Source: Alphaproteobacteria bacterium (lineage in GTDB: Bacteria; Pseudomonadota; Alphaproteobacteria; Micavibrionales; UBA2020). From it: a stretch of DNA of 64,000 bases. The notes beneath the pieces are model-generated. The model saw only the letters and a program-made list of their open reading frames with translations. It did no database searches and was not told where the DNA came from. Shown piece by piece: positions 1 through 64,000 of this stretch. The stretch covers positions 770,230 through 834,229 of the forward strand of contig JAICWS010000002.1 of the NCBI GenBank assembly GCA_025934695.1, in the 5' to 3' direction. Positions within the stretch are counted from its first letter, which is position 1; each line of letters begins with the position of its first letter. Both the position numbers and the translations under genes were made by a program.

Positions 1-1277
1 AGCGCGCCGAAGGCCAGATTAAGGCCATCGTGAACGACAAAGGTATCGTGACGAATACGGCGCAGGAAGGCGATCAAGTCTCCATCGTTGTGAACCAGAC
101 GCCCTTCTACGGCGAGTCTGGCGGCCAGGTGGGCGATGTCGGCGCCATGACCACGCCCAAGGGCGCCGTCATCGAAATCACCGACACGCAGAAGAAGGCA
201 GGCGGCCTCTTCGTCCATATCGGAAAGGTCGCGAAAGGCAAAATCCTCGAAGGCGACCCGGTCGATATGGTGATCGACATCCGCCGCCGCAACGCCATCC
301 GCGCAAACCATTCGGCCACGCATCTGCTGCATGCCGCGCTGCGACGGAACATCGGCAAGCATGTGACGCAGAAAGGCTCCGTCGTCGATGAGAACCGGTT
401 GCGCTTCGACATCAGCCAGCCCGCGGCCCTGACGGCGGAACAGATATCCGTGGTCGAGAAAGAGGTGAACGAGCGCATCCGCATGAATTCGGATGTGACC
501 ACGCGCCTCATGCCGGTCGATGACGCCAGGGCGCTGGGGGCCATGGCCATGTTCGGCGAAAAATACGACGAGGAAGTCCGCGTGCTCGCCATGGGCGGCG
601 CGGATCCGGACGATGCGAAAAAGACCTATTCCATGGAACTTTGCGGCGGCACGCATGTGCGCCGCACCGGCGACATCGGCCTGTTCAAGCTGGTCGCCGA
701 AAGCGCACTGGCCTCGGGCATCCGCCGCATCGAGGCGGTGACGGGCGAAGGCGCGCTGAAATATTTGAGCGAACAGGAAGACCGCCTTTACAAGGTGGCC
801 GATCTCCTGAAGACCTCGCCTGCAGATGCGGTAATGCGTGTCGAGGCGCTGGTCAACGACCGCAAGAAGCTCGAAAAAGAAGTCTCCGACCTGCGTCGCA
901 AGCTGGCGTCGGGCGGCGGTTCTGTATCGGGCCCCGACGCGAAAGAGATCAAGGGCATCAAGTTCTCGAGCCGTGTTCTCGAAAACGTCCCCGCCAATGA
1001 GCTGAAACCCCTGGCCGATGAACTGAAGTCGAAGCTGGGCTCCGGCGTCGTGGCGCTCGTCTCGGTCGGTGAGGACGGCAAGGCTTCGCTCGTCGTCGCC
1101 GTGACGCAGGACCTCACCTCGAAGGTCGACGCGGTCAAGCTCGTTAAAATCGGCGCCGAAAAGCTGGGCGGCAAAGGCGGCGGTGGCCGCCCTGACATGG
1201 CCCAGGCCGGCGGTCCCGAAGGCGCGAAAGCTCAGGTCGCCATTGACTCCATCGAGGGGGCACTGGCGGCGGCTTAA
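1..1277 (+). CDS. alaS: Alanine--tRNA ligase, C-terminal part (5' end lies left of the window)
   Basis: The frame is open from nt 3 with no stop, so the track start at 30 is an internal GTG. Editing-domain motifs HSATHLLH and CGGTHV are present, plus the C-terminal GGKGGGGRPDMAQAGG segment typical of AlaS. Confidence 0.95.
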   Translation, partial: RAEGQIKAIVNDKGIVTNTAQEGDQVSIVVNQTPFYGESGGQVGDVGAMTTPKGAVIEITDTQKKAGGLFVHIGKVAKGKILEGDPVDMVIDIRRRNAIRANHSATHLLHAALRRNIGKHVTQKGSVVDENRLRFDISQPAALTAEQISVVEKEVNERIRMNSDVTTRLMPVDDARALGAMAMFGEKYDEEVRVLAMGGADPDDAKKTYSMELCGGTHVRRTGDIGLFKLVAESALASGIRRIEAVTGEGALKYLSEQEDRLYKVADLLKTSPADAVMRVEALVNDRKKLEKEVSDLRRKLASGGGSVSGPDAKEIKGIKFSSRVLENVPANELKPLADELKSKLGSGVVALVSVGEDGKASLVVAVTQDLTSKVDAVKLVKIGAEKLGGKGGGGRPDMAQAGGPEGAKAQVAIDSIEGALAAA

Positions 1278-1284
1278 CCCCTCC

Positions 1285-1352
1285 AGGTGTCATTCCGGGC
1301 GTCGCGAGGAATCTTCTCAACTCCAGCTGTACGCTCGGAATGACACCTTTTT
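1285..1352 (+). terminator. Long inverted repeat followed by a T-run after alaS; member of the GTCATTCC/GGAATGAC palindrome family
   Basis: AGGTGTCATTCCG (1285-1297) pairs with CGGAATGACACCT (1336-1348) and is followed by TTTTT. An inner ATTCC...GGAAT pair lies at 1292-1312. Confidence 0.5.
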
Positions 1353-1460
1353 CGGGGTTGTTTGTTATTTAATATCAAACTCTTATATCTTCTTGATTTG
1401 CCTCTCAAAAGACCTTATATATCTCCGCTGAAACCCAATTTTTGAACAGAGGGAATAAAA

Positions 1461-1889
1461 ATGGGCGCCGCAAAAGAACGCACGCTGTCAATCATCAAGC
1501 CGGATGCAACCCGCCGCAACCTGACTGGAAAAATCAACGCCAAATTCGAGGACAGCGGACTGCATATCGTCGCGCAGAAGCGCCTACACCTGACGCAGGA
1601 GCAGGCCGAGAAATTCTATGAAGTCCACAGAGAGCGTCCTTTCTTCAAGGACCTCGTGAAGTTCATGATCTCCGGCCCCGTCGTCGTCCAGGTCCTCGAA
1701 GGCCCCGACGCCGTGTCGCAGAACCGCAAGATCATGGGCGCGACCAACCCCGCGAACGCCGAACCCGGCACGATCCGCAAGGAATTCGCCGAAAGCATCG
1801 AAGCAAACTCGGTGCACGGCTCCGACAGCCTCGACAACGCCAAGCGCGAGATCACCTTCTTCTTCTCCGAAACCGAAATCGTCGGCTAA
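1461..1889 (+). CDS. ndk: Nucleoside diphosphate kinase
   Basis: 142 aa. N-terminal [10 protein letters not shown] and active-site NSVHGSDS motifs. Confidence 0.97.
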
Positions 1890-1911
1890 GAGCTTACTTA
1901 CACACGAAACG

Positions 1912-1948
1912 AAAAGCCCGTCATGGCGACATGACGGGCTTTTATTTT
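1912..1948. terminator. Bidirectional rho-independent terminator between ndk (+) and kdpE (-)
   Basis: AGCCCGTCATG-gcga-CATGACGGGCT forms an 11-bp stem. It is flanked by AAAA on the left and TTTTATTTT on the right. Confidence 0.75.
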
Positions 1949-1950
1949 CA

Positions 1951-2646
1951 TTATTTCTCCTCGTTCAGCCGGTACCCGATGCCGGGTTCGGTGAAGATGT
2001 AGGAAGGATGCAGCGGGTCGTCGCCCAGTTTCTGGCGCAGGCGCTGGACGTAGATACGCAGGTAATGATCGTGCTCGTCCGAATTCTTGCCCCAGACCTC
2101 GCGCAGGATTTCTGCATGAGTGACAACCTGTCCCGCCTTGCGGGCGAGTAGCGCGAGAAGATCGTATTCGGTTGGCGTCAGGTGGATTTCCTCGCCTTTC
2201 AGCTGCGCCTTGCGGCGCGCCAGATCGACCCGCAGGTCATGGAAGGCGTAGACCAATTCGGCCAGCTGTTCGCGCCGGTTGGCATGTCGCAGGGCCACCT
2301 TGATGCGCGCCATCAGTTCCTGCGTGCCGAAAGGCTTGGTCAGGTAATCGTCAGCACCCAACTCCAGCGCTGCGACTTTTTCAGCTTCCTGGTCGCGGGC
2401 GGAGAGGATAATGACCGGTACACGGCTCCATTCGCGCGTCCTGCGAATGACGTCCTTGCCATCCATGTCGGGCAGGCCGAGATCGAGGATGACGAGGTCC
2501 GGCGGCGCCGCAGCGCAAAGCTTCAGCGCGTCCTTGCCGGTGCTCACCGTCTCGACCCTGTAGCCGCCATCGGTCAGGGCGGTTTCGAGAAACCGGCTGA
2601 TCTCCGGCTCGTCCTCGACAATCAGGACGCGGGCCTTGCTAACCAT
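1951..2646 (-). CDS. kdpE: OmpR/KdpE-type response regulator
   Basis: Receiver domain (RVLIVEDEP, DLVILDLGLPDMDG) plus a winged-helix output domain (LTPTEYDLLALLARKAGQVVTH, GIGYRL). Start placed at MVSKARV (ATG 2646). The longer track ORF overlaps the kinase gene. Confidence 0.9.
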   Translation of the reverse strand: MVSKARVLIVEDEPEISRFLETALTDGGYRVETVSTGKDALKLCAAAPPDLVILDLGLPDMDGKDVIRRTREWSRVPVIILSARDQEAEKVAALELGADDYLTKPFGTQELMARIKVALRHANRREQLAELVYAFHDLRVDLARRKAQLKGEEIHLTPTEYDLLALLARKAGQVVTHAEILREVWGKNSDEHDHYLRIYVQRLRQKLGDDPLHPSYIFTEPGIGYRLNEEK

Positions 2647-4123
2647 GCGCCGACCCCATATCCCTGGGCAGTGTGAGGTCGGGCGGGAATTCCACCACGA
2701 AACGGCAGCCGCCTTCGGGGCGGTTGCGCGCGTAGACGCGGCCATGGTGCGCATTCACGATGGCGTTGCAGATGGCAAGGCCCAGACCCGTGCCCTTCGG
2801 CCGGTCACCCGCCGCATAGGTGGCGAATTTGCTGAAAATCTCCTGCTCCTGTCCTTTCGGAATGCCGGGGCCGTTGTCGGCCACGACCAGGCACAGGCTT
2901 CCTTCGCGGATGTAGGCCTGCAGCTCGATCTTTGCGTCCTGCTGCGTATGGCGCACGGCGTTTTCCAGCAGGTTCTGGATCAGCTGGCTGATCAGCAGCC
3001 CGTCCATGCGCACGAAAGGCAGGCCAGGCCCGACGTCCATGCGCAGGTCGCGCCCTTGCAGCGTCTCGGCGCAGGCAGCAGCCGCGCTGCCGATGATCTC
3101 GGCGGGGTCATAGGCGCGCATGTTCAGTTTGACATGTCCGCCCTCGATGCGCGTGATGTCGAGCAGGTTGTTGACGATCTTCGTCACGCGCGCGGCTTCC
3201 TGCCGGATGGATTCGAGCAGGGGATTCCCCTGGAGCGACTTGAGCAGCGTTTCCGCGGCACCCGAAATGGCGGCGAGGGGTGTGCGCAGGTCATGCGACA
3301 CGGAAGACAGCAGCACGTTCCTGATCTTTTCCTTCTCCGCCATGATCCGCGAGACTTGCGCCGCCTGCGTCGTTTCCGCGCGCGTCAGCGCCGCGCCGAA
3401 CAGGCCGATGAAGTTCTCCATCATCATTTTCTGATCCGGAAGAAGTCCGTGATCGGCGATTGCCACGGTGCAGATCGTGCGGTCCATGCTTCTGACCGGA
3501 ATCTCGAGGAGGGGAGCAGCGACCGCAGGCCCGAAAAATGCGCCGTCGGGAAAACGGATGGCGGCGTCCGCCTGCACGGCGCGGGAAATGGAATGGATCA
3601 GGCTTTTGCTCATCGCTTCGCGGCTGTCGGCGTCGGCGAGCTCTTTCATCAGCTCGTACAGCATCAGCGCCTCGTGCTCGCGCCGGCCCGAGACCAGCAC
3701 TTGGTCGCGCAGGCGCGCCGCAAGGTGGGAAATCACGAAACTCGTGACGAACATGACGAGGAACGTCAGCGAATAACGCAAGTCGCTGAAGGCCAGCGTG
3801 AACTGGGGTTCGACGAAGAAGAAGTCGAAGGCCGCGACGCTCAGGGCGGAACAAAATAGCGATGGGCCGCGTCCCAGCCAGGCGGCGGTGACCATCACAC
3901 CGGCCAGGTAGAACATGATGATGTCGGTCTCGGTAAAGACGTGGCGCAACGCATATCCGGCGGCAGTGCAGGCGACCGTGATGGCGGCGGCCAGCGCATA
4001 GCCAACGCCGCGTTTCTTCAGCATATCCGGAAGGTTTCTGCCCATGGCGGTTCTTTCCTGCCGGGGCATTATATGGTTTCCGCCGTCTCGCCGGTAGGGG
4101 CCGCTAATGGGCTGATAATACAT
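2639..4123 (-). CDS. kdpD: KdpD-type sensor histidine kinase lacking the N-terminal KdpD/Usp half
   Basis: DUF4118-like membrane block (FYLAGVMVTAAWLGRGPS, FDFFFVEP), H-box SHDLRTPLAAI, and G-boxes DNGPGIP and GTGLGLAI. ATG 4123 overlaps the kup stop as TGATG. Alternative starts are ATG 4066 and ATG 4045. Confidence 0.85.
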   Translation of the reverse strand: MYYQPISGPYRRDGGNHIMPRQERTAMGRNLPDMLKKRGVGYALAAAITVACTAAGYALRHVFTETDIIMFYLAGVMVTAAWLGRGPSLFCSALSVAAFDFFFVEPQFTLAFSDLRYSLTFLVMFVTSFVISHLAARLRDQVLVSGRREHEALMLYELMKELADADSREAMSKSLIHSISRAVQADAAIRFPDGAFFGPAVAAPLLEIPVRSMDRTICTVAIADHGLLPDQKMMMENFIGLFGAALTRAETTQAAQVSRIMAEKEKIRNVLLSSVSHDLRTPLAAISGAAETLLKSLQGNPLLESIRQEAARVTKIVNNLLDITRIEGGHVKLNMRAYDPAEIIGSAAAACAETLQGRDLRMDVGPGLPFVRMDGLLISQLIQNLLENAVRHTQQDAKIELQAYIREGSLCLVVADNGPGIPKGQEQEIFSKFATYAAGDRPKGTGLGLAICNAIVNAHHGRVYARNRPEGGCRFVVEFPPDLTLPRDMGSAHG

Positions 4124-6048
4124 CAAATTATCACATGGCGGCCGATTTCTATGACGCGGCCGACGGGCAGCTTATAGAAATCCGTTGGCTCGGCCGAATG
4201 CTTGGAGAGCCAGATGTAAAGGAAATCCTGCCAGCCCGGCAGGCCATAGCGCGGGTGAGATTTTATAGCACGACGAGATAGGAACAGCGAGGTGTCCTCC
4301 CAGTTGAAGTCGATGCCGCTGTCAGGCTGGTGATTGAGCCGCACCAGCTCCTGCTGCACGTTCGGCGTCTCCTGGAAGCCGAAGCGCAGCACGACGACGC
4401 TGAATTCGGGGCTCAGATGCGAAATCAGCATGCGGCCTTCCTGCGGCACATAGGGCTGCGGCTCGATCTTCACCGACAGGATGATGTTTTTCTCATGAAT
4501 GATCTTGTTGTGGCGGATATTCTGCAGCAGAGACGAGGGCGTGCGGTTCGGGTCGGCGGCGAAGAAGAAGGCCGAGCCATGGACTTTGCGCAGGCCCGGG
4601 AACATCGTCTGATACTCGCGGATGAACTTGTCGAGCTTGATCTCGCGCTTGCGGGCGCGGCTGTTGAGGATGAAGGTTCCCTGCACCCAGGTCAGCATCA
4701 GGATGGTGATGCCCGTGGCAATGGCGACCGTCACCCAGCCGCCGTCGACGAATTTCGTCAGGTTTGACGCAAGGAACACGAGATCGATCGTCAGCAAGGG
4801 GCCCATGATGAGCGCCGCTATCCACCATTTCCATTCCCAGCTCTGCCAGATGATGAAGAAGGTCATGATTGCGGTCAGCACCATCGTGCCAGTCACGCTG
4901 ATGCCGTAGGCGGAGGCCATCGCGTCGGACGAGCGGAAGACGAGCACGAAGATGATGACGCCCACCATCAGCAGCCAGTTCACCTGGGGTACGTAAATCT
5001 GGCCATGATGGATGGCCGAGGTGTGCTTGATCTCCATGCGCGGCAGCAGGCCGAGGTTCACGGCCTGGCGGGTGAGCGAATAGGCACCGGTGATGACAGC
5101 CTGGCTCGCGATGATCGTGGCAAGCGTGGTCAGGATGACCAGTGGCATCATCCACTGCGCGCTCACCAGCTTGAAGAAGGGATTGTCGAGCGCCGACGGG
5201 TCATGAATAACAAGGGCGGCCTGGCCCGCGTAGTTCAGCGCGAGCGCCGGCAGCACGAACCACATCCAGGCGGTCTGGATCGGGCGGCGGCCGAAATGGC
5301 CGAGGTCGGCATAGAGCGCTTCCGCCCCGGTCACCGCGAGGAAGACGGAGCCGAGGGCGACGAAGGACACTTTGCCGTGCGCAACGAGGAACAGGGCCGC
5401 GTAATAAGGGTTCATGGCGGTCAGGACGATGGGTGCTTCCTGGATATGCTGAAGTCCCGTGACGGCGAGCACCACGAACCAGACGGCGGTCACCGGACCG
5501 AACAAGGTCGAAACTTTTTCGGTGCCCTTTTTCTGGAAGTAGAACAGCACCAGGATGATCGCGAGGGTGATGGGAATGACATAGGGCGTAAAGGCGGGCG
5601 TCGCGACCTCGAGGCCCTCGATGGCGGACAGGACTGAGAGAGCGGGTGTGATGACGCTGTCGCCGTAGAACAGGGCCGTGCCCATCATGCCCAGCAGCAG
5701 GAACACTGTGGTATTGCGATAGATAACCTGGCGCGCCAGCGCCATCAGGGCGAGGATGCCGCCTTCGCCGTGGTTGTCGACTTTCAGCAGGATGCCGATG
5801 TATTTGATCGTCGGAATGATGATGAGCGTCCACAGGATCAGCGAGAGGATGCCCAGCACATCGTTGACAGCGGCCGTGCCGCCCTCGGGCACGACAGCCT
5901 TCATGCATTCCCGCAAGGTATAGATCGGGCTCGTTCCAATGTCGCCGTAAACGACACCGACGGCGCCGATGGTCAGCTTCCAGAAATGGGAATCTTCACT
6001 CGTGGAATGGGTAGGCGCGCCTTCCGCTTCGTCCTGGGTCGCTTCCAT
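4123..6048 (-). CDS. kup: Kup/HAK/KT family potassium uptake transporter
   Basis: 641 aa, polytopic. N-terminal signature GVVYGDIGTSPIYT and a long cytoplasmic C-terminal domain. Confidence 0.95.
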   Translation of the reverse strand: MEATQDEAEGAPTHSTSEDSHFWKLTIGAVGVVYGDIGTSPIYTLRECMKAVVPEGGTAAVNDVLGILSLILWTLIIIPTIKYIGILLKVDNHGEGGILALMALARQVIYRNTTVFLLLGMMGTALFYGDSVITPALSVLSAIEGLEVATPAFTPYVIPITLAIILVLFYFQKKGTEKVSTLFGPVTAVWFVVLAVTGLQHIQEAPIVLTAMNPYYAALFLVAHGKVSFVALGSVFLAVTGAEALYADLGHFGRRPIQTAWMWFVLPALALNYAGQAALVIHDPSALDNPFFKLVSAQWMMPLVILTTLATIIASQAVITGAYSLTRQAVNLGLLPRMEIKHTSAIHHGQIYVPQVNWLLMVGVIIFVLVFRSSDAMASAYGISVTGTMVLTAIMTFFIIWQSWEWKWWIAALIMGPLLTIDLVFLASNLTKFVDGGWVTVAIATGITILMLTWVQGTFILNSRARKREIKLDKFIREYQTMFPGLRKVHGSAFFFAADPNRTPSSLLQNIRHNKIIHEKNIILSVKIEPQPYVPQEGRMLISHLSPEFSVVVLRFGFQETPNVQQELVRLNHQPDSGIDFNWEDTSLFLSRRAIKSHPRYGLPGWQDFLYIWLSKHSAEPTDFYKLPVGRVIEIGRHVII

Positions 6049-6254
6049 TTGTTGAACACCACTTCTTTGTTTTTGGGAGTGATTATGGGTTCAAGAGCCG
6101 AAGGGGTCGCGTAAATAAGCCGTAAAAAATGGAAATAACTTGTTATTTCAATGCGATGACGACAACTCTCTAAGGGATCACGACCTCCTTTTTTACGGCT
6201 TTTTTACGCGCCAGGAACGAGGCGGGCGCGCAAAGTCGGCGCGGAGTTTATGCC

Positions 6255-7406
6255 ATGAAACGAATTTCCGCCGCGTCGGTCCTGATCTCCCTGTCGCTGT
6301 GTGCCACTTGGGCCGCAGCCGAGGAGTCCGCCGCGCCGGCGCTCATGCCATCTGTCGGCGCGACACTTTCGGCACCCTCGAATCCATATTTTTACAACGT
6401 CCCGGATTTCGGCAAAATCTACATGACCGGCGCCGTGAGCGGCCTCGCCTTCACGCAAAGCCATCACGCAGTGGGCAACGTCGATTCGACCGCCGATTGG
6501 GGCAATGGGCAGGTTTTCGTGCAAAAAGTGGACGGCGTCCTGCAGTTCTTCGTGCAGGCGGGAATTTATTCCGTTCCTTCGTTGGGAACGCCCTATGTCC
6601 GTGCGGAAGATTTCACCGAAAGGACATTCGGTTATTTACCGCAGGGTTTCGCGAAGGTCGCGCCGACCGGCAATTTCTCCGTCGAGGTGGGCAAGCTGCC
6701 CACGCTGTTCGGCGCGGAATCGACCTTCACCTTCCAGAACGTCAACATCGAGCGCGGGCTGCTCTGGAACCAGGAAAACGCCGTTAATCGCGGCGTGCAG
6801 GCAAACTACACCTATGGTCCCGTGGCCTTCAACCTGTCGCTGAACGATGGATTCTACTCGAACAATTACAACTGGCTCACCGGCGCTGCGACCTGGACGA
6901 TCAACAGCTCGAATATGCTGGAGTTCGTGGCCGGCGGAAACCTCAATCATACCTCGCATACCGACTTCGCAACGCCGCTGGCGCAGAACAACGGGCAGAT
7001 TTATGATCTCGAATATACCTGGACATCCGGCCCCTGGGCCCTCGAGCCTTATCTGCAGTATACCCGCACGCCGCAGGACACGGGCCTCGGCCTGGCCCAC
7101 AGCGCCTCGACCTTCGGCGCCGCCGTCGTCGGCAAGTATTCGTTCAACCCGAACTGGAGCCTCGGCGGCCGCGCGGAATATATCGCCGAAAACGGCAGCG
7201 CCGCGTCGCCGAACCTGCTGTATGGACCGAACAGCAACTGCTGGTCCCTGACCCTCACGCCGACCTATCAGCAGGGCATCTGGTTCGGCCGCATGGATGG
7301 TTCATATGTACAGGCGAATAAAATCATCGCAGGCGACGCCTTCGGGGCAGCAGGCAATGATAAATCGCAAGGGCGCCTCATGCTGGAAGCAGGGACGCTG
7401 TTTTAG
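6255..7406 (+). CDS. Outer-membrane beta-barrel protein (porin-like)
   Basis: Signal peptide MKRISAASVLISLSLCATWAAA. Alternating aromatic/Gly-rich strands throughout. Ends in a terminal Phe (EAGTLF), typical of OMP beta-barrels. Confidence 0.7.
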   Translation: MKRISAASVLISLSLCATWAAAEESAAPALMPSVGATLSAPSNPYFYNVPDFGKIYMTGAVSGLAFTQSHHAVGNVDSTADWGNGQVFVQKVDGVLQFFVQAGIYSVPSLGTPYVRAEDFTERTFGYLPQGFAKVAPTGNFSVEVGKLPTLFGAESTFTFQNVNIERGLLWNQENAVNRGVQANYTYGPVAFNLSLNDGFYSNNYNWLTGAATWTINSSNMLEFVAGGNLNHTSHTDFATPLAQNNGQIYDLEYTWTSGPWALEPYLQYTRTPQDTGLGLAHSASTFGAAVVGKYSFNPNWSLGGRAEYIAENGSAASPNLLYGPNSNCWSLTLTPTYQQGIWFGRMDGSYVQANKIIAGDAFGAAGNDKSQGRLMLEAGTLF

Positions 7407-8161
7407 CCGGCCAGGGCGGCGTAGAGCAATATCGCGGTGGTGGCTGACACATTGAGCGACTGCACATGGCCCGAGCCGGGAATGGTCACGATTTCGCTGC
7501 AGGCCTTCAGGCTTGCGGGCGGCAGGCCTTCTTCCTCGTTGCCCATGACGATGGCGAAGGGCTTGCCCGGCTGTTTTTTAAGATTAGGCAGCGGCGTGTA
7601 ATCGCCCAAGGCAGTGCCGATAACATGGTAGAACTCCTGCAGCTGTTTCAGCATGTCGGCAAAATCATTGGCGCCAAATACGTCGATATATTCAAAGCCG
7701 CCTTCCGAAATGCGGTAGGACGCATCCGATAGTCCCGCCTGCTGCGGATGATCCGACAGGACAAGGCGCGGAATGCCAAAAAACGCCGCGGTCCGCGCGA
7801 TGGCGCCGAGGTTGTGCGGATTGCCGATGCCGTCCAGCAGCAGCAGCGGCGCGCCGTCTTTCGCCCATTTGCGCGCCTCCGCGATTTTGAAGAGGTTGAC
7901 GTCTTTCTCGCGCGCGACGGCGACGATGCCGCCGTGCATCGGAGTGCCAGCAATCCGCGCAAGTTCGTCGGGCTGCACTTCCCGGAACGGCTTGCGTGCC
8001 TGGACCATGGCTGCGCAGAACGGTTTAGCCTCGTGCTTCGCGCGTTCATCGTAGAACAGGCGCTCGACGCGATCCGGGTCGCGGTCGAACAGGGCCGCCA
8101 CGGCGGCGTAACCCGCGATGCGGACATCGGTTTTCCGGGCGCCGTATTTCTTCTTCGTCAT
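7403..8161 (-). CDS. TrmH/SpoU family RNA 2'-O-methyltransferase
   Basis: SpoU motifs LLLDGIGNPHNLGAIARTAAFFG, IVMGNEEEGL and IPGSGHVQSLNVSATTAILLY. The start overlaps the upstream peptidase stop as ATGA. Confidence 0.85.
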   Translation of the reverse strand: MTKKKYGARKTDVRIAGYAAVAALFDRDPDRVERLFYDERAKHEAKPFCAAMVQARKPFREVQPDELARIAGTPMHGGIVAVAREKDVNLFKIAEARKWAKDGAPLLLLDGIGNPHNLGAIARTAAFFGIPRLVLSDHPQQAGLSDASYRISEGGFEYIDVFGANDFADMLKQLQEFYHVIGTALGDYTPLPNLKKQPGKPFAIVMGNEEEGLPPASLKACSEIVTIPGSGHVQSLNVSATTAILLYAALAG

Positions 8162-10122
8162 CGCGAGGCCGCGGCCTGGGGTTGATGTCGGACCGAGGCC
8201 GGATCGACGCGCAGGACTGAAAGACGCGTGGCGACATCAGGGGGAACATCCTGCTGGCAGCGTCCGCCCAGGTGCTTCGCCAGGAAAGATTCGATGGCCG
8301 TGAACATGGCCAGCTTATTCAACTCGCCGCTGAACCCGTGTCCCTCATCGGGCGCGACCAGATATTCGACGGGGAAACGATGCCGGTGCAGGGCCTCGAC
8401 GATCTGGTCGGATTCGGCGATCGTCACGCGCGGGTCATTGGCGCCCTGCACGACCATCAACGGCGTTTTGATCCTGTCCGCCGAGAACAGCGGCGACTGG
8501 CGGCGCAACTGCTGGCGGCCTTCCTCGGTGCGCGGATCGCCCATGCGGCGGTAGAAGACGGTGCGCATCGACTCCCAATAGGGCGGGAAGGACGCCATCA
8601 GCGTCAAAAGGTTCGAGGGCGCGACGATGGCCACGGCGGCGGCATATAAGTCCGGCGTGAAGGCGACGCCGGCCAGTGTCGCATAGCCGCCGTAGGAAAT
8701 GCCGAGGATGCCGGTGCGCTTCGGGTCGGCGATGCCGCGCGAGATCATTTCCCGGACGCCCCAGGTCAGATCGTCCTGCATCTTGTCGCCCCATTGCAAA
8801 TTTCCGGCGTTGATGAACTCCTTGCCGTGGCCCGACGAGCCACGAAAATTTGGCTGCAGCACGGCGTAGCCGCGATTGGCGAGGAACTGGACCGCGCTGT
8901 TAAAACCCCAGTTGTCGCGGCCCCAGGGACCGCCGTGCGGCAGCACGATCAGCGGCAGGTTCTTGTCGCCCAGCCCCACGGGCAGCGTCAGATAGGCGGG
9001 GATGTCGAGTCCGTCGGATGATTTGTACGATAACGGTTGCTGCGCGGATAAACCCGCGCGCGGCAGCGACTCGCGAAGACGGAAGATGGGCGTCAGTTTT
9101 CCCGCTGCCCGGTCGAGAAGCCAAGTGCCCCCGGGATCATTGTCCGCATAGGCACGGACGAGCCAGCGGTTGTCGTCCCGCGTGCCGGATTCGAGGCTCA
9201 GTGTCATGCCCGGCAGCTCTGCCGCGAGAAGATCGCCGGTCGCGCGCCAGTCGGGCGTCTGCCAGTGGAAAGCGATTTTTTCGCGGTTATAAACGGTTGC
9301 TATCAGGCTGTCGGACGCCTCCGAGAACACGGCGCCCCACAGATCGGTGCGGTTTTCGGGATCGCGCTCCACAAGCTCTTCGGAACCCGTATCGAGGTCG
9401 AGCAGGATCAGCTCGGTCAGCTTCCGGCCTTCGCCCTTGTCCGTGACGAGCCAGGCGCGTCGGCCGTCAGGGTGAAACCTTTGGAAATTGACGCCCTCGA
9501 AAGGGTCGGTGACGAAGATCACGCGCAGGCCGTCGGCGTCCACGCGCAGCATCTCCTTGGTCCCGTCGGGACGCGCGCGCACGGCGAGGCGCGGCTTTCC
9601 ATCGTTGTCGAAATGCCACCAGGCGATGCGGTCGTTATTTTGGCGAATCAGCTCGCGTTCCCCCGTCGAGATCCGGATGCGATAGAGGTCGTGCCAGGCC
9701 GGATCGCGGTCGTTGAGACCGGCGTAGATCACATCCGGCTCGTTGCGCGGCAGCGCGTAAATGATGGTGGCGATCTTTCCGCCGCCCGTGAGATTACGCG
9801 AGGGCGCGGCGCCTTCCGCGCCGGCGGCGCGCGGGTCCACGGCGTGAAGATTGAAATTTTCGTCGCCGCCCTCGTCCTTGTAGACCAGGATATATTTCCC
9901 GTCGCGCGTCCAGCGGAAAAAATCCACGGAGCGGCGGGTCTCGGCGGTCAGGCGCCGCGCGGCATCGAAGGGTTCGTCCGTGCGCTTGATCCAGAGGTTG
10001 CGCATCTGCTTCCAGGGCTTCAGGAAGGCGATGAATTCGCCGTCCGGCGACAGCTGCGCGCCTGAAATATCGGGGTCGCCGAAGAAGAGGCTGCGGTCAA
10101 TGAGCGGCGTCGCGTCGGCCAT
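8158..10122 (-). CDS. S9 family (prolyl oligopeptidase / acylaminoacyl-peptidase type) serine peptidase
   Basis: 654 aa. N-terminal beta-propeller-like region, nucleophile elbow GISYGGYA, and a C-terminal DEGHGF catalytic His region. Confidence 0.9.
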   Translation of the reverse strand: MADATPLIDRSLFFGDPDISGAQLSPDGEFIAFLKPWKQMRNLWIKRTDEPFDAARRLTAETRRSVDFFRWTRDGKYILVYKDEGGDENFNLHAVDPRAAGAEGAAPSRNLTGGGKIATIIYALPRNEPDVIYAGLNDRDPAWHDLYRIRISTGERELIRQNNDRIAWWHFDNDGKPRLAVRARPDGTKEMLRVDADGLRVIFVTDPFEGVNFQRFHPDGRRAWLVTDKGEGRKLTELILLDLDTGSEELVERDPENRTDLWGAVFSEASDSLIATVYNREKIAFHWQTPDWRATGDLLAAELPGMTLSLESGTRDDNRWLVRAYADNDPGGTWLLDRAAGKLTPIFRLRESLPRAGLSAQQPLSYKSSDGLDIPAYLTLPVGLGDKNLPLIVLPHGGPWGRDNWGFNSAVQFLANRGYAVLQPNFRGSSGHGKEFINAGNLQWGDKMQDDLTWGVREMISRGIADPKRTGILGISYGGYATLAGVAFTPDLYAAAVAIVAPSNLLTLMASFPPYWESMRTVFYRRMGDPRTEEGRQQLRRQSPLFSADRIKTPLMVVQGANDPRVTIAESDQIVEALHRHRFPVEYLVAPDEGHGFSGELNKLAMFTAIESFLAKHLGGRCQQDVPPDVATRLSVLRVDPASVRHQPQAAASR

Positions 10123-10146
10123 GCAGGTTCCGTTGTCAGGGGAGGA

Positions 10147-13100
10147 TCAGTTCAGCTTCATCCACTTGTCGACGATGGAGCGGGTATCGTAATAGGTGGG
10201 GCGCAGCTTGCGCACGATATCGCCCAGCGTATCCATCGAGAAATTCTCTTTGGCCTGGCGCTCGAGCCGCGCGCCGAGCTCGCTGAGCGCGGTGAGGCCG
10301 AAGTTCGAGGTCATGCCCTTGATGTCGTGGCCGCGGCCGACGAGGGCCTTGGTGTCGCTGTCCTGGATGGCCTTCTCGGCGGCGCCGATCAGCTCCTCGG
10401 TTTTCTGGTACAGCCCGTCCATCATCTCGTCCATGGCGTCCTTGCCGAGGCTGCCTTTTAAGCCCCCCAATACGTCTATGCTGAACAGTTTCTGCTGCTC
10501 GAACTGGATCAGGTCCTGGGGCGAGGGGGCGGGCGCTGCAGCTGCAGCAGCGGGAGCGGCGGGCGCGGGCGCCGCCGATCCATTCAATCCATTCGCCGCC
10601 GGAGTGGCAGGAGCTTCGGCGGTCATTACGGCAGCCGCCGGTTCCGCAACGGGCGCGGCGGGGGCCGCAGGTGTCGCCGGCGCTGCTGGCGCTGCAGCTG
10701 CGGCCGATGCGGGGGCGGGAGCCGCAGGAGCCGCCGGACGTGGCGCGGCGGGAACAGCGGGAGGAGCTGCCGGGGCCGCAGGAGCGGCCGGCACGACCGG
10801 CTGCTGGTTCGGGTATTTGCGCTTGCCGAACTGGATCAGAAGCTTGCGCAGGGCTTCCGGGTTCACGGGCTTGCTGACGTAATCGTCCATGCCCGCGTCG
10901 CGGCAGCGCTGGATGTCTTCCTTGCGCGTATTGGCGGTCATCGCGATGACGGTGGTCTTCGACTTCACGGGGTCCGGCAGCCGGCGGATCATCTGCGTGG
11001 CGGTGACGCCGTCGATCTGCGGCATTTCCATGTCCATCAGCACGATGTCGAAAGGCTTGTCCTTGATTTCGGCCAGCGCCGGCTCCGCGCCGCCGACGGT
11101 GACGATCTTGTGGCCGTCTTTTTCGAGCAGCCCCGCCACCACGCGCTGGTTGATGATGTTGTCGTCAACGACGAGGATTTTCATCGGGATGACGCCCATC
11201 GCGGCTGCCTGCTGCGCGGCTTGGGCTTCCGTCACGCCGATATCCATCGAGAGGATGAAGTAGAAGACGGTGCCTTCGCCCATCTTGCTCGCGATCTGGA
11301 TCGACGAACCCATGGCTTCCACGAGGCGTTTGCAGATCGAGAGGCCGAGGCCGGTGCCGCCGAACTTGCGCGCTGTCGAGGCGTCGGCTTGCTGGTAGGG
11401 CTGGAACAGCTTCTTCTGCACGTCTTCGGAAATGCCGATGCCGGTGTCCTTGACGCCGAAGTAGATGCGCGGCTTCTTGGCCGTCTTGTCGTGCGCCTTG
11501 ATGATGACGGTCACGCCGCCCTTCTCGGTGAACTTGATCGCGTTACCGATCAGGTTCAGCAAAATCTGCCGCATGCGGTTCGGGTCGCCCTTGAGCACGA
11601 GCGGGCACTCGGGGTCGATTTCGGCCTTCAGGTAGATTTTCTTTTCCTCGGCGCGGCCCGACATCAGCAGCACGACGGCTTCGACCAGCTTGCCGAGGTC
11701 GAAGTCGATGTTCTCGATCGACATCTTGCCTTCCTCGACCTTGGAGAGATCGAGGATGTCGTTGAGCAGCGTCAAAAGCGCGTCGCCCGAGTACTGGATG
11801 GTCTTCGCGAATTCCTTCTGCTTGTCGTTGAGCGGCGTATCCAGCAGCAGGCGGATCATTCCCATGATGCCGGTCATCGGCGTGCGGATCTCGTGCGAGA
11901 TCACGGCCAGGAAGTCCGACTTCGCCTTGTTCGCCTGGTCGGCGGATTCTTTCGCGCGGCGCAGGGCGGACAGGCGCTCGGATTCTCTGTTGCGCAGGTC
12001 GGCCATCAGCTCTTTCTCGCGCTGCAACACGCCCAGCATGCGGGACTGGTCGGCGATTTCCTTGGTCTTGCGCAGCTCGTCCGCTTCCTCGCGGCGGCGC
12101 TTGGCCTCGGTCTGCTCGTGGCGCACCATCTCTTCGGAGACCGCCATGAAGCGCAGCGCCGAGAACGACAGGACCGTCAGGTGCAGGATGAAGAAGATCC
12201 AGTAGGCATAGGCGATCGTCGGCGTGTAATGCAGGATGCCCGCGTAAGAAAGCTCGGCGATAAGGCCGCCCGCCAGCAGCAGGCCCCAGGCGACGCCGTA
12301 GGTCATCGATTGCGGGCGGTTTCCCTTGATCGCCGTGGCGACGCTGAGGCCCAGCAGCAGGCCGGGGATCAGCACGCCGCCCAGGCGCGCGAACATCGTG
12401 GCGGCGATGCTCGAGGCGACGTCGGTGACAGCGGCAAGGCCGACGACGATGGGGATCGCGACGCTGACCAGAGTCAGGATGATGCGGTTCTTGTCCTTGC
12501 GGTGGCGGGAAAAGAGCACCTGACGCGAGATCATCATCGACGTGAAGGCCTGCAGCGCGTAGATGATGTCGAGGTACTGCGCCGTCGTGTTGTTGCCGTA
12601 GGGGACGATTTCGTCGCTCGCCATGTAAATGACGTATTCGAGCGAGACATAGGCGATCAGCAGCATCGGAATCGCATTGCGGTAATTGACCCAGAACACG
12701 AGGTAGATGCAGCCCGCCAGGATCGCGCCGACCTTGACGAAGTTGTTCCACATCGTCGTCTGGTCGACCTGCGTCTGGTAAACCGTGGGTTCTTCGAGCT
12801 GCGGGGCGAGAGACAGCGCCACGCCGGGCGCGGGCTCGATTTGCAGCGCGATGGTTTTCAGCTGGCCGGGCTCGAGGTTCAGGGGCAGCGCGTTGCGCTC
12901 CTGGCCCTGGATGTGCAGCTTGTTTTTCACGATGCGCCCGTCGGTCATCAGCGCATGTTCCGGATCGACGTCGGTATAGATCTTGAGGGAATTGACAACG
13001 CCGATGGTGCCCGTCGCGCGGTTGCCGAAGTCGAGGATCCAGCGGCTCTTGCTCTGGCTCAGGTTATAGACGCTGAAAATAAGCCAATAGGACGAGGACG

Positions 13101-13473
13101 AATAGCCGATAAAGACGGAATCCGCGTTCGGCGGCGCCACGCCGTCGCCGGCGCGATATTGCGGCAGCAGCTCCTTGAAGGTCAGCTGGTGCTGCGGATC
13201 GTTGAAGACGCGGATGGCCGAGGCGACGGGATAGACCGAGGATTTGCTCGACAGGTAGATCGGCTGCACCGCCGACGGAATTTTCTGCGGCGCCGCCGCG
13301 CTATAAGTCGGCGTGAAGGTGGGCGCCGGAACGTAAGGATGCTGCGGAATGGCGGAAGCGGGGACAGGCTGCGCGGTTGCGGGCGCCTGCGTCTGGGCAA
13401 AGCTTTGCCCTGCCCAAAAGCTGAGCATCATGGCCAAGGCCAAGCACCGAAGATAGAACCCCAAAGTCCCCAA
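10147..13473 (-). CDS. Hybrid sensor histidine kinase/response regulator with 7TMR-DISM-type input, REC and HPt domains
   Basis: Signal peptide plus a periplasmic domain, then about 7 TM helices and a coiled coil. H-box [11 protein letters not shown]-boxes DTGIGI and [11 protein letters not shown] (ILVVDDN...[14 protein letters not shown]), a Pro/Ala linker of about 100 aa, and a C-terminal HPt ([12 protein letters not shown]). The track start is TTG. An ATG alternative lies at 13431. Confidence 0.9.
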
Positions 13474-13507
13474 AAAAAACCCCCAAACGGTCTTTCAGGA
13501 AGGCAGC

Positions 13508-13636
13508 TTAAACGAGAAGAAACGTCACAAAGGCGACGATGACGGCGATGACCACGATGGATGCGGCGGCGGCATGCGTGAAATTCACCCAGCCTTGCCA
13601 TGCTTTCTGCGTATCTTTATCCATTCTCATTTCCAT
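13508..13636 (-). CDS. 42-aa single-pass membrane protein (not in the ORF track); possibly aa3 oxidase subunit IV-like
   Basis: ATG 13636 is preceded by GAGAGG about 10 nt upstream. Product is MEMRMDKDTQKAWQGWVNFTHAAAASIVVIAVIVAFVTFLLV. GC-rich third codon positions. The pattern D-x3-Q-x3-G-(F/W) followed by a TM helix recalls PF07835-type subunit IV. Confidence 0.45.
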   Translation of the reverse strand: MEMRMDKDTQKAWQGWVNFTHAAAASIVVIAVIVAFVTFLLV

Positions 13637-13816
13637 CGGGTCGCTACCTCTCTTCGTTACCGCTAAAAGAACCGTTAGCCTTTTAAGATAATGGCCTTCA
13701 CGCGGATACTCAACAATACCATGATATTTTTAACAAAATATGACTGGAATATCTGGATTTTATGCGGGGCGCCGCGTATCTTCACTCCACGAATCTCACA
13801 TCGGCCCGGTTGCGTT

Positions 13817-15418
13817 ATGTCAAAAAAATTTCCAGCGCTGCTGTTTATCGCTATCTATTTGATATTCCTAAGCTCGCTCGGAAGCGCCCACGCCGCGGTC
13901 GGCCCTAAAAATGGCGATACCTGGGTTCCGGCGCCCGCTGCGCCCGCACCGGTCGACAAAGATCCGCTCACCGTGGCCGACATGGTCGTCGATAAAACCG
14001 CCGCCAATTCCGTCGCCGCGCGCGACCAGGCCATTGCGGACGCGCCCGCGCTCGCTTTTCATAAGCTTGCCGAGCGCAACATGACGGACAAGCAACTCAA
14101 GTCGCTTAAAACGCCGAAAAACGTATCGTCGCTCGTACAGGATCTCGAAATCAAGAACGAGCATATGTCTTCCACGCGCTATGTGGCGAAATTCACGGTA
14201 CGTTTCAGCGATGCCGTGCGCAATTACATCGACATTCGCGAAACGCCCGTCGCTTCCGTTGCGAACGCAGGGCAGCCCGACGTGAACGGCGGCGCGGCCG
14301 AGACTGATGAGGGCGCCGGCGAGGAAGATGAAAACATGGTCGGCGAAGAACCCGCCGGCACCCCGGACCAGAACGGCGTCATCTGGAACGACGCCAGCGC
14401 GAAGCCCGTGGCACCCACGGCACCGGCGGCGCCCGCATCGCCGCCCGCGGCTGCCGAAGCGCTCGGACATACCGTATTGATCCTTCCTTATTACGAGGAT
14501 ATGGCGGGACAGACCGTGCTGTGGGAAGACCCAAACCCCTGGCGCCGCATCTGGCAGAACGCGCTTCCCTCGGGGACGCTCGGCAAGACCCAGTTAGTCG
14601 TGCCGCTCGGCGATGTCGACGATATTTCAGCCGGCCCCGCCAATGCTGTCTGGTCGGGCGACTACGGTCCCGTGGAAAAACTGCGCCAGCATTATAATGC
14701 CGATGAAGTCCTGCTGCTCGCCGCCAATAAATCCGGCAGCTCCATGACGGTCGATGTGTACAGCTATCACGAGGGGCACTTCCGCCATACCGGCTCGATC
14801 ACGCCCTTCGTGGGCGAGAAGACGGAAGTCGAAGCCTTCCGCCAGGCGCTCGCCGATACGCTGCGCTACCTCTCCGCCGCAAAACAGTCCGCGCCGGCGG
14901 CGCCGCACGGCCGTCACCCGTCGCTGGAAACTATCTCGCATGAAGTGACCCGCGAAGCGCCGACCACCGTCGTCGACGGTTCCACGCCGCCGGGTCCCGC
15001 ACGTATGCCGGGCACCCTGATCCTGAAGCCCTACGGCGCGCCGCAGCCCTATGCGCCGCCCCTGCAACAGCCGATGCCGCAGCCAGCGCCTTATGCCGCG
15101 CCCTATTATGTGGCGCCTGCCGCGCCGGCACCCATGGCGCCTCCGCCCGCGGCGATGAATGGCGGTCGCGCCCAGCTCTCGGCCACGGCCCGCTTCGGAG
15201 ACTTCCGGTCCTGGATGGAGCTGCAAAAGCGCCTGAGCAGCATGTCGCCGATGGTGGGGGTGGATATCCGTTCCATCAACAGCAACAGCGCCGAAGTGAC
15301 GCTCAGCTATTCGAGCTCTCTCGAAGCGCTGCGCGGGGAGCTGGCGACCCGCGGCGTCGCGCTCAGCCTGCCGCCCTCTCCGGGCTCGACCGCCTTCAGC
15401 CTGCAACTCGCCAACTGA
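13817..15418 (+). CDS. Secreted protein, DUF2066-like, with Pro/Ala-rich linkers
   Basis: Start placed at MSKKFPALLFIAIYLIFLSSLGSAHA (signal peptide). Translationally coupled to hdaA (TGATG at 15416-15420). DUF2066 genes neighbour hda in other proteobacteria (from memory). The family call is tentative. Confidence 0.65.
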   Translation: MSKKFPALLFIAIYLIFLSSLGSAHAAVGPKNGDTWVPAPAAPAPVDKDPLTVADMVVDKTAANSVAARDQAIADAPALAFHKLAERNMTDKQLKSLKTPKNVSSLVQDLEIKNEHMSSTRYVAKFTVRFSDAVRNYIDIRETPVASVANAGQPDVNGGAAETDEGAGEEDENMVGEEPAGTPDQNGVIWNDASAKPVAPTAPAAPASPPAAAEALGHTVLILPYYEDMAGQTVLWEDPNPWRRIWQNALPSGTLGKTQLVVPLGDVDDISAGPANAVWSGDYGPVEKLRQHYNADEVLLLAANKSGSSMTVDVYSYHEGHFRHTGSITPFVGEKTEVEAFRQALADTLRYLSAAKQSAPAAPHGRHPSLETISHEVTREAPTTVVDGSTPPGPARMPGTLILKPYGAPQPYAPPLQQPMPQPAPYAAPYYVAPAAPAPMAPPPAAMNGGRAQLSATARFGDFRSWMELQKRLSSMSPMVGVDIRSINSNSAEVTLSYSSSLEALRGELATRGVALSLPPSPGSTAFSLQLAN

Positions 15419-16089
15419 TGGGCGCCAAACAGCTTCCCTTTGATCTTCCGCATCGCAGCGCCTATGCGCGCGAAGATTTATGGGTTTCACCTGCCAATGC
15501 GGACGCCGTGGCCTGGCTCGACAAATGGCCCGACTGGGGCGCGCCGGCGCTCGTGCTGTACGGGCCGCCCGCCTCGGGCAAGACGCACCTGTCCTGCGTC
15601 TGGCAGAAATCCTCGGGCGCCGTCCTGTGGACGCCGGCGACGCACGGCGGCGACATGCCGAAGAGTGTCATTGTTGACGGCGCCGAAAAATACGCAGGCG
15701 ATGAAAAATGCGAAACGGCTCTGTTTCACCTGTACAACCGGGCGAAGGAGCAGGGCGGCCACATCCTGTTCACCGCGGCGACTCCGCCCAAGGAATGGCA
15801 TTTCGCGCTGCCCGACCTCAAGTCCCGCCTGCTGGCCGCGCCCGCGGTCGCCGTCGGCTCTCCCGACGAGCAGACGATGGCGGTCGTTTTGTCGAAGCTC
15901 TTCTCCGACCGGCAGATTTTCGTCCCGCAGGACGTCGTACAGTTCATCCTTGCCCGCGTCGAGCGCTCGTTCAAGGCGCTGCGCGACGTCGCCGACGCGG
16001 TCGATCGCAAGGCGCTCGCGGAAAAGCGCCCGGTCACGATTCCCCTCGTGCGGGAAATCCTGCAGGAGCAGGGAACTCTGCTTCCTTAA
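15418..16089 (+). CDS. hdaA: DnaA regulatory inactivator HdaA
   Basis: N-terminal clamp-binding-type motif QLPFDL, Walker A GPPASGKTHL, and a DnaA-like AAA+ core of about 220 aa. Confidence 0.9.
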   Translation: MGAKQLPFDLPHRSAYAREDLWVSPANADAVAWLDKWPDWGAPALVLYGPPASGKTHLSCVWQKSSGAVLWTPATHGGDMPKSVIVDGAEKYAGDEKCETALFHLYNRAKEQGGHILFTAATPPKEWHFALPDLKSRLLAAPAVAVGSPDEQTMAVVLSKLFSDRQIFVPQDVVQFILARVERSFKALRDVADAVDRKALAEKRPVTIPLVREILQEQGTLLP

Positions 16090-16198
16090 CCAAATTTTAG
16101 CCATCCCGGATTTGCCTAAAATGCCGATGATCGGAGAAAAGGCAAAGCGAAACAACGCCAGTGCCGTTGAATCCCGACAATTTCGCTCAGATTGTCGG

Positions 16199-16217
16199 CG
16201 CGTTTTAATAAAACGCG
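16199..16217. promoter_or_regulatory. Perfect 9-bp-arm palindrome upstream of the RTX gene
   Basis: CGCGTTTTA-A-TAAAACGCG lies in the AT-rich hdaA/RTX intergenic region, about 100 nt upstream of ATG 16318. It could be an operator or a hairpin. Confidence 0.3.
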
Positions 16218-16317
16218 ATGGAAGATTTACCGGAGCTTCAACCGGTTTTGATATTCTGGACTTATTCGTTCTCAAGAAAAATAATAATCGCACACAAAAA
16301 ACGGCAGGGGAAATACC

Positions 16318-16884
16318 ATGTCAAACCAGGGACACACATCGGACACGTTGACGCATCACAGCATGCAGGGCGGCGGCGGCAAAACCAGCGGCGGCTCGAC
16401 TGTCATGGACGGAACATCGGGAAATGACTTTCTGACGGCGCCGGACAGCAGCAACTGGACGCTCAATGGACTGGACGGAAACGACAACCTGACCGGCGGA
16501 AAGGGCAACGATACGCTCAATGGCGGCACCGGCAACGACATGCTGGATGGCGAAGGCGGGCATGACATGCTGACCGGCGGCACGGGCGCCGACACCTTCG
16601 TCTTCGACAGCAATGCGGCGGGCAAAGGCGGCGACGACGTCGTGACCGACTTCAACATGCTGGACGGGGACGTCATCGATATCCAGAGCGTCGTGTCGGG
16701 CTTCGACCCCAACAACCTCGCGAACTTCGTGCAACTGACCGACGACGGCAACGGCAATACGATCGTTTCGGTAAATACCGGCAACACGCATCACGCGCAT
16801 TTCGAACAGGTCGCGACGCTGGAAGGCGTGACCGGCCTTGACGAAAGCGCGATGTTCTCCCGCGGCGCTCTTCTCGTCAACTGA
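16318..16884 (+). CDS. Calcium-binding RTX-repeat protein with a type I secretion C-terminal target domain
   Basis: Tandem GGxGxD nonapeptides (GGKGNDTLNGGTGNDMLDGEGGHDMLTGGTGADTFVF). The C-terminal block DVIDIQ...FVQLTDDGNGNTIVSVN resembles the VC_A0849-type T1SS target domain. Confidence 0.85.
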   Translation: MSNQGHTSDTLTHHSMQGGGGKTSGGSTVMDGTSGNDFLTAPDSSNWTLNGLDGNDNLTGGKGNDTLNGGTGNDMLDGEGGHDMLTGGTGADTFVFDSNAAGKGGDDVVTDFNMLDGDVIDIQSVVSGFDPNNLANFVQLTDDGNGNTIVSVNTGNTHHAHFEQVATLEGVTGLDESAMFSRGALLVN

Positions 16885-16926
16885 TCTTCATTCTTCGCAC
16901 TTCGCCTGGCTTGGGCTCCAGCCTTC

Positions 16927-17424
16927 CTACAGGGGAAGGCGGGGGCCTCCCGGCGCGGCGGCTTTCGTCCGCGCGCGCGATTGCGTAGGATGCGGCAGCA
17001 GGGCCAGCGCCTTTATGAAGCGCGCCTTCGCATTGAAGGATGCAAGCCGCGAATGGGCCGCCCGCATCAATGACGGCGCCGGGGACGCGGCGACGGTCAG
17101 GAGTGGGGCCTTTTCGGCTTTACGCTGCTCAATCGTGCGAAGCCCCTTTTGATGCAATGCGTGGAACGCCTTCTGCAACACGACGGATTTCGCCGCCATC
17201 GCCACGCCGAAAACGATGCTCGAAACGCCGGCCGCGCCCGCGAACGGCACGGCGATGCCCGCCGCTTTCAAGCCCAATACGCCCAGGCCGAGCGCGACGC
17301 CGCCGCCCCAAAACAACACGCCGCTGGCGCACCACAGCTCCGCCCCGCGCGCGAAGCTCGTCGCGACGTGAAGCTGCCGGTCCGACAGGTGGCATTTCGC
17401 CAGGATGGTTTCCTTGAAAGGCAT
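16927..17424 (-). CDS. Hypothetical membrane protein
   Basis: Start placed at MPFKETIL. Gly/Ala-rich predicted TM helices (VLFWGGGVALGLGVLGL, VSSIVFGVAMAA). No recognisable family and no clear SD. Confidence 0.35.
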   Translation of the reverse strand: MPFKETILAKCHLSDRQLHVATSFARGAELWCASGVLFWGGGVALGLGVLGLKAAGIAVPFAGAAGVSSIVFGVAMAAKSVVLQKAFHALHQKGLRTIEQRKAEKAPLLTVAASPAPSLMRAAHSRLASFNAKARFIKALALLPHPTQSRARTKAAAPGGPRLPL

Positions 17425-17539
17425 GAAATCCCGATCCAAAAATCGGAAATAAATTACCATAATATATGCGAAAGCGCAATTTAAATATGTTCCGCCAATT
17501 CCGGCGGTTTTTTGGGCGCGGAGGGGAGGCTGGACAGGG

Positions 17540-17746
17540 TCAGGCGATAATGTCGGGGAGCAGCATGCTCTCGATCTTGGAAATCGAATCTTTCAGGAAC
17601 AGCTTGCGCTTCTTCAGGCGCTGCATGCGCAGAAAATCCACAGGCGTCGCGTCACCCAACTGCTGGATAATGATATCCAGGTCGCGGTGTTCGGTGCGGA
17701 GCTCTTCGAGCATCTTGCTCAGCTCTTCTTCTTCTTCCTGCATCAT
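17540..17746 (-). CDS. DUF465 (YdcH-like) small protein
   Basis: 68 aa. Pattern LEELRTEHRDLDIIIQQL...RLKKRKLFLKDSISKIE is typical of DUF465. Confidence 0.8.
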   Translation of the reverse strand: MMQEEEEELSKMLEELRTEHRDLDIIIQQLGDATPVDFLRMQRLKKRKLFLKDSISKIESMLLPDIIA

Positions 17747-17917
17747 GAAGCGGTGCGGATCGTCCTTTAAAAGCGAAAATATATTATCAGGAAACCCTTG
17801 TTTTTTTAAGCTTTATTTGTTGCAATTGACCCTCAATTAAAGCAATTTGCCCCTGTCTTGGCGAAAGACAAGGGACTCTTGCCAGTCTAGACCACAAAAG
17901 TTAAGGAAATTATAAAA

Positions 17918-19003
17918 ATGGCGAAGAAAAAGCGGATCGGCATTCTGACCAGTGGGGGTGATTGCGCCGGCCTGAACGCTGTGATCCGGGCGGTCGTGCA
18001 TGCCGCCACGGAAAAAGGGTGGGAAGTCATCGGTCTTGAGGACGGCACCGCAGGCTTGCTCGACCGGCCGCTACGCTACCGCGTTCTTTCCAAAACCATG
18101 TTCGATACGACGATCATGCGCTTAGGGGGAACCATTCTCGGCACGACGAACAAAGGCAACCCGTTCCAGTTCCCCATGGGCGACGGCTCCATGAAGGATC
18201 GCTCGGGGGAGATCATCGACGGCATCCAGCAGCTCGGCCTCGACGCGGTCATCGGCATCGGCGGCGACGGCTCCATGGCGATCCTGCGCAAGCTGGCCGA
18301 GCGTGGCAAGTTCGGCCTCGTCTGCGTCCCCAAGACGATCGATAACGATGTCGGCATGACGGAAATGTCGGTCGGTTTCGAGACGGCGTTGTATGTCGCC
18401 ACGGAAGCGCTCGACCGCCTCCAGCCGACGGCGGCCAGCCATGACCGCGTCATGGTGCTTGAAGTGATGGGCCGCGACGCGGGCAACATCGCGCTCTCGA
18501 CAGGCATCGCGGGGGGCGCGGACGTCATCCTGATCCCCGAGATCCCCTACGACATTAACAAGGTCGCGGAAAAGATCATCCATGTGCGCGACAAGGAACA
18601 ACGCAACTTCGCGCTCTGCGTCGTGTCCGAGGCGGTGAAGACCGTCGAGGGCGGCGCCAAGCAGATGGAATTCCGCGGCGGCGAAAAGCGCTATGGCGGC
18701 ATCGGCTATTACATCGGCGAGCAGATCGCGGAAAAGACCGGCTTCGAAACGCGGGTGACCGTGCTCGGCCACGTCCAGCGCGGCTCGGCGCCAATCCCTT
18801 CAGATCGGTTGGTCGCGGCCGCCTTCGGTGTGAAGGCGGTGGAGCTTGTCGCCGCCGGAAAGTTTGACAGAATGGTGGCCTGGTCGAACCGCCAGGTCAT
18901 CGACGTTCCCATCGAGGAAGCCATCGCCAGCTATCAGCAGGTCGACGTCAAAGGCCCGCTCGTGCACACCGCCCGCATGCTGGGCATTTGCCTTGGCGAT
19001 TAA
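17918..19003 (+). CDS. pfk: 6-phosphofructokinase (PfkA family; phosphoryl donor ATP or PPi not resolved)
   Basis: Motifs GILTSGGDCAGLNAVIRAVV, IGGDGS, PKTIDNDV and MGRDAG. The Lys in PKTIDND is seen in PPi-type and group-III enzymes, whereas GGDGS is ATP-type. Confidence 0.93.
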   Translation: MAKKKRIGILTSGGDCAGLNAVIRAVVHAATEKGWEVIGLEDGTAGLLDRPLRYRVLSKTMFDTTIMRLGGTILGTTNKGNPFQFPMGDGSMKDRSGEIIDGIQQLGLDAVIGIGGDGSMAILRKLAERGKFGLVCVPKTIDNDVGMTEMSVGFETALYVATEALDRLQPTAASHDRVMVLEVMGRDAGNIALSTGIAGGADVILIPEIPYDINKVAEKIIHVRDKEQRNFALCVVSEAVKTVEGGAKQMEFRGGEKRYGGIGYYIGEQIAEKTGFETRVTVLGHVQRGSAPIPSDRLVAAAFGVKAVELVAAGKFDRMVAWSNRQVIDVPIEEAIASYQQVDVKGPLVHTARMLGICLGD

Positions 19004-19094
19004 CGGAACCTTAATTACAATCAAATAAAGTTAGGGTTGGGGTTTTGGGTCCCGCCTGATCTATGCGCCACGGGACCGCCTTGAGGGGGTTCGC

Positions 19095-19733
19095 ATGCTT
19101 TACGTCCAGCAGTCATTAGGCCCGAAAGAAGAGATTCTGATGGCGGCGCGCTTCCATTGGATGTACACGCTGCAGGCGATTTTCTGGATCCTCTTCGGCC
19201 TGGCCATGGGCATCATGCTGGGCTGGGTCGCGATCTGGTGGGTGGTCACGCAGGAGATGCGCGACTATACCGGCGGCGCCGATGTCGATGACAAGACCTA
19301 CCAGCTTCTGTGGCGCAAGATCGTCCACGAGCACGGCGGCTACCTGAAGATATTGTGGAGCCTGCACTTCCTCGTGCGTTTCGGCATCCTGTTCCTGTTC
19401 CTGCTCGGTCTCTGGTTCTTCGCCCACATGATGGTGGTGAAGGCCACGACCGAGATCGCGGTCACGACAGAGCGTCTCATATATAAGAAGGGACTGATCG
19501 CCCGACACGTGGGCGAACTGAACGTCGACCGAATAGAAGGCGTGTCCGTCCGGCAGGACGTGCTGGCCCGATTATTCGGTTACGGGCGGGTCTGCGTCCG
19601 AGGCATGGGGGTGGGCGAGGTCCTGCTGCCGCCGATCGAACAGCCGATCGAGTTCAAAAAGGCCATCCATGAGGCCAAGGACACCAAGGAAAAGGCCGGC
19701 CTTATGCGCAAGGTCAGTCCCGACGACTTCTAA
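19095..19733 (+). CDS. Membrane protein with a bacterial PH domain (bPH_2/YdbT-like)
   Basis: Two TM pairs flank the segment TTEIAVTTERLIYKKGLIARHVGELNVDRIEGVSVRQDVLARLFGYG. Confidence 0.8.
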   Translation: MLYVQQSLGPKEEILMAARFHWMYTLQAIFWILFGLAMGIMLGWVAIWWVVTQEMRDYTGGADVDDKTYQLLWRKIVHEHGGYLKILWSLHFLVRFGILFLFLLGLWFFAHMMVVKATTEIAVTTERLIYKKGLIARHVGELNVDRIEGVSVRQDVLARLFGYGRVCVRGMGVGEVLLPPIEQPIEFKKAIHEAKDTKEKAGLMRKVSPDDF

Positions 19734-19800
19734 CCCTCTATTGACATAAATATGCCAGCTTTGTTATCCTGCAGGGCGATCAAAAACCTGCGGAATAGCC

Positions 19801-20547
19801 ATGTTGAGCGATCATTCAGTCGGCCCGAAGAACGGCGGAAAGCCGGAATACCTGGTGATCTTCTTCCACGGCTATGGCTCGAACGGCGAACTCATGGCGC
19901 AGCACGTCGGCAACCTCTTGGGGCCCCTGCTGCCCGAAGCCAAGATCCGCTGCCCCGACGGTCCCATCGACATCCATGTGCCGGAAGATAAAAACGGCCC
20001 CGTTCTGAAAAGCTGGTTTGAATTGCGCGACCTGATCGAGGGCGACAAGCCGCCCGACAAGGCCGAAATCGGCAAGCGCGCGACCGCCGCCGCAAAAGAG
20101 ATGAACGACTATATAAATGCCGTCACCGCCGCGGAAGGCATTCCGGATAACCGCGTCATTATCGCCGGTTTTTCGCAGGGCGGGACGATGGCTTTCTATA
20201 CGGCCTTGCTGCGCGACGCGCCGGTCGCCGGTATTTACAGCCTCTCGGGCGGCGCGCTGGATCAATTGCAGAATCCCGTTTCAAAGCCGCCCGTCGGTCT
20301 CGTCGCCGGAGGAAACGAGGAACAGGATTATTCCGGCAAGCCGCATGCATTGGCCGTCCATAAAGCGCTGGACGCAGCGGGCTTTCGCGCCGACTGCGTC
20401 GTCATCGAGGGGCAGGGGCATGATATCAGCTGGAAGTCGATGGAATTGCTGAGTGTTTTTACGCGCGCCGTAGCGAAGAACCCTGATGCCGAACAGGACA
20501 ATGCTCCGCGCCGGCCGCAGCATGGAAAAAAAGGTCCTCAGCCCTGA
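19801..20547 (+). CDS. Alpha/beta hydrolase, phospholipase/carboxylesterase family
   Basis: Motifs LVIFFHGYGSNG, nucleophile elbow GFSQGG, and a C-terminal GQGHDI His motif. Confidence 0.85.
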   Translation: MLSDHSVGPKNGGKPEYLVIFFHGYGSNGELMAQHVGNLLGPLLPEAKIRCPDGPIDIHVPEDKNGPVLKSWFELRDLIEGDKPPDKAEIGKRATAAAKEMNDYINAVTAAEGIPDNRVIIAGFSQGGTMAFYTALLRDAPVAGIYSLSGGALDQLQNPVSKPPVGLVAGGNEEQDYSGKPHALAVHKALDAAGFRADCVVIEGQGHDISWKSMELLSVFTRAVAKNPDAEQDNAPRRPQHGKKGPQP

Positions 20548-21006
20548 AAGCATGCTCCGCAAGGATGAAACCATCCTTTTGCGCTTCTAAAAACCTTCCG
20601 TCGACCGCCGAAGATACTCCAAAAGTGGCGCAGACATTGTCCATAACTTGTCGAATTTCAATGTTCCGGCTTCGTTATGGCGTGTGCGCGAATCTGATTC
20701 GCTCCCCGTTTCCCGCAATTGCCAAGATCACCGCTTCGCCCGGTATTATTGAACAAGTGAGCCCTTGAAGAAACCAGGTCGCTGCGCCATCTCGCTTGAA
20801 TTGGACTTTTGAAAAAAGTTCCAAAGACGCGTACGTACGTCATCCGAAAGTGAATTTTGAAATTATCATCGCCTTTTTTCTTATTACTTGAACGATGATT
20901 TCAGGATTACGGAATAGACGCAGGTTTACCCTTGAAACCCGAAAATTTTTGCTATTCTTTTGTTCGGGAGTACGCAACACCAAAACAACAAGTGGGGTTA
21001 AAACTC

Positions 21007-21612
21007 ATGAAGCGATTTATCAACCCGAGCGACTTGCTCGAGAAGAACCGCATTGCGGCCGACAAGTTCGACAGCGACCGCCGGGGCTTCCTGAAACATG
21101 GAATGCTCTTTACCGCGGCTCTCGGTTTCTGGACGCCGGAACTCGCGAAAGCCTCCACCGGGCCCGCGAACGGCAGGGCCCTCCATTTTACCAACGTGCA
21201 TACGGGTGAAAAATTCCAAGGCGAGTATTGGGCCAATGGCCGCTACCTCCCTGACGCCTTCGGCGAGATCAAGACCGTCATGCGCGACTATCGCACCGGC
21301 GAGAAGTTCCCGATCGACCCCCGTCTTATGGACATCCTTTACGTCCTCCAGCACCGGGTGGAGAACTTCAGCGGCTACGAGGTCTTCTCGGGCTACCGCT
21401 GCGAGGCGACCAACGCCCGCCTGCGCCGCATCAGCCGCGGCGTCGCTGCCCACAGCCTGCACATGACAGGCCAGGCCTGCGACATGAACATGCCGGGCAC
21501 GCGCCTCGCGACCGTGCGCCAGGCCGCCGTCGGCCTCCGCTCGGGGGGCGTCGGCTATTACCCTGTCAGCGACTTCGTCCACGTCGACACGGGCCGCGTC
21601 CGCTACTGGTAA
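21007..21612 (+). CDS. DUF882/YcbK (MepK-like) peptidase M15A family protein with Tat signal
   Basis: Start placed at MKRFINP. Twin-arginine signal DRRGFLKHG. Motifs FSGYRCEATN, AAHSLHMTGQACD and FVHVDTGRVRYW. Confidence 0.9.
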   Translation: MKRFINPSDLLEKNRIAADKFDSDRRGFLKHGMLFTAALGFWTPELAKASTGPANGRALHFTNVHTGEKFQGEYWANGRYLPDAFGEIKTVMRDYRTGEKFPIDPRLMDILYVLQHRVENFSGYEVFSGYRCEATNARLRRISRGVAAHSLHMTGQACDMNMPGTRLATVRQAAVGLRSGGVGYYPVSDFVHVDTGRVRYW

Positions 21613-21733
21613 GCCAAGTCCCTTTTCCATCGCCGCCCCGGTTTTAAGACCGGGGCGGCGATTGCTTTTGGCGAAGATTCGCGGGATGGCATTTTGCTTG
21701 CCGGGTGCTACTATCCTCTCCGGGAAAGAGAGC

Positions 21734-23251
21734 ATGACCGTCCCTTATCACAACCCCATGTCGTTCTGGCTTATGCCGAGCGACGAATTCAACGAATGGC
21801 GCGCGCAGAACGATCTGCCGCAGCTCTATCGTTTTTTCGCCGGACGGCTACCGCATTTCAAAGACTGGCTCGACGAGTTCGGCATCGACGAGGAGATGTT
21901 CTGCAGGGTCGTGCCGACGGGCGCGCTGTTCTTTGGCGAGGGCCGCAAGCTGATCGCGCGCGAAGAGATCGCGAGCGAGAAGAATTCCTTCTATCGGCAC
22001 CGCAACGTCTCGGCGCACGACTTCGAGCGGCGCTATCGCGAGATGGGCCGCCCCGCGCCACCGTACAAGGAATTCGAGCCGTATTTCGCCTGGGCGAAAA
22101 AACACCTGGGGCGCGGGCGCTATTTCCGCCTCGACCCGTCGAACGAGGCGCGCATCGACGGTTTCATCTTCAACCGCTGGACGTCGCACCGCATCCCCGA
22201 AAAAAGCCGCGCGGTGCTGCTGGGCGATTTCGAGGTGCTCAAGCTGGGCGGCGTGACGCTGCAGGAACGCATCTACATGGGCAACCGCAACCTCGACTTT
22301 GCGGACCTCGATTACCTCATCATCAAGGACAAGTGGCACGGGCCCGGCGCGGTCGAGATCAATTTCTCCTCCTGCCGCCACATGGCTTTTTCCGAGACGC
22401 TTTTGTACCACTTCGAATTCCGCGGCTGCGACCTCGACCGGCTACAATGCGTTAAAAGCGACCTGGCGAACTTCAGGTTCATCGACTGCACCGGCAACCA
22501 GCCCTCCTTCAGCGACTGCCGCCTGTCCAAGGTCGCCTTCCTGCGCGGCGCTTTCTTCCCGGAATTCGAGCGTTGCGACATGAAGGACATCGTCTACAAG
22601 CCCGGCCACGGCAGCTCTCCCGCCGCCGTCTCCGACCAGTACCGGCGCCTGCGCACCGCGGCGCAGGGCGCGGGCAAGCGCCACGAAGCCTCGCAGTACT
22701 ATTACCGGGAGCGTAAATACGAACGCAAGGCGCTGGCCAGCCCCTATGCCGAGAACCCGTCGACTTTCTCCGGCTACAGCGGACGCCTGTCAGACGTCGT
22801 CGAGCGCTGGTGGAAGGGCGAGATCACCGGCGTCAAGGCGCTGCGCGATACGATCCGCATCGCGCTGTTTCATCTTGGCGTCTGGACCAGTCCGAAAACT
22901 TTTTCGAAGGCGCTGGGGTTCAAGCTGCGCTATCTCGCGTCATTGTTCGAGGAAATCGTCTGGGGCTATGGCGAACGCCCGTTGCGGATTTTCATGACGG
23001 CCTTCTCGCTGATCGGCCTTTACGCCGCGGTGTATTATTTCTTCGCGCCCGAACTGACGATGGAAGAATCGAAGGCGACGCATCTCGTCAACTCGATCTA
23101 TTTCTCGGTCATCACCTTTACGACGGTAGGCTTCGGCGATATCCTGCCCAAGACGCCGCACATGAAGCTCATCTGCGCATCGGAAGCGCTGTTCGGCTGC
23201 TTCACCATGGGCCTCGTCGTCGCCGGTTTTTCGAACAAGAGTCGCTATTGA
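21734..23251 (+). CDS. Pentapeptide-repeat domain fused to a 2-TM potassium channel pore
   Basis: Start placed at MTVPYHN. The central region has pentapeptide-like repeats (CDLDRLQCVKSDLANFRFIDCTGNQPSFSDCRLSKVAFLRGAFF). The C-terminal pore carries the selectivity filter TTVGFGD between two TM helices. Confidence 0.8.
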   Translation: MTVPYHNPMSFWLMPSDEFNEWRAQNDLPQLYRFFAGRLPHFKDWLDEFGIDEEMFCRVVPTGALFFGEGRKLIAREEIASEKNSFYRHRNVSAHDFERRYREMGRPAPPYKEFEPYFAWAKKHLGRGRYFRLDPSNEARIDGFIFNRWTSHRIPEKSRAVLLGDFEVLKLGGVTLQERIYMGNRNLDFADLDYLIIKDKWHGPGAVEINFSSCRHMAFSETLLYHFEFRGCDLDRLQCVKSDLANFRFIDCTGNQPSFSDCRLSKVAFLRGAFFPEFERCDMKDIVYKPGHGSSPAAVSDQYRRLRTAAQGAGKRHEASQYYYRERKYERKALASPYAENPSTFSGYSGRLSDVVERWWKGEITGVKALRDTIRIALFHLGVWTSPKTFSKALGFKLRYLASLFEEIVWGYGERPLRIFMTAFSLIGLYAAVYYFFAPELTMEESKATHLVNSIYFSVITFTTVGFGDILPKTPHMKLICASEALFGCFTMGLVVAGFSNKSRY

Positions 23252-23305
23252 GAAACCTTTCCGGCAGGTTTATCCTGTCGGGCAAGACAACGACGGAGGA
23301 CTCCA

Positions 23306-23860
23306 ATGATTTCGGCACGCCACATTCTCGCAGCATTCATCATCACGATCGCGCTGGTGTTCGGCGCGGCGACGCAAGTGAGGGCCGACACGGCCGCGGA
23401 GCTGGATCGCGACTCGCACAACGCGCTCGCGAAGCTGTACCGCAACAATGCGACGGCGGAATCGATCGGCAAGAAAGCCAAGGCCGTCCTCATCTTCCCG
23501 AAAATCGTCAAGGCGGGCCTCGTCTTTGGCGGCAGCTACGGCGAAGGCGCGCTGATCATGGGCGGCAAGACGCAGGCCTATTACAGCTCGGCCAGCGCCT
23601 CCTGGGGATTGCAGGCGGGCGCGCAGTCCTACGGCTATGCGCTGTTCCTGATGACCGACAAGGCGATGGAATACGTGAACAAGAGCAAGGGCTGGGAAGT
23701 CGGCGTGGGCCCGACCGTCGTGATTGTGGACGCGGGCGCCGCCAAGAACCTCTCCACCTCGACGCTGAAGGACGATGCCTACGGCTTCATCTTCGGCCAG
23801 CAGGGGCTGATGGCCGGCATCAGCATCGAAGGTTCGAAGGTCACGAAGATCAAGCGCTGA
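23306..23860 (+). CDS. SYLF (Ysc84/DUF500) lipid-binding domain protein, secreted
   Basis: Signal peptide, then VLIFPKIVKAGLVFGGSYGEGALI...WGLQAGAQSYGYALFLM...GISIEGSKV, characteristic of SYLF. GGAGG SD upstream. Confidence 0.85.
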   Translation: MISARHILAAFIITIALVFGAATQVRADTAAELDRDSHNALAKLYRNNATAESIGKKAKAVLIFPKIVKAGLVFGGSYGEGALIMGGKTQAYYSSASASWGLQAGAQSYGYALFLMTDKAMEYVNKSKGWEVGVGPTVVIVDAGAAKNLSTSTLKDDAYGFIFGQQGLMAGISIEGSKVTKIKR

Positions 23861-23987
23861 TATCCAGCTGCCTGAACCAGTCCGCCTTCGCCCTGCGGGC
23901 TACGGCGTGAGAGTCTTCGTGCACCGAAGAAGTACTTCTTGTATTTGGGAGGGGCTCGCCAAGTCGAAGCCCCGAAGGGGCGAAGAC

Positions 23988-24064
23988 TGGTGCGCCCGGC
24001 GGGAGTCGAACCCACAACCTTTGGCTTCGGAGGCCAACACTCTATCCAGTTGAGCTACGGGCGC
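23988..24064 (-). tRNA. tRNA-Arg (anticodon CCG), 77 nt with encoded CCA
   Basis: The reverse complement folds as a cloverleaf. Acceptor stem GCGCCCG/CGGGCGC, D arm GCTC...GAGT, anticodon stem TTGGC/GCCAA with loop CT-CCG-AA, T arm GTGGG-TTCGACT-CCCGC, then discriminator A and CCA. Confidence 0.95.
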
Positions 24065-24123
24065 ACTTGCCCCTAGTTTATCAGGGATTGCAGGGTTTCT
24101 GTCAACAAATCGCGCGAAAGCCC

Positions 24124-24645
24124 TTAATCGTGATATTTTTCAAGCGTGTTCTTCAGCCGGTCGAGCAAAGGCACCAGCTCCCGCTTGAACTGCTCCTGCT
24201 TCTCGTCGGGCACATGGAATGAGATGTTCTTGACCGTCATGTGCGCGGTTTCGTGGATTTCGGCAAGCTCCAGGTTCTGCTGCACCAGTTTGGCGTTGGT
24301 GTCGCGCAGACGCTCGGCCATAAGCCGCATGACGTGCTGGAACAGCCCGTTGGGCTGGCCGATGCTTTCCTCGATGTCGCGTGCGGAGATGACGATGAGC
24401 ACGGAGTCTTCGAGCGTCTTGATGCTGGCGCTGCGCCGGCCGCCCGTAAGAAGGGCCATTTCGCCGATGATGGCGCCCGGGCCCGCTTCCGCGATTTTGA
24501 CGGTGCGGTCCTTCGCGTCGCGCATATAGATTTCGACGTGGCCGCTCTCGATGAGAAAGGCGCGGTTGCCGATGTTGCCCTGTTCGATGACGATCTCGCC
24601 GGCGGGCACGAAACGGCGATCGAGAATCTTGACTTTCCGTGGCAT
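24124..24645 (-). CDS. Cyclic nucleotide-binding domain protein
   Basis: Start placed at MPRKVKIL, with an AGGGGGG SD upstream. cNMP-binding core GNRAFLIESGHVEI...GAIIGEMALLTGGRRSASIKT. The C-terminal helical region has no DNA-binding HTH that I recognise. Confidence 0.85.
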   Translation of the reverse strand: MPRKVKILDRRFVPAGEIVIEQGNIGNRAFLIESGHVEIYMRDAKDRTVKIAEAGPGAIIGEMALLTGGRRSASIKTLEDSVLIVISARDIEESIGQPNGLFQHVMRLMAERLRDTNAKLVQQNLELAEIHETAHMTVKNISFHVPDEKQEQFKRELVPLLDRLKNTLEKYHD

Positions 24646-24848
24646 GGATAAAGTCCCCCCTAGTTTTAAGTATACAGTCACACCCTTTGATATTCCGTTG
24701 ATTATGCATATAATTTTATGAAAATTAAGCCTATATCATCCCTTGGAAGTCCTTGAATTTACATAAAATATTTGAATCCTTGACAGGAGAAGGTCCCGCC
24801 GCATATACAGCTACCTTGGGATTTTATGACGAGTAATGGAGATACGAC

Positions 24849-24983
24849 GTGAAACGCACCTACCAACCCAGCAAGCTGGTCCGCAAACGCCGCCATGGCT
24901 ACCGTGCCCGCATGGCCACCAAGAACGGCCAGAAAGTCGTGGCGGCGCGCCGCGCGAAGGGTCGCAAACGCCTGTCGGCCTGA
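24849..24983 (+). CDS. rpmH: 50S ribosomal protein L34 (below the ORF-track size cut-off)
   Basis: GTG start 7 nt after GGAG. Product is [44 protein letters not shown], 44 aa. Confidence 0.95.
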
Positions 24984-25318
24984 TGCTGACACTGAAGGCC
25001 TCATCCGATTTCCAGCGCATTGCGAAACAGGGCAAGAAGTGGACGGGGGCAGCCTTCATCATGCTGGGCCTTAAAACAGACAACGAGACAGCGCCGTTCC
25101 GCGTGGGCTTCACAGTCAGCCGCCGCGTCGGCAATGCTGTCGAGCGCAACCGCGCCAAGCGGCGCCTGCGCGAAATGGTCCGCCGCTTCCTGAAACACAA
25201 CAAGCCCCAGGGATTCGATATCGTGCTGATCGCCAAGGCGCAGGCGCGGGAGACGGATTTTTCCACCATATGCGCGGACTTCGAAAAGGGCATGGCCGCC
25301 CTTGCGGGCCGCAGATGA
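24983..25318 (+). CDS. rnpA: Ribonuclease P protein component
   Basis: The ATG overlaps the rpmH stop as TGATG. Motif FRVGFTVSRRVGNAVERNRAKRRLRE. The track ORF from 24836 is an artificial 5' extension. Confidence 0.9.
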   Translation: MLTLKASSDFQRIAKQGKKWTGAAFIMLGLKTDNETAPFRVGFTVSRRVGNAVERNRAKRRLREMVRRFLKHNKPQGFDIVLIAKAQARETDFSTICADFEKGMAALAGRR

Positions 25319-25596
25319 CATGGCCTTCGAAAATCCTGCTCGGGATGATCTGGCTTTACCAGCACAGCTTCTCGGCCTTTATGGGAAGACGCTGCCGCTA
25401 TTATCCGAGCTGCTCCGCCTATACGGCCGGGGCGATCCGGCGCTTCGGCGCGGCAAAGGGGGCGGCGATGGGCGTTTGGCGCATCTGCCGCTGCAATCCC
25501 TGGAGCCGCGGCGGACACGATCCGGTGCCGCAGGAATTCAGCTTGAAGTTTTTCTCTAAAAAACCGGGCTGCTGTGATAGAAATCTGGGCACTTAA
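25315..25596 (+). CDS. yidD: Membrane protein insertion efficiency factor YidD
   Basis: The ATG overlaps the rnpA stop as ATGA. Conserved YQHSFSAFMGRRCRYYPSCSAY and CNPWSRGGHDPVP. Confidence 0.9.
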   Translation: MTWPSKILLGMIWLYQHSFSAFMGRRCRYYPSCSAYTAGAIRRFGAAKGAAMGVWRICRCNPWSRGGHDPVPQEFSLKFFSKKPGCCDRNLGT

Positions 25597-25623
25597 GGGC
25601 ACGACAGAAAGAGACTGCGACAA

Positions 25624-27498
25624 ATGCTGAACATGAGGCCGAACGACCCGAATTCCGCCGAAGACCGCGCCCGCACGATGGTCGCGGTCGTCCTGTCGCT
25701 CGCGATCCTCCTGGCCTATTACATCTTCTATGCCAAGCCGCATGCCGACGCGCTGCGCCAGGCCGAACAGCAAAAGCAGGAACAGCAGCAGTCCACCGCC
25801 GCGCCCGGCAAGCTTGCGCCCGTCGTCGCGCCCGCGGCGTCCAAGCCCATCCTCTCGCGCGAGGAAGCGCTGAAGGAAAGTCCGCGCATTTCCGTCGACG
25901 GCAAGCGTATCGAAGGCTCGATCTCGCTCAAAGGCGCGCGCATCGACGACATCCGCCTCAAGGATTACTACCAGGACCTCTCGAAGACGGAAAAGGTGGC
26001 GCTGCTCTCGCCGGCCGACTCCGCGCGCGGCTATTACGTCGACAACGGCTGGCTCAGCAATCAGTCCGGCCCCGCGCTTCCCGATGCGAACACGGTCTGG
26101 AAGCTCTCCCCCAACGGCGCGCAGACAGTGGCGAGCGGCGGCAAGCCCGTCATCCTCGAATGGGACAACGGGCACGGTTTGAAGTTTGAAACCGACGTCT
26201 CGCTCGACGACAATTATCTTTTCACGATCCGGCAGAGCGTGACGAACAACGGCGCGCAGCCGGTGTCGATCAACCCGTATCACACCACCTCGCGCGACAG
26301 CCTGCCGGTCGATTTCCGCGGCTTTTACGCGCTGCATGAAGGGCCGGTCGCTTTCCTGGGCGGCAAGACGGTCGATCCGCAGTACAAATCGCTGGCGTCC
26401 GGCTCCGGCTATGACATTCCGGACACGACGGGATGGATCGGCATCACCGACCGCTACTGGCTGGTAGCGATGCTGCCCAAACCCGACCAGCAATTCAACG
26501 CCTCCATCAAGGGCAGGAATTACGGGCGCCCCGACCAGCATTACCAGGCCGATATCGTCGACGCGACGGTGACGCTGAAGCCGGGCGAGACGAAGGACGA
26601 GACCAGCTATCTTTATGCCGGCGCGAAAGAGCTCGACCAGATCCAGGGCTACCAGGAAAAGCTGGGCCTCAGGAACTTCGAGCTGACCTTCGACTTCGGC
26701 ATCTACTACCTCATCACCAAGCCCTTCTATTACCTGCTGCGCTTCCTGATCAGCATCTCGGGCAAGATCACGGCTTCGGGGCGGGTGGGCCTCGGCATGC
26801 TGCTCATGACGCTTGTCGTGCGCGGCGGGATGTTCCCGGTCGCCAGCAAGTCGTTCCGCTCGATGGCGATGATGAAAAAGATCCAGCCTCTCATGAAAGA
26901 GATCCAGGAGAAATATAAGGACGACAAGGTCCGCCTGCAGGAGGAGATCTTCGCGCTTTACAAGGAATACAACGTCAACCCGTTCTCGAGCTGCCTGCCG
27001 GTATTCATCCAGATCCCCGTGTTCTTCGGGCTGTACAAAGTCATCCTGCTCTCGATCGAGTTGCGCCAGGCGCCGTTCTGGGGCTGGATCCCCGATCTCT
27101 CGTCGCCCGATCCCACGTCGATCTTCAATCTCTTCGGCCTGCTGCCGTTCGCGCCGCCGTTCTCGCTGACGCTGGGCGCCTGGCCCTGCATCTACTGCCT
27201 GACGATGATCCTCCAAAAACGCGTCAGCCCGCCGCTGCCCGACGCCGCGCAGGAGCGCATGCAGGCCTACTTCCCGTACTTCTTCAGCCTGATGATGTCG
27301 GGTTTCCCGGCGGGTCTCGTCATTTACTACTCCTGGTCGAACTTGCTCGGCGTCTTCCAGCAATATTACATCCTGAAGCAGGTCGGCGGACACGACACCT
27401 CGCTGATCCGCGGCCATTCCGCGCGCCGCAAGCCCAAGGACAAGGGCGATAGCGACAATCCGGCCGCGGCTGCCAGCGACATCAAGCCGCCCAGCTGA
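25624..27498 (+). CDS. yidC: Membrane protein insertase YidC
   Basis: 624 aa. N-terminal TM helix, a large periplasmic domain, and the C-terminal 60-kDa IMP core (MKKIQPLMKEIQEKYKDD, NPFSSCLPVFIQIPVFFGLY). Confidence 0.95.
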   Translation: MLNMRPNDPNSAEDRARTMVAVVLSLAILLAYYIFYAKPHADALRQAEQQKQEQQQSTAAPGKLAPVVAPAASKPILSREEALKESPRISVDGKRIEGSISLKGARIDDIRLKDYYQDLSKTEKVALLSPADSARGYYVDNGWLSNQSGPALPDANTVWKLSPNGAQTVASGGKPVILEWDNGHGLKFETDVSLDDNYLFTIRQSVTNNGAQPVSINPYHTTSRDSLPVDFRGFYALHEGPVAFLGGKTVDPQYKSLASGSGYDIPDTTGWIGITDRYWLVAMLPKPDQQFNASIKGRNYGRPDQHYQADIVDATVTLKPGETKDETSYLYAGAKELDQIQGYQEKLGLRNFELTFDFGIYYLITKPFYYLLRFLISISGKITASGRVGLGMLLMTLVVRGGMFPVASKSFRSMAMMKKIQPLMKEIQEKYKDDKVRLQEEIFALYKEYNVNPFSSCLPVFIQIPVFFGLYKVILLSIELRQAPFWGWIPDLSSPDPTSIFNLFGLLPFAPPFSLTLGAWPCIYCLTMILQKRVSPPLPDAAQERMQAYFPYFFSLMMSGFPAGLVIYYSWSNLLGVFQQYYILKQVGGHDTSLIRGHSARRKPKDKGDSDNPAAAASDIKPPS

Positions 27499-27499
27499 C

Positions 27500-28132
27500 A
27501 TGCACGGCTTTGTCATCGACGATGCGGCGCTCAAATACGGCGAAAAACTTTTCCGCCAGGAATGCCGCTTCGTGGCGGGCGCCGATAATGCGGGCGCGCT
27601 GCCCCCTGACGAACTGCCCGAGATCGCTTTCGCCGGCCGCTCGAACGTCGGCAAATCCAGCCTCATCAACGCGCTGACGGGCCGCAAGGGGTTGGCGCGC
27701 GCCTCCAACACGCCGGGCCGCACGCAACAGATCAACTTCTTCGACCTCGGCGGAACGCTGCGCCTCGTCGATCTGCCGGGCTACGGCTATGCGATCGCGT
27801 CGAAGACGAAAATCGAGAAGTGGAATAATTTCATCCGCGCCTATTTGCGCGGGCGGCGCAGTCTCAAGCGCGTCTGCGTGCTGATCGACGCGCGGCGCGG
27901 CATCATGGCGGTCGACCAGGACACGATGGAGACCCTAAGCCACGCGGGGGTGCCTTATGTCGTCGTCTTCACCAAGGCCGACAAGGCGACTCCGGACGAG
28001 CTCGCCTCGCTTCAAAAGCGCATCGAGGACGAATTACGCGTGACACCCGGCGCCTATCACAAAACCTACGCGACGAGCTCGGCCGATAAAAAAGGCATCG
28101 CAGAGTTGCGTGCCATCCTCGCAGGGCTTTGA
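27500..28132 (+). CDS. engB: Ribosome biogenesis GTPase EngB/YsxC
   Basis: G1 GRSNVGKSSLINAL, G3 DLPGYG, G4 TKADK. Confidence 0.95.
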   Translation: MHGFVIDDAALKYGEKLFRQECRFVAGADNAGALPPDELPEIAFAGRSNVGKSSLINALTGRKGLARASNTPGRTQQINFFDLGGTLRLVDLPGYGYAIASKTKIEKWNNFIRAYLRGRRSLKRVCVLIDARRGIMAVDQDTMETLSHAGVPYVVVFTKADKATPDELASLQKRIEDELRVTPGAYHKTYATSSADKKGIAELRAILAGL

Positions 28133-28231
28133 TATTAGGTAATATTGGGGATAGATACAAATCCGTTACAAACCGATACATAACTTTTACTCTAAAGTTG
28201 TGCGATCTTTGAAAAATGTTTGTTACCTTAT

Positions 28232-28267
28232 AAGGAGAAAGGCATGCGTAATTACCTCCCCAGGTAA
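28232..28267 (+). other. Consensus SD plus a 7-codon mini-ORF (MRNYLPR); possible leader peptide or 5' part of an sRNA
   Basis: AAGGAG (28232-28237), 6-nt spacer, then ATG 28244 ... TAA 28267. The segment contains CCUCCCC, which can pair with GGGGAG at 28279-28284 just before the terminator. Confidence 0.3.
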
Positions 28268-28281
28268 ATGTGTCTTTCGGG

Positions 28282-28315
28282 GAGCCCGGCCCGTTCCGTG
28301 CCGGGCTCTTTTTTT
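28282..28315 (+). terminator. Rho-independent terminator about 150 nt downstream of engB
   Basis: GAGCCCGGC-ccgttccgt-GCCGGGCTC forms a 9-bp GC-rich stem and is followed by TTTTTTT. Confidence 0.85.
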
Positions 28316-28822
28316 GCCTTATTCCCGCCTTAAATCGTAAAATTTGAAACAGGCCCAGTACTTTAGGCGTCCTTTTGACAATGGCCGCCATTCTGGGCGC
28401 CCTCTCCAATGGATACGGAAAATGACGTTGGACAATTCCTGGCCGGTTTAGGGCTGGAGAAGATCGATCGCGCGACACATGCCTCTCTGTGCCATTGCTA
28501 CCGCAAAATCCTGCTCGTTTACGCCCCGCGAAACGCGCGATGAGCGCGCGCGGCGCCGCTGGACTACCGTCGTGTGTGCGAGAGGGACCGGGCGCCGGAA
28601 GGGGTCACGGCGCGGTTGCGTAACATCGAATTTGAACAGGCGCTGAGTAAATAGGCCACGGGCCTCTTTAACCCATTCATAAATAAGCGCCGGACCGCGC
28701 ATTATGTCATTCATTTTTTCTTGATCTTTGCTTCACTTTAGAAGAGGGCGGGTGTATATCTCTTTTTGACTGCGCTCCGGATTCCGGAGGCGATCCCCGA
28801 CAAAAACGGATTCAAAAACGAC

Positions 28823-31356
<2,534 letters not shown>

Positions 31357-31427
31357 TTTTTAGGACTTCTCCGCTTGCGGAAGGCGACTTCCGCAAGCGG
31401 CAATAACAAGAACAACAAGGAATTTTG

Positions 31428-32318
31428 ATGGCCGATATCGCCACATATAGCGCACCTGCCGCATCTTCCGCGAAAGTGGGCGACTTCATCGAATTGCTGA
31501 AGCCGCGCGTCATGACGCTCGTGGTGTTTTCGGGCCTCGCGGGCGTCGTGCTGGCGCCCGGCCACCTGCATCCGTTCCTCGCTTTCGTGGCGGTCCTGTG
31601 CATCGCGGTCGGCGCGGGAGCCTCGGGTGCCATCAACATGTGGTACGAGCGCGACATCGACGCCATCATGAACCGCACGCGCGGCCGTCCGCTGCCCTCG
31701 GGCCGCGTCGATCCGGCGGAAGCGCTGGCCTTCGGCGGCGTGCTGACACTGCTGTCCGTCGGTCTCATGGGGGTCGCGCTCAACTGGACAGCGGCGGCGC
31801 TGCTCGCCTTCGCGTCGTTCTTTTATGTGTTCATCTACACGATCTGGCTCAAGCGCATCACGCCGCAGAACATCGTGATCGGGGGCGCCGCCGGCGCATT
31901 CCCGCCGATGATCGGCTGGGCGGCGGTGACGGGCCAGGTTTCCATCGAATCCATCGTGCTGTTCACGCTTATCTTCCTCTGGACGCCGCCGCACTTCTGG
32001 GCGCTGGCCCTCTACCGCAACGAGGATTACAAGCGCGCCAACATCCCCATGCTGCCCGTGGTGGCCGGCGAGCGCGAAACCAAGAAGCAGATGATCATCT
32101 ACACGCTGTTGCTGACGCCTTTCGCGCTGGCGCCCTATTTCATGCATATCGCAGGCGCCGCTTATCTTGGGCTCGCGGGGCTCCTGCAGGCGCTGTTCGT
32201 CATCAGCGCGCTTAAAGTATGGACCGACAAGACCCACAAGTTCGCCCGGATCATGTTTGGCTACTCGATTTTCTACCTCTTCGCGCTGTTCGCGCTCATG
32301 ATGTTCGACAAGGTGTAA
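31428..32318 (+). CDS. ctaB: Protoheme IX farnesyltransferase (heme O synthase)
   Basis: UbiA-family polytopic protein. Motifs NMWYERDIDAIMNRT, and FLWTPPHFWALAL. ATG 31428 preferred over the track's TTG 31425. Confidence 0.95.
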   Translation: MADIATYSAPAASSAKVGDFIELLKPRVMTLVVFSGLAGVVLAPGHLHPFLAFVAVLCIAVGAGASGAINMWYERDIDAIMNRTRGRPLPSGRVDPAEALAFGGVLTLLSVGLMGVALNWTAAALLAFASFFYVFIYTIWLKRITPQNIVIGGAAGAFPPMIGWAAVTGQVSIESIVLFTLIFLWTPPHFWALALYRNEDYKRANIPMLPVVAGERETKKQMIIYTLLLTPFALAPYFMHIAGAAYLGLAGLLQALFVISALKVWTDKTHKFARIMFGYSIFYLFALFALMMFDKV

Positions 32319-32322
32319 AAAA

Positions 32323-32442
32323 ATGCCCCACGCAGAAGTTCACGAAAGAAAGAAAAGCCGGAACTACGCGGTGCTCTTCGCGCTGCTCGGTTTCGTCGCG
32401 ACGGTCTTCGCCGTCAGCATCATCCGCATGAAAGGCGGCTGA
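32323..32442 (+). CDS. 39-aa single-pass membrane protein between ctaB and ctaG (CoxF-like small ORF; not in the track)
   Basis: Product is MPHAEVHERKKSRNYAVLFALLGFVATVFAVSIIRMKGG. It sits 4 nt after the ctaB stop and 7 nt before ctaG. A small ORF at this position is common in alphaproteobacterial cox clusters. Confidence 0.55.
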   Translation: MPHAEVHERKKSRNYAVLFALLGFVATVFAVSIIRMKGG

Positions 32443-32449
32443 AGAGCCC

Positions 32450-33052
32450 ATGCAGGACGTGCAGGCAAAGAACAGGAAGGTCATGGCCGCGATGCTCTCG
32501 TTCGCGGGCGTCATGATCCTCGTGTCGTTCCTGTCCGTCCCGCTTTACCGCCTGACCTGCAAGGTCACCGGCTGGGAGGGCACAACGCAGAAGGCGGCGG
32601 CAAATACATCGCGCACCGTCATCAATCACGTGATGGAAATCCGCTTCAACACCGACACGGCGACCGATATGCCCTGGACCTTCCATGCCGAACAGGGGCC
32701 GGTCGAGGTGAAGGCGGGGGCCGACAAGCTCGTTTCCTTCTCCGCCGAGAACAATTCTGACGAGCCCATCACCGGCACCGCCGTCTACAACGTGACGCCG
32801 CTCGAGGCGGGCAAGTATTTCTTCAAGACTCAGTGCTTCTGCTTCTCCAAGCAGGTCCTGCAGCCGCACCAGAAGGTGCATATGCCGGTGTCCTTCTACG
32901 TCGACCCGAAGATCGCGGACGACCCGGACCTGAAGGACCTCAAGACGATCACGCTTTCCTACACCTTCTTCCGCGCGGAATCGCCGGCGCTGGAGCAGGC
33001 GACTCAAAAATTCTATAACGACCATAGCGCAAAACAGGCAAAAGCAAACTAA
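32450..33052 (+). CDS. ctaG: Cytochrome c oxidase assembly protein CtaG/Cox11
   Basis: N-terminal TM anchor and the Cu-binding TQCFCFSKQ motif. Confidence 0.95.
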   Translation: MQDVQAKNRKVMAAMLSFAGVMILVSFLSVPLYRLTCKVTGWEGTTQKAAANTSRTVINHVMEIRFNTDTATDMPWTFHAEQGPVEVKAGADKLVSFSAENNSDEPITGTAVYNVTPLEAGKYFFKTQCFCFSKQVLQPHQKVHMPVSFYVDPKIADDPDLKDLKTITLSYTFFRAESPALEQATQKFYNDHSAKQAKAN

Positions 33053-33062
33053 GGGGAGCCCC

Positions 33063-33920
33063 ATGGCAGAGACACCCACCTTCGACCTCAAGAACGGCAA
33101 ACCGCAGCCGTTCCACCTCGTCCGGCCCAGCGTCTGGCCGCTTCTGGGCGCCATCGCCGCGGGGATCCTGACCTCGGGCACGGTCATGTATATGCACAAC
33201 ATCAAAATCGGCGACGTGCCGGTCGGCTTCAAGGGCATCATCCTGGGCTTCCTCGGCGTGCTGGCGACGATGTGGGTATGGTGGAAGGACGTCATCAAGG
33301 AAGCGGTCGTCGAAAAGGCGCATTCGCCCATCGTCAAGATCGGCTTCCGCTACGGCATGGCCCTGTTCATCTCGTCCGAGGTCATGTTCTTCGTGGCCTT
33401 CTTCTGGGCCTTCTTCGCCTCCTCGCTGTTCCCGAAAGAGGCGATCGGCTTCGTCTGGCCGCCCGCGAACGTGCATGCGATCCATCCGTTCGAGCTGCCG
33501 TTCCTCATGACCATGCTGCTGCTCCTCTCGGGCTGCACGGTCACTTGGGCGCACCATGCGATCATCGAGGGCAAACAGCAGGAGGCCACCAAGGCGCTCT
33601 TTATCACCGTCGTCCTTGGCGTCCTGTTCACCTGCTTCCAGGCGTTCGAGTATTACCACGCAACCTTCCGCTTCTCCTCGGCCAACGGCGGCAACATCTA
33701 TTCCTCGGCCTTCTATATGGCGACGGGGTTCCACGGCTTCCACGTGCTGGTCGGCTCGATCTTCCTGATCGTCTGCCTGTTCCGCAACATGAAGGGCCAC
33801 TTCACGCCGACCAGCCACTTCGGCTTCGAGGCGGCAGCTTGGTACTGGCACTTCGTTGACGTGGTATGGCTGTTCCTGTTCACCGCCATCTACTGGTGGG
33901 GCAACGGCCTCGGCCACTAA
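33063..33920 (+). CDS. ctaE: Cytochrome c oxidase subunit III
   Basis: 285 aa, 7 TM. Motifs FFWAFF, FYMATGFHGFHVLVG and WYWHFVDVVWLFLF. Confidence 0.97.
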   Translation: MAETPTFDLKNGKPQPFHLVRPSVWPLLGAIAAGILTSGTVMYMHNIKIGDVPVGFKGIILGFLGVLATMWVWWKDVIKEAVVEKAHSPIVKIGFRYGMALFISSEVMFFVAFFWAFFASSLFPKEAIGFVWPPANVHAIHPFELPFLMTMLLLLSGCTVTWAHHAIIEGKQQEATKALFITVVLGVLFTCFQAFEYYHATFRFSSANGGNIYSSAFYMATGFHGFHVLVGSIFLIVCLFRNMKGHFTPTSHFGFEAAAWYWHFVDVVWLFLFTAIYWWGNGLGH

Positions 33921-33922
33921 AG

Positions 33923-34264
33923 GTGTCGCTGCCCGACGATATCGCTTTCAGCCTTCATCCGCGCTGTCCGGTCTGCCGCAAGGGCCGCCTGTTCAAGCCA
34001 TGGTCGATCAGCGTTGTCGACAAATGCGCAGAATGCGGCGCGAACCTCGGCGCTCATGACGTGGGCGACGGCGCTTCCGTGTTCCTGATCTTCCTGCTGG
34101 GCGCGACGCTGGTGCCTTCCGCCTGGTTCTTCGACAAGGCCTTTTCCCCGCCGCTCTGGGTGCATGCAATCTTGTGGACGGTCGTGGGGCTTTGCATCAT
34201 CGCGCTCGTGCTGCCCGCCGTGAAGGCTTATATCATCCTGCTGGAATTCCGTCACCGGAAGTAG
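33923..34264 (+). CDS. DUF983 membrane protein
   Basis: GTG 33923, just after the ctaE stop. Zinc-ribbon-like CPVCRKGRLF...CAECG followed by two TM helices. This is the usual neighbour of ctaE in alphaproteobacteria. Confidence 0.85.
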   Translation: MSLPDDIAFSLHPRCPVCRKGRLFKPWSISVVDKCAECGANLGAHDVGDGASVFLIFLLGATLVPSAWFFDKAFSPPLWVHAILWTVVGLCIIALVLPAVKAYIILLEFRHRK

Positions 34265-34272
34265 GGCGGAAG

Positions 34273-35115
34273 TTACTTCTTCAACGCGAAGGGCATGATC
34301 GGCGCCGCCGTCTCGGCCATATTGACTGCCGCGCGCAGGACGAGGTTTTCGGTTTTTTCCATCAACGTAGGATTGCGGGCGTAAGACGGATCTGCGTTGA
34401 ACTTCGCCATGACCTTATCGAGGTCCGCGTCATGCTGCGCCTGCGCGGCCGCGTCCTTCTTGCGCTGATCGTTTACCTGGTCGGCATATTTCTTCGTGAA
34501 GTGGGCCTGGCCTTCGCTGTCGAAAGCGACGGTGCCTGACGCCTCGGCCGTCCTGACCTGCAGCGACGTGGGTTCTTTCTCCCGCATTTGTGTCAGCATT
34601 TTCAGCTGCGCGCCGCCGAAAAAGCTCTTGTCGAGACCTTCGGGCGTGGCGTCCGGCAGCGGCGGATCCGGATGTGCCCTGCGCTGCTTCGACAGGTAAT
34701 TGTCGGCCACCATGTCCGCCTGCTGCTCGAGGTTATAATCGAGCAGGTCCTTTTTCGGATCCGGCGTGTAGTCGTAGGCCGAGGTGTAGCAAAAGCCGGA
34801 TTTGAATTCTTCCTTGACCGCCGCAATCCGCGGGTTGAGGACATTGTTCTGGTACTGCCAGATATGCGTCATTTCATGGACGAAACGATGCACGTCGCCC
34901 TTGGAAAAATCGTCGCTGTAACTGTCCGCGCCACAATACATCTCGCCGTTGGGCGTGACTGTCGTGTCCTTCGACTGGAACATATTGCTGGTGTCGTTGT
35001 GGATGCGTACCTTGGAATAGTCGATGGAACCGCCGAAGACGGAGCGGGCAATCTCCAGCTCTCCGGGCGTCAGGCCGCGGCTTTGGCCTTTCGGCAGTTT
35101 CGGCGTGTCATCCAT
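34273..35115 (-). CDS. HExxH metallopeptidase-like protein ('vgr-related protein' type), long form
   Basis: 280 aa with no signal peptide. N-terminal LTPGELEIARSVFGGSIDYSKVRIH, zinc motif FVHEMTHIWQYQN, then DLLDYNLEQQA. Carries an extra C-terminal region relative to its paralogue. Confidence 0.8.
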   Translation of the reverse strand: MDDTPKLPKGQSRGLTPGELEIARSVFGGSIDYSKVRIHNDTSNMFQSKDTTVTPNGEMYCGADSYSDDFSKGDVHRFVHEMTHIWQYQNNVLNPRIAAVKEEFKSGFCYTSAYDYTPDPKKDLLDYNLEQQADMVADNYLSKQRRAHPDPPLPDATPEGLDKSFFGGAQLKMLTQMREKEPTSLQVRTAEASGTVAFDSEGQAHFTKKYADQVNDQRKKDAAAQAQHDADLDKVMAKFNADPSYARNPTLMEKTENLVLRAAVNMAETAAPIMPFALKK

Positions 35116-35233
35116 TCCCGATATCCCATTCGTAACCCTAGAAATATATTACCATAACTTGCAAAAGATTCCGACTGCCGCCTTAAAACGCCAAGCATTT
35201 CAAGCAGCAGCGGATGGCTTCTGCGGGAAAATA

Positions 35234-35818
35234 TCAGGCGGCTTTGGGCGGCTTCGGCTTGCCGAGGCCAAAGGCGGGGAAGGCGGTGCGTTTCGCATAG
35301 GCCGGATCGGCCAGGAATTTTTCCAGCACCTTTTCGTAGAGCCGGAGCTTTTCGACATCATCACAGGGATTATAGCAGCGGTCCCAGACCGAGGTGCCGC
35401 GGTCCTTCAGCACGAAGTAATCCTGAACAATGGTCGCCTGCTGCTCCATGTTGTAGTCGAGCAGGTCCTTTTTATCGTCCAGCACGTAATTGTAGGCGGC
35501 GGCGTAGTCGAACTTGTGCTTCACCGCCAGTTTCGCGGCCGTCGCAATGGGGTTCAGCACCTTGTTCTGGTACTGCCAGACATGGGTCATTTCATGCAGG
35601 AAAGTACCCTGCCACAGCGTGTCTTCCGTGCTGTAATCCGTTTTGTAGCAGCCCGGCATGAAGAGGCTGCCGTTCGGCGCCATGGCCGTGCCCTCGGGCA
35701 GAAACGGAATTCCCATGAATTTCTGATCCGAGACAGTAACTGTCGCGTAGTCGATGGAATCCGCAAAAATCGTGCGCGCGAGCGCGATTTCGCCTTTGGT
35801 CAAAGGACGCGAGACCAT
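35234..35818 (-). CDS. HExxH metallopeptidase-like protein ('vgr-related protein' type), short form
   Basis: 194 aa. Motifs LTKGEIALARTIFADSIDYATVTV, FLHEMTHVWQYQN and DLLDYNMEQQA. Colinear with 34273-35115 over its N-terminal ~130 aa; the shared ADP(S/A)YA(R/K) motif sits near the C-terminal end of both proteins. Confidence 0.8.
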   Translation of the reverse strand: MVSRPLTKGEIALARTIFADSIDYATVTVSDQKFMGIPFLPEGTAMAPNGSLFMPGCYKTDYSTEDTLWQGTFLHEMTHVWQYQNKVLNPIATAAKLAVKHKFDYAAAYNYVLDDKKDLLDYNMEQQATIVQDYFVLKDRGTSVWDRCYNPCDDVEKLRLYEKVLEKFLADPAYAKRTAFPAFGLGKPKPPKAA

Positions 35819-35915
35819 GGAGCCTCTTCTGTAAATTATGTATAAAGATTGCTATTCCTTCTTGCCGAACAAAGTTACTATAATCAAGCAAAATTTATCC
35901 GAGGTTTTCAAAGCC

Positions 35916-36647
35916 ATGGCGGCGAGAAAATTCCGTCCTACCCTGCTTTCCAGTCTCATCACTTTTGCGCTTTTCGGCGTCATGATCTGGCTCGGTACCT
36001 GGCAGGTGCACCGCATGCACTGGAAAGAAAGCATGCTGGCCCAGATCAATGAAAATATGGCCCGCAAGCCGGTGCCGATGCCCGAGAAGATCGACAATCC
36101 GGAGGACTGGAAGTTCCGGCGGGTGACGCTGGCGGGTTCGTTCGACTACAGCCACGAAATGCTCGTGAAGCCGCGCACCCTGGACGGTGCAGTGGGTTAT
36201 GACATGGTGGTGCCCTTTATTCGCGCTTCCGGCGGCACGGTGCTGGTCGACCGGGGCTGGATTTCCGACGCGCTGATGGACAAGGCCAGCCGCCCCGACC
36301 ACGGCATGATGCAGATCGAAGGCGTCCTGCGCACGCCGGAAAAGCCCAGCTTCTTCACGCCCGACAACAACCCCGCCAAGAAGGACTGGTTCTGGACCGA
36401 CGTCAAAGGCATGGCGGATGCCGCGGGTCTGGAGGATGTCGCACCGATGGTTCTCTATATCTCGGCCAAGCAGCCCGGCGTCTACCCCGTCGGCGGCCGC
36501 GTGCAGGGCCTCCAGGTCGCCATTCTTCCGAACGACCACAAGCAATATGCGATTTTTTGGTTCGGCATGTCCTTCGTGCTGCTGATCGTCTGGTTTTTGT
36601 CGCATCTTGAACGCGCGTCTTTAGAGGAAAAACATGCAAGCCTATAA
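35916..36647 (+). CDS. SURF1 family cytochrome oxidase biogenesis protein
   Basis: Start placed at MAARKFRPTLL. Motifs LGTWQVHRMHWKESML, and a C-terminal TM helix after HKQYAIFWFGMS. Confidence 0.9.
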   Translation: MAARKFRPTLLSSLITFALFGVMIWLGTWQVHRMHWKESMLAQINENMARKPVPMPEKIDNPEDWKFRRVTLAGSFDYSHEMLVKPRTLDGAVGYDMVVPFIRASGGTVLVDRGWISDALMDKASRPDHGMMQIEGVLRTPEKPSFFTPDNNPAKKDWFWTDVKGMADAAGLEDVAPMVLYISAKQPGVYPVGGRVQGLQVAILPNDHKQYAIFWFGMSFVLLIVWFLSHLERASLEEKHASL

Positions 36648-38175
36648 GCAGCTCGAGGAACGTTTCGGGCGTTTAACCGCCTTGCGCGAGATTTCCAGCT
36701 TCCTGTCCTGGGACCGCTCGGTGCTGATGCCCGAAAAGGGCGTGGATCAGCGCGCGCGCCAGATGGAAATTTTAAGCGTCCTTATCCACGACCTGCAGAC
36801 GGCGGACGAGGTCGGCGAATGGCTGGCCCAGGTCGACCGCAAGAAGCTGGGCGACTGGCAGCGCGCCAACATCGACGTGATGGAATGGCTTTATAACCAT
36901 GCCACCGCCGTTCCGGCTGCGCTCGTCGCGAAGAAAATGAACCAGGAGACGAGGACGGAAGTCCTCTGGCGCCAGGCGCGGGCGGAAAGCAATTTCGCCA
37001 TGGTGCGGGACGAACTCGCGCGCCTGCTCGACATCGTGCGCGAGCACGCGGAAGTGAAGGGCAAAAAGCTGAAGAAGCCCGCTTACGACGCGCTGATGGA
37101 CAGTTACGTTCCCCACATGACGTCGCTGGAAGTCGACGCCGTTTTCGACGATGTCGCCGCATTCATCCCGGGCTTCCTCACAGCCGCCCTTGAATACCAG
37201 AAAGAGCCTCTGCCGATCAAAGGGCCGTATCCCAGGGACCGGCAGGAACAGCTGGGCCGCGATCTTTGCGGCACCCTCGGCTTCGACTTCAAGTGGGGAA
37301 GGCTCGACACCTCGACTCACCCCTTCAGCATGGGCATCGGCGACGATGTGCGCATCACGACGCGTTACAACGAGGATGAATTCATCACCGCCATGCAGGC
37401 GGTCGCGCATGAGGCGGGCCATGGTTTTTACGACCGGCATACCCCGAAGGAATGGCACCAGCAGCCCGTGGGCGCAAGCCAGAACATGGGCATGGGCATC
37501 CATGAATCCCAGTCTTTGAGCATCGACATGCAGCTCTACCGCAGCCGCGATTTCTGGGAGTTTTTCGCGCCGCGGGTGCAGAAAATCCTGGGCAAGTCCG
37601 GCGCCGAATATTCGGCCGAAAACCTCTATCGCCACGCGACGCGCGCCAGGCGCGGCTTTATCCGCGTCGAGGCGGACGAAATCACCTATCCCGCCCACGT
37701 GATCCTGCGCTACCGGCTCGAGAAGAAGATGGTCGAGGGCAAGCTCGAGGTCAAAGACCTGCCGGAGGCCTGGAACGCGGCGATGAAAGAACTCATCGGC
37801 GCCGTGCCGCCCAACGACAAACTGGGCTGCCTGCAGGACATCCATTGGTATTCAGGCGCCTTCGGCTATTTCCCGTCTTACGCGCTGGGCGCGATCATCG
37901 CGGCGCAACTGGTCGACAAGATGAAGCGCGATATTCCGGATGTCATGGCGCAGGTGCGGCAGGGGAACATCGCGCCTTATACCGGCTGGCTGCGCGACAA
38001 TGTGCAGGCGAAGGGTTGCCTCTACCGGCCGCAGGAACTCATTGAAAAGGCGACCGGCGCGAAAATGTCGACGCATTTCTTCAAGAAGCACCTGACCGAG
38101 CGTTATCTTGAAAAAGCCTATGGGGGTGAGGCGTGCTCAGATACATCAGCACCCGGGGCCAAGCGCCGCGCTTAG
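36634..38175 (+). CDS. M32 family carboxypeptidase (Taq-like)
   Basis: 513 aa. Zinc motif HEAGHGFYD, plus GIHESQS and DIHWYSGAFGYFPSY. Overlaps the SURF1 end by 14 nt. Confidence 0.92.
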   Translation: MQAYKQLEERFGRLTALREISSFLSWDRSVLMPEKGVDQRARQMEILSVLIHDLQTADEVGEWLAQVDRKKLGDWQRANIDVMEWLYNHATAVPAALVAKKMNQETRTEVLWRQARAESNFAMVRDELARLLDIVREHAEVKGKKLKKPAYDALMDSYVPHMTSLEVDAVFDDVAAFIPGFLTAALEYQKEPLPIKGPYPRDRQEQLGRDLCGTLGFDFKWGRLDTSTHPFSMGIGDDVRITTRYNEDEFITAMQAVAHEAGHGFYDRHTPKEWHQQPVGASQNMGMGIHESQSLSIDMQLYRSRDFWEFFAPRVQKILGKSGAEYSAENLYRHATRARRGFIRVEADEITYPAHVILRYRLEKKMVEGKLEVKDLPEAWNAAMKELIGAVPPNDKLGCLQDIHWYSGAFGYFPSYALGAIIAAQLVDKMKRDIPDVMAQVRQGNIAPYTGWLRDNVQAKGCLYRPQELIEKATGAKMSTHFFKKHLTERYLEKAYGGEACSDTSAPGAKRRA

Positions 38176-39542
38176 GTTTCGCCGATACGACGCTCGCGGG
38201 CCTCGCCTCCGACGGCGGGCTCTATGTGCCCGAAGCCTGCCCGAAGATCGAGCCCGGCGAAATCGGCAATATGGCGAACCAGAATTATCTCGAAATCGCC
38301 TGGCGCGTGATGCTGCCCTTCGTCTCCGAGGACCTGAGTTCGGAAGACCTCCTCAGGCTTTTGAAAGCATCCTATAAAAATTTCGACACCAAGGACATCG
38401 CGCCGCTCAAAGAGCTCGAAGATAATCTGCATGTGCTGGAGCTGTTCCACGGCCCGACGCTCGCCTTCAAGGATGTGGCGTTGCAATTCCTGGGCAACGT
38501 CTTCGACCATTTCCTGAAAATCCGCAAAGAAAAAGTCACCATCGTCGGCGCGACGTCGGGCGATACGGGCTCGGCCGCAATCGAGGCGTTCCGCGGCAAG
38601 CCCAATGTGAACATCTTCATCTTCCATCCGCACAAGCGCGTCTCCGACGTGCAGCGGCGGCAGATGACGACGGTCCAGGATTCCAATGTTTTCAACGTCG
38701 CCATCGACGGCAGTTTCGACGATTGCCAGGACCTGGTGAAGGCGATGTTCAACGACGCGAAATTCCGCGCCGAAATGAAGCTTTCCGCCATAAATTCAAT
38801 TAATTGGGCCCGGATTCTGGCGCAAACCGTATACTATATATATGCAGGCGCGAAACTGCATGACAAAACCGGCAAAGACGTGACCTTCTGCGTGCCCACA
38901 GGGAACTTCGGGAACGTCTATGCGGGCTATGTCGCGCAGTCGATGGGGCTGCCGGTGGAACGGCTGCTCGTCGCCACCAACCGCAACGACATTCTCCACC
39001 GTTTTTTCGTCAGCGGGAAGATGAAGACCGAGGGCGTCGTGCCGACCATCAGCCCCAGCATGGATATCCAGATTTCGAGCAATTTCGAACGCCTGCTGTT
39101 CGACATGTTCGGGCGCATGCCCAAGGCGGTCGCGCAGACCATGGAGCATTTTCGCAAGGACGGCCCGTTCAAGATGGACGACAAGGTCATGGAAGGCGTG
39201 CGCAAGCTGTTCGCGAGCGGACGCATGGACGACGCGCAGACGAGCGAGGTGATCAAGCGCACCTGGCAGAAATACGGCTATCTCGTCGATCCGCACACGG
39301 CGGTGGGCCTCGGCGTCGCGCAGGCCTATCTGGCCGAAAATCCGAAGAGCACAGTCATCTCGCTCGCTACCGCCCATCCGGCCAAATTCCCTGACGCGGT
39401 GAAGCGCGCCTCGGGCGTCGATCCGCAATTGCCCGAGAGGCTTGCGGACCTTCACAAACGGCCCGAAAAGTACGAGGTCATGGCAAACGACCTCGCGAAA
39501 GTGCAGGATTTTGTCAGAAGCGGGGTGAAGCATGCCGGTTAA
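38133..39542 (+). CDS. thrC: Threonine synthase
   Basis: GTG start giving the canonical MLRYISTRGQ N-terminus. PLP-lysine motif HGPTLAFKDVALQ. The start overlaps the M32 gene end by 43 nt. Confidence 0.95.
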   Translation: MLRYISTRGQAPRLGFADTTLAGLASDGGLYVPEACPKIEPGEIGNMANQNYLEIAWRVMLPFVSEDLSSEDLLRLLKASYKNFDTKDIAPLKELEDNLHVLELFHGPTLAFKDVALQFLGNVFDHFLKIRKEKVTIVGATSGDTGSAAIEAFRGKPNVNIFIFHPHKRVSDVQRRQMTTVQDSNVFNVAIDGSFDDCQDLVKAMFNDAKFRAEMKLSAINSINWARILAQTVYYIYAGAKLHDKTGKDVTFCVPTGNFGNVYAGYVAQSMGLPVERLLVATNRNDILHRFFVSGKMKTEGVVPTISPSMDIQISSNFERLLFDMFGRMPKAVAQTMEHFRKDGPFKMDDKVMEGVRKLFASGRMDDAQTSEVIKRTWQKYGYLVDPHTAVGLGVAQAYLAENPKSTVISLATAHPAKFPDAVKRASGVDPQLPERLADLHKRPEKYEVMANDLAKVQDFVRSGVKHAG

Positions 39543-39549
39543 CTTCCAT

Positions 39550-39635
39550 ACGTCATTCCCGCGGAAGGGGGGACCCCGTGACGTTACAAGAGCAGGCTCC
39601 TTACTGAACGAGATTCCCGCTTGCGCGGGAATGAC
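39550..39635. repeat. Intergenic palindromic element of the GTCATTCC...GGAATGAC family
   Basis: GTCATTCCCGC (39552-39562) is the exact inverted copy of GCGGGAATGAC (39625-39635). A local hairpin ATTCCCGC-ttgc-GCGGGAAT lies at 39613-39632, and ACGTCA...TGACGT at 39550-39584. Confidence 0.55.
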
Positions 39636-39656
39636 AAAGAAAGGAAGACGGGGCGC

Positions 39657-40748
39657 ATGAATGTCTATCCCTTCCTTCGCCCCATCCTTATGTCGATGGA
39701 CGCCGAAAAGGCGCATCGCCTGACGATTAGCCTGCTGAAGACCGGCCTTGGCCCGCGCTATGCATGCGCCGATCCCGCGCTGTCATGCAAGGTTTTCGGC
39801 ATCGAGTTCAAAAACCCGCTCGGCCTTGCCGCCGGTTTCGACAAGGATGCCGAAGTAATTGCGCCGCTTTTTCACATGGGTTTCGGCTTCGTCGAGGCGG
39901 GAACGGTCACGCCCAGGCCGCAGCCGGGCAATCCGAAACCGCGCGTGTTCCGCGATGCGGGCAATAAGTCGGTCATCAACCGCATGGGCTTTCCGGGCAA
40001 GGGTCTCGATTATTTCGCCGGCAATGTCGCGGCCTACCGGCAGGGTCACGGCAAGGGGCAGGACGTCCTCGGCGCCAATATCGGCATCAACAAGGACGCA
40101 CCGTCGCCCGTGGACGACTACCGTGACGGCATTGCCCGCCTGGCGCCCGCGGCCGACTACATCACGGTGAACGTGTCCTCGCCCAACACGGCGGGCCTGC
40201 GCGACCTGCAGCGGCGCGACGAGCTCGACCGTCTGCTCGAGGCGCTGATGGAGGAGCGTAACCGCCAGCCCGTGAAGCCGCCCCTGCTTCTGAAAGTGGC
40301 GCCCGACCTCGATTCCGCCCAGCGGGCCGCCATTGCCGAGCTGGCCCTGCGGCATCGCATCGACGGGCTGATCGTCTCCAATACGACCTTGGCGCGCCCC
40401 GCGGCGCTGGCGCCTGCGCTGAAGGAAGAAAAAGGCGGGTTGAGCGGTCAATTGCTGAAGGATCTCGCGACGGATGTCATCGGCGACTTTTACCGGCTGA
40501 CAGAGGGCAACTTGCCGATCGTGGGCGCGGGCGGCATCGGCGGGCCGGAAGATGCCTATGCGAAGATCTGCGCCGGTGCGTCGCTGGTGCAGGTCTATAC
40601 CGGCCTCGTGTTCGAAGGCCCAAGCCTCGTGCCGCGCATACTCGAGGGCCTTGCGGCGCTGTTGAAAAAGGACGGTTTCTCGCATGTTGCGGAAGCCGTG
40701 GGGGCCGCACATGCGTATGGCCAGCGCGCCGCGAAAGCAGTAAGGTGA
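39657..40748 (+). CDS. pyrD: Dihydroorotate dehydrogenase (quinone), class 2
   Basis: Start placed at MNVYPFLRPIL. Motifs NPLGLAAGFDKD, NRMGFPG, SSPNTAGLRDLQ and GAGGI. Confidence 0.95.
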   Translation: MNVYPFLRPILMSMDAEKAHRLTISLLKTGLGPRYACADPALSCKVFGIEFKNPLGLAAGFDKDAEVIAPLFHMGFGFVEAGTVTPRPQPGNPKPRVFRDAGNKSVINRMGFPGKGLDYFAGNVAAYRQGHGKGQDVLGANIGINKDAPSPVDDYRDGIARLAPAADYITVNVSSPNTAGLRDLQRRDELDRLLEALMEERNRQPVKPPLLLKVAPDLDSAQRAAIAELALRHRIDGLIVSNTTLARPAALAPALKEEKGGLSGQLLKDLATDVIGDFYRLTEGNLPIVGAGGIGGPEDAYAKICAGASLVQVYTGLVFEGPSLVPRILEGLAALLKKDGFSHVAEAVGAAHAYGQRAAKAVR

Positions 40749-40752
40749 AAAC

Positions 40753-42090
40753 ATGAACAAGCCGCAGGAAAAGCCGGATGGCAACGTGGTCGACTTCAAC
40801 TCCCTTCGCAAGCCGCCGGAGATACGCCCGGCCGGGTTCCGCCCCTTCGCCGAATATCTGACCTTCCGCAACGCCGTCATGGCGCTGGCGCTCGCGACCT
40901 TCCTGATCTTCCTGGGCAGCGTCGCCTCGGCGCGCATCGCCTTCCTCTTCGCGGCGCTCCTGGGCCTTCTCGGCCTGCTGGTGCATGAAATGATGTCGCG
41001 CCGCAAGTGGGAGGCGGACCTTGTTTCCCAGCTGCAGCGCATGTCGGGCGATTACGAGCGCCTCGTGCGCGAAACCGCCCGCAACCGCAATGAATTGACC
41101 GTCCTCAAGCGCCAGCTCGCCGACGCAGGCGAGGCCGCGCGCAGCCACGGCAAGACGGGCGGCGGCGACCTGGAGCAGCGCATGGTCCGCACGCTGGCGG
41201 AGCAGCTCTCGAAGCTTGGCGACGCCCCGGAAGGGGCCGCGCCCGACCGTGCCATTTCGGCGGTCGAGGCCGGCGTCGTCGATGCGCATTCTCCGCTTAT
41301 GACGGCGACGCAGGAAACGGTCGGGCGGCTGGTGACCGACGAACAGGTGCTGGCCCTCGTGAATGCCGCGGTGCGGCAGGACCGCATCGACCTCTTCCTC
41401 CAGCCCATCGTCGCGCTGCCGCAGCGCAAACTGCGCTTTTTCGAGATGTTTTCGCGCATCCGCATCCGCGACGAAGTGTACCTTCCGGCCGAACGCTACA
41501 TCGAGGTCGCGATGCGCCAGGACCTCGTGCCCGCCATCGACAACCTGCTGCTGCTGCGCGGCCTCCAGCTGATCCGCGAGGTGCAGGACGACGCGGTGAG
41601 CGCCTTTTTCTGCAACATCACCAGCATTACCCTGAACGACCCGAAATTCATGGCCGATCTCGTCGAATTCATCGCGCAGAACCGCGGTCTCGCGCCCAGG
41701 CTCGTCTTCGAGCTGGGCCAGCGCGATCTTGCTTCCATGAGCCCCGACGTGCTGCCGATCCTCGAAGGCCTGTCGCGCCTGGGCTGCCGCTTCTCGATGG
41801 ACCAGGTGCGTTCGCTGTCCTTCGATTTCGAGCATATGGCCGTGCGGCACATCCGCTTCGTCAAGGCCGACGCGTCCATGGTGCTGAAGGAAATGAAAGA
41901 GCGTGGCGGCGCCGCGCGGCTCAAGCGCCTGAAAGCGGAAATGGACCGCAACGGCGTCGATTTCATCGTGACAAGGATAGAAACCGAGCGCGAGCTTGTC
42001 GAGCTTCTCGATCTCGGTATCGACTACGGGCAGGGCTTTTTGTTCGGCAGGCCCGCGCCGGAGCTGCTGCGCCGGCCGGAGAAGGCTTAA
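40753..42090 (+). CDS. Membrane-anchored coiled-coil protein with a degenerate EAL domain
   Basis: N-terminal TM helices, then a coiled coil. EAL-like core: QPIVALP...FFEMFSRIR, CNITS, FELGQ, MDQVRS (in place of DDFGTG), VKAD, TRIET (in place of AEGVE), GQGFLFGRP. Confidence 0.85.
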   Translation: MNKPQEKPDGNVVDFNSLRKPPEIRPAGFRPFAEYLTFRNAVMALALATFLIFLGSVASARIAFLFAALLGLLGLLVHEMMSRRKWEADLVSQLQRMSGDYERLVRETARNRNELTVLKRQLADAGEAARSHGKTGGGDLEQRMVRTLAEQLSKLGDAPEGAAPDRAISAVEAGVVDAHSPLMTATQETVGRLVTDEQVLALVNAAVRQDRIDLFLQPIVALPQRKLRFFEMFSRIRIRDEVYLPAERYIEVAMRQDLVPAIDNLLLLRGLQLIREVQDDAVSAFFCNITSITLNDPKFMADLVEFIAQNRGLAPRLVFELGQRDLASMSPDVLPILEGLSRLGCRFSMDQVRSLSFDFEHMAVRHIRFVKADASMVLKEMKERGGAARLKRLKAEMDRNGVDFIVTRIETERELVELLDLGIDYGQGFLFGRPAPELLRRPEKA

Positions 42091-42096
42091 GATCCC

Positions 42097-42951
42097 ATGC
42101 TTGCCGCCAACACCAACCTGCCCAAGCGCATCCGCGGCCTCGGCGATATCGCCGGCTTTTACGACGGGTTCATCCTCGACCTCTGGGGCGTCGTGCACGA
42201 CGGGGTGAAGCCTTTCGAGACGACGATCGAGACGCTCGAGGAACTCAAGCGCGCCAAGCGCATCGTCTGGCTGCTCTCCAACGCGCCCCGGCGCTCCTGG
42301 GTCGTGCGCGACAAGCTGACGGAAATGGGCATCGGCCAGGATCTCTATGACGGCGTGCTGACCTCGGGCGAGGCGACATGGATGGCGCTTAAGCAAAAAT
42401 ACCTCAAGCAATGGGGCACGCGCTGCTATCACTTGGGCCCGCGTGACAAGGACGCGACGCTGTACGAGGCGCTGATCATCGACATCGTTGACACGCCGGC
42501 GGAAGCCGACTTCGTCCTCAACAGCGGCGTCGAGGACTTCAACGACACGGCGGAAAAATACCAGCCGGTGTTGCAGGCCTGCTTCGAGCGCGGGCTGCCG
42601 ATGATCTGCGCCAATCCCGACCGCATCGTGCATGTCGAGGATAAGCTCGTCATTTGTCCCGGGACCTTCGCGGATACCTACGAGCAGATGGGCGGGCAGG
42701 TGATTTATTTCGGAAAACCGCACCGGGCCGTTTACAGCATCTGTCTGGAAAATATGGGCGTGCAGCGCGTGCTCGCGGTCGGCGACGGCATGCAGACCGA
42801 CATCGCGGGGGCGACGGGGGCCGGGCTCGACTCTGTTCTGGTCACGTCCGGCATCCACCGGCATGAAGTTGCGGACGAGAGTCGCTTGCAGGAACTTCTG
42901 CGCCGTTACCCCTATCGGCCAAGTTACCTCCTGCAGCGCTTTGAATGGTAA
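42097..42951 (+). CDS. HAD superfamily hydrolase, subfamily IIA
   Basis: Motif I FILDLWGVVHDG, SNAPR, C-terminal motif AVGDGMQTDIAGA. Confidence 0.88.
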   Translation: MLAANTNLPKRIRGLGDIAGFYDGFILDLWGVVHDGVKPFETTIETLEELKRAKRIVWLLSNAPRRSWVVRDKLTEMGIGQDLYDGVLTSGEATWMALKQKYLKQWGTRCYHLGPRDKDATLYEALIIDIVDTPAEADFVLNSGVEDFNDTAEKYQPVLQACFERGLPMICANPDRIVHVEDKLVICPGTFADTYEQMGGQVIYFGKPHRAVYSICLENMGVQRVLAVGDGMQTDIAGATGAGLDSVLVTSGIHRHEVADESRLQELLRRYPYRPSYLLQRFEW

Positions 42952-43019
42952 TATCCTGAATTCACCTTGAAAAACAAAGAATTAAGAATAGATAAAATTT
43001 TGCATAAATGTTCGTTAAT

Positions 43020-43048
43020 TTGACGGTTTTGGGAAACCGGCGTATCAT
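43020..43048 (+). promoter_or_regulatory. Candidate sigma-70-type promoter of the DotA/TraY-like gene
   Basis: TTGACG, 17-nt spacer, TATCAT, in the AT-rich spacer about 50 nt upstream of ATG 43101. Confidence 0.4.
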
Positions 43049-43100
43049 TAAAGAATAAGCCTGAAAAGGTGTGTGTGGCTTTATTTGTCGGGGTCCAATC

Positions 43101-46100
43101 ATGAGCGAATCCAATCAGAATAATAAATTCTCCGTTGGGGCATTCCTTTTCATGCCTCAATTTAAGTACAGTTTCAGGGCGGCGGCGCACCTGTATCCCG
43201 TGTTCATCCAGCTCATCGCGACCGTTTTCGCGGCGTCGGGCCTCCTACCCAAGAACCACGAGGCCATGCGCTTCGGTTCTTCGGACGTTACGAAGAAATA
43301 CACCTTCCGCGACCTCGTCGGGGAAGCCTGGTATCACCTCCGCCGCACCCGCGCGACCCCGCGGCAGTGGGCGATGTATTTCTCCGTCCTCCTGATGATT
43401 TTCTGCTTTGCAACCGCGATCATCGGCGTCACCGGCCGCGTCTTCCTGGGCATCGGCGTTTCTGCCCAGGCGCAGCTTTTCACTCTCGGCGCGTCCAACA
43501 CCTCGATTCAGAACGGCATGTCTTCCGCTTCGTCCCTCCTCTTCGACAAGCGCATGGACCAAAGCCAGATGGGCGGTATCGGTTATAACGACTGGGGCCT
43601 GTTCATGCTCGACAAGATCGTGCGTGAATCCGCGCAGACCCCGCAGGTCGGCGGTACTCTCCAGAACGCTTTCTCCGCGATCATCCTGACCTATAACACG
43701 GCGATCACCGTTGTGGCGGCCGTGATGATCTTCTGGATCATCCTCTCCGTCGTCGTGGACACGGCCAAGACCGGCGTCCTGGGCGGCGGGCGGCATAACA
43801 TGGTCTGGGCGCCGATCCGCATCGTGTTCGCGCTCGGCCTGATGATTCCGCTCGGCTCGGCCGGTTATTCTTCGGGCCAGTATTGCGTCATGAAGCTGGC
43901 GGAATGGGGCTCGAACCTCGGCACCAACGGGTGGAACGCCTATGTGGGCGCGCTCTCGGCCAACAACGACTTCCTGGCGCCCATCATGCCGGGCGGCTCG
44001 ACGAGTCTTGTCAACGCGATCGCCGAAATGCGCCTGTGCCAGGTGGCCTATAACTCTTATGTCGTCAAGGCGACCAACCCGCCGCCGGCGCGCCAGCTTG
44101 TCGGCGCACGCAACACCTGGTCGGCCGATGGCGGCACGCTGATGCATGCGCTGACGAACGGTAACGACGCGGCGCTGTGCGGCGCTCTCAATATCGCGGC
44201 GCCTGCCGGTAACGGCGACGCGCTGATGTCGGGCACGCTCAGCAGCTGGAGCTATTCGCCAGGCGGCATGGGCACGGTGCCTCCTCGTCCCAGTGACAAT
44301 ACGAATTCGTTCCTGACGTCGCTCACGACTGCCCTGGAAGACGCCACAATCGTCGGGCTGGCCCTCGTGAACCCGATGAGCCCGCTCGGTAAAGGCTCCT
44401 CGCCCTGGATGTCCGGTTATACATTCGGCAACCCCTTTACCGCGATGGCAGGTATCGCCAGCTTCCAGGCGGCCCAGGCAACGATGCGCCAGACGATCAT
44501 CGCGAATACCCTTGGCACGCTGACAGGCACGGTCGAACCGAACATGCTGAAGTTCGCCTGCGCCTATGCTGCGCACCATGTCGTCGGCGGCACGCCGATC
44601 GTGACGGCAGCGGTTGACGTTAACCCGGTCGCGTTCACCACCATGGGCAACCTGTGCACCGGCAACCCGGATACCGACTGCGGAGCGACAGCGCTTCCGC
44701 CGCCTCCGGGTCCGGCGACGGGCGCCTACGACCCGAACTACAGCTGCCACGGCGCATCCATCGCGGCGTTCAACACGAACCTGGGCGGCGCGCTGAACGG
44801 CGCCATGACGGCTCTCCTGAGCTGGCTGACCGGCGGTAACTTCAAGTCCGAGATGCTGCAGTACGGCTGGGCAAGCGCGGGCGCGTTCTACAACAAGGTC
44901 ACGTCCATGAACGCCTCGGCGCAGGCCATGGGGCAACCCACCATTACCTATACTCCGGGCAAGCTGGGCGCGGCGATGGCGGACTGCTACAGTTCCTATT
45001 CTTCCATCGGCGACTGCCATGGCACTCACATCGACTATGAAACCGCCATGGTCATGCAGGAATATACCCGTTGGTACGAAGAATATGCAGCCACGGCGGC
45101 AGGCGCCGCCGGTCTGGGCGACGGTACGGCCAGTATCGGCCAGCAGGCCGCTCAGGCGGACAAGCCCAACGGCATGAGCATGTGGAAAATTGGCCTTGCA
45201 CTGATCAAGGGCGGTTCATCCGCAGTCGCGTCTCTCATCGAGACGTCGGTCTTCGGTCCCGACTCTCGTAACCAGCTGCTGGTCAACCTGGTGGGCAGCG
45301 TGAACGACAACACGCTTCCGCTGGCCAACCTCGCCAAGATGGGCGTCGGCATGGTCATCATGGGCGGCTCCATCATCTTCGCCTGCTCGGTTCTGCAGGG
45401 CGCGTTGGGAGCGATCCCGCTCGCCGGCACGGCCATTGCGAACAGCGCGATCTTCGCTTTCGTGACGGCGACGGCTGCGACGCTGATTTCGTCGGGCATG
45501 ATGCTGACGTTCTTCACGCCGATCATGCCTTTCATCCGGTCTGCCTTCGCGACACTGACATGGATGGTCTCCATCTTCGAGGCCGTCTGCATGGTCCCGA
45601 TCGCGGCGCTGGCGCACCTGACGACGGAAGGCGAAGGCCTTGCCGCCGGCGCGCGCCAGTGCTGGGTGCTGTGGCTGAACGTGCTGGTCAGGCCTATACT
45701 ATATGTTATGGGCTTCGTGGGCGCGTTCATCGTGTTCAACGCCTGGGTCTGCTACTTCACCACGGCGTTCGCCGCGGCCGCCGCGTCTTCCCCGATCCAG
45801 GACAACATCATCCTGCGTATCATCGCCATGTTCTTCAACTCGACGGTGTATGTGGGCACGGTATGGGCGACGGCCAACTCCTGCTTCAAGATGGTCGACA
45901 TCATCCCGAACGCCCTGATGCGCTGGATGCCGGGCGGATCGGTCGACCATAGCTTCGACGACGGCGCCCAGGCGGCCCAGGGCTATGCGCAAAGCGCGGC
46001 TTCCACCATCAGCCGCGGCTACGGCGCGGTCGCTCAGGACACCGGCTATGGCATGGGCAAGGCGGCTGGCGCGGCGACGATGACCACGACGAAGGGCGCC

Positions 46101-46286
46101 GATGGCAGCACGACCACCTCGAACTTTGCCGGCAGCGTCACACAAGCCCAGGACGGCTCGTTCCAATCAGGTACGGGCATGGCCGGAGCGGCGGCTAAGT
46201 GGGGTAATTCCAAGCAGACGGCAAGCGGCGAGAATCCCAACACCGACCAATACAACAAAACCTTCGGTGGTGGCGGCACCGGCTAA
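43101..46286 (+). CDS. DotA/TraY family-like polytopic inner-membrane protein (type IVB secretion component homologue)
   Basis: Start placed at MSESNQNN; 1061 aa. The block TAKTGVLGGGRHNMVWAPIRIVFALGLMIPLGSAGYSSGQYCVMKLAEWGS, and the C-terminal block VSIFEAVCMVPIAALAHLTTEGEGL...LNVLVRPILYVMGF, match from memory the two most conserved DotA/TraY segments. A large Gly/Ala/Thr-rich periplasmic middle region and a size of about 1000 aa also fit. Confidence 0.72.
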   Translation: MSESNQNNKFSVGAFLFMPQFKYSFRAAAHLYPVFIQLIATVFAASGLLPKNHEAMRFGSSDVTKKYTFRDLVGEAWYHLRRTRATPRQWAMYFSVLLMIFCFATAIIGVTGRVFLGIGVSAQAQLFTLGASNTSIQNGMSSASSLLFDKRMDQSQMGGIGYNDWGLFMLDKIVRESAQTPQVGGTLQNAFSAIILTYNTAITVVAAVMIFWIILSVVVDTAKTGVLGGGRHNMVWAPIRIVFALGLMIPLGSAGYSSGQYCVMKLAEWGSNLGTNGWNAYVGALSANNDFLAPIMPGGSTSLVNAIAEMRLCQVAYNSYVVKATNPPPARQLVGARNTWSADGGTLMHALTNGNDAALCGALNIAAPAGNGDALMSGTLSSWSYSPGGMGTVPPRPSDNTNSFLTSLTTALEDATIVGLALVNPMSPLGKGSSPWMSGYTFGNPFTAMAGIASFQAAQATMRQTIIANTLGTLTGTVEPNMLKFACAYAAHHVVGGTPIVTAAVDVNPVAFTTMGNLCTGNPDTDCGATALPPPPGPATGAYDPNYSCHGASIAAFNTNLGGALNGAMTALLSWLTGGNFKSEMLQYGWASAGAFYNKVTSMNASAQAMGQPTITYTPGKLGAAMADCYSSYSSIGDCHGTHIDYETAMVMQEYTRWYEEYAATAAGAAGLGDGTASIGQQAAQADKPNGMSMWKIGLALIKGGSSAVASLIETSVFGPDSRNQLLVNLVGSVNDNTLPLANLAKMGVGMVIMGGSIIFACSVLQGALGAIPLAGTAIANSAIFAFVTATAATLISSGMMLTFFTPIMPFIRSAFATLTWMVSIFEAVCMVPIAALAHLTTEGEGLAAGARQCWVLWLNVLVRPILYVMGFVGAFIVFNAWVCYFTTAFAAAAASSPIQDNIILRIIAMFFNSTVYVGTVWATANSCFKMVDIIPNALMRWMPGGSVDHSFDDGAQAAQGYAQSAASTISRGYGAVAQDTGYGMGKAAGAATMTTTKGADGSTTTSNFAGSVTQAQDGSFQSGTGMAGAAAKWGNSKQTASGENPNTDQYNKTFGGGGTG

Positions 46287-46310
46287 TAACCATCGTATTT
46301 CCAAGATTAA

Positions 46311-46346
46311 ACCGCCGGGCCTCAAAACCCCGGCGGTTCTCATTTG
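46311..46346 (+). terminator. Hairpin terminator candidate after the DotA-like gene
   Basis: ACCGCCGGG-cctcaaaac-CCCGGCGGT forms a 9-bp stem. It is followed by the weak U-tract TCTCATTTGT. Confidence 0.55.
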
Positions 46347-46448
46347 TGGGTATTTCCACGTCATCTGCCGTCCCTTGCCACCCGAGAACCCCGCCGCTAT
46401 AGTGGGACCTTATTAATTTAAGCCACTGTATTCGCGGGAGTTTATAGA

Positions 46449-48299
46449 ATGCACATGCTGCGGCAGGCCGCCCTTGTCCTTGCGCTGACCCTGATCTCCT
46501 TCCTCGCCGCACAGGCGGAGGAGGCGCCCCAGCCCAAGCCTTCCATCGCGATGTACGGCGAAACGAAATACCAGCCCGGCTTTGCACACGTCGACTACGC
46601 GAACCCTGAGGCGCGGAAGGGCGGCGAGATGCATCTCGCCGAAGAAGGGACTTTTGATACGCTGAACCCCTTCGTGCTCAAGGGCTTGGCGGCGCCCGCT
46701 GTCGCCGGCATGCTGTTCCAGACCCTGACCACGGGCACCGAGGACGAACCGTTTTCCCGCTACGGCCTCGTCGCCGAGACGATCGAGATGCCCGAGGACC
46801 GCAGCTGGGTCGCCTTCAACCTGCGCAAGGAGGCGAAGTTCAACGACGGCACGCCGATCACCGCCGACGACGTCGTGTGGACTTTCAATACGCTCATGGA
46901 AAAGGGCCATCCGTTTTTCAAGGCCTATTATGCCAAGGTCGCCAAGGCCGAGGCGACCAGCCCATCGCGCGTCAAGTTCACCTTCAGCATGGCCAATAAC
47001 CGCGAGCTGCCCCTGATCATGGGCGAGCTGCCGGTCATGTCGAAGCATTACTGGGAAGGCAAGACCTTCGACGCCTCGACGCTGGAAGCGCCCTTGGGCA
47101 GCGGCCCTTACCGCGTTAAATCGGTCGACCAGGGCCGCCGCATCACCTTCGAGCGCGTGAAGGACTGGTGGGCGAAAGATCTGCCGATCGTGAAAGGGAT
47201 GTATAACTTCGACACTATCGTCATCGACATGTATCGCGACGAAACGGTGCTGTTCCAGGCCTTTTTCTCCGGCGAATACGATTTCCGCCAGGAAAACGTC
47301 GCCAAGAACTGGGCCGCCGAATATGACGAAAAGAAGCCCGTCAAGGAGGGGCTGATCAAGAAGGCGGAGATCAAGCACAGCCTGCCCACCGGCATGCAGG
47401 CTTTCGCCTACAACATCCGCAAGCCCGTATTCCAGGATCCGCGCGTGCGCGAAGCGCTGGGCTACGCCTTCGACTTCGAATGGTCGAACAAGCAGTTCGC
47501 CTACGGCACCTATGCGCGCACGCACAGCTATTTCGAGAATTCGGACATGGCAGCCACCGGCCTGCCCACCGGCAAGGAGCTCGAGATCCTGCAGCAGTAT
47601 AAGGGCAAGATCCCGGACGAGGTCTTCACCAAGGAATTCACGCTGCCCACGACCGACGGCAGCGGCAACGGCATCCGCGACAATCTGGCCAAGGCGAAGG
47701 AACTGCTGACGCAGGCCGGCTGGAAGATCGGTTCCAGCGGCGTGCTCGAAAAGGACGGTCAGCCCTTCAAGTTCGAAATCCTCATCGACAGTCCGGCATT
47801 CGAGCGCTGGATCCTGCCCTTCATCGGCAACCTGAAGAAACTGGGCGTCGTGGCCAACTTGCGCAACGTCGATACCGCGCAGTACCAGCACCGCATCGAG
47901 AACTTCGATTTCGACATGACGGTGCATTCCTTCGGCCAGTCGCTGTCGCCCGGCAACGAGCAGCGCGACTACTGGGGTTCTGACAAGGCCGATGTCCACG
48001 GCAGCCGCAACATCATCGGCATCAAAAACCCGGTCCTCGACGATCTCATCCAAAAGCTGGTCAGCGCGAAGGATCGTGAAGAACTCGTGGCCATCTGTCA
48101 CGCCATGGACCGCGTGCTACTGTGGAATTATTATGTGATCCCCCAATGGTATCATCCCGCCTGGTGGATCGCCTATTGGGACAAATTCGGCCGCCCCGAG
48201 ACTGCCCCCAAATACGGACTGGGCGTTCCCGAAACCTGGTGGTACGACGCCCAGAAGGCTGCTAAAATTGCGGAAAAAGCGCCGGAGAAAAAACAATAG
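46449..48299 (+). CDS. yejA: ABC transporter periplasmic substrate-binding protein, family 5 (YejA-like peptide/microcin C type)
   Basis: Signal peptide MHMLRQAALVLALTLISFLAAQA. About 600-aa SBP_bac_5 architecture. First gene of a yejABEF-ordered operon. Confidence 0.88.
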   Translation: MHMLRQAALVLALTLISFLAAQAEEAPQPKPSIAMYGETKYQPGFAHVDYANPEARKGGEMHLAEEGTFDTLNPFVLKGLAAPAVAGMLFQTLTTGTEDEPFSRYGLVAETIEMPEDRSWVAFNLRKEAKFNDGTPITADDVVWTFNTLMEKGHPFFKAYYAKVAKAEATSPSRVKFTFSMANNRELPLIMGELPVMSKHYWEGKTFDASTLEAPLGSGPYRVKSVDQGRRITFERVKDWWAKDLPIVKGMYNFDTIVIDMYRDETVLFQAFFSGEYDFRQENVAKNWAAEYDEKKPVKEGLIKKAEIKHSLPTGMQAFAYNIRKPVFQDPRVREALGYAFDFEWSNKQFAYGTYARTHSYFENSDMAATGLPTGKELEILQQYKGKIPDEVFTKEFTLPTTDGSGNGIRDNLAKAKELLTQAGWKIGSSGVLEKDGQPFKFEILIDSPAFERWILPFIGNLKKLGVVANLRNVDTAQYQHRIENFDFDMTVHSFGQSLSPGNEQRDYWGSDKADVHGSRNIIGIKNPVLDDLIQKLVSAKDREELVAICHAMDRVLLWNYYVIPQWYHPAWWIAYWDKFGRPETAPKYGLGVPETWWYDAQKAAKIAEKAPEKKQ

Positions 48300-48348
48300 C
48301 CCGAGCTTAAGGGCTTAAAGGCTTAAAGGCGCCCTTGGGGTTCGTTCA

Positions 48349-49467
48349 GTGGCCGCATATATCATCCGCCGCCTGCTGCTCATGATACCGACGCTGTTCG
48401 GCATCATCCTGATCAATTTTCTCATCATCCAGCTGGCCCCGGGCGGCCCGGTCGAGCAGATGATCGCCAAGCTGCAGGGGATGGATGTTTCCGCGACGCA
48501 GCGTTTTTCCGGCGGTGGCAGCGATACCAGCCTTTCCAGTCAGCAATCCCAGGCGGCGATGAACATGTCGAGTGGCGCGTCGAAATACCGCGGCGCGCAG
48601 GGCCTGCCGCCTGAATTCATCGCCAGTCTCGAAAAGCAGTTCGGCTTCGACAAGCCGCTGCACGAGCGCTTCTTCCTGATGCTGAAGAACTACCTGACGT
48701 TCGATTTCGGCAAGAGCTATTTCCAGGACAAAAAGGTGACCGACCTGCTGCTGGAAAAGATGCCGGTCTCGATCTCGCTCGGCCTGTGGGCGACACTGCT
48801 GATCTATATGATCTCCATTCCGCTCGGCATTGCGAAGGCGGTACGCGACGGATCGAAGTTCGATGTCTGGTCCAGCGTCGTCATTATCGTGGGGCATTCA
48901 ATCCCGCAGTTCCTCTTCGCCATTCTGCTCGTCATCGTCTTCGCGGGCGGCAAATACCTGAATATCTTCCCGCTGCGGGGCCTGACCTCCGACAACTGGC
49001 ACGAGATGGACTGGCCGCACCGCATCCTCGACTATTTCTGGCATATCACGTTGCCTGTCACCGCCAGCGTCATCACCGGCTTCGCGGGACTCACCATCCT
49101 GACCAAGAACTCCTTCCTCGAGGAGGTGAGCAAGCTCTACGTGCTGACCGCGCGGGCCAAAGGGCTGACCGAGCATAGAATCCTTTATGGACACGTGTTT
49201 CGCAATGCGATGCTGATCGTGATCTCGCAGATCCCGGGCAGCCTGCTCGGCATTTTCCTGACGGGATCGGTCCTGATCGAGGTGATCTTCTCCCTCGACG
49301 GCTTAGGATTGCTGGGTTACGAATCCACGCTCAACCGCGATTATCCCGTCATGTTCGCGACACTGTATATTTTCACCATCTTCGGGATGCTCATCACGCT
49401 GATCAGCGACCTGACCATGACCTGGGTTGACCCGCGCATCGACTTTCGCGCGCTGGAGGGCCGCTGA
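48349..49467 (+). CDS. yejB: ABC transporter permease (YejB-like)
   Basis: GTG start. N-terminal YIIRRLLLMIPTLFGIILINFLIIQLAPGGP. Binding-protein-dependent permease fold. Confidence 0.9.
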   Translation: MAAYIIRRLLLMIPTLFGIILINFLIIQLAPGGPVEQMIAKLQGMDVSATQRFSGGGSDTSLSSQQSQAAMNMSSGASKYRGAQGLPPEFIASLEKQFGFDKPLHERFFLMLKNYLTFDFGKSYFQDKKVTDLLLEKMPVSISLGLWATLLIYMISIPLGIAKAVRDGSKFDVWSSVVIIVGHSIPQFLFAILLVIVFAGGKYLNIFPLRGLTSDNWHEMDWPHRILDYFWHITLPVTASVITGFAGLTILTKNSFLEEVSKLYVLTARAKGLTEHRILYGHVFRNAMLIVISQIPGSLLGIFLTGSVLIEVIFSLDGLGLLGYESTLNRDYPVMFATLYIFTIFGMLITLISDLTMTWVDPRIDFRALEGR

Positions 49468-50495
49468 TGGCCCTGTCCTCCATCATGCAGCGGCGCATCC
49501 AGCAGTTCAGGCGCAACAAGCGCGCCTACTGGTCGCTGTGGATTTTCCTGTCGCTTTTCATCGTCAGCCTTTTCGCCGAAGTCGTCGCGAACGACAAGCC
49601 GCTCCTCGTGCATTACGCCGGTGGCTGGTATGTGCCGGCCATGAAAACCTATCCCGAGACCGCGTTCGGCGGCGAGTTCGAGACGGAAGCGGATTACCGC
49701 GACCCCGTCGTGCAGAAGCTGATCGACGCCAAGGGCTGGATGGTCTGGCCGCCCATCCATTATTCCTACCAGACCATCAATTATAACCTGACCGTTCCGG
49801 CACCCGCGCCGCCGTCGGCCGAGAACTGGCTCGGCACCGACGACCAGGGCAGGGACCTGCTGGCGCGGCTCATCTACGGCTTTCGCATCTCGGTCGTTTT
49901 CGGCCTGATCCTGACCGTCATCAGCAGCGCCATCGGCATCACGATCGGCGCCATCGCCGGATACCGCGGCGGGCTTTTCGACCTTTTGTCCCAGCGTTTC
50001 ATGGAAATATGGGACAGCATGCCGATGCTCTACATGCTGATGATCATGGCGAGCGTGATCACGCCGGGCTTCTTCTCGCTATTGGGGCTGATGCTGCTGT
50101 TCTCCTGGATGCGCCTCGTCGGCGTCGTGCGGGCGGAATTCCTCAAAGCCCGCAACCTCGATTATATCCGCGCCGCCAAGGCGCTTGGCCTCTCCACCCC
50201 CGCGATCATCTTCAAGCACGCGCTGCCCAACGCGATGGTGGCGACGGTGTCGATGATGCCTTTCGTGGTCTCGGCTTCGGTCACGACGCTCACCAGCCTC
50301 GACTTCCTCGGCTTCGGCATGCCGCCGGGATCGCCGTCGCTGGGCGACATCGTGCTGCAGGGCAAGAATAACCTGCAGGCGCCCTGGCTCGGCATCACGG
50401 CCTTCCTGTCGCTCGCCACCATGCTGTGCCTCTTCACCTTCATCGGCGAGGGCGTGCGCGACGCCTTCGATCCGCGCAAAATTTTCAGGGAGTGA
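49467..50495 (+). CDS. yejE: ABC transporter permease (YejE-like)
   Basis: The ATG overlaps the yejB stop (TGATG). Motifs WLGTDDQGRDLLARLIYG and the EAA-type loop YIRAAKALGLS. Confidence 0.9.
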   Translation: MALSSIMQRRIQQFRRNKRAYWSLWIFLSLFIVSLFAEVVANDKPLLVHYAGGWYVPAMKTYPETAFGGEFETEADYRDPVVQKLIDAKGWMVWPPIHYSYQTINYNLTVPAPAPPSAENWLGTDDQGRDLLARLIYGFRISVVFGLILTVISSAIGITIGAIAGYRGGLFDLLSQRFMEIWDSMPMLYMLMIMASVITPGFFSLLGLMLLFSWMRLVGVVRAEFLKARNLDYIRAAKALGLSTPAIIFKHALPNAMVATVSMMPFVVSASVTTLTSLDFLGFGMPPGSPSLGDIVLQGKNNLQAPWLGITAFLSLATMLCLFTFIGEGVRDAFDPRKIFRE

Positions 50496-50503
50496 GTTTC
50501 GAT

Positions 50504-52117
<1,614 letters not shown>

Positions 52118-52205
52118 CAACTTTAATTCTAAATTAAAATCTTCGATGCTATACTTAAATTATCCGGGGGACGCTAAGGAAGAATAAGAAAAGGATGCGG
52201 ACCCC

Positions 52206-52439
52206 ATGAAAAATTTCATCAAATTTAAGAAGCATTTTATCCTTATGCTGGTTGTCACGAGCCCGCTGTTGCTGGGCGGCGCCAAGTATTGGGTCGATCC
52301 CGCGGCGCTTCCGGAGGACCAGAACTGCGCGAACGGCGTCTGCTGCGCGAAATGCATCGAAACGCCGGACGGCGGCTCCTACGAGCATACGGCAGGCTGG
52401 CAGTGGAAGATGCAGATCGCTTCGCACTACACGCGGTAG
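52206..52439 (+). CDS. Small hypothetical secreted/membrane-anchored Cys-rich protein
   Basis: 77 aa. N-terminal MKNFIKFKKHFILMLVVTSPLLLGG (signal peptide or anchor). The mature part has a CxxxxCCxxC cluster. GC-rich third positions in the 3' two-thirds. Followed by a strong terminator. Confidence 0.45.
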   Translation: MKNFIKFKKHFILMLVVTSPLLLGGAKYWVDPAALPEDQNCANGVCCAKCIETPDGGSYEHTAGWQWKMQIASHYTR

Positions 52440-52450
52440 AGCAATAATCT

Positions 52451-52476
52451 GTCATTCCAGCGTAAGCCGGAATCAC
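52451..52476. repeat. Degenerate GTCATTCC...GGAAT palindrome unit
   Basis: GTCATTCCAG-cgtaag-CCGGAATCAC lies directly after the small ORF stop. Confidence 0.4.
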
Positions 52477-52486
52477 TAAAATTTTA

Positions 52487-52524
52487 GCCATTCCGGCGCA
52501 TCCGGAATGGCTTTTTTGTTTTTG
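52487..52524 (+). terminator. Rho-independent terminator built on a CCATTCCGG/CCGGAATGG palindrome
   Basis: GCCATTCCGG-cgcat-CCGGAATGGC is followed by TTTTTTGTTTTT. Confidence 0.8.
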
Positions 52525-52526
52525 AG

Positions 52527-52546
52527 ATGCCAGCGTGCGCTGGCAT
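52527..52546 (-). terminator. Hairpin 14 nt downstream of the oxidoreductase stop (minus strand)
   Basis: ATGCCAGCG-tg-CGCTGGCAT. There is no U-tract of its own, so it may act together with the adjacent palindrome read on the minus strand. Confidence 0.4.
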
Positions 52547-52559
52547 GGCAATTAAATCT

Positions 52560-55500
52560 TTAAGCGGCCTTCTTCTGTTCCGGCGCGGCGGGGCGGCCGA
52601 ATTTTTCCAGCAGGGCGGCTTCGGCCGCCTTCGCCTTTTTCAGGTGTTCTTCCTTCACATGGCCATAGCCCCGGATATGCTCGGGGATGGAGGCGATCTC
52701 GACAGCGACCTCGTAGTTCGCGCCATTGAGGCGCGCCAGGATATCCTCCAGCGTGCGCTTGTAATCCTTGATCAGCTGGCGTTCCATGCGGCGTTCGGCG
52801 GTATAGCCGAAGATGTCGAGCGGCGTGCCGCGCAAGGACTTCATCTTGGCGAGCACCTTGAACGCCTGCAGCACCCAGGGGCCGAATTCCATCTTCTGCA
52901 GCTGCCCGGTCACGGCATCGCGCTTGGCGAGCAGGGGCGGGGCCATGTTGAAGCGCAGCTTGTAATCGCCGCCGAAAGTGTTCTTGAGCTGCGAGATGAA
53001 CTGCCCGTCGGTATAAAGACGCGCGACCTCGTATTCGTCCTTGTAGGCCATCAGCTTGTAGTAATAGCGGGCGACGGCTTCCGTGAGCTTGCCGGGGTTG
53101 CCTTTCAGCCTGATCTCGGCTTCGCGCACTGTGTCGACGAGCGCCTTATAGCGGTTCGCGTAGGCGGCGTTCTGGTAGCCGGTCAGCGACATCATGCGGC
53201 GGTCGATGATTTCCTCGAGCGAGGTCGAGATCTGGCGGTGGCGGTCGGAACCGTCGGCTGCTTTCGAGGGCGTCGCGATTTCCTGCACCTTCGCGAGGTT
53301 CCAGGCGGCTCGACGACCCCAGACGAAGGCCTGCTGGTTCATCGGGATGGAGACGCCGTTGAGCTCGATAGCCTTCATGATGGCCTCGCGCCCGACTGGC
53401 ACATAGCCAAGCTGCCAGGCATAGCCCAGCATGAACATGTTGGTCGCGATGGAATCGCCCGACAAGGCAGTCGCGATCTGGGTCGCGTCGAGCGTGGAGA
53501 GGTTGTTTTCGCCGCACAGGTTCGCGATGGCGCTCAGGACCTTGTTGGTCGGAATGTTCCAGTCCGGCTTGTGGGTGAATTCGCCGGTCTGCGCCTTATG
53601 CGTGTTCAGGATGATCTTGGTCTCACTGTCGGAACCCTTGGGACGGATTTTCGACAGGCAGTCGCCGTCCGCTGTCACCAGCATGTCCGCGCCGATGATG
53701 ACGTTCGCGCCGGCGATGCCGATGCGCACAGTGTTGATTTCGTCCGGCGTCTTCGCGAGGCGGATATGGCTCGTCACCGCGCCGCCCTTCTGGGCGAGGC
53801 CGGTCTGGTCCATGGTGGTGGCGCCCTTATTCTCGATATGCGCCGCCATGGCCAGGATCGCGCCGATGGTCACGACGCCCGTGCCACCCACGCCCGTCAC
53901 GAGGATGGCGACCGGCTTGTCGACATCGCCCATCTGCGGTTCTGGCATCGCCTTGAAGAATTCGTCCACCGCCGCGTCGGCTTTGGCCACTTCCGGCTTT
54001 TTGAGGCCGCCGCCCAGGACGGTCACGAAGCTGGGGCAGAAGCCTTTGACGCAGGAGAAATCTTTATTGCAGGTCGATTGGTCGATCTGGCGCTTGCGGC
54101 CGAATTCGGTCTCGACCGGCGCGACCGACAGGCAGTTCGATTTCTTGCCGCAGTCGCCGCAACCTTCGCAGACGCGCTCGTTGATCAGCACGCGCTTGGC
54201 GGGATCTTCCATCAGGCCGCGCTTGCGGCGGCGGCGTTTTTCGGCGGCGCAGGTCTGGTCGTAAATGAGGATCGTGACACCCGGGGTTTCGCGCAATTTG
54301 CGCTGCACTGCATCCAGACTGTCGCGATGCTCGATGGTGGTGCCGTTGGGGAAGCGCGCCGCGCCATATTTCCACGGCTCGTCCGAAACAATGTAGATCG
54401 TCTTGATGCCTTCGGCCGCCAGCTGGTCCGTCAGCATCGGCACGGTCAGCTGCCCGTCGACATGCTGGCCGCCGGTCATGGCGACGGCGTCGTTATAGAG
54501 GATTTTGTAGGTGATGTTGACGTTGGCGGCGACCGCGGCGCGGATCGCGAGCAGGCCGGAATGGAAATAGGTGCCGTCGCCCAAATTCGCGAAGACGTGT
54601 TTTTCGGTAGTGAAGGGCGACTGGCCGATCCAGGGCACGCCTTCGCCGCCCATCTGCGTGAACATGACGGTGGAACGGTCCATCCACATCGCCATGTAAT
54701 GGCAGCCGATGCCGGCGAGCGCGCGGCTGCCTTCCGGGACGACGGTCGAAGTGTTGTGCGGACAGCCCGAGCAATACCATGGCATGCGCACGACCGGCGC
54801 GGGCTTGCCTTTCAGGTCGAAATTCTTGTGGATGAGCGCCATGCGGCTCGCGAAGGCCGAGGTGTCCGTCATCGGCGCCAGGCGCTTGATCAGCGCGTCG
54901 GCGATCTGTCCCGGCGACAGTTCATATGTTTCCGGCAGCAAGGGCGCGCCTTTGTCATCCGTCTTTCCGGTGACGCGCGGGCGCTTATCGGCGGGCATAT
55001 TGAAGAGGATTTTCTTGATCTGCTCTTCGATCAATCCGCGCTTTTCCTCGACGACGAAAAGTTCTTCCACTTCACTGGCGATCTTCTGGATGCCGACCGG
55101 ATCGAGCGGCCAGACGAGCGCGATCTTGTAGACCGCGATGCCCATTTCCTCGGCGCGCTTGTTGGTGATGCCGAGGTCGTCGAGCGCTTGCATCGTATCC
55201 ATCCAGCCCTTGCCGGTTGCGACGATGCCGAGGCGCTTCTTCGCCGGATTGATGATGAAACGGTCGAGGCCATTAGCACGCGCATAGGCCTGCGCGGCGG
55301 GCAACTTGAGACGAATAAGACGATCTTCCTGCTCGACCGGCGGATCGTACCAGCGGATGTTCAGCCCTTCCTTCGGCATGTCGAAATCGGTGGGCAGCCG
55401 GAACGCGAGCGCGAAAGGATCGGTCGAGACAGAAGCGGAAGAGTCCGCGAAATCGGAAATGATCTTGAATGCCGTCCAGCAGCCCGAATAGCGCGACATG

Positions 55501-56060
55501 GCGATCCCGTGCAGGCCGAGGTTCAACGCGTCCTCGATCCCGGCGGGGTGCAGGACGGGGATCATCGCGTGGATGAAAGCATGTTCCGACTGGTGCGGGA
55601 AAGTGGAGGATTTGCAGGCATGGTCGTCGCCCGCCAGCGCCAGGACGCCGCCATGTTTCGAGGTGCCTGCGCCGTTAGCGTGCTTGAGGACGTCAACGGA
55701 ACGGTCGACGCCTGGGCCCTTGCCGTACCACATGCCGACGACGCCGTCATAGGCGGCGCCGGGACCGAGATTGAGTTGCTGGCTGCCCCAGACGGCGGTC
55801 GCGCCCAGGTCTTCGTTCACGCCGGGGACAAACTTGATGTCATGCTCTTCCAGGAACTTGCGGGCGCTTTTGAGGGCCATATCCAGTCCGCCCAAAGGGG
55901 ACCCCCGGTAACCCGAGATAAAAGTGCCCGTTTTAAGGCCTTTGGACGTGTCCAGCTGGTGCTGCATGATCGGAAGGCGCACGAGGGCCTGGAGGCCGTT
56001 CAGGTAGATCCGGCCCGCTTTTTCGGTGTATTTATCGTCGAGTGTGACTGTATCGCGCAT
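52560..56060 (-). CDS. Indolepyruvate:ferredoxin oxidoreductase family protein (fused alpha/beta)
   Basis: About 1166 aa from MRDTVTLDDKY (ATG 56060). Upstream alternatives are ATG 56126 and TTG 56132. Motifs YLNGLQALVRLP, the TPP-binding region GDGTYFHSG, and the ferredoxin-type cluster CEGCGDCGKKSNC. Confidence 0.92.
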   Translation of the reverse strand: MRDTVTLDDKYTEKAGRIYLNGLQALVRLPIMQHQLDTSKGLKTGTFISGYRGSPLGGLDMALKSARKFLEEHDIKFVPGVNEDLGATAVWGSQQLNLGPGAAYDGVVGMWYGKGPGVDRSVDVLKHANGAGTSKHGGVLALAGDDHACKSSTFPHQSEHAFIHAMIPVLHPAGIEDALNLGLHGIAMSRYSGCWTAFKIISDFADSSASVSTDPFALAFRLPTDFDMPKEGLNIRWYDPPVEQEDRLIRLKLPAAQAYARANGLDRFIINPAKKRLGIVATGKGWMDTMQALDDLGITNKRAEEMGIAVYKIALVWPLDPVGIQKIASEVEELFVVEEKRGLIEEQIKKILFNMPADKRPRVTGKTDDKGAPLLPETYELSPGQIADALIKRLAPMTDTSAFASRMALIHKNFDLKGKPAPVVRMPWYCSGCPHNTSTVVPEGSRALAGIGCHYMAMWMDRSTVMFTQMGGEGVPWIGQSPFTTEKHVFANLGDGTYFHSGLLAIRAAVAANVNITYKILYNDAVAMTGGQHVDGQLTVPMLTDQLAAEGIKTIYIVSDEPWKYGAARFPNGTTIEHRDSLDAVQRKLRETPGVTILIYDQTCAAEKRRRRKRGLMEDPAKRVLINERVCEGCGDCGKKSNCLSVAPVETEFGRKRQIDQSTCNKDFSCVKGFCPSFVTVLGGGLKKPEVAKADAAVDEFFKAMPEPQMGDVDKPVAILVTGVGGTGVVTIGAILAMAAHIENKGATTMDQTGLAQKGGAVTSHIRLAKTPDEINTVRIGIAGANVIIGADMLVTADGDCLSKIRPKGSDSETKIILNTHKAQTGEFTHKPDWNIPTNKVLSAIANLCGENNLSTLDATQIATALSGDSIATNMFMLGYAWQLGYVPVGREAIMKAIELNGVSIPMNQQAFVWGRRAAWNLAKVQEIATPSKAADGSDRHRQISTSLEEIIDRRMMSLTGYQNAAYANRYKALVDTVREAEIRLKGNPGKLTEAVARYYYKLMAYKDEYEVARLYTDGQFISQLKNTFGGDYKLRFNMAPPLLAKRDAVTGQLQKMEFGPWVLQAFKVLAKMKSLRGTPLDIFGYTAERRMERQLIKDYKRTLEDILARLNGANYEVAVEIASIPEHIRGYGHVKEEHLKKAKAAEAALLEKFGRPAAPEQKKAA

Positions 56061-56322
56061 CCCTTTTACCGCACCGTCGTTTCCCGATTCTTGGTTCAGG
56101 AGTAAGGTAGTGGGGCGAGGGCCCATAAGCAATATAATTTCGTGGCCGATTGCGATAATATTTTTTCAAATTGCCCCAATAAATCAAAGGTATGAGCCGA
56201 ATTTTTATGTTGCGGCGCACCATTTGAACTGGTTAACAAATTATTATCAGAATCGCTTGTGTTTTGACAGAAGCTTACGTAATATGTAAAACGATTGGAT
56301 AGGTAATAGAGAGAATCTGACC

Positions 56323-56625
56323 ATGAGCGAGTCTGAAATCGCGCAGCTGCGCGGCAATTTTTGTCTTGCCGCAGGGCGAGACGCGGTCGTCGACATGCAG
56401 CCGTATCTGAAAACGGCCGCAAATGATCCTTGCCGGGAGAGCATCCTGGCGATGGCCTTCTCGCTGGCGTTAGCGCACCGGCAGGAGAATTCCGTGCGCT
56501 GTCTTGCCCCCGTCCTCGCGACAGAAGGATTGGGCAGCGAATACCAGGTCTCGCTCGCGCAACAACAGGGAGCGGGACGCTTTCTAACCGACGTCATAAG
56601 AAAAATGAAAACTGAGGCAGCATGA
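56323..56625 (+). CDS. Hypothetical protein, 100 aa
   Basis: First gene after an AT-rich 190-nt spacer. GC3-rich codons. No recognisable motif. Its stop overlaps the next ATG (ATGA at 56622-56625). Confidence 0.5.
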   Translation: MSESEIAQLRGNFCLAAGRDAVVDMQPYLKTAANDPCRESILAMAFSLALAHRQENSVRCLAPVLATEGLGSEYQVSLAQQQGAGRFLTDVIRKMKTEAA

Positions 56626-56768
56626 TGACCCCTAACATATCTTCCTTCCGGAGCGGCTTCGAAAAAGCCGGTGCCAAGCTCTTCCGCGTCGATCCGCGCA
56701 AGGCGACCAACGACGCCGCGCGTTTCTTCCTCGAGATTCTCAAGAAAATGCCCGTCGAGCAGGAGTGA
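56622..56768 (+). CDS. Hypothetical small protein, 48 aa (not in the track)
   Basis: Product is MMTPNISSFRSGFEKAGAKLFRVDPRKATNDAARFFLEILKKMPVEQE. GC3-rich. The overlapping alternative frame (track ORF start 56671) reads as a Ser/Arg/Pro-rich out-of-frame artefact. Confidence 0.4.
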   Translation: MMTPNISSFRSGFEKAGAKLFRVDPRKATNDAARFFLEILKKMPVEQE

Positions 56769-56772
56769 TCGA

Positions 56773-57708
56773 ATGGTCATTATTGACGATTTTGGCGATT
56801 ACGACAGCGCGTCCGAACGTCAAAAACGGCACGAAGCTTCGGATCGCAAGGACCGGTTCCTGATGGCCGCGGGCGCACGTCCCGCAAGCGCCCAGGACTA
56901 CCAGGCCTGGCTCGAAAGCCATCTCGATCATGGCGGCAAGATCGGAAGCGTTGAACAGCGCGCGTTCAATAGCTCCGGCACATACACGATCTCGCGCGAC
57001 GCCGAATTGCCGGCGGGGCTTTGTGGCTCTGATTCCGTACATGTCATCGTGCCCGAGGGCATTACCCTGACTACGAAAAACCGGGGTCATTGCACCGTCT
57101 ATAACATCGCGGACGGCAGTGGCGACGATTTCCGCCAGTCGGTCGTTTATCGCGAAATCCTGCCCTCAATGATCGAGCGCGGCTATGCGCTCGATCAGCT
57201 CGTCCCGCAGAAGGACTGGGAAGGCATTGTCAGCGGCGTTCTTGAAGCGAAGGTCGGCAATATGCGCAAGGCCAGCGTCGCCGATGCCGATGCGATATTG
57301 AAAGTTCTGGGTGCACTCGATCTCGCCTCCGAGGCGAAGCGCCAGCTCGGCCTCGATCCCGCGATGCAGCTGCCCGCGCCGATGCAGAAAGCGGCGGATG
57401 ATTTCAAAGACGGGCTGACCGAGAGCTACAAGGCTTTCCGCTACAAGCTCGATCCTACCAGCCAGACGCCGGGACCGTCGCTGCTCAAGCCCAAGGTCAA
57501 TCCGGCGAAACAGGCGAAACAGGCGATGCAGGTGGCGGTGCAAGCGGCGACGACGGGCGCACCGGAGAAAATCGTTGTCATGCCGCGGCTGAAATTCAAG
57601 GGCGCGGCGCAGCCACCCTCGCCGGCCCCTGCCGCCGCCGCCGCGGATACGGATTCAGCCCCAAAAAAATGGGGTTTTCGGCGGCTTCTCGGCAAGATGA
57701 TGCCCTGA
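56773..57708 (+). CDS. Hypothetical protein, 311 aa, with Pro/Ala-rich basic C-terminus
   Basis: Start placed at MVIIDDFGDYD, 4 nt after the preceding stop. No signal peptide and no known motif. C-terminus ...AAAADTDSAPKKWGFRRLLGKMMP. Confidence 0.6.
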   Translation: MVIIDDFGDYDSASERQKRHEASDRKDRFLMAAGARPASAQDYQAWLESHLDHGGKIGSVEQRAFNSSGTYTISRDAELPAGLCGSDSVHVIVPEGITLTTKNRGHCTVYNIADGSGDDFRQSVVYREILPSMIERGYALDQLVPQKDWEGIVSGVLEAKVGNMRKASVADADAILKVLGALDLASEAKRQLGLDPAMQLPAPMQKAADDFKDGLTESYKAFRYKLDPTSQTPGPSLLKPKVNPAKQAKQAMQVAVQAATTGAPEKIVVMPRLKFKGAAQPPSPAPAAAAADTDSAPKKWGFRRLLGKMMP

Positions 57709-57872
57709 CGGGTCCTCGGCTTATCCGACTGAATCCGTTACCCTTTTTCGATGTTTGTGAAAGGCGGAAACGCGCATAGGCGCAAGAATCCGCTTCCCAA
57801 CGCTGTTTTTTGCGTGTAAAAGGGCCATCTGATTGGCTTAACCTTTTAAACTTAAAGAGATATCGGAAAGGG

Positions 57873-58088
57873 GTGATTACCATCGTACAGGTTATCGTAC
57901 GCGATAATAACGTCGACCAGGCTCTGCGCGCACTCAAGAAAAAGATGCAGCGCGAAGGTCTGTTCCGCGAAATGAAGATCCGCCGCCACTATGAAAAGCC
58001 TTCTGTGAAGAAGGCGCGCGAGCGGTCTGAAGCCGTGAGACGTCATCGCAAGCTCGAGCGCAAACGCAAAGAGCGCGACGGCGATTAG
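57873..58088 (+). CDS. rpsU: 30S ribosomal protein S21
   Basis: GTG start after GGAAAGGGG. Core sequence [40 protein letters not shown]. Confidence 0.93.
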
Positions 58089-58124
58089 GCCGTTATTATC
58101 GGATCACTTATCCGTTAAAAAATG

Positions 58125-58163
58125 AAGGAGCCCGCGCGATGTGCCGGGCTCCTTTTTTATTTT
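58125..58163. terminator. Bidirectional rho-independent terminator (rpsU on +, periplasmic protein gene on -)
   Basis: AAGGAGCCCG...CGGGCTCCTT forms a 10-bp stem, followed by TTTTTTATTTT. An A-rich stretch on the left serves the minus strand. Confidence 0.8.
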
Positions 58164-58175
58164 CGCGAATTTTCC

Positions 58176-58847
58176 TCACTGGCCCGGATGCAGGCGGCTT
58201 TCGCATGCCTTGTAAAAGGCCGGGTTGATGTTCTGATAGGCTGCGCAGGCATCCGCCTGACCCGATGTGCCCGATGCCGCCGTCGGTGTGGGCGCGGACG
58301 CGCCGCCCTGCAGCGACTTGATCAACGCCGCCTTTTGCTCGGGCGACAGGTTCTGGATCTGCTGCGTCAGCGACGCGACCGGATCCGCCGCGGTCGCCGC
58401 CTGCGGCTGGTCCGCCATTTGCTGCTCGGTCGACTTCACGTAGGGCTGAAGCTGGTCGTGCAGCATCTGCTTCTGGTCGTTCGTGAGCATCTTGTCCCAT
58501 TGCGAACCGAAAGATCCGCTGTCGCCGCCCATTGACTTGGCCTGGTTGGTCAGCGCCTCGCGTTGCTCCGGCGACATGTTTTTGAATGTCTCGATCGCCT
58601 GTTGGAGCATGGCGTTGCGCTCCTCGGGCGACATGCCCTGAAACGCCTGCATCGCGGCGTCGGCCGGCGCCGCCGCCGCTCCACCGCCGGTGCCAGACGG
58701 TCCCGGCATTTCGGCGACGCTGTGAAAGGTTGTCGTATCCGCCCCTGGTGGCGTCGTGACGGATTGCTGCGCGAAGGCCGCGGGCGCGACAGCCAGGCCG
58801 ATGCCGAACACACAGGCGACAACCGTTTTTCCGACAATAGTTCTCAT
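58176..58847 (-). CDS. Periplasmic repeat protein with LTXXQ-like (Spy/CpxP-like) motifs
   Basis: Start at MRTIVGKT with an AGGAGG SD. Signal peptide ...APAAFAQ. Repeated MSPEER, MSPEQR, LTNDQK and LSPEQK helices. C-terminal Cys pair. The family call is tentative. Confidence 0.65.
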   Translation of the reverse strand: MRTIVGKTVVACVFGIGLAVAPAAFAQQSVTTPPGADTTTFHSVAEMPGPSGTGGGAAAAPADAAMQAFQGMSPEERNAMLQQAIETFKNMSPEQREALTNQAKSMGGDSGSFGSQWDKMLTNDQKQMLHDQLQPYVKSTEQQMADQPQAATAADPVASLTQQIQNLSPEQKAALIKSLQGGASAPTPTAASGTSGQADACAAYQNINPAFYKACESRLHPGQ

Positions 58848-58947
58848 GGGCACCTCCTGCCGTTGGCCACCCTTCAATTATACCGGAAGATTGCCTACGA
58901 AAGATAAACGAGGGCGAGAGCCTGAAAATATTCGTGAAAACAATAAG

Positions 58948-59889
58948 TTACAGATTGAATGCCGATTTCGGCCGCTTGCCACCGCCCAGCACATAGGCCT
59001 CGTCGGCCTCGCCGCCCAGGCGCTGGAATTCGGCCAGCGCCTTGCGCAGGGCTTCCTCGTTGATACGGTCGAAGCTTTCCGGGGGCGCCAAGGTCTCGGC
59101 GCCCGTCTTCAGGTTTTCGGAGACGACCGTGCGCTCGCGCGCCTCGAAATTGAAAATCTCCGTGACCTTGCGGCCGATGCCGGGATAGAGGCCATTCAGC
59201 GCGACGCGATTTTTTCCCACGAGGCTCCAGCTTTCCGACGTCTCCGCGGACGAGGGCGCGGACGCCACGGCGGGTGTGACGGCAGGCGCGGGTGAAGGCG
59301 CGCCTTTTTGTAGCAGCTTCAGCACATGCGGCTTGGCTTTCGCGAGATCAACCGCGGTCTTTCCCGCCTTGTCCGCGATGTCGGTGCGCGCGCCCGCCTT
59401 GATCAGGCAGTCGACGGTGCTCGTCATTTCCTTCTCGACCGCCCAGTGCAGCGCCGTGCGCCCGTTGGTGCGGATGATCGCATCGAGATCGGCCTGCGCC
59501 GCGATAAGCGCCTTGACGACATCGAGGTCGCCCGCGAAAGCGGCGAGATGGATCGGATAAATGTACTCGGGGCTATGCGTGTTCGGTTTCGCGCCGCCCT
59601 CGATGAGCGCCAGCGCGGCGTTCGGCTTCTTCTCGTCCATCGCGGCCATCAAGGGCGTTTGTCCCTCGCGCGACGGAATATTGGGGTCCGCCCCGAAGCC
59701 GATCAGCATCTGGATAATCCGCACATCGCCCTTTGTCGCCGCGATATGAAGCGCAGTGAGGCCTTTGTCGTCCTGGACGTCGATGCCGAACTTGCGCGGA
59801 ATGTAATAGGTGAGGCAATGCCGGATTTCGTCTGCGTCGCCCGTGCGTGCGGCATTCAGGAAGCTTTTCTTGCTGTGGAACAGGGGCAT
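58948..59889 (-). CDS. Ankyrin-repeat protein with conserved C-terminal module (array member 1)
   Basis: Start at MPLFHSKKSFLNAARTGD (ATG 59889, 2 nt after the upstream stop). ANK repeats (GLTALHIAATKGDVRIIQMLIGFGADPN...). Pro/Ala linker. C-terminal ESWSLVG...TEIFNFEARER...ENLKTGAE...LGG...KSAFNL. Confidence 0.88.
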   Translation of the reverse strand: MPLFHSKKSFLNAARTGDADEIRHCLTYYIPRKFGIDVQDDKGLTALHIAATKGDVRIIQMLIGFGADPNIPSREGQTPLMAAMDEKKPNAALALIEGGAKPNTHSPEYIYPIHLAAFAGDLDVVKALIAAQADLDAIIRTNGRTALHWAVEKEMTSTVDCLIKAGARTDIADKAGKTAVDLAKAKPHVLKLLQKGAPSPAPAVTPAVASAPSSAETSESWSLVGKNRVALNGLYPGIGRKVTEIFNFEARERTVVSENLKTGAETLAPPESFDRINEEALRKALAEFQRLGGEADEAYVLGGGKRPKSAFNL

Positions 59890-59891
59890 GC

Positions 59892-61037
59892 TTAAGGATT
59901 GCCGGCTTGCGGTTTCAGTGTTTTCTTGGCCAGGCGCGCGCCGAAGACGGCCTCGTCGTCGGCCTTGCCGCCCAGATCGCGCAAGGCACGGAGCGCCTTG
60001 TCCAGCAGCCCCTCGGGTGTCGCATCGAAAGACATGGGCTGCGTGACGGTTTCCGCCTGCGTCCGGAGGTTTTCCGAGATGGTGAAACGCTCGCGGCTTT
60101 CGAAATTGAATACTTCCGTCAGACGGCGCAGCAGCGCCGGATGGACGCTGACGCGCGCGACCTTTTCCTCGCCCATCAGCACCCAGGCTTCCGCGTCGCT
60201 CAAGGGGAGCTCGGTCGCCGTCGCATTCAGCGGCGTGGTGCGGCTCGCGATGATTTTTTTCACATGCGGCTCGATAAGCGGCACGATCGCCGCCGCGTGA
60301 TTGGACCGCCGCGCACATTCGAGCGCATCCTGGGACTGGCTGTTGAGAATATCGACGCGCGCCCCGCGGTCGATCAGCAGCTTGACGATATCCGCCTCGC
60401 CGGCGTTGATCGCGGAGTGGAGCGCCGTATTCCTGTAGTCCGCCCGCGCGTTGATATCAGCGCCTTTGTCGAGCAGCGCCTGGGCCAGGTCAAGCTGACC
60501 ATGCATTGCCGCATAATGAAGCGGACGGTATCCATTACTGGCGCGGGCATTGGGATTCGCCCCGGCGTCGATCATGTCTCCAGCCAGTTTCCATGCGCTC
60601 TTCTCAAGCGCCTTCAACAGCGGAGCACCCTTGCTCACATCGGCTTTCGCGTCGAGCAGGAGGCGGGCGATCTCCGTGTTGCTGCCGTGGCGGTTCAGCG
60701 AAAGGCTGAGAATACTTTCGTCATTCGGCATCTCGGCGTTCGGGTCCGCCCCGGCCTTGAGCAGCGCGGCGACAATCTCCTTGGCCCCATCGGGGTTGCG
60801 CAGGACGGCAAGCGCGAGCGGCGTATAGCCAAATTGGCAGGTGGCGTCGACGGGGAATCCCGCCTGGATCAGGGCTTCCACGGTTTCGGTGTGGCCTTCC
60901 TGCGCTGCCAGGTGCAACGCAGTATTTCCATCGTTGCGCGCAGCAAGGCACACCTGCGGCTCGCGCTGCAGGTACTGCCTGACGGCGTCGGTATCGCCCC
61001 GTTCGGCGGCTTTCAGGAAATTCCGCGCGGTGAACAA
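59892..61037 (-). CDS. Ankyrin-repeat protein with conserved C-terminal module (array member 2, largest)
   Basis: Probable TTG start 61037, 7 nt after GGAG, giving (M)FTARNFLKAAERGD like its paralogues. The track start 61079 is also TTG. More ANK repeats than the other members. C-terminal EAWVLMG...TEVFNFESRER...ENLRTQAE...LGG, with a divergent tail KKTLKPQAGNP. Confidence 0.85.
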   Translation of the reverse strand: MFTARNFLKAAERGDTDAVRQYLQREPQVCLAARNDGNTALHLAAQEGHTETVEALIQAGFPVDATCQFGYTPLALAVLRNPDGAKEIVAALLKAGADPNAEMPNDESILSLSLNRHGSNTEIARLLLDAKADVSKGAPLLKALEKSAWKLAGDMIDAGANPNARASNGYRPLHYAAMHGQLDLAQALLDKGADINARADYRNTALHSAINAGEADIVKLLIDRGARVDILNSQSQDALECARRSNHAAAIVPLIEPHVKKIIASRTTPLNATATELPLSDAEAWVLMGEEKVARVSVHPALLRRLTEVFNFESRERFTISENLRTQAETVTQPMSFDATPEGLLDKALRALRDLGGKADDEAVFGARLAKKTLKPQAGNP

Positions 61038-61069
61038 TGGATTGCTCCATAAATACGGTAAACTATCGC

Positions 61070-61098
61070 AATATGGCAAGTTTTTGGCACGACGTCAA
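61070..61098 (-). promoter_or_regulatory. Candidate internal promoter in the only long spacer of the ankyrin array
   Basis: The minus strand reads TTGACG, 17-nt spacer, CATATT, ending about 30 nt upstream of the TTG 61037 start. Confidence 0.3.
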
Positions 61099-61138
61099 TT
61101 CTGTAAATTTGGCCAAAAATCAGCTTGTTAGGAAACGC

Positions 61139-62065
61139 CTACAGATTGAAGGATTTCTTCGCTGCCTTGTCGGCCGGATCTCCGCCCAGTTGCCGGAAGG
61201 CGTCCGCCGCCTGCGCGACCGCGGCATCGGACAGCATGTCGAACTTTTCCGCCGGTCCCATCGTCTCCGCGCCCGTCTTGAGGTTCTCGGTGATGACGAT
61301 GCGCTCGCGGGTCGCAAAGTTGAAAACTTGGGTGATCTTGCGCGCAAGGTCCGGGTAAACGCCGACATGGGCCGCCTTGTCCTCGCCCATGCGCTTCCAG
61401 GTCTCGCTGTCGGCGCAGGCTGCCGCCGGCGCTATCGTCGCGGCAGGAGCTGGCGCTTCTTTCCGGGGCGCCTTGAGCGCCGCGTCGATCATCGCCGCGA
61501 TGCGCGGTTTATTCTGACGCGCATAAGACGCAGGCGTGACTCCATCGGTTCCGGGAATATCGGGCCGCGCGCCCGCGTCCAGCAGGAATTGAACCATGGC
61601 GCCGCGATTTGACGCGACGGCGTAATAAAGTGGCGTACGTTCTTCCGTGGTATTGACGGGATCGATTAGGGCACCGCGCGAAATGAGGTCCTTCGCGGTG
61701 TCGAGATCGCCCAGATGAGCGGCCCAATGCAGTGCATATGAATATGTCGGAGCATGCGCATTGACGTCCGCCCCCGCCGCCATCAGGACTTTCGCGGCTT
61801 CAGGCTTTCCTTCGGAGACGGCAACGAACAGCGGCGTGGCGCCGATAGTGTTGCTGGCCTCAATGTCCGCCTTCATTTCGATCAGGAAGCGGAGCGCCTC
61901 GATCCGGCCATGCTTCGCCGCCAGGTGCAGGGCCGTATTGCCTTCCTTGTCGCGGACGCTGGCCGGCAGATATTCGGGAATATAATAGTCGTAGCAATAC
62001 TTCAGCTCGGCGACATCGCCCGCGGCGGCGGCTTTGAGGAATTTCTTCTGCGGCGATCCGAACAT
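61139..62065 (-). CDS. Ankyrin-repeat protein with conserved C-terminal module (array member 3)
   Basis: N-terminal MFGSPQKKFLKAAAAGD. ANK repeats (GNTALHLAAKHGRIEALRFLIEMKADIE...). C-terminal ETWKRMG...TQVFNFATRER...ENLKTGAE...LGG...KKSFNL. Confidence 0.88.
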   Translation of the reverse strand: MFGSPQKKFLKAAAAGDVAELKYCYDYYIPEYLPASVRDKEGNTALHLAAKHGRIEALRFLIEMKADIEASNTIGATPLFVAVSEGKPEAAKVLMAAGADVNAHAPTYSYALHWAAHLGDLDTAKDLISRGALIDPVNTTEERTPLYYAVASNRGAMVQFLLDAGARPDIPGTDGVTPASYARQNKPRIAAMIDAALKAPRKEAPAPAATIAPAAACADSETWKRMGEDKAAHVGVYPDLARKITQVFNFATRERIVITENLKTGAETMGPAEKFDMLSDAAVAQAADAFRQLGGDPADKAAKKSFNL

Positions 62066-62077
62066 GACGTCCTGCGC

Positions 62078-63025
62078 TTAAAGGTTGAAGGCTTTTTTGG
62101 CGCCCTTGTCGGGCTGCTCGCCGCCCAGCGACTTCAGCTTCTCGGCCGCCCGCGCGAGAATGTCGGGGGAAAGGGCGTCGAACTTTTCGGGCGGCGTCAT
62201 GGTCTCGGCCGCGGTCTTCAGGTTCTCGGTGATGACCGTGCGTTCGCCCGCGGTGAAATTGAAGATCTCGGTCAGCTTGCGGGAAATGGGCGGATAGACG
62301 TTGACATGCGCAAGCGTGTCCGGGGCCAGCAGCATCCAGCTCTCGCCCGCGACGATCGGCTCGTTTGCGGGCGCTTGTGCGGCTGCGGGCTGCGAGACCG
62401 GCACCGGCGCATGCATGCCGCGTTTCTGGGCCGCTTCGATCATTTCCTGCAGCGCCTTGCTACCGATCGCCTTCGCGCGGTCCCAGGCGACGTAATTGTT
62501 GCTGTCCTTCATGTCCGTGCGCGCCCCCTGGTCGAGCAGGAACTGCGCTTCGGGGTTGCGGCGGTTTTCGACCGCCATGTGCAGCGGCGTCTGGAGATAG
62601 CTGCGCGTCACCACGTTGAGGTCCGCGCCCGCGCCCGCCAGCGCCTTGACGGCATCGAGATCGCCGTTGCGCGCCGCCCAGTGCAGCGGATAATAATAGT
62701 CGTTGTCGTGCGCGCTGACGTTCGCGCCCGCCGCGACGAGAAGCTTCGTGGCCTCCGTGCAGCGGTTGTAGCAGGCCCACCACAGGGCGGTGCGTCCCGA
62801 ACTGTCGGCGATTTCCAGGTCGGCCTTCTTCGCGATCAGGATCTTCAGCGTGTCGACCGCGCCCGCCTTGGCCGCGAGGATCAGCGCCGTGCGGCCCGCG
62901 CCGCCGCGCACGTTGATGTCGTATTGCGAAGGAATGTCCTGCGACAGGCAGCGGTTGAGCTCGGCCACATCGCCGCCTGAGGCGGCATTGAGGAATTTTT
63001 TCTGCGGTGAGGATCCGAACATCAT
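62078..63025 (-). CDS. Ankyrin-repeat protein with conserved C-terminal module (array member 4)
   Basis: N-terminal MMFGSSPQKKFLNAASGGD. ANK repeats. C-terminal ESWMLLA...TEIFNFTAGER...ENLKTAAE...LGG...KKAFNL. Confidence 0.88.
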   Translation of the reverse strand: MMFGSSPQKKFLNAASGGDVAELNRCLSQDIPSQYDINVRGGAGRTALILAAKAGAVDTLKILIAKKADLEIADSSGRTALWWACYNRCTEATKLLVAAGANVSAHDNDYYYPLHWAARNGDLDAVKALAGAGADLNVVTRSYLQTPLHMAVENRRNPEAQFLLDQGARTDMKDSNNYVAWDRAKAIGSKALQEMIEAAQKRGMHAPVPVSQPAAAQAPANEPIVAGESWMLLAPDTLAHVNVYPPISRKLTEIFNFTAGERTVITENLKTAAETMTPPEKFDALSPDILARAAEKLKSLGGEQPDKGAKKAFNL

Positions 63026-63031
63026 TGCACC

Positions 63032-63940
63032 TTAAAGGTTAAAAGCTTTCTTCTGGCCGCGCTCGGGAGGCTGGCCGCCCAGGCTTTTCAGCCGGTCTTC
63101 GGCGCGTCCCACCACCTCCTCGCCCAGAGTTTCGAATTTTTCGGGCTGCGCCAGGCTTTCCGCGCCGGTCTTCAGGTTTTCTGCGATGATGACGCGCTCG
63201 CGGTTCTCGAAATTGAAGATCTCGGTGATCCGGCGGCCCATCGATGGATAGTCGGCGATATGCGCCACGCGCGCCGCGCCCATGAGCTTCCAGCTATCGC
63301 CATCTTCCGCCGGAGAAGTTTCGGCTTGCGGCGCTTTCTGTTTCGCGGCGGCGGTGATGATATTCAGGAGGCGGTCGGTTCTCTTGTCGCGCGCATGGTC
63401 GGCAGGCGTCTTGTTGTCGCGGTCGGCGATATCAGTGCGCGCGTGGCTCGCCATCAGGAATTCGACGACCGGCCCGTGGCCGTTGATGACCGCCCAATGG
63501 AGGGCGGTGCGGCCGGTTTCCTTGCTGACGGCATTCAGGTCGGCGCCCGCTGAAACAAGGTCTTTGACGACATCGAGCTGGCCGTAGCGCGCGGCGGTCA
63601 GCAGCGGCGAGACATAGCTGGTCGTATGCGTGTTGACGTCGGCGCCCGACGCGATCAGGAAACGCGCCACGGCGGTCTTGTCGTTGGTGATGGCGATGTG
63701 CAGCGGTGTCTTGCCGTCGCCGTCGGAGATGTTCAGGTCGGCCTTCGCTTCGACCAGCGCTTTGACCGCGTCAAGCTGGCCGCTTTCGGCCGCCAGATAC
63801 AAAGCCGTTTTACCGCTGCCGTTTTTGACGTCGACGCTGAAGTTGCCCGGAACCAGGGCGGAAAGGCAATATAGCAGCTCCGCCATGTCGCCTTTCGCCG
63901 CGGCCTTCAGAAAGGATTTTTTCGAGCTGATGAAAGCCAT
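63032..63940 (-). CDS. Ankyrin-repeat protein with conserved C-terminal module (array member 5)
   Basis: N-terminal MAFISSKKSFLKAAAKGD. ANK repeats (GKTALYLAAESGQLDAVKALVEAKADLN...). C-terminal DSWKLMG...TEIFNFENRER...ENLKTGAE...LGG...KKAFNL. Confidence 0.88.
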   Translation of the reverse strand: MAFISSKKSFLKAAAKGDMAELLYCLSALVPGNFSVDVKNGSGKTALYLAAESGQLDAVKALVEAKADLNISDGDGKTPLHIAITNDKTAVARFLIASGADVNTHTTSYVSPLLTAARYGQLDVVKDLVSAGADLNAVSKETGRTALHWAVINGHGPVVEFLMASHARTDIADRDNKTPADHARDKRTDRLLNIITAAAKQKAPQAETSPAEDGDSWKLMGAARVAHIADYPSMGRRITEIFNFENRERVIIAENLKTGAESLAQPEKFETLGEEVVGRAEDRLKSLGGQPPERGQKKAFNL

Positions 63941-63954
63941 TTACGATCGGTCCT

Positions 63955-64000
63955 TCAGAGATTGAATGTTTTCTTCGGCGCGTCGCCGCCGCCGCCCAGG
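63955..64000 (-). CDS. 3' end of a sixth array member (rest lies right of the window)
   Basis: The minus strand reads ...LGGGGDAPKKTFNL-stop (TGA at 63955-63957). This is the same LGG...KK-x-FNL ending as members 1, 3, 4 and 5. Confidence 0.6.
   Translation of the reverse strand, partial: LGGGGDAPKKTFNL

Follow-up and report, generated by a model that had tools for sequence, protein, structure and literature searches.

The Tpe or VgrG2b C-terminal peptidases have so far been known only as periplasmic toxins that are delivered by the T6SS and paired with an immunity protein. The characterised members, VgrG2b-Cter and Tpe1, are antibacterial toxins that act in the periplasm, and they were shown to do no harm while cytoplasmic but to be toxic once located in the periplasm (Wood et al., 2019; PMC6899460). 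In VgrG2b, the Glu of an NIEQQ motif 44 residues past the second His serves as third zinc ligand, E983 (PMC6899460). Tpe1-type and enterobacterial cargo-type genes sit in T6SS loci, and the juxtaposition of a cognate immunity gene was called invariable (Wood et al., 2019; PMC6899460). The same authors raised possible non-T6SS roles for the homologues of Sphingomonadaceae (PMC6899460). Clustering at 50% identity splits the family into at least 4,246 clusters; neither Pfam nor NCBIfam holds an adequate model for it. The VgrG2b C-terminal domain itself is unmatched in Pfam, and the family's database names are inconsistent, with "Rhs element Vgr protein" and "type IV secretion protein Rhs" both in use.

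In the window analysed here (the whole stretch of 64,000 nucleotides), two antisense genes occupy the gap between DUF983 and SURF1 in the respiratory-enzyme (cox) cluster. Gene A, the long paralogue, is an ORF of 280 aa on the minus strand (34273-35115). Gene B, the shorter of the two and the one that is conserved in the slot, is an ORF of 194 aa on the same strand (35234-35818). Both stand exactly where the initial annotation had placed them. The left boundary of the slot is the DUF983 gene (33866-34264, plus strand; Pfam PF06170, E 4.8e-19), which converges on A, and the right boundary is the SURF1 ORF (35838-36647, plus strand; Pfam PF02104, E 5.2e-48), which diverges from B. The SURF1 orthologues are 235-241 aa long, so translation of SURF1 likely starts at the ATG at 35916, as had been proposed earlier, which fits these lengths better than the first ATG of the ORF. 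The divergent intergenic region from B to this likely start would thus cover 35819-35915. A spacer of 118 bp separates B from A (35116-35233); it is AT-richer and contains no ORF, and a promoter and terminator scan found in it neither a consensus (sigma-70-like) promoter nor a minus-strand terminator.

The two products are colinear paralogues, as was suggested from the start. BLASTP aligned 140 aa of A and B at 46% identity (E 3e-37) and returned a second colinear segment at the ADPxYA motif, and all of the motifs quoted in the initial annotation are present. The segments HEMTH(I/V)WQYQN and (M/L)EQQA are invariant or almost so across orthologues. The HExxH domain had been likened to a C-terminal domain of VgrG spikes, and both sequence and fold bear this out. 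PDB 6H56 chain A was matched by phmmer with E 5.2e-25 for B (aa 3-137) and 2e-23 for A (aa 12-143). When the model of B was compared to the PDB with Foldseek, 6h56_A/B were the sole matches at E<=0.001 (TM 0.62-0.67, rmsd 2.5 A, 142 columns), and 6H56 was again the sole significant match for the model of A. On the strength of sequence and modelled fold, A and B are assigned to the Tpe / VgrG2b-C-terminal family of thermolysin-like gluzincin (MA(E)) metallopeptidases. Both are predicted to be catalytically competent, with HExxH and the Glu of the third ligand intact and the zinc ligands assigned by prediction. The Pfam link to DUF4157 stayed sub-threshold: with A, eCIS_core (PF13699, formerly DUF4157) reached 15.5 bits (E 0.02), below the gathering threshold of 22, and it did not match B. 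The putative metallopeptidase model DUF6782 reached 17.4 bits with B against a cutoff of 27, over only 30 residues around HExxH. One distant homologue (P0075) bears a precomputed eCIS_core domain. Searches of NCBIfam, PADLOC, PHROGs and Rfam gave zero matches to A, B or the region, and an assignment to anti-phage defence or to a phage protein was dropped with no PADLOC or PHROGs family at E<=0.01.

Gene B consists of little more than the peptidase. Its ATG is preceded by the Shine-Dalgarno sequence AAGAGG 6 nt upstream. The catalytic core (aa 3-140; 35399-35812, minus strand) aligns with residues 98-230 of the 6H56 chain and is cross-matched to A by tblastn. Within it lie the zinc-binding, catalytic HExxH motif, H75 E76 M77 T78 H79 (35582-35596, minus strand), which aligns with HEMTH of VgrG2b, and the predicted third zinc ligand, Glu125 of NMEQQ (35444-35446, minus strand), which aligns with the Glu of NIEQQ. 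H75, E76, H79 and E125 are invariant in an alignment of 37 homologues. A search with B found 310 homologues. The C-terminal family motif ADPAYAK (aa 170-176; 35291-35311, minus strand) forms the second BLASTP segment with A, and its P172 and Y174 are almost invariant among the homologues aligned. The AF2 model of B has a pLDDT of 90.5, and the tail after ADPAYAK is disordered and Lys/Pro-rich (GKPKPPKAA; pLDDT ~58-60).

Gene A has the same peptidase core as B, to which an inserted helical module and an amphipathic C-terminal tail are added. The core (aa 12-145; 34681-35082, minus strand) was delimited by BLASTP against B and by alignment to residues 98-231 of 6H56. Its HExxH motif, H80 E81 M82 T83 H84 (34864-34878, minus strand), is invariant among 12 A-type orthologues, and the predicted third zinc ligand, Glu130 of NLEQQ (34726-34728, minus strand), is likewise invariant and aligns with NIEQQ of VgrG2b. 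The module (aa ~146-232; 34420-34680, minus strand) is modelled as helices and a beta-hairpin with pLDDT 88-93 and does not align to B. Neither Pfam, the PDB nor a Foldseek fold comparison matched it, and B and VgrG2b lack a counterpart; among the A orthologues it is kept (for example TPE..EKGFF and FTQKYAD). Then come the family motif ADPSYAR (aa 241-247; 34375-34395, minus strand), in which P243, Y245, A246 and R247 are invariant, and the tail (aa 248-280; 34276-34374, minus strand), a low-confidence amphipathic helix (pLDDT 46-53) that ends P-x-x-P-hydrophobic-basic, a type conserved among A orthologues. The whole AF2 model has a pLDDT of 76, and 11 full-length orthologues were found at 55-66% identity. 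The initial annotation was right that A carries extra sequence before ADPSYAR, but its estimate of ~85 aa was too high. The net excess is ~66 aa (88 versus 22 residues), and the remainder of the 86-aa difference in length between A and B is made up of 9 aa at the N-terminus and the longer C-terminal tail of A.

The slot is filled by 1-3 copies of the family in 14 distinct Micavibrio-like genomes, among which peptidase identity falls to 46%, and the closest named relatives are Micavibrio MAGs. The outgroup sample came from a metagenome scan with CtaE, in which the matches listed were all outgroup loci (51-67% identity), and the in-clade sample consisted of five contigs selected by CtaE. Among the matches listed, the DUF983/COX3-SURF1 junction was interrupted in none of the 58 informative outgroup cox loci: DUF983 was followed directly by SURF1 in 32, and COX3 by SURF1, with no detectable DUF983, in 26. 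This agrees with the earlier statement that DUF983 normally directly precedes SURF1. The slot is empty in a near relative (L168), and the cox loci of L171 and L172 likewise have no slot peptidase. The wider region YidC-EngB-cox-SURF1-M32-ThrC-DHODH-EAL is collinear among the syntenic loci. At L004 the slot peptidase still adjoins SURF1, and the cox genes are gone from the other side. In a neighbor-joining (NJ) tree, which has no bootstrap support and was used qualitatively, the A orthologues and the B orthologues form separate clades, so the duplication must be old; A and B fall among other standalone forms, apart from the clade fused to PAAR or VgrG. The dN/dS of A (0.24-0.31) and B (0.26-0.34), together 0.24-0.34, is similar to that of SURF1, DUF983 and CtaG, a comparison that was used qualitatively at dS values of 0.7-1.3, near saturation. 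These data show that the DUF983-SURF1 junction received an ancestral copy before the Micavibrio-like alphaproteobacterial clade diversified, that an early duplication gave the short (B) and long (A) lineages, and that the copies have since been inherited vertically, with purifying selection keeping both A and B. The initial annotation had spoken of an insertion. The junction is truly interrupted, but the event is neither recent nor strain-specific, given the 14 genomes, the native codon composition and the purifying selection. The data come near to the ancestral arrangement throughout the order that was set against the insertion idea at that time, but not fully: L168 is empty and copies vary from 1 to 3.

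The locus was also searched for the usual companions of the family, and the earlier remark that no signal peptide, immunity gene or mobility gene accompanies A and B was upheld by domain starts, ORF tests and a repeat search. A signal peptide or N-terminal loading domain is absent, with the peptidase domain beginning at residue 3 in B and 12 in A. Downstream of A or B there is no ORF for an envelope-targeted immunity protein of the Tpi or PA0261 type. Retrieval with B gave 12 Micavibrio-like loci from 9 distinct genomes. By a crude test of hydrophobicity and position, an immunity-like ORF lay downstream in 0 of these 12, as against ~30 of 73 other family loci. Homologues of 23 immunity-like proteins were not found in the window by tblastn; the best hit (E 0.019) fell inside the peptidase genes themselves. 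VgrG and PAAR (tblastn, two queries each) were detected neither in the window of 64 kb nor in the flanks of the syntenic loci, A and B are not fused to either, and Pfam identified no T6SS component or secretion machinery among the 10 other ORFs of the window.

We tentatively favour the view, which we rate a little short of probable, that A and B are vertically inherited, standalone Tpe-family peptidases that are exported and act on another cell, where they cleave a protein of the envelope or periplasm. Both, lacking a signal peptide, would be synthesised as cytoplasmic proteins. They should do no harm in that compartment, as the toxicity of the characterised relatives is confined to the periplasm; for the same reason a cytoplasmic precursor without immunity would be allowed. 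Machinery encoded elsewhere would then export them, and outside, in the manner of VgrG2b and Tpe1, they would cut an envelope or periplasmic protein of a prey or competitor. If this is correct, the cell and its siblings would not be exposed, or protection would be encoded elsewhere, because no immunity gene is adjacent. Several observations speak for exported effectors. The slot copy number of 1-3 and a degenerate copy at L086, whose motif reads HLMAY, are effector-like. Behind the B-type gene of L086, at +14 nt, come two genes for small membrane-anchored, immunity-like proteins. The slot gene is dispensable, as L168 shows. The closest named relatives are Micavibrio MAGs, and M. aeruginosavorus, which has been cultured, is an obligate epibiotic predator. 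Against this stand the missing immunity ORF at A and B and at the Micavibrio-like loci retrieved with B, and the failure to find VgrG/PAAR, secretion genes, a signal peptide or a loading domain at the locus. The fixed core-genome site, native composition and housekeeping-like conservation are atypical of polymorphic toxins. The suspicion of Wood et al. about non-T6SS roles also weighs against it, as does the secretion repertoire of M. aeruginosavorus, for which type I and type II secretion were reported, no type III or IV was reported and T6SS was unmentioned (PMC3189940). What we infer from homology is that an effector role is plausible, with an endogenous function as a serious rival.

A more specific form of the exported-effector proposal concerns predation. 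The immunity-less B and A could be core predation or antagonism effectors of Micavibrio-like bacteria that reach the prey envelope by a non-T6SS route, an idea that we consider unlikely. Candidate routes would be type I secretion or the attachment junction between predator and prey, and the basic or amphipathic C-terminal tails of A and B would serve as an export or targeting element. To call these tails type I secretion signals is pure speculation; no RTX repeats were found in them, and their ends are basic, not acidic or hydrophobic.

The strongest rival explanation is that A and B are not weapons and act on proteins of the cell that makes them, by processing, quality control or regulation, either in the cytoplasm or at the membrane's inner face, the T6SS toxins being a recruited offshoot. 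We regard this as possible, if on the doubtful side. The same absences that trouble an effector role are expected here, namely of signal peptide, immunity gene and delivery gene, and the core-genome position conserved in 14 genomes, the native GC3 and a purifying selection equal to that on neighbouring housekeeping genes fit well. Most of the clusters of the family are apparently short standalone proteins, A and B group with such forms and apart from the PAAR-/VgrG-fused clade in the NJ tree (no bootstrap), and a non-T6SS function has already been raised for the Sphingomonadaceae homologues. However, all characterised members (VgrG2b-Cter and Tpe1) are antibacterial toxins of the periplasm, and the variable copy number, the degenerate copy and the membrane-anchored neighbours at L086 sit uneasily with an endogenous role. 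The genes are also not essential, being missing from L168 and from all outgroup cox loci among the matches listed, and the gene context suggests no cytoplasmic substrate or partner.

A recently transferred T6SS effector islet, a toxin cassette that had landed in the cox cluster of the present genome as the initial annotation implied, was suggested by the homology to a VgrG effector domain, by the antisense orientation inside a co-directional cluster and by a slightly lower GC across A, B and the adjacent start of SURF1 (0.52-0.60 versus ~0.61 for the window). Yet the GC3 of A and B (0.76-0.78) is that of SURF1, DUF983, M32 and ThrC, and the slot is filled in 14 genomes, in which the flanking proteins show divergence in step. 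The A and B orthologue clades are older than the split of these genomes. A repeat search of the region returned only the paralogous coding segments of A and B and chance inverted repeats inside coding sequence, with no insertion scar; no IS, integrase remnants or other mobility genes were found by A and B, nor was an immunity gene. Recent horizontal transfer, contradicted by GC3 and synteny, was rejected as highly improbable. An accessory role in cytochrome c oxidase biogenesis, with the peptidase tied to the maturation of Cox subunits or to SURF1, would account for an adjacency to SURF1 that is stable in every occupied genome, even at L004. This adjacency needs no functional reason, however, because the wider region is collinear anyway. 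The genes run opposite to the whole cox-SURF1 cluster, none of 73 more distant family loci adjoins cox genes, and 58 of 58 informative outgroup cox loci among the matches listed, together with L168, L171 and L172, are without the peptidase. The strand and the absence from other cox loci led us to reject a role in oxidase assembly, which has very little chance of being correct. That A and B are annotation artefacts or decaying pseudogenes without function is a negligible prospect, rejected on dN/dS well under 1 and intact motifs: no curated family model recognises them, but the ORFs are intact, starts and catalytic residues are conserved, the folds are confident (AF2) and hundreds of homologues exist.

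A lineage of Micavibrio-like bacteria has thus long kept 1-3 intact copies of this peptidase in a housekeeping cluster, where neither an antidote nor a spike or PAAR partner lies nearby. These slot genes offer a natural test case for the life of the family outside the T6SS, as considered by Wood et al. for Sphingomonadaceae, and for the cleavage target. If A and B are exported weapons, they would become candidate agents of killing by epibiotic predators, a step that is poorly understood. As predation effectors with a non-T6SS route, they would uncouple the Tpe family from the T6SS and provide a concrete molecular weapon for epibiotic predation. As endogenous enzymes, they would indicate the original function of the family, before toxins were recruited from it.

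Among known systems, VgrG2b C-ter of P. aeruginosa (6H56) has a catalytic domain ~39-42% identical to A and B over ~135-140 residues and shares their fold, the HEMTHVWQ active-site helix, the third-ligand Glu in (N)xEQQ and a related C-terminal helix motif. In VgrG2b this domain is fused to a T6SS spike (Phage_GPD, T6SS_Vgr, DUF2345) and followed at +4 nt by the gene for the periplasmic immunity protein PA0261 (L046), whereas A and B stand alone, without an immunity neighbour, and lie in a conserved housekeeping cluster with no T6SS gene nearby. Gene A further differs by its extra module of ~90 aa and its C-terminal tail. The weak local likeness to eCIS_core and DUF6782 is confined to the surroundings of the HExxH helix, and neither model spans the domain. 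The PAAR-fused homologues of Alcanivorax, Xanthomonas, Stenotrophomonas and Luteimonas have a peptidase domain 36-40% identical to B, including the C-terminal F-x-x-D-P, but differ by an N-terminal PAAR (Pfam E 6.6e-22) and a 'PCF'-motif lipoprotein ORF, homologous among them, that overlaps the stop codon. The homologues of Sphingomonadaceae and Erythrobacteraceae are short and standalone (~150-170 aa), from lineages that rarely have a T6SS; they belong to a different tree clade from A and B and lie outside cox clusters, and at L053, L069, L075 and L082 a downstream membrane protein of their own overlaps the stop codon. Tpe1-Tpi1 of Acinetobacter baylyi (ACIAD0053/ACIAD0054) and the enterobacterial cargo-type proteins (such as SARI_02727) are standalone, with ~175-200 aa and, like B, little beyond the peptidase domain. 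In the enterobacterial cargo-type loci fetched as examples (L043, L057, L062, L067 and L080), a gene for a lipoprotein or membrane-anchored immunity protein follows directly 3', which is absent at A and B. At L086, the two proteins next to the B-type gene match the reported Tpi-type immunity proteins in position and topology (PMC6899460).

The two minus-strand reading frames that the initial annotation placed between DUF983 and SURF1 match the ORF list exactly: gene A (34273-35115, 280 aa) and gene B (35234-35818, 194 aa), separated by a 118-bp spacer without ORFs. They are flanked on the plus strand by DUF983 (33866-34264; Pfam E 4.8e-19) and the SURF1 ORF (35838-36647; Pfam E 5.2e-48). Upstream lie ctaC, ctaD, ctaB, ctaG and ctaE, all on the plus strand, and downstream lie an M32 carboxypeptidase, ThrC, DHODH and an EAL protein. 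The probable start of SURF1 is the ATG at 35916 and not the first ATG (35838), since SURF1 orthologues are 235-241 aa long; the gene would then have a 97-bp divergent intergenic region in common with B. The Shine-Dalgarno sequence of B is AAGAGG, and the N-terminus of A (MDDTPKLPKG...) agrees with that of its orthologues (MGDDAPKLPKG...). The COX1 ORF of ctaD opens with a His/Asp-rich stretch (29740-29810, plus strand) ahead of the conserved start; this may be an extension that binds metal, or the ORF may have been called too long.

Neither protein has a match in NCBIfam, PADLOC or PHROGs. The DUF4157-like relationship, named earlier as one to check, appears in Pfam only below threshold (eCIS_core, formerly DUF4157, 15.5 bits, cutoff 22; DUF6782, 17.4 bits, cutoff 27), and Pfam has no model for this peptidase domain, VgrG2b itself included. 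Homology was instead found to a solved structure. The sole match for both proteins is 6H56, "Effector domain of Pseudomonas aeruginosa VgrG2b" (E 5.2e-25 for B, 2e-23 for A). A Foldseek search of the PDB with the AlphaFold model of B (pLDDT 90.5, pTM 0.87) gave 6H56 alone as a significant match (TM 0.62-0.67, rmsd 2.5 A, 39% identity), and the model of A (pLDDT 76) gave the same result. An HExxH metallopeptidase with relatives on VgrG spikes, as first suggested, is thus supported by sequence and by fold. The VgrG2b C-terminal domain belongs to the thermolysin-like gluzincins, subclan MA(E); its zinc is bound by both His of HExxH and by E983 (PMC6899460). In the alignment, E125 of B (NMEQQ) and E130 of A (NLEQQ) stand opposite the Glu of VgrG2b NIEQQ, which is E983 because it lies 44 residues past the second His. 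Neither the HExxH residues nor this Glu varies among 37 B-type and 12 A-type sequences, so A and B both retain the full catalytic set.

That A and B are paralogues is clear from BLASTP: they align over 140 aa at 46% identity (E 3e-37), and a further colinear match covers ADPxYA. The insertion of about 85 aa attributed to A is roughly right as a total; the net extra length between the core and ADPSYAR is about 66 aa, and the remainder consists of 9 N-terminal residues and a longer C-terminal tail. The inserted helical module of A is modeled at pLDDT 88-93 and has no Pfam or PDB match. Over the 54 nt encoding the active-site helix FxHEMTHxWQYQNxVLNP (34832-34885 and 35550-35603), A and B are 87% identical, against 46% for the proteins overall, reflecting either strong constraint or local gene conversion.

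The family is large. A profile built from B-type sequences and searched against 1.84 billion representatives, clustered at 50% identity, found at least 4,246 clusters at E<=1e-3 and 1,900 at E<=1e-10. A scan of species-representative genomes found at least 565 loci in Alpha-, Beta-, Gamma- and Deltaproteobacteria and beyond. Among the 80 loci kept for assessment of architecture, standalone proteins of 150-200 aa are in the majority. VgrG fusions are a minority, namely P. paraeruginosa VgrG2b (L046; Phage_GPD, T6SS_Vgr, DUF2345) and a Massilia protein (L034). PAAR fusions of about 400-430 aa occur in Xanthomonas, Stenotrophomonas and Alcanivorax (PAAR Pfam E 6.6e-22). Some homologues carry the source names "Rhs element Vgr protein" or "type IV secretion protein Rhs"; these are legacy labels and account for the "vgr related protein" named in the initial annotation.

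The VgrG2b domain is toxic only from the periplasm; once there, it makes cells bleb at the septum and lyse, and it is neutralized by the periplasmic immunity protein PA0261 (PMC6899460). VgrG2b and A. baylyi Tpe1-Tpi1 have been assigned to one family of type VI effector-immunity pairs with metallopeptidase effectors, in which Wood et al. described a small envelope-targeted ORF invariably directly after the peptidase gene (PMC6899460). A simple screen of the fetched loci combined position (ORF start between -30 and +40 nt relative to the stop codon) with hydrophobicity. Outside the clade, about 30 of 73 loci have an immunity-like downstream ORF. In the PAAR- and VgrG-fused types its products are lipoprotein-like proteins of 139-183 aa that are homologous to one another and carry a "PCF" motif; the enterobacterial cargo types encode a separate but related set. 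No such ORF was found in the 12 Micavibrio-like loci retrieved with B, and tblastn detected no immunity-protein homologue throughout the window (best E 0.019, inside the peptidase genes). The early view that A and B lack an immunity gene, a signal peptide and a mobility gene was borne out on all three points, and an N-terminal adaptor domain is lacking too. VgrG and PAAR queries found nothing in the 64-kb window or the syntenic flanks by tblastn. The genome of M. aeruginosavorus has been reported to encode type I and II secretion but neither type III nor type IV, with T6SS unmentioned (PMC3189940).

Nine Caballeronia loci (L023, L024, L028, L030, L032, L033, L035, L037, L040) also have the peptidase as a standalone protein, here 184-298 aa long. 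No immunity-like ORF lies downstream of it and neither VgrG nor PAAR is encoded within 6 kb, so the immunity-less state is not restricted to the Micavibrio-like clade. In four Erythrobacter/Sphingopyxis loci (L053, L069, L075, L082), a conserved protein of about 190 aa with a hydrophobic N-terminus (MSQFEFVFVLYSLVLGLSLVELL...) lies directly downstream, overlapping the peptidase stop codon. It is unrelated to the PCF-motif lipoproteins of T6SS-linked loci and may represent a distinct immunity or partner family of the sphingomonad clade, whose homologues Wood et al. found puzzling (PMC6899460).

Ten further window ORFs were scanned with Pfam and included sensor kinases, a porin, an S9 peptidase, an ion channel, and solute-binding, small RTX-repeat and ankyrin-repeat proteins; none was secretion machinery or a mobility gene. 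The RTX protein (16318-16884, plus strand, 188 aa) carries calcium-binding nonapeptide repeats (HemolysinCabind, E 5.8e-14), and such proteins are usually exported by type I secretion. A 529-aa protein (21662-23251, plus strand) has pentapeptide repeats and, at its C-terminus, an Ion_trans_2 potassium-channel domain. Four tandem minus-strand paralogues (59892-63940; 395, 308, 315 and 302 aa) have alike N-termini, M(M)FGS(S)PQKKFL.AA..GD.AEL..., and the two scanned are ankyrin-repeat proteins (Ank_2 E 2e-37, Ank E 1.4e-27). Tandem ankyrin arrays are unusual in free-living alphaproteobacteria and more typical of host- or prey-interacting bacteria.

The DUF983-SURF1 junction is normally uninterrupted, as had been assumed. 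A metagenome scan with CtaE gave, among the matches listed, 80 outgroup cox loci (CtaE identity 51-67%), 58 of them informative: SURF1 directly follows DUF983 on the same strand in 32 (gap -60 to +139 bp) and follows COX3, with DUF983 not detectable, in 26. None of the 80 listed loci carries a peptidase homologue, so the occupied slot is a derived state. In all loci at least 52% identical to B (L001, a Micavibrio sp.; L003-L008; L009, an uncultured Micavibrio; L010; L011; L012), the peptidase gene adjoins SURF1. DUF983 and COX3 lie on its other side in most, with L004-L006 and L010 rearranged there, and M32, ThrC, DHODH and EAL are collinear too. Contigs with A-type orthologues (L086, L087 and one JGI contig) are arranged alike. 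Five long contigs were picked by CtaE identity alone (69-74%), independently of the peptidase. The slot is occupied in L169 by a 204-aa member (46% identical to A and to B, HEMVH intact), rearranged in L170, and empty in L171 and L172, which have other downstream genes. It is also empty in L168 (DUF983-SURF1 gap 17 bp), where M32 is absent too. In L168, a near relative (5958-7743; CtaE 74%, DUF983 67%, SURF1 51% identity), an antisense Lcl_C-like gene follows SURF1 in place of M32 and the peptidase, a pattern that suggests local deletion or replacement. Several further CtaE contigs identical in size to peptidase contigs (440469, 817858 and 233731, for example) suggest more candidate occupied genomes. 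In a neighbor-joining tree without bootstrap, A and B orthologues form separate clades, and the duplication is therefore older than the divergence between L086, L087 and the window genome. The slot was filled by a single old insertion in an ancestor of a Micavibrio-like clade, and descent since then has been vertical, with early duplication and occasional loss or expansion.

Rough NG86 estimates of dN/dS, with dS near saturation (0.7-1.3), are 0.24-0.31 for A and 0.26-0.34 for B; neighbors give 0.18-0.24 (SURF1), 0.25-0.35 (DUF983), 0.20-0.23 (CtaG) and 0.12-0.21 (M32). A and B are thus under purifying selection at the level of less-constrained housekeeping neighbors. The slot is nonetheless dynamic, with one copy in seven genomes, two in the window, L087, L004 and L012, and three in L086. 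The L086 slot (3944-7825) holds five genes: a B-type peptidase, two anchored proteins, an A-like copy with a degenerate HExxH (HLMAY), and an A-type peptidase. The anchored proteins are small and unrelated, each with an N-terminal membrane anchor; one has 235 aa and no Pfam match, the other 190 aa and a weak DUF2939 match. They come right behind the B-type gene (spacings +14 and +3 nt) and are immunity-like by position. Neither has a homologue in the window.

What might A and B do? The reading favored here, tentatively, is that they would be exported effectors, harmless in the producer's cytoplasm and acting on another cell's envelope. It is favored because this is the sole activity demonstrated in the family, because copy-number change in the slot is arsenal-like, because one clade member (L086) has immunity-like neighbors, and because the nearest named relatives are Micavibrio MAGs, from a genus whose cultured species is an epibiotic predator. 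An endogenous peptidase role is the main rival, a serious possibility if a doubtful one; the core-genome behavior of A and B and the missing immunity and delivery links point to it, and it agrees with the remark of Wood et al. on Sphingomonadaceae (PMC6899460). Roles outside these are improbable. The proposed insertion stands as a derived state and fails as a recent horizontal islet, which is contradicted by slot synteny across the clade, by native GC3 (A 0.78, B 0.76; SURF1 0.76, DUF983 0.76, M32 0.80, ThrC 0.79) and by the lack of any IS, integrase or repeat scar, the only direct repeats being paralogous coding segments. A role in cox assembly is contradicted by the empty outgroup cox loci and by the remote family members (<=47% identity), none of whose 73 loci adjoins cox genes. 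Pseudogenes are contradicted by the intact catalytic set and purifying selection.

Neither the domain family nor its standalone "cargo" form is new. What is new is an immunity-less arrangement, unlinked to any T6SS gene, that has become fixed in a housekeeping cluster across a whole lineage, together with the ancient split into A and B lineages, the extra helical module of A, confidently folded in the model, and A's C-terminal tail. A and B are not surprising in themselves; they provide a useful lead on non-T6SS roles and substrates of the Tpe peptidases.

Follow-up and report, generated by a model that had tools for sequence, protein, structure and literature searches.

The window (the whole 64-kb stretch of DNA that was analysed) encoded a true member of the DotA/TraY family, a polytopic inner-membrane protein equivalent to VirB6. 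As judged from the genomes compared, the gene was shown to be vertically inherited at a fixed housekeeping position, between EAL-HAD and yejABEF, and its relatives were best explained as a large chromosomal subfamily that has so far gone undescribed and that occurs in Alphaproteobacteria, both uncultured Micavibrio-like ones and others. The gene stood alone, at the same chromosomal position across the clade, and may therefore function without the secretion genes that usually adjoin it. We tentatively propose, with confidence slightly short of even, that the subfamily acts as a DotA/VirB6-type envelope channel in the absence of any type IVB apparatus linked to it genetically.

The coding sequence was placed at 43101..46286 on the forward strand (1061 amino acids plus stop codon). 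The open reading frame (43071..46286, +) encoded 1071 amino acids when read from a GTG and 1061, the size given by the first-pass annotation, from the ATG at 43101; the ATG was favoured as the start because ATGAGC and an upstream GGGG Shine-Dalgarno sequence were kept in the relatives. Membership of the DotA/TraY family, which the same annotation had claimed with an HMM search as a check, was borne out by a curated HMM, by similarity to a solved DotA and by the predicted fold. The protein scored 211.1 bits with the TIGR04346 DotA_TraY model (cut-off 100, E 3.2e-62), and its sole phmmer match in the PDB was Legionella pneumophila DotA (9ngy, E 2.8e-10), in two blocks: residues 193-285 aligned to DotA 59-150, and residues 738-888 to DotA 683-835. 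NF033886, the equivalog model for Legionellales DotA, gave 131.5 bits, below its cut-off of 500, over residues 185-945 (model positions 21-787 of 790). No family was matched in Pfam, TrbL/VirB6 included, and neither sequence nor a significant structural match assigned the protein to the type IVA VirB6/TrbL family. Three motifs, GGRHNMVWAPIR at residue 229, MIPLGSAGYSSGQYCVM at 248 and FEAVCMVPIAALAHLTTEG at 826, fitted the family patterns recognised at first reading; the last block, LNVLVRPIL from residue 859, carried LVRP and not the (F/V)LRP that had been described.

Hydropathy revealed hydrophobic helices at about residues 27-50, 89-122, 190-228 and 233-255, a hydrophilic middle region of about 485 amino acids, and a C-terminal hydrophobic bundle (741-921) followed by a disordered Gly/Ala/Thr/Ser-rich tail. 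Together with the secondary structure of the AF2 model, this agreed with DotA and with the topology noticed earlier (N-terminal transmembrane helices, large middle region, C-terminal bundle), with two N-terminal helices extra to the DotA layout. These helices (~27-50 and 89-122) belonged, with a basic loop, to an N-terminal extension (amino acids 1-184; 43101..43652, +), which lay outside the DotA-model alignment (starting at about residue 185) and outside the phmmer alignment to DotA. The extension was 32-72% identical within the clade vs. 13-14% (noise level) against plasmid TraY, was modelled with pLDDT above 80 at residues 31-100, and was included by most of the top 150 representative matches, the alignments of which began at residues 1-15. 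By these comparisons, an extension of about 180 amino acids appears to be specific to the subfamily, plasmid TraY being without it.

The rest of the protein was divided into four regions. Membrane core block 1 (amino acids 185-290; 43653..43970, +), containing GGRHNMVWAPIR...MIPLGSAGYSSGQYCVM, was the equivalent of the DotA TM1/TM2 pair (DotA 59-150) and was 55-93% identical across the clade, with invariant residues that included R231, H232, N233, W236, P238 and R240. The variable extended, putatively periplasmic, domain (291-735; 43971..45305, +) was only 18-51% identical and had many indels, with four conserved cysteines (Cys313, Cys360, Cys487 and Cys519); the equivalent domain of Legionella DotA, at residues 154-685, is disulfide-rich. 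The C-terminal hydrophobic helix bundle (736-945; 45306..45935, +), containing FEAVCMVPIAALAHLTTEGEG...LNVLVRPIL, was equivalent to DotA HH1-HH5 (aligned to DotA 683-835), was 36-76% identical in the clade, had W821, F826, P833, R864 and P865 as invariants, and was modelled by AF2 as long helices at 740-770, 783-838, 852-896 and 903-928. The C-terminal tail (946-1061; 45936..46283, +) was not conserved, was predicted to be disordered (pLDDT below 50 over most of its length) and consisted largely of Gly, Ala, Thr and Ser (21, 17, 13 and 10% respectively). Membrane helices were thus strongly conserved and the periplasmic domain was diverging fast; 54 columns were invariant in an alignment of 57 sequences, indicating purifying selection on the gene.

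The AF2 monomer model (pLDDT 73, pTM 0.64) had a single Foldseek match in the PDB at E≤0.001, DotA chain 9ngy_FP1 (E 1e-11, probability 1.00, 949 columns). The superposition was loose (TM 0.35/0.42), a monomer model being compared with the in-situ pentamer conformation. The next-best matches, VirB6/TrwI, were not significant (E 0.2-1.8). VirB6/TrwI of R388 (7o3v, 8rtd) corresponds to DotA in function and position, forming a pentamer at the central channel's base, but its chains have about 260 amino acids, matched the window protein at E 0.2-1 with a TM of about 0.1 on the query, and had no match at the sequence level. With Legionella DotA (9ngy/9nh0; NF033886) the window protein shared both signature blocks, the fold, and the order of a transmembrane pair, a large Cys-containing extended domain and long hydrophobic helices. 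It differed from it in its low identity (about 15% in the structural alignment), its N-terminal extension, which adds two hydrophobic helices, its disordered tail, its gene context (no icmV/W/X or other dot/icm gene adjoining), and its alphaproteobacterial subfamily, of which some lineages have tandem copies. TraY of the IncI1 plasmid R64 and other plasmid DotA/TraY proteins (MPF-I) also belong to TIGR04346 and have the C-terminal core block in common with the window protein (25-36% identity), but only the two core blocks matched (23-30% identity, about half of the query covered at most), and plasmid TraY branched outside the chromosomal clade.

The gene order SURF1-M32-thrC-pyrD-EAL-HAD-(one to four DotA-like genes)-yejABEF-IOR was found, with both flanks visible, in at least 17 other loci, all from other uncultured Micavibrio-like alphaproteobacterial assemblies, and in partial view in several more. 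At this position the DotA-like proteins were mostly 30-36% identical and the products of the flanking genes 55-90%. Non-syntenic or distant members (25-30% identity) were also located among housekeeping genes, one of them near fliQ/fliR/flhB. The subfamily comprised 553 representative clusters at E≤1e-30, and one sublineage had retained 3-4 tandem paralogues of 947-1451 amino acids. Every relative found was uncultured. No homologue was found in M. aeruginosavorus, so that the published statement that this species lacks a T4SS cannot be connected with the DotA-like gene. The chromosomal clade was monophyletic against plasmid TraY, which is carried on mobile replicons, whereas the window gene has a fixed place among housekeeping genes. 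An origin as a conjugation gene that was relocated recently, also considered, was ruled out by vertical inheritance and by the clade-wide fixation of the synteny.

The neighbours in the window were those originally listed: EAL and HAD upstream, yejABEF downstream. The absence of other T4BSS genes within 20 kb on either side, also claimed earlier, held for the whole 64 kb, in which no other T4SS family was detected; the vicinity of the locus showed no IcmX-like gene, and in none of about 35 contexts (at least 8 different neighbourhoods, ±10 kb) was a DotA-like gene beside another T4SS gene. The description as an orphan chromosomal dotA was therefore accurate in that this was the only T4SS-type gene of the window; as an oddity of one genome it did not stand, the arrangement being clade-wide. 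The ankyrin array mentioned by the first-pass annotation was real: five tandem genes were present at 58.9-63.9 kb, encoding proteins without signal peptides and with a common C-terminus, KK(A/S)FNL, and ankyrin genes were also near the DotA-like locus in L010, L015 and L021. Such an array fits some effector export route and counts against a DotA-like protein working alone.

The best reading of the flanking sequences is that the gene forms a separate transcription unit, running from a conserved putative promoter to a conserved hairpin; both elements, noted previously, were present and phylogenetically conserved. The sigma-70-type promoter-like element TTGACG-17-TATCAT (43020..43048, +) agreed with the consensus at 10 of 12 positions and had the spacer GTTTTgGGAAAccGGCG. 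As a bare consensus match it was weak (2 sites found, 1.1 expected), but the promoter was strongly supported because it was conserved across the clade: the pattern TTGACSNTTTTNRGAAANNNNNNTATSAT was present in 15 fetched loci, each time directly upstream of a DotA-like gene, the element at 43020-43048 was the only match in the window (0.01 expected), and a metagenome scan returned only two clade-like matches, both preceding DotA-like ORFs. The spacer itself was conserved, which suggests a putative operator. An A/T-rich box, AAAATTTTGCATAAAT (42994..43009, +), lay 10 nt upstream of the -35 hexamer, was invariant in the window and in L001, L027, L014 and L020, and may be a regulator site or else an UP-like element; many DotA-like copies across the clade had TTTTGCA, or a sequence close to it, upstream. 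The 5' leader, AAAGAATAAGCCTGAA...GTCGGGGTCCAA (43049..43100, +; GGGG Shine-Dalgarno at 43090-43093), was nearly invariant in 5 genomes and recognisable in 18 copies, with no match in Rfam and no covarying RNA structure found. Downstream, an intrinsic-terminator-like element, AACCGCCGGG-N9-CCCGGCGGTT followed by CTCATTTGT (46310..46347, +), had a hairpin at 46310-46338 with a 10-bp stem (-21.8 kcal/mol, z -3.35), the stem being kept in L001, L027 and L014, where the T-tracts were better.

The best reading of these contexts is that the partners of the DotA-like protein are either unlinked or absent. By analogy with Legionella, in which a pentameric protochannel is built from DotA and IcmX, the protein would form an oligomeric chamber (“protochannel”) anchored in the inner membrane and capped in the periplasm by the variable extended domain; the chamber would be a gated conduit moving macromolecules out of the cytoplasm, and the two-helix module at the N-terminus would stand in for the missing partners or recruit them. 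Oligomeric state and channel function are here taken entirely from homology to the Legionella DotA pentamer and may be regarded as putative. A more specific form of the proposal, which we consider rather unlikely, is that the proteins are autonomous channels that arose by exaptation out of an ancestral type IVB system, working with no Dot/Icm partner as a delivery or uptake conduit of predators or host-dependent bacteria. In Micavibrio-like epibiotic predators or other host-dependent Alphaproteobacteria, such a conduit would carry proteins to, or material from, the attached prey or host cell, its candidate cargo would include the signal-peptide-less ankyrin proteins, and the rapid evolution and tandem diversification of the periplasmic domain would be the mark of an arms race with the targets. 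We know of no DotA or VirB6 homologue that acts alone. Legionella DotA is not assembled without DotG and IcmX, which counts against a DotA-like protein working alone.

The same dependence favours another explanation, that the protein serves as DotA subunit in a complete, chromosomally dispersed type IVB (Dot/Icm-like) system, comparable to the rvh “archipelago” of Rickettsiales. Such a system would deliver effectors, for instance the ankyrin-repeat proteins, to a eukaryotic host or prey cell. We regard this explanation as possible, though with less than even confidence. The channel-core residues shared with canonical DotA, the window and related ankyrin genes, and the restriction of all relatives to uncultured lineages, as expected of host- or prey-dependent bacteria, are in its favour. 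So is the precedent of Rickettsia, in which the T4SS genes are scattered over the chromosome in five conserved islets and include five tandem VirB6 paralogues (674-1154 amino acids, with divergent flanking domains), an array resembling the 3-4 tandem DotA-like paralogues. Like the DotA-like proteins, RvhB6 of the rvh type IVA system is alphaproteobacterial, a large, tandemly duplicated channel-subunit homologue and vertically inherited; it belongs, however, to VirB6/TrbL and not to DotA/TraY, and its array adjoins virB3-virB4, whereas the DotA-like genes had no T4SS neighbour in any context. Legionella dotA likewise adjoins icmVWX, which counts against dispersal. Moreover, the conserved promoter/operator preceded no other gene in the window, the fetched loci or the metagenome scan, and no report of a T4BSS in the Micavibrio-like lineage was found in the literature.

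The protein might alternatively have been recruited to assist some other envelope machine: a type IVA system that has no VirB6, type IV pili or type II secretion, or the flagellum. DotA and VirB6 are structural equivalents and VirB6/TrwI were the next-best fold matches, the distant member near fliQ/fliR/flhB is suggestive, and the upstream EAL protein matched best, over its full length, the flagellar placement factor TipF (207 bits). The TipF score was nevertheless far under its cut-off of 600, the VirB6 fold matches were not significant, none of the loci showed a T4ASS gene, and the EAL linkage no longer holds for L023, L024 or the distant members, so that the EAL adjacency looks like plain synteny; this explanation is improbable. 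Although DotA/TraY genes are common on alphaproteobacterial plasmids (Bosea, Acetobacter, Roseomonas, Methylosinus), a functionless, relocated or decaying remnant of a recently arrived IncI-type plasmid or ICE was in effect disproved by synteny and conservation and is extremely improbable, given the identical position in at least 17 assemblies with deep divergence, the intact ORF with its invariant columns, the conserved promoter, the monophyly of the chromosomal clade, the distance and two-block limit of the plasmid homologues, the GC and GC3 (0.82, as in adjoining genes) similar to those of the host, and the absence of an integrase, of flanking repeats and of a nearby tRNA (the nearest being 19 kb away).

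DotA has reportedly been recognised only recently as the gate at the centre of Legionella's Dot/Icm machine and, to our knowledge, has been studied so far only within complete type IVB systems. The chromosomal subfamily described here is vertically inherited, has a putative promoter of its own and one more module at the N-terminus, and no partner genes are linked to it. Type IVB-like machines may be far commoner, and more dispersed genetically, in uncultured Alphaproteobacteria than has been realised, or else the channel subunit may live independently outside any T4SS; either outcome bears on the assembly and gating of DotA-type channels. The conserved promoter and putative operator offer a direct handle on the regulator of the gene, and the subfamily may shed light on the interaction of Micavibrio-like predators or symbionts with their targets.

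The open reading frame runs from a GTG codon at 43071 to 46286 (+), and the ATG at 43101 opens a protein of 1061 amino acids, the length given in the first-pass annotation. This ATG is the likely start codon, because ATGAGC and a GGGG Shine-Dalgarno sequence 8 nt upstream are kept in relatives and the GTG lies within a conserved non-coding leader. The topology proposed from the sequence alone was matched by hydropathy and by an AlphaFold2 model (57-sequence alignment; mean pLDDT 73, pTM 0.64): hydrophobic helices at residues ~27-50, 89-122, 190-228 and 233-255, then ~485 mostly hydrophilic residues, a bundle of long hydrophobic helices (residues 741-921) and a disordered C-terminal tail rich in Gly, Ala, Thr and Ser. 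The family motifs described at that stage were located at residues 229 (GGRHNMVWAPIR), 248 (MIPLGSAGYSSGQYCVM) and 826 (FEAVCMVPIAALAHLTTEG), except that the final block (LNVLVRPIL) carries LVRP rather than (F/V)LRP.

The DotA/TraY assignment was borne out by the TIGR04346 model (211 bits, cut-off 100). The alignment with the Legionellales DotA equivalog model, NF033886, ran from one end to the other (residues 185-945 against positions 21-787 of 790) but reached only ~131 bits vs. a cut-off of 500, and no Pfam model matched. Among all PDB chains, the sole match by sequence was L. pneumophila DotA (9ngy/9nh0, E 2.8e-10), and this alignment falls in exactly the two blocks that had been singled out as conserved. 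With the model as query, Foldseek gave a single significant match, DotA in the in-situ structure of the DotA-IcmX protochannel (949 aligned columns at E 1e-11, probability 1.0), with a TM of 0.35-0.42 for the monomer model on DotA, which is a loose superposition; the next matches, VirB6/TrwI of R388, were not significant. From the HMM, PDB and Foldseek results, the protein therefore truly belongs to the DotA/TraY family, though it is not an equivalog of Legionellales DotA.

Every sizeable gene of the 64-kb window was annotated, and no type IV secretion family was found anywhere in it, in agreement with the orphan status and the neighbours (EAL and HAD upstream, yejABEF downstream) first described. 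Upstream were an alaS fragment, ndk, a two-component system, kup, a porin, a hybrid histidine kinase, pfk, rnpA, yidC, ctaCDBGE, SURF1, an M32 carboxypeptidase, thrC, pyrD, the EAL protein and a HAD-IIA hydrolase; downstream were yejABEF, an indolepyruvate:ferredoxin oxidoreductase-type gene (IOR) and, at 58.9-63.9 kb, five tandem ankyrin genes. The EAL protein (40753-42090, +) matched best, along its entire length, TipF, a flagellar placement factor of Alphaproteobacteria, but with 207 bits, well under the equivalog cut-off of 600. A paralogous gene pair at 34273-35115 (-) and 35234-35818 (-) shares a metalloprotease-like HEMTHxWQYQN motif (HExxH), gave no solid family match (weak DUF6782 only) and stays in synteny, flanked by ctaE and SURF1, in the majority of related loci. 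Other genes of note encoded pentapeptide repeats fused to an ion-channel domain (21662-23251, +), a Ysc84-like protein (23306-23860, +) and a small protein with RTX repeats (hemolysin-type, calcium-binding; 16318-16884, +); RTX proteins were singled out as candidate predation factors in the genome paper of Micavibrio aeruginosavorus.

Homologue searches yielded only proteins of uncultured Alphaproteobacteria, the closest 63-72% identical and most 33-45%, which the NCBI pipeline already labels “DotA/TraY family protein”; a look-up of the exact window protein gave no record. In an exhaustive phmmer search 4065 representative clusters passed E<=1e-3, of which 553 also passed E<=1e-30, and most of the top 150 matches begin at residue 1-15 of the query. 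The metagenome-assembled genomes with homologues were labelled “Micavibrio sp.”, “Bdellovibrionales bacterium” (NCBI taxonomy, taxid 213485, places Micavibrio in that order, within Bdellovibrionota), “Rhodospirillaceae”, Alphaproteobacteria and, for one contig (L025), “Patescibacteria group”; this last bin assignment looks wrong, because the HAD-promoter-DotA-like arrangement is present there too. Nothing on DotA or a T4BSS (type IVB secretion system) in Micavibrio or Micavibrionales, and no description of the subfamily, was found in a non-exhaustive literature search. A tie to cultured M. aeruginosavorus was dropped: two protein searches and the supplements of the genome paper contained no homologue under that name, so the statement in that paper that strain ARL-13 has no T3SS or T4SS cannot be carried over to the DotA-like gene.

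Species-representative loci (numbered L001, L002 and so on) were fetched and their contigs gene-called. The order SURF1-M32-thrC-pyrD-EAL-HAD-[DotA-like]-yejABEF-IOR was kept in at least 17 loci with both sides visible, and partially in several more; in most of these the DotA-like protein was 30-36% identical to that of the window, vs. 55-90% for the flanking housekeeping proteins. Three loci outside this slot (L017, L023, L024) had CitMHS, Omp85, FtsH, PGM, NAD kinase and xanthine dehydrogenase as neighbours, and the distant members L052-L056 (25-30% identity) had malate synthase, thrC, PEP carboxylase, recJ, recA and dnaJ. Because such members lack yejABEF and EAL-HAD as neighbours, a functional coupling to those genes is unsupported. 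Type IV secretion genes were seen in none of the ~35 DotA-like contexts examined, which cover at least eight different neighbourhoods; in the plasmid neighbourhoods taken as positive controls (Bosea, Acetobacter, Klebsiella) the annotation was too poor for T4BSS partners to appear by name. The orphan arrangement is no accident of one genome: it is conserved throughout the lineage, in a large subfamily of DotA that is so far undescribed.

The gene is vertically inherited. Its GC content and GC3 (0.82) are those of its neighbours, the nearest and only tRNA of the window lies 19 kb away, no repeats bracketing the gene were found, and the defence-system and phage libraries gave no match in the window. 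Recent transfer, or relocation from a plasmid, was ruled out by the synteny, the host-like GC3, the lack of mobile-element hallmarks and the finding of only distant plasmid homologues.

The protein is under purifying selection, and conservation is uneven along its length. Within the clade, identity was 55-93% in core block 1 (residues 161-290), 36-76% in the C-terminal helix bundle (736-945), 32-72% in the N-terminal 160 residues and 18-51%, with many indels, in the middle domain (291-735). Fifty-four alignment columns were invariant, including Cys313, Cys360 and Cys487 of the middle domain, where Cys519 was nearly so. Plasmid DotA/TraY proteins matched only across the core blocks (23-30%); residues 1-184 could not be aligned with plasmid TraY (13-14% identity) and also lie outside the region homologous to Legionella DotA. 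In a simple neighbour-joining distance tree the chromosomal clade was monophyletic, with plasmid DotA/TraY outside; the basal branches were single-copy lineages, the window included, and one derived sublineage carried 3-4 tandem paralogues of 947-1451 amino acids. Tandem arrays of 2-4 copies were seen in L003/L026, L006, L007, L010, L002, L004, L013, L016, L050 and L055, the third copy always being the longest (~1260-1450 amino acids). Since the copies cluster by array position across genomes, these duplications are old and have been retained.

The promoter-like site TTGACG-17-TATCAT (43020-43048), upstream of the gene, is weak as a bare consensus (2 sites observed vs. 1.1 expected), and it is its conservation that supports it. 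The ~110 nt before the ATG were nearly invariant in five genomes with proteins of 45-66% identity, and the conserved set comprised the element together with the spacer (GTTTTAnGAAAAAGGCG), the AAAATTTTGCATAAAT box upstream and a leader (AAAGAATAAGCCTGAA...GTCGGGG), found before first copies and many tandem copies clade-wide. The region equivalent to 42994-43100 was seen upstream of the DotA-like genes of L001-L028, L032, L037, L050 and L051, even where the proteins share only ~35% identity. This region comprises the box, TTGAC-GGTTTTAnGAAAAAGGCG-TATCAT and the leader, and was duplicated together with the tandem copies; a TTAAGCC-like leader motif is still present in the distant L052 and L055. 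The element was unique within the window, and as a route to partner genes through a shared promoter or operator it led, in the fetched loci, to DotA-like genes only. A metagenome-wide scan gave 19 matches; two were clade-like, both before DotA-like ORFs, and the other 17 were low-GC background. The conserved spacer suggests a putative regulator-binding site, and conservation of the whole region points to a possible dedicated regulator; no Rfam family or covarying structure was found for the leader as an RNA element.

Downstream lies a conserved terminator hairpin (46310-46338; -21.8 kcal/mol, z -3.35), followed by a yejA promoter-like site, TTGCCA-17-TATAGT (46375-46403, +), also conserved in L001 and L027. 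Because this site lies between the hairpin and yejA, yejABEF appears to be transcribed apart from the DotA-like gene. The gene's own promoter and terminator, claimed in the first-pass annotation, were upheld by the conservation of both in relatives.

The ankyrin array noted at the same stage is real, with five tandem genes at 58948-63940 (-), none of which has an N-terminal signal peptide. The full-length proteins start with MFGSPQKKFLKAAA..., and at least four of the five end in LGG-x(6-10)-K(K/S)(A/S)FNL, which could be an export signal or reflect plain paralogy. Legionella Ank effector models were matched only at the level of the repeats, with scores much lower than their cut-offs. In L010, L015 and L021, too, the DotA-like locus has ankyrin genes nearby.

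We tentatively favour, at somewhat under an even chance, a subfamily that works without a genetically linked T4BSS, because linkage is completely lacking in at least eight different neighbourhoods, the gene forms a single-gene unit with a private promoter, the N-terminal module is specific to the subfamily and the promoter element is absent before other genes. The main rival, a dispersed T4BSS on the pattern of the rvh archipelago of Rickettsiales, where VirB6 has tandem paralogues, is a serious but rather doubtful possibility: Legionella DotA, the VirB6 equivalent, depends on partners (DotG is required for its assembly) and the ankyrin genes lack signal peptides, but the rickettsial VirB6 array adjoins virB3-virB4. 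That the protein is an accessory of another machine seems improbable, and a decaying mobile-element remnant is very hard to credit.

Members of the subfamily may oligomerise and act as channels, and may do so independently of other Dot/Icm proteins. Since the membrane helices are the conserved part and the extended domain the variable part, the protein would form an oligomeric chamber homologous to that of DotA, with a fast-diversifying periplasmic cap.

What the first reader, a model, noticed from the sequence alone, without database searches (positions are those of the whole stretch)
43101..64000. Co-occurrence of host-interaction-type genes in one 21-kb stretch (synthesis hypothesis)
The right third of the window holds several genes that fit a secretion-and-effector picture. 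They are a DotA/TraY homologue, an operon of three unknown genes ending in a protein with a basic Pro/Ala-rich tail (56323-57708), and at least six ankyrin proteins with a common C-terminal module. Elsewhere in the window are two signal-less HExxH 'vgr-related' metallopeptidase-like proteins (34273-35818) and an orphan RTX/T1SS substrate (16318-16884). None carries a Sec signal. Taken together, this looks like the gene set of an organism that injects proteins into eukaryotic or bacterial cells. The ankyrin family would be a cargo set recognised through its shared module. This is inference from gene content, not from any demonstrated linkage.
Basis: inference. Interest (0 to 1): 0.6.

Follow-up and report, generated by a model that had tools for sequence, protein, structure and literature searches.

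The report
Ankyrin gene array beside lone DotA
This conserved chromosome stretch from a Micavibrio-like alphaproteobacterium holds one DotA-like membrane protein and a tandem array of ankyrin proteins with an uncharacterised C-terminal domain, but they lie among housekeeping genes and nothing shows they form a secretion-and-cargo system.

Summary
- a DotA/TraY-family protein (43101-46286);
- a three-gene operon (56323-57708);
- five complete ankyrin genes plus the tail of a sixth (58948-64000), all sharing a C-terminal module;
- two HExxH proteins and a small RTX protein elsewhere in the window.

None of these has an N-terminal Sec-type signal.

The reading as a secretion-and-effector gene set is only weakly supported.
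- **Core chromosome, not an island.** The order HAD, DotA-like, yejABEF, ior, rpsU, ankyrin array recurs in many Micavibrio-like MAGs.
- **DotA-like gene stands alone.** Relatives carry up to four tandem copies at the same spot. No other type IVB component was found in 710 kb of window plus related loci.
- **Module is tied to ankyrin repeats.** 130 of 141 family representatives are ankyrin plus module, so the array looks like one paralogous family rather than varied cargo carrying a shared tag.
- **Module has no known relative.** It folds confidently (five strands, one helix, basic tail) but matches no Pfam family and no PDB or BFVD structure.

Most likely these are modular adaptors, with variable ankyrin faces and a constant docking domain. 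Export is possible but untested. The family is new and restricted to this lineage. The proposed system is not demonstrated.

The parts
43101..46286 (+). Solitary DotA/TraY-family polytopic membrane protein (1061 aa). It has about 4 N-terminal TM segments, a loop of about 490 aa, a C-terminal TM cluster and a Gly/Ala/Thr-rich tail.
   Evidence: TIGR04346 scores 211 bits (cutoff 100). NF033886 scores 131.5 bits (cutoff 500). PDB match to DotA 9ngy, E 2.8e-10. TM profile. Gene call P0163 is identical. Tandem paralogues sit at the same locus in relatives.
46449..52117 (+). yejABEF-type ABC importer. It comprises the substrate-binding protein 46449-48299, permeases 48349-49467 and 49467-50495, and a double ATPase ending at 52117. 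This is housekeeping spacer between the DotA-like gene and the ankyrin array.
   Evidence: tblastn gives 64-83% identity to syntenic genes in 12 or more related loci. Those genes carry SBP_bac_5, BPD_transp_1 and ABC_tran.
52560..56132 (-). Fused indolepyruvate/2-oxoacid:ferredoxin oxidoreductase (1190 aa), a housekeeping gene.
   Evidence: 72-82% identity to syntenic genes in related loci. Those genes carry POR and DUF6537.
56323..56625 (+). ORF1 of the three-gene operon (100 aa). No known family and no signal peptide.
   Evidence: Searches find no family. 63% identical to the ORF at the same position in L039.
56622..56768 (+). ORF2 (48 aa), translationally coupled to ORF1 through an ATGA overlap.
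   Evidence: Sequence read. 60% identical in L039, where a 47-aa gene is called.
56773..57708 (+). ORF3 (311 aa), preceded by GGAG, with a basic Pro/Ala-rich C-terminal tail. No known family.
   Evidence: P0284 is the identical NCBI call. There are four homologues at 36-57% identity. Two of them lie directly upstream of rpsU next to ankyrin arrays. Tails are shown.
57870..58088 (+). rpsU (ribosomal protein S21). This is the conserved landmark next to the ankyrin array.
   Evidence: 94-100% identity in 12 or more related loci. Ribosomal_S21 is annotated in L039 and L040.
58176..58877 (-). Protein with a signal peptide and repeated SPEQ[RK]-type motifs; DUF3106 sits at threshold. It is specific to this genome among the loci seen.
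   Evidence: Pfam DUF3106 scores 24.5 bits (cutoff 24.3). Signal-like N-terminus. No tblastn hit in related loci.
58948..59889 (-). Ankyrin-CTD paralogue 1 (313 aa). The CTD is encoded at 58948-59244.
   Evidence: Pfam Ank. Module HMM E 8e-42. Alignments.
59892..61079 (-). Ankyrin-CTD paralogue 2 (395 aa, with extra repeats). The CTD is at 59892-60197 and the tail reads ...KKTLKPQAGNP.
   Evidence: E 1.8e-40.
61139..62065 (-). Ankyrin-CTD paralogue 3 (308 aa). The CTD is at 61139-61414.
   Evidence: E 4.3e-46. The gene call is confirmed as P0159.
62078..63025 (-). Ankyrin-CTD paralogue 4 (315 aa; NCBI aa from the second Met). The CTD is at 62078-62353.
   Evidence: (matches P0014).
63032..63940 (-). 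Ankyrin-CTD paralogue 5 (302 aa). Ankyrin repeats span residues 1-202, a Pro/Ala linker follows, and the CTD spans residues 212-302 (63032-63307).
   Evidence: Identical to P0013. AF2 full-length model has pLDDT 93.4. The CTD-only model has pLDDT 91.5.
63955..64000 (-). C-terminal tail (...LGGGGDAPKKTFNL*) of a sixth ankyrin-CTD gene that runs off the window.
   Evidence: Direct reading.
34273..35818 (-). Two paralogous HExxH proteins without signal peptides (280 and 194 aa), outside the finding's coordinates. They are conserved core genes between DUF983 and SURF1.
   Evidence: sub-threshold eCIS_core and DUF6782. 44-61% identical at the same position in L034 and L038.
16318..16884 (+). Small RTX protein (188 aa) with a T1SS C-terminal target domain. 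No T1SS genes lie nearby.
   Evidence: Neighbours are Hda, an unknown protein and PFK.

Best explanation
The stretch is a vertically inherited core-chromosome segment of a Micavibrio-like alphaproteobacterium. It is not a secretion or effector island. Two lineage-specific families sit among housekeeping operons.

**(a) DotA/TraY-like membrane protein.** It stands without other type IVB genes. Relatives carry up to four tandem copies at the same spot.

**(b) Operon-like array of at least six ankyrin-CTD paralogues, made by tandem duplication.** Each protein has four parts:
- 4-7 ankyrin repeats, a variable protein-binding face;
- a flexible Pro/Ala linker of about 20 aa;
- a conserved acidic domain of about 78 aa, with five beta strands and one helix;
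- a short disordered basic tail, often ending [KR]Kx[FL]x[LP].

The mechanism I commit to is a modular adaptor. The diverged ankyrin faces bind different protein targets. The constant CTD plus tail docks every paralogue onto one common partner. Because the proteins lack Sec signals and the constant element is C-terminal, a Sec-independent export or membrane apparatus is the leading candidate for that partner. The partner's identity is unknown.

**Shown:** the anatomy, the paralogy, the synteny, the restriction of the module to ankyrin proteins, and the lack of any known relative for the CTD. **Inferred:** the adaptor logic and any export.
For: **Synteny.** yejABEF, ior and rpsU lie beside ankyrin-CTD arrays in 12 or more related loci. 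The DotA-like gene is on the same contig about 12 kb from the array in the Micavibrio sp. MAG (L019 and L034/L035). The same is inferred from matching contig lengths for six more MAGs. L039 repeats the order ior, three ORFs, rpsU, five-gene ankyrin array.

**Housekeeping on both sides.**

**Solitary DotA-like gene.**. The control plasmid pRX1 has DotB/C/D/G/H/I/O, IcmT and a coupling protein within 35 kb of its DotA.

**One paralogous family.** The ankyrin regions are also homologous, at 40.5% mean identity against 48.5% for the CTD. Intergenic gaps are 2-59 nt.

**Constant CTD.** 10 of the 12 invariant or nearly invariant columns of the 141-member alignment fall in the CTD. 546 representative clusters carry it, always at the C-terminus.

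**Fold.** pLDDT is 91-97 for the CTD, the linker is flexible and the tail disordered. Mean net charge is +2.8 over the last 15 residues and -2.3 over the core.

**Signals.** No Sec signal was found.
Against: No partner of the CTD has been identified and there is no experimental data. The CTD is only modestly better conserved than the ankyrin part among the window's paralogues (48.5 against 40.5%), so the contrast between constant and variable parts is not dramatic. No secretion, protease or other plausible docking gene is consistently adjacent. Whole genomes could not be searched, so a complete T4BSS elsewhere is not excluded. The lineage assignment rests on MAG labels and on protein identity of 64-83% for the transporter and oxidoreductase genes (94-100% for rpsU). 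At least one Micavibrionales MAG is described as a photoheterotroph (PMC9933672 abstract), so a predatory lifestyle is an extrapolation.
Confidence: 0.6

Rival explanations
1. A Dot/Icm-type T4BSS, signalled by DotA, injects the ankyrin proteins into prey or eukaryotic cells, and the shared C-terminal module is the recognition tag.
For: - DotA/TraY family membership is met.
- The ankyrin proteins lack Sec signals.
- They have a conserved C-terminal domain with a basic, partly hydrophobic extreme C-terminus. This loosely recalls type IV signals, a lead from memory that was not tested.
- DotA-like genes and ankyrin-CTD arrays co-occur on the same contigs across the clade.
- The ankyrin regions hit NCBIfam Legionella Ank effector models, but only through generic repeats and far below their cutoffs.
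Against: - No other T4BSS gene lies in the window or within +-10 kb of the DotA-like genes in the five related loci examined (L034-L038).
- Nine T4BSS queries find nothing in 710 kb.
- The M. aeruginosavorus genome paper reports no evidence of a type III or IV system.
- DotA is not the substrate receptor in the known system (established knowledge).
- The module is confined to ankyrin proteins, unlike the BID or XVIPCD tags.
- The co-location is explained by general synteny.
Confidence: 0.12
2. The ankyrin-CTD proteins are exported, but by a route that reads C-terminal signals independently of the DotA-like protein. The most plausible route is type I secretion, as described for the Orientia and Ehrlichia ankyrin proteins.
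For: - The lineage uses T1SS. The window encodes an RTX protein with a T1SS target domain.
- M. aeruginosavorus has a complete T1SS that is up-regulated during attachment to prey.
- The conserved element is C-terminal, uncleaved and ends in a disordered tail.
- There is no Sec signal.
- Copy number varies between relatives, from 1 to at least 6 per locus.
Against: - No match to the T1SS target-domain model (TIGR03661) was found in the three ankyrin proteins scanned against NCBIfam.
- A well-folded beta-rich domain is atypical for a T1SS signal.
- No ABC, MFP or TolC genes lie next to any array.
- The Orientia precedent is recalled from memory and was not checked here.
Confidence: 0.2
3. The ankyrin-CTD proteins stay inside the cell. 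They act as self-protection (immunity) proteins or regulators that bind and neutralise the predator's own enzymes, with the CTD serving oligomerisation or anchoring. The array would be a diversified immunity repertoire.
For: - An ankyrin immunity protein is documented in a bacterial predator: Bd3460 inhibits the DD-endopeptidases Bd3459 and Bd0816 (PMC4686830).
- Tandem, diverged arrays are typical of immunity genes.
- A second conserved ankyrin-CTD locus lies next to a weak Lipase_3/Mbeg1-like ORF (L020 and L028).
- The housekeeping context and the lack of signal peptides fit a cytoplasmic location.
Against: - Bd3460 has a signal peptide and lies next to its cognate enzyme. Here there is no signal peptide, and no toxin or hydrolase gene adjoins the main array.
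- The lipase-like hit is below threshold.
- This model gives no role to the conserved basic C-terminal tail.
Confidence: 0.2

Closest known systems
Legionella and Coxiella Dot/Icm (type IVB) system with its ankyrin effectors (AnkX, AnkH, AnkY and others)
   Same: A DotA/TraY-family polytopic membrane protein is present. There are multiple ankyrin-repeat proteins without Sec signals, and the relevant information lies at the C-terminus.
   Different: Only DotA is present in all DNA examined, and it scores far below the DotA equivalog cutoff. Legionella ankyrin effectors do not share a folded C-terminal domain. Their signal is a short disordered stretch read by the DotL/DotM/IcmSW complex, not by DotA (established knowledge). 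Here the ankyrin proteins are one paralogous family in a core-genome array.
IncI-type conjugative TraY, within plasmid T4BSS clusters (for example Methylocapsa polymorpha pRX1)
   Same: Same protein family. It is the best plasmid match, at about 27% identity over a third of the protein.
   Different: The plasmid gene lies within 35 kb of DotB/C/D/G/H/I/O, IcmT and a coupling protein. The window gene lies between a HAD hydrolase and an ABC importer. Relatives carry up to four tandem copies without any partner gene.
Effector families defined by a shared C-terminal translocation domain (Bartonella Bep BID plus basic tail; Xanthomonas XVIPCD)
   Same: A conserved C-terminal domain of about 80-140 aa is followed by a positively charged tail, on proteins without Sec signals.
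   Different: BID and XVIPCD sit on many different N-terminal enzymatic domains. This CTD sits almost only on ankyrin repeats. There is no sequence or fold match to any PDB entry. No VirB/VirD4 genes were seen.
Ankyrin plus constant C-terminal adaptor-domain families (poxvirus and Orientia Ank-PRANC/F-box; eukaryotic ASB Ank-SOCS box)
   Same: The same design logic: a variable ankyrin target-binding part plus a small constant C-terminal docking domain, in large and often tandem paralogous families.
   Different: PRANC, F-box and SOCS boxes are short helical motifs that recruit eukaryotic cullin ligases. This CTD is beta-rich, has no Pfam hit and has no known partner. The comparison is by analogy from general knowledge.
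Bdellovibrio Bd3460 ankyrin self-protection protein
   Same: An ankyrin-repeat protein in a bacterial predator lineage. Ankyrin serves as an inhibitor or binding scaffold (PMC4686830).
   Different: Bd3460 is periplasmic with a signal peptide, is a single gene next to its target enzyme, and lacks this CTD.

Membership tests
DotA/TraY protein family | Score above the curated cutoff of TIGR04346 | tested here: met
   211 bits against a cutoff of 100. The topology resembles DotA. The PDB match is Legionella DotA.
Dot/Icm DotA proper (equivalog) | Score above the NF033886 cutoff | tested here: not met
   131.5 bits against a cutoff of 500, although the alignment covers the full length.
Type IVB secretion system (Dot/Icm or IncI Tra) | Other core components (DotB, DotC, DotD, DotG, DotH, DotI, DotL, DotO, IcmT) encoded near DotA | tested here: not met
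   There are no Pfam or NCBIfam T4SS hits among the window genes scanned. Pfam annotation shows none within +-10 kb of the DotA-like genes in L034-L038. tblastn with pRX1 components finds only DotA in 710 kb. The control plasmid shows the expected clustering.
Type IVB secretion system (Dot/Icm or IncI Tra) | A complete machinery somewhere in the genome | not testable with these tools
   Only 64 kb of the 1.22-Mb contig is available, and exact look-ups of window proteins failed. The M. aeruginosavorus paper reports no evidence of a T3SS or T4SS.
Effector family with a shared C-terminal translocation domain (BID or XVIPCD type) | The same C-terminal domain fused to diverse N-terminal effector domains | tested here: not met
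   130 of 141 representatives are ankyrin plus CTD. No other N-terminal family recurs.
Effector family with a shared C-terminal translocation domain (BID or XVIPCD type) | Sequence or fold similarity to a known translocation domain | tested here: not met
   No Pfam hit at E<=5. The best Foldseek PDB hit has E 0.13, with TM-score normalised to the query no higher than 0.45 among the hits listed.
Effector family with a shared C-terminal translocation domain (BID or XVIPCD type) | Positively charged C-terminal tail | tested here: met
   Mean net charge is +2.8 over the last 15 residues in 148 family members. 81 of 148 have a dibasic pair in the last 12 residues.
Effector family with a shared C-terminal translocation domain (BID or XVIPCD type) | Machinery-dependent translocation into a target cell | not testable with these tools
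   This needs reporter-fusion or secretome experiments.
Ankyrin-repeat proteins | Pfam Ank repeats above threshold | tested here: met
   Ank_2 hits range from 1.4e-26 to 2.1e-37 in all five complete genes. The AF2 model shows the repeat helices at pLDDT 98.
Ank-PRANC/F-box adaptor proteins | A C-terminal PRANC or F-box-like helical motif | tested here: not met
   No such Pfam hit was found. The CTD is five strands plus one helix.
RTX / type I secretion substrate (16318-16884) | Ca-binding nonapeptide repeats plus a T1SS C-terminal target domain | tested here: met
   HemolysinCabind at 5.8e-14. TIGR03661 scores 47.7 bits against a cutoff of 17.6.
RTX / type I secretion substrate (16318-16884) | Adjacent T1SS ABC, MFP or OMP genes | tested here: not met
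   The neighbours are Hda, an unknown protein, PFK and a bPH protein.
T6SS Vgr-linked or eCIS-core (DUF4157) metallopeptidase-like proteins (34273-35818) | Family model above threshold, or neighbouring VgrG, PAAR or Hcp genes | tested here: not met
   eCIS_core scores 15.5 bits (cutoff 22) and DUF6782 scores 17.4 bits (cutoff 27). The neighbours are DUF983 and SURF1. The HExxH motif itself is present.
Bd3460-type ankyrin immunity proteins | A signal peptide and adjacency to the cognate secreted enzyme | tested here: not met
   No signal peptide. No hydrolase gene lies next to the main array. A sub-threshold lipase-like ORF adjoins a secondary locus.

The most novel reading that the evidence does not exclude
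Micavibrio-like bacteria have detached a DotA-type channel protein from the type IVB machine. They keep it as a core-genome family, with up to four tandem paralogues. They would use it in a new contact-dependent export route during attachment to prey or host, alone or together with type I components. The ankyrin-CTD proteins would be its cargo or adaptors, recognised through the orphan beta-rich CTD and its basic tail.
Probability: 0.1. Interest if true: 0.8.

Novelty: new variant of a known kind. Interest (0 to 1): 0.4.

Why it matters
How epibiotic predators such as Micavibrio breach and drain prey is still unknown. Published work points only to type I and II secretion and RTX proteins.

Two lineage-specific families are concrete, untested candidates for that contact biology:
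- a DotA-like membrane protein that has lost its usual type IVB neighbours and is present in up to four tandem copies in relatives;
- an expanded ankyrin family with a confidently folded C-terminal domain that has no Pfam or structural match. It comprises 546 clusters, nearly all from metagenomes.

Even if the two are unrelated, the CTD is a new domain worth a family definition. The practical lesson for annotation is that a single DotA/TraY hit plus ankyrin genes does not establish a Dot/Icm-type effector system.

Tried and rejected
- **Exact look-ups of window proteins.** I tried these to extend beyond the window and to obtain the assembly accession. Both failed because the assembly is not indexed. 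The listing of cluster members showed only that the source is an NCBI genome with a 1.22-Mb contig.
- **Known families for the CTD, ORF1-3 and the HExxH proteins.** Pfam at E<=5, NCBIfam and PADLOC gave nothing, or only sub-threshold or generic ankyrin hits.
- **Fold search of the CTD-only model.** There was no significant match against PDB or BFVD. PH-like, chaperone-like, BID and XVIPCD resemblances are therefore not supported.
- **The word-indexed homologue search.** It found only 12 fragments. The exhaustive HMMER search was needed to see the family.
- **Literature.** No paper links Micavibrio or Micavibrionales with ankyrin families, DotA or T4BSS. PMC3930308 is not held.
- **Horizontally acquired island: considered and rejected.** GC is ordinary apart from a mild dip at 56-58 kb, and synteny is clade-wide.
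- **Anti-phage defence system: considered and rejected.** Only ankyrin-repeat hits appeared.
- **A Legionella-type E-block signal in the tails.** I did not pursue this beyond inspection, because the acidic stretch lies at variable distance from the C-terminus.

Full report
**1. What is in the sequence**

The window is about 60% G+C with no compositional island. There is only a mild dip to 55.8% at 56-58 kb.

I chose gene calls by third-position GC. Pfam and NCBIfam scans of those calls show an ordinary chromosomal region. It contains:
- alaS (3' part), ndk, two-component systems, kup, a porin, an rRNA methylase, an S9 peptidase and Hda;
- PFK, an M15 peptidase, YidC and a cytochrome oxidase assembly cluster;
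- SURF1, an M32 carboxypeptidase, thrC, pyrD, an EAL protein and a HAD hydrolase.

After these, from 43101 rightwards, come the items of the finding. They are all present.
- **DotA-like gene.** 43101-46286(+) is a 1061-aa polytopic membrane protein. It passes the DotA/TraY family threshold (TIGR04346, 211 bits, cutoff 100). It aligns end to end with the Legionella-type DotA model, but at 131.5 bits, far below that model's 500-bit equivalog cutoff. Its only relative with a solved structure is Legionella DotA (9ngy, E 2.8e-10). Its hydropathy profile has the DotA layout.
- **Spacer genes.** 46449-52117 is a yejABEF-type importer and 52560-56132(-) is a fused 2-oxoacid:ferredoxin oxidoreductase. 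Both identifications rest on 64-83% identity to annotated syntenic genes.
- **Three-gene operon.** 56323-57708 holds three coupled ORFs of 100, 48 and 311 aa. ORF1 and ORF2 overlap by ATGA. A GGAG precedes ORF3, which has a basic Pro/Ala-rich tail.
- **rpsU and its neighbour.** rpsU is at 57870-58088. A DUF3106-like protein with a signal peptide is at 58176-58877(-).
- **Ankyrin array.** Five complete ankyrin genes and the last 14 codons of a sixth fill 58948-64000(-). Gaps between them are 2-59 nt, which suggests an operon.
- **Items elsewhere in the window.** The HExxH pair and the small RTX/T1SS-domain protein are also as described. 'Vgr-related' is not supported beyond sub-threshold eCIS_core and DUF6782 similarity.
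- **Signals.** None of the listed proteins has a Sec-type N-terminus by a hydropathy check.

**2. Whose genome**

The window's proteins are in the public collection only as unnamed NCBI entries on a 1.22-Mb contig.

A scan of one genome per species for the ankyrin module returned 33 loci, all from MAGs. Their labels are Micavibrio sp., 'Bdellovibrionales' (where NCBI files Micavibrio), Alphaproteobacteria, Rhodospirillales, Rhodospirillaceae, Proteobacteria, plain 'bacterium', and one Patescibacteria bin that is probably a mis-binned contig.

Housekeeping proteins of the window are 64-83% identical to those loci (94-100% for rpsU). The organism is therefore a Micavibrio-like alphaproteobacterium.

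Cultured Micavibrio are obligate epibiotic predators of Gram-negative bacteria (PMC3189940). Extending that lifestyle to this genome is an inference. One Micavibrionales MAG is described as a photoheterotroph.

**3. The stretch is conserved core synteny, not an island**

In a dozen or more related loci the ankyrin array sits next to rpsU, followed by the oxidoreductase and yejFEBA.

In the Micavibrio sp. MAG GCA_028283745.1, the overlapping loci L019, L034 and L035 show this order on one contig: ctaG, cox3, DUF983, HExxH protein, SURF1, M32, thrC, pyrD, EAL, HAD, DotA-like, yejABEF, ior, rpsU, ankyrin array. That is the window's order.

The far side of the array in relatives is PGM/PMM, an FtsJ-like methyltransferase, an M24 peptidase and a ChpT-like protein.

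The three-ORF operon is a sub-clade feature at the same position. L039, from forest soil, has ior, three ORFs, rpsU, three unknown genes and then a five-gene ankyrin array. L040 has ORF3 and rpsU next to an ankyrin array.

The proximity of DotA and the ankyrin genes is thus explained by general conservation of gene order, which includes the housekeeping operons between them.

**4. The DotA-like gene stands alone**

Relatives carry three (L034/L035) to four (L036, L038) tandem DotA-like paralogues at the same HAD|yejA junction. In L037 one of the four is called as two genes. The Pfam annotation shows no other Dot/Icm family within +-10 kb.

As a control, the best plasmid match was examined: Methylocapsa pRX1, about 27% identity. 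It has DotH, DotI, DotG, DotO-like, DotD, DotC, DotB-like, IcmT and a coupling protein within 35 kb of its DotA.

Using those proteins as tblastn queries against the window plus all Micavibrio-like loci (710 kb), only DotA found matches.

The M. aeruginosavorus genome paper states there is no evidence for a type III or IV system. It reports that type I secretion, most of the type II system, Sec and TAT are induced on attachment.

A T4BSS elsewhere in this genome cannot be excluded with the data at hand, but no available evidence points to one.

**5. The ankyrin-CTD family**

- **Size.** The word-indexed search found only 12 metagenomic fragments. The exhaustive profile search found 546 representative clusters at E<=0.001 and 220 at E<=1e-10. 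Among the 150 best hits listed, the module is at the C-terminus in every case.
- **Architecture.** Of 141 representatives, 130 have Pfam ankyrin repeats and no other N-terminal family recurs. Ten of the 12 invariant or nearly invariant alignment columns lie in the CTD: W, T-x-x-FNF-x-x-R, F, A and GG.
- **Within the window.** The ankyrin parts are themselves homologous, at a mean of 40.5% identity against 48.5% for the CTD. The array is therefore a set of old tandem duplicates of a whole gene, not unrelated cargo sharing a tag.
- **Structure.** AlphaFold2 models are confident: pLDDT 93.4 for the full-length protein and 91.5 for the CTD alone. The layout is ankyrin solenoid, flexible Pro/Ala linker, five-strand meander plus one helix, then a disordered tail.
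- **Charge.** The CTD core is acidic (-2.3) and the last 15 residues are basic (+2.8). A subfamily ends in KK[AST]FNL or a similar motif.
- **No known relatives.** Foldseek finds no significant match in PDB (best E 0.13) or BFVD (best E 0.007), with normalised TM-scores mostly below 0.5. Pfam at E<=5, NCBIfam and PADLOC give nothing for the CTD.
- **Other loci.** Other ankyrin-CTD loci in relatives have housekeeping or unknown neighbours. One conserved secondary locus adjoins a sub-threshold lipase-like ORF.

**6. How it most likely works**

The architecture is a variable ankyrin binding face, a flexible tether and a constant small domain with a conserved tail, repeated in several diverged copies in one operon. 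That is the design of an adaptor family: different targets, one common docking partner.

The partner is unknown. The proteins lack Sec signals and the constant part is C-terminal. A Sec-independent export or envelope apparatus is therefore the leading candidate, but this is inference.

I give 0.6 to the overall reading: core-genome lineage-specific families, a paralogous adaptor design, and no demonstrated link to DotA. The rivals are:
- export by type I secretion or another C-terminal-signal route, 0.2;
- intracellular immunity or regulation on the Bd3460 precedent, 0.2.

**7. Comparison with known systems, and novelty**

The DotA-like protein is a member of the DotA/TraY family. It is neither an equivalog of Dot/Icm DotA nor part of a visible T4BSS.

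The ankyrin proteins are ordinary ankyrin-repeat proteins fused to a domain with no described family or fold match. They resemble BID and XVIPCD effectors only in having a C-terminal domain plus a basic tail, and they fail the diverse-cargo criterion. They resemble Ank-PRANC and Ank-SOCS adaptors in logic but not in fold.

I found no paper describing either feature in Micavibrio or its relatives.

**Verdict.**
- Novelty is a new variant of known kinds.
- Interest is 0.4. That score rests on the orphan CTD family and the detached, amplified DotA-like genes, not on the proposed co-occurrence.

Noticed in passing
L034/L035 (Micavibrio sp. GCA_028283745.1), L036/L037, L038; window 43101-46286: Relatives carry three to four tandem DotA/TraY-like paralogues at the same HAD|yejA junction, with called products of 947-1469 aa at these loci. 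The window has one copy. In L037 one copy is called as two genes. No other T4BSS gene accompanies them.
   Followed up: partly
window 34273-35115 and 35234-35818 (-): The two HExxH (HEMTHxWQYQN) proteins are conserved core genes at the same DUF983|SURF1 position in L034 and L038, at 44-61% identity. They show only sub-threshold eCIS_core (DUF4157) and DUF6782 similarity. No Vgr, PAAR or Hcp genes lie nearby.
   Followed up: partly
L020 8969-13968 and L028 8963-13855: A second conserved ankyrin-CTD locus in two MAGs. It lies next to a sub-threshold Lipase_3/Mbeg1-like ORF and two paralogous unknown ORFs. In L020 a small ankyrin-only ORF and a NADAR protein follow; only the L020 ORFs were scanned. 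This may be an effector/immunity-like neighbourhood.
   Followed up: partly
window 58176-58877 (-): A protein with a signal peptide and repeated 'SPEQ[RK]xAL' motifs, with DUF3106 at threshold. It lies between rpsU and the ankyrin array and has no counterpart in the related loci.
   Followed up: partly
window 56323-57708; L039 8435-9662; L040 2973-3923: The three-ORF operon is conserved as a unit just upstream of rpsU in the closest metagenomic relatives, so it is a real, sub-clade-specific gene set. It may be co-transcribed with rpsU, which is on the same strand after a 160-nt gap. Its function is unknown.
   Followed up: partly
L017 (DASPMW010000127.1, 2.6 kb): A contig in a MAG labelled Patescibacteria carries rpsU (97% identical to the window's) and an ankyrin-CTD gene in the Micavibrio-like arrangement. 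It is probably a mis-binned contig.
   Followed up: no
window 21662-23251 (+) and 23306-23860 (+): A pentapeptide-repeat/ion-channel fusion protein and a Ysc84 (SYLF) domain protein sit among the housekeeping genes. Neither was examined further.
   Followed up: no
window 56001-58000: This is the lowest G+C block of the window (55.8% against about 60%). It coincides with the three-ORF operon, the rpsU region and AT-rich intergenic DNA around 56130-56320.
   Followed up: no

Follow-up and report, generated by a model that had tools for sequence, protein, structure and literature searches.

A tandem array of ankyrin-repeat genes with a common, previously undescribed C-terminal domain in Micavibrio-type alphaproteobacteria

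At least six back-to-back ankyrin-repeat (ANK) genes lie at the end of the window (the whole 64,000-nt stretch of DNA analysed here), five of them complete and the sixth represented by its 3' end, a count for which the window end sets a lower bound (Table 1). All are encoded on the minus strand, and their products display the same order of parts, with ANK repeats, a flexible Pro/Ala linker, a conserved C-terminal module of ca. 80 aa, and a short basic tail. This module is a previously undescribed globular domain, and the array is a lineage-specific multigene family of Micavibrio-type alphaproteobacteria. With a probability of roughly 0.4, we infer that the ANK proteins are variable binders carried on a shared docking domain and most likely export-related effectors, an intracellular adaptor role being nearly as likely.

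Gene coordinates and translations confirmed the layout proposed in an initial annotation, namely six consecutive minus-strand genes of one architecture with the sixth cut by the window edge. The intergenic gaps that it listed (14, 6, 12, 101, and 2 nt from m6 down to m1) were matched exactly, and such close packing, from which it deduced polycistronic expression, would fit one or two transcription units.

Table 1. Coordinates of the ANK array and of other features in the window
Feature	Position (nt)	Strand	Description	C-terminal module (nt)
m6, last 15 codons and stop	63955..64000	-	Translation ...LGGGGDAPKKTFNL*; fits the family tail LGG...KK(A/S/T)FNL	
m5, ANK protein, 302 aa	63032..63940	-	Pfam Ank_2 E 2e-31; module HMM E 1.4e-45	ca. 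63035-63304
m4, ANK protein, 315 aa	62078..63025	-	Pfam Ank_2 E 3e-27; module HMM E 3.5e-45	ca. 62081-62350
m3, ANK protein, 308 aa	61139..62065	-	Pfam Ank E 1.4e-27; module HMM E 6.6e-46	ca. 61142-61411
m2, 'long' subfamily, 381 aa, two extra ANK repeats	59892..61037	-	Pfam Ank_2 E 2e-37; module HMM E 2.1e-40	ca. 59895-60197
m1, ANK protein, 313 aa, last gene of the array	58948..59889	-	Pfam Ank_2 E 5e-27; module HMM E 1.2e-41	ca. 58951-59241
Sigma-70-like promoter candidate	61070..61098	-	TTGACG-17-CATATT, second hexamer preceded by TG; lies in the m3-m2 gap of 101 nt	
DotA/TraY-family gene	43071-46286		TIGR04346, 211 bits vs cutoff 100; DotA equivalog 131 bits vs 500	
RTX-type protein with T1SS C-terminal target domain	16318-16884		TIGR03661 model	

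The ANK repeats recognized in the initial annotation were recovered above threshold by an HMM scan in all five complete proteins (Pfam Ank_2, E 3e-26 to 2e-37; scores of 92-128 bits, cutoff 27.3), the array's proteins having 6-8 repeats. In a full-length AF2 model of m5 (pLDDT 93.3), six ANK helix pairs (residues 7-202, pLDDT ca. 98) precede a disordered linker (203-214, pLDDT ca. 61), the module (215-286), and the tail (287-302). The five complete proteins align end to end with 36-45% identity, and this all-versus-all comparison established that the shared architecture reflects a true tandem paralogue family with an alignable C-terminal module. The proposal that both termini are constant and the ANK region variable is upheld as far as alignable homology is concerned, but the termini exceed the ANK region in conservation to a moderate degree only, with a mean pairwise identity of 53% at the N-terminus, 48% in the C-terminal module, and 53% in the tail, versus 38% in the ANK region (29% in the linker). 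The motif (S/K)KxFL(K/N)AAxxGD, previously described as a short shared N-terminus, turned out to be no separate module but the opening helix of the repeat that caps the ANK domain N-terminally (Ank_2 match from residue 13; AF2 helix 7-16), and a role of the N-terminus as a secretion or delivery signal was rejected on these grounds. The absence of a Sec signal peptide was borne out by hydropathy, which revealed neither a signal peptide nor a transmembrane segment in the complete proteins (maximum 19-residue Kyte-Doolittle score <=1.65); as a control, the N-terminus of an adjoining secreted protein scored far above the ANK proteins.

The module HMM matched the five complete proteins with E-values of 1e-40 to 1e-46, indicating real homology and dispelling the reservation, voiced when the shared termini were first described, that they might be compositional artefacts. 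Modelled alone, the module consists of five β-strands and one helix (pLDDT 90.4, pTM 0.78) followed by the disordered tail. It had no match in Pfam-A, even at E<=10, or in NCBIfam, and the best hit of an hmmsearch against PDB sequences was a designed helical protein (E 0.004). Fold comparisons with Foldseek gave a best E of 0.12 and TM<=0.43 against PDB, thereby covering any secretion-signal domain solved there, and a best E of 0.004 and TM<=0.54 against BFVD, with uncharacterised proteins only. The DnaK substrate-binding domain and monellin, both with a TM below 0.45, were rejected as fold relatives.

An exhaustive search of cluster representatives revealed a module family of 641 representatives at E<=1e-3, in which the module invariably occupies the C-terminus. 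Of the 141 family representatives scanned, 130 had ANK repeats and next to no other domains. This exhaustive search is the informative one, as a word-index search with the module profiles yielded 19 and then 2 fragments and misses the family. All 33 genome loci with the module belong to MAGs labelled Micavibrio, 'Bdellovibrionales', or Alphaproteobacteria, NCBI placing Micavibrio under 'Bdellovibrionales'. The metagenome scan returned six short loci only, and neither scan contained a near-identical locus. The array is flanked by genes for aminopeptidase P (pepP), an FtsJ-like methyltransferase, rpsU, and an indolepyruvate oxidoreductase (ior), the last being ca. 82% identical to its counterparts in Micavibrio sp. 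MAGs, and the order pepP-array-rpsU-ior is a conserved core-genome arrangement. At this syntenic site, relatives carry 1-3 tandem copies, and the array has expanded to at least six here. The array is thus lineage-specific, as the initial annotation had considered, being confined to Micavibrio-type alphaproteobacteria among these 33 genome loci and found at the same position in relatives. This conserved core-genome position led us to reject a strain-specific island. A mobile-element origin was also rejected, since tblastn searches with the module gave no match in plasmids and phages and the GC content of the array is typical of the window. In the literature, we found no paper connecting this ANK family, or DotA, with Micavibrio or Micavibrionales.

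For every paralogue type, orthologues occur in genomes other than this one. The m1 orthologue (L010_10063) is 56% identical and likewise follows a long-type gene, m2 falls together with the long type of most relatives' arrays and with L010_8905 and P0024, to which it is 46-48% identical, and m3 comes closest to P0030 (55%) and to the fragment P0001 (80%). Pairwise omega between orthologues was <1 throughout, ranging from 0.08 to 0.66 in the ANK region and from 0.01 to 0.33 in the module, with values of about 0.055 for ior and pepP; gene-wide positive selection was not found in this comparison of four orthologues. With orthologues for each paralogue type and dN/dS <1 everywhere, the earlier term 'diversifying' family is too strong. 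In the dN/dS comparison of ANK and C-terminal regions that the initial annotation had proposed, a contrast was observed in the long subfamily, where the ANK region is clearly faster (0.30-0.66 vs 0.13-0.17), but elsewhere there was no clear excess. Non-synonymous evolution of the family is 2-10 times faster than that of neighbouring genes, a rate that fits interaction proteins. DNA repeats shared between members are 60-84% identical over <=155 nt, and recent gene conversion or duplication was rejected for this reason. The array is an old, differentiated set of paralogues under purifying selection and is not hypervariable.

As export-related effectors, the ANK proteins might operate as follows. 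The ANK domain of each paralogue would recognize a different, stable protein partner, and the invariant C-terminal domain and tail would dock all paralogues onto one common partner. This partner would most likely be a machine for export or translocation in the envelope, by which the proteins may then be delivered outside the cell, into a prey or host cell. Substrates of T4SS and T1SS carry C-terminal recognition elements, and the constant domain and basic tail of the ANK proteins are found at this end. Together with the absence of a Sec signal, a DotA/TraY-family gene 12.7 kb from the array, and the predatory lifestyle of Micavibrio (PMC3189940), this is circumstantial support for export. In culture, Micavibrio lives as an obligate epibiotic predator, and transfer of its proteins to prey has been proposed (PMC3189940). 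The DotA/TraY-family gene occupies a syntenic site, and its homologues share contigs with ANK loci in several relatives. Several observations argue against export: neither in the window nor in ca. 45 related loci does a secretion-system gene adjoin the array, and no canonical secretion cluster turned up in any locus, the DotA/TraY-like genes occur alone or in tandem paralogue arrays, adjoining an Opp peptide transporter, no other dot/icm gene was seen in the window or near the DotA/TraY homologues, M. aeruginosavorus ARL-13 was reported to have neither T3SS nor T4SS (PMC3189940), the module matches no solved structure, and the ANK proteins have no T1SS target domain. The signals known from Dot/Icm substrates are short disordered stretches, which speaks against Dot/Icm export of proteins carrying an 80-aa folded domain. 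A more specific version, in which the β5-α domain would be a new translocation-recognition domain routing ANK binders into bacterial prey through a non-canonical DotA/TraY-like conduit located by the Opp importer, seems improbable to us.

Similar features are found in the ANK effectors of Dot/Icm and other T4SS (Legionella AnkB/H/X/Y, Coxiella AnkG, Anaplasma AnkA, and Wolbachia), which share with the array multiple ANK paralogues without Sec signals, a C-terminal determinant, a lineage living off other cells, and a DotA/TraY-family gene in the genome. In contrast to the array, these effectors have a short disordered C-terminal signal instead of an 80-aa folded domain, occur in patchy islands and not as core-genome syntenic genes, and act on eukaryotic hosts where the target here would likely be bacterial prey; of T4BSS genes, the window showed a DotA/TraY-family gene only. 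Scored against the NCBIfam equivalogs of Dot/Icm Ank effectors (AnkY, AnkH, AnkG, AnkX, and others), the array proteins reached 15-98 bits versus cutoffs of 450-1400, matching through ANK repeats only. The bipartite T4SS substrates of Bartonella (Bep, BID domain) and Xanthomonas (X-Tfe, XVIPCD), the latter used against bacteria, may resemble the array in combining a variable N-terminal part with a conserved globular C-terminal domain and a charged tail common to all paralogues. Their N-termini are diverse toxins, whereas the array proteins have ANK repeats only and a module without sequence or fold match in PDB, and no VirD4-type coupling protein was seen.

The locus bears on the very poorly understood way in which Micavibrio and other epibiotic predators kill and drain their prey externally. 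It provides a defined, lineage-wide candidate set of differentiated ANK binders with one common uncharacterised domain, and the same conserved neighbourhood contains tandemly expanded DotA/TraY-like membrane proteins beside a peptide importer. Should the module prove to be an export signal, it would establish a new class of substrates and reveal targets of ANK effectors in bacteria; should it serve internal docking, a new family of adaptors would be defined. Either way the domain merits a family entry. Injection through a DotA/TraY-like conduit, if true, would offer the first molecular handle on prey manipulation by 'leeching' predators and the first ANK effectors against bacterial targets.

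That the ANK proteins stay in the cytoplasm as adaptors or scaffolds is the closest rival explanation, only somewhat less likely than export. Each ANK domain would bind its own client, and the C-terminal domain would either tether it to one internal machine (a protease, a chaperone, or a polar complex) or mediate homo- or hetero-oligomerization of the co-expressed paralogues. Proteins without a signal peptide and an array without adjacent secretion genes are what such a role predicts, and the core-genome position, vertical inheritance, ordinary GC content, and conserved orthologues under purifying selection suit it as well as they suit export. The succession of binder, flexible linker, and docking element is the layout of tethering adaptors such as SspB, which resembles the array in its binder, disordered linker, and constant C-terminal docking element by analogy only and not by homology, and the tight polycistronic spacing would favour co-assembly. 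A few ANK-less family members with a possible second, divergent copy of the module hint at dimerization, but this lead is statistically insignificant (i-Evalues 0.09-0.45). Restriction to a single predator-type lineage and a rate of evolution above that of housekeeping neighbours would, however, be unusual for a basic cellular adaptor.

An unlikely alternative is self-protection, with cytoplasmic ANK proteins inhibiting hydrolytic enzymes or toxins of the cell itself or of its competitors. Polymorphic toxin systems include ANK-type immunity proteins, often in tandem immunity arrays, and paralogous immunity genes in general are commonly arranged in this way. Bd3460 of Bdellovibrio bacteriovorus is said to be periplasmic, with a signal peptide, and encoded beside its cognate enzyme. 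The array proteins differ from it in that they lack both a signal peptide and a gene for a partner enzyme and carry an additional domain at the C-terminus. Bd3460 likewise consists of ANK repeats and comes from a predatory bacterium; it binds bacterial proteins and protects the predator against its own cell-wall DD-endopeptidases (PMC4686830). Micavibrio also encodes many hydrolases (PMC3189940), and the window encodes many peptidases (M32, S9, and MepK). Yet the enzymes countered by Bd3460 act in the periplasm (PMC4686830), and the ANK proteins showed no N-terminal hydrophobic signal. No cognate hydrolase gene is found among the flanking genes pepP, FtsJ-like methyltransferase, rpsU, and ior, and the array is unpaired with any toxin or hydrolase gene in the window or in relatives. 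Furthermore, a simple inhibitor would leave the invariant C-terminal domain without a role, and matches in PADLOC and NCBIfam are confined to the ANK region. The PADLOC matches (Ankyrin, PDC-M72A, and MzaA) end by about residue 197 and the neighbouring genes gave none, so that membership in an anti-phage defence system was rejected.

Ehrlichia Ank200 is reported to be a T1SS substrate with an uncleaved C-terminal signal. A comparable function of the C-terminal region here is very improbable: a T1SS is complete in Micavibrio (PMC3189940) and probably present in this organism, given the RTX-type protein with a T1SS target domain, and a C-terminal recognition element is what a T1SS requires, but the ANK proteins match neither the TIGR03661 model nor RTX repeats, stable ANK folds make poor T1SS cargo, and T1SS signals tend to be short stretches without structure, whereas the module is a confidently folded, β-rich domain.

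Regarding gene calls, the promoter candidate between m3 and m2 is the sole sigma-70-like site in positions 57700-64000, no more than the ca. 1.2 that would arise there by chance alone, and could, as a weak indication, separate an m6-m3 unit from an m2-m1 unit. It also favours a start of m2 at the TTG at 61037, preceded by GGAG, and the TTG at 61079, a mechanical ORF limit located inside the promoter-like element, was set aside. For m1, which begins with ATG, homology places the start at 59889, and the mechanical ORF extending to 60318 was not retained. The m2 tail is longer than the others and ends in ...KKTLKPQAGNP. The m5 sequence is identical to NCBI protein P0031, P0041 is the m4 protein started from its second ATG, and the DNA repeats D11 and D12 connect the 3' end of m6 with the m1 tail.

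The minus strand between positions 58948 and 64000 carries five complete ankyrin-repeat (ANK) genes and the 3' end of a sixth, and the intergenic gaps of this tandem array, read from m6 to m1 (14, 6, 12, 101 and 2 nt), have the same values as in the initial annotation. The mechanical ORF of m2 opens at TTG 61079, and a second TTG, at 61037, has GGAG ahead of it and gives back the family N-terminus MFTARNFLKAAERGD; that of m1 extends to 60318, and its start was placed at 59889 by homology. The only sigma-70-like site of the array region sits in the 101-nt gap between m3 and m2, at the boundary between the m6-m3 and m2-m1 groups, but is weak evidence, as chance alone predicts roughly one site of this kind.

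Features of the window considered in the analysis
Feature	Coordinates	Strand	Product
S9 prolyl oligopeptidase	8158-10122	-	
RTX-type repeat protein	16318-16884	+	188 aa
L,D-endopeptidase MepK	20932-21612	+	
tRNA-Arg (CCG)	23988-24064	-	
M32 carboxypeptidase	36634-38175	+	
DotA/TraY-like protein	43071-46286	+	1071 aa
Opp-type peptide ABC transporter (full)	46449-52117	+	
Indolepyruvate:ferredoxin oxidoreductase (ior) and opposed shadow ORF	52527-56105; 52560-56132	+; -	shadow ORF 1192 aa
ORF between ior and rpsU	56671-57708	+	345 aa
Signal-peptide protein downstream of the array	58176-58847	-	223 aa
m1	58948-59889	-	313 aa
m2	59892-61037	-	381 aa
m3	61139-62065	-	308 aa
m4	62078-63025	-	315 aa
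m5	63032-63940	-	302 aa
m6	63955-64000	-	last 15 codons only, ...LGGGGDAPKKTFNL*

Pfam searches recovered ANK repeats in all five complete products (Ank_2, E 3e-26 to 2e-37), as expected by the initial annotation, and m1-m5 are, by their sequences, bona fide ANK-repeat proteins. Their proposed kinship through an alignable C-terminus was borne out by whole-length pairwise alignments (36-45% identity) and by an HMM built on the last ~90 residues, which matched 5/5 (E 1e-40 to 1e-46). Hydropathy revealed neither signal peptide nor membrane segment, in agreement with the suggested lack of a Sec signal. In the full-length AlphaFold2 model of m5 (141-sequence alignment, pLDDT 93.3), six helix-pair ANK repeats (residues 7-202) are followed by a Pro/Ala linker modelled at low confidence (203-214), then by a compact domain comprising five beta-strands and a helix (215-286), and finally by a basic tail that is poorly ordered; m2 has two additional repeats. 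Modelled alone, the C-terminal module adopts the same fold (pLDDT 90.4, pTM 0.78). The N-terminal motif, previously regarded as a constant element of its own, lies within the first helix of the N-capping repeat (residues 7-16), with the Ank_2 match beginning at residue 13, and resembles the canonical ANK N-cap, as known from consensus ANK and GABP-beta; it thus does not form a module of its own. Both termini are more conserved than the repeats, yet not "held constant": mean identity among the five paralogues is 53% for the N-terminus, 38% for the ANK repeats, 29% for the linker, 48% for the module and 53% for the tail.

The domain formed by the C-terminal module is undescribed. Neither Pfam, with the threshold relaxed to E<=10, nor NCBIfam contained a match to it; nothing useful emerged from PDB sequences, PDB folds (Foldseek; best E 0.12, TM<=0.43) or viral predicted structures, and it was not found in plasmid and phage collections. 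When 1.84 billion cluster representatives were searched exhaustively with HMMER, the module was detected in 641 proteins (E<=1e-3), of which 285 passed E<=1e-10 and 51 passed E<=1e-30, always at the C-terminus among the matches listed. ANK repeats, with essentially no other domain, accompanied it in 130 of the 141 module-bearing representatives scanned. The most conserved positions are W5, T27, F30-N31-F32, R35-E36-R37, E42-N43-L44, E49, F57-D58, A68 and L75-G76-G77, after which most members have KAD-E-x-x-V/F. Three short metagenomic members (P0119, P0102 and P0131; 181-189 aa) are devoid of ANK repeats and have a candidate divergent second copy of the module at the N-terminus, with i-Evalues (0.09-0.45) that are individually not significant; if real, this copy would suggest module dimerisation.

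A scan of GTDB species representatives yielded 33 loci, in MAGs that carry the labels Micavibrio sp., "Bdellovibrionales" (the NCBI placement of Micavibrio), Alphaproteobacteria or Rhodospirillales; one 2.6-kb contig, binned as Patescibacteria, is probably mis-binned. The ior product of the window shares ~82% identity with its counterparts in the Micavibrio sp. MAG loci. The window and 16-18 loci have a common order: glmM-type mutase, FtsJ-like methyltransferase, aminopeptidase P (M24; pepP), ANK array, rpsU (on the opposite strand to the array), ior and Opp, the peptide ABC transporter. Relatives have 1, 2 or 3 tandem members at this syntenic site, compared with at least six in the window, the largest array seen. 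A further locus type, present in single copy and with the N-terminus MMFEEFL or MMFDNLR, also occurs, as do other singletons. The window is otherwise ordinary chromosome (alaS, ndk, kdpD/E-like, kup, hdaA, pfk, yidC, a cytochrome oxidase operon, thrC, pyrD and others); the tRNA gene is the sole RNA gene detected in 64 kb.

DNA-level repeats between array members are just 60-84% identical; the array copies are thus old, with nothing to indicate that duplication or gene conversion occurred recently. By neighbour-joining tree and BLAST, m2 belongs to a "long" subfamily present in most arrays, and m1 pairs with L010_10063, a gene of a related locus also located after a long-type gene. The remaining complete members, m3, m4 and m5, group with a short MAFIS(S/T)KK type and have closer relatives elsewhere: database proteins P0030 and P0001 for m3, fragment P0002 for m4 (a match judged visually rather than computed), and, for m5, the C-type of related loci L005/L007/L022. 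Based on these groupings and relatives, m2-m1 looks ancestral as a pair, and m6-m3 looks like the product of an older expansion within the short type. Nei-Gojobori dN/dS was estimated for neighbouring genes and, across four related MAGs, for three sets of orthologues. Omega was 0.30-0.66 (ANK) and 0.13-0.17 (module) in the long type, 0.11-0.34 and 0.01-0.33 in type B, and 0.08-0.22 and 0.09-0.14 in type C, against about 0.055 (whole gene) for the flanking ior and pepP. The ANK family is therefore under purifying selection and evolves 2-10x faster than its neighbours; the presumed contrast between fast repeats and a slow module applies to the long subfamily, not to types B and C.

The succession of binder, flexible linker, invariant small domain and tail, with the obligate module-ANK fusion, argues for variable binders sharing one docking partner. 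The ANK parts would bind variable targets, each joined by its flexible linker to the invariant module, which has many conserved polar residues and would dock the proteins on a common partner. We tentatively regard the module as a shared docking domain, most likely for export (probability about 0.4). Counted for export are the lack of a Sec signal, the C-terminal place of the constant element, the faster evolution of the family, the DotA/TraY-like gene and the predatory type of the Micavibrio lineage (PMC3189940).

The DotA/TraY-like product, a polytopic membrane protein, matched TIGR04346 (211 bits, cutoff 100) and aligned colinearly with the T4SS_DotA equivalog (131 bits, under its cutoff of 500), with no match in Pfam. 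Its homologues occupy the same syntenic site (EAL - HAD - DotA/TraY-like - Opp) in tandem sets of 1-4 paralogues; at related loci L040-L044, 2-4 tandem paralogues (900-1470 aa) fill the slot before the Opp SBP, and family membership is confirmed for only some of them. An 'orphan' DotA-like family, tandemly expanded, adjoins a peptide importer in predator-type bacteria. At least in GCA_028283745.1, these homologues share a contig with the ANK locus. The synteny and the shared contig were counted for export, as was the role of DotA-IcmX as the T4BSS gatekeeper in Legionella (PMC12501162). Against an effector model, no further T4BSS genes were visible near the DotA/TraY-like genes, and no other dot/icm genes near these or any ANK locus. 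Also counted against it, Dot/Icm signals are short and disordered, and the module resembles no solved structure and hence no secretion-signal domain in the PDB. M. aeruginosavorus was reported to have neither T3SS nor T4SS (PMC3189940), again counted against effectors. The family would become far more interesting if the module proved to act as a translocation signal tied to the DotA/TraY-like proteins.

An intracellular adaptor or oligomeric scaffold is an only somewhat less likely alternative to the export-related docking domain. The core-genome position, stable orthology and omega <1 suit an internal role equally well and count against effectors. ANK multigene families are well known in bacteria living off other cells. 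The array proteins belong to none of the Legionella/Coxiella Ank effector equivalogs or known defence ANK families. Self-protection inhibitors of the Bd3460 type (PMC4686830) are improbable, as the array proteins have neither signal peptide nor paired enzyme gene. Export as T1SS substrates is more improbable still, since no T1SS target domain was found in the ANK proteins, though another window protein has one. What is new is an undescribed C-terminal domain, obligately fused to ANK repeats and restricted to Micavibrio-type alphaproteobacteria, at a core-genome syntenic position with lineage-specific tandem expansion.

Several other features of the window were recorded. At its C-terminus, the calcium-binding RTX-type protein has a type I secretion target domain (TIGR03661, 47.7 bits, cutoff 17.6), which implies that this genome probably encodes a T1SS, as cultured Micavibrio does. 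Immediately downstream of the array, separated from it by 100 nt, a same-strand gene encodes a protein that has an evident signal peptide MRTIVGKTVVACVFGIGLAVAPAAFAQQ, repeats rich in Q/A/P (MSPEQR(N/E)A(M/L) type) and a weak similarity to DUF3106 (E 4e-5); relatives show no conserved counterpart at this position. It is uncertain whether the ORF between ior and rpsU, with its Pro/Ala-rich C-terminal part and basic tail, is a real gene: its GC3 (0.71) is below that of its neighbours, it had no match in Pfam, NCBIfam or PADLOC, and related loci show no conservation of it. Antisense shadow ORFs of great length face real genes, as opposite ior and in many other places, and those facing ANK genes form a pseudo-family (cluster c1) across loci; they were rejected as artefacts of high GC3. 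The window is also rich in genes for peptide degradation and uptake, and aminopeptidase P flanks the array in relatives, which fits a peptide-based, predator-like nutrition.
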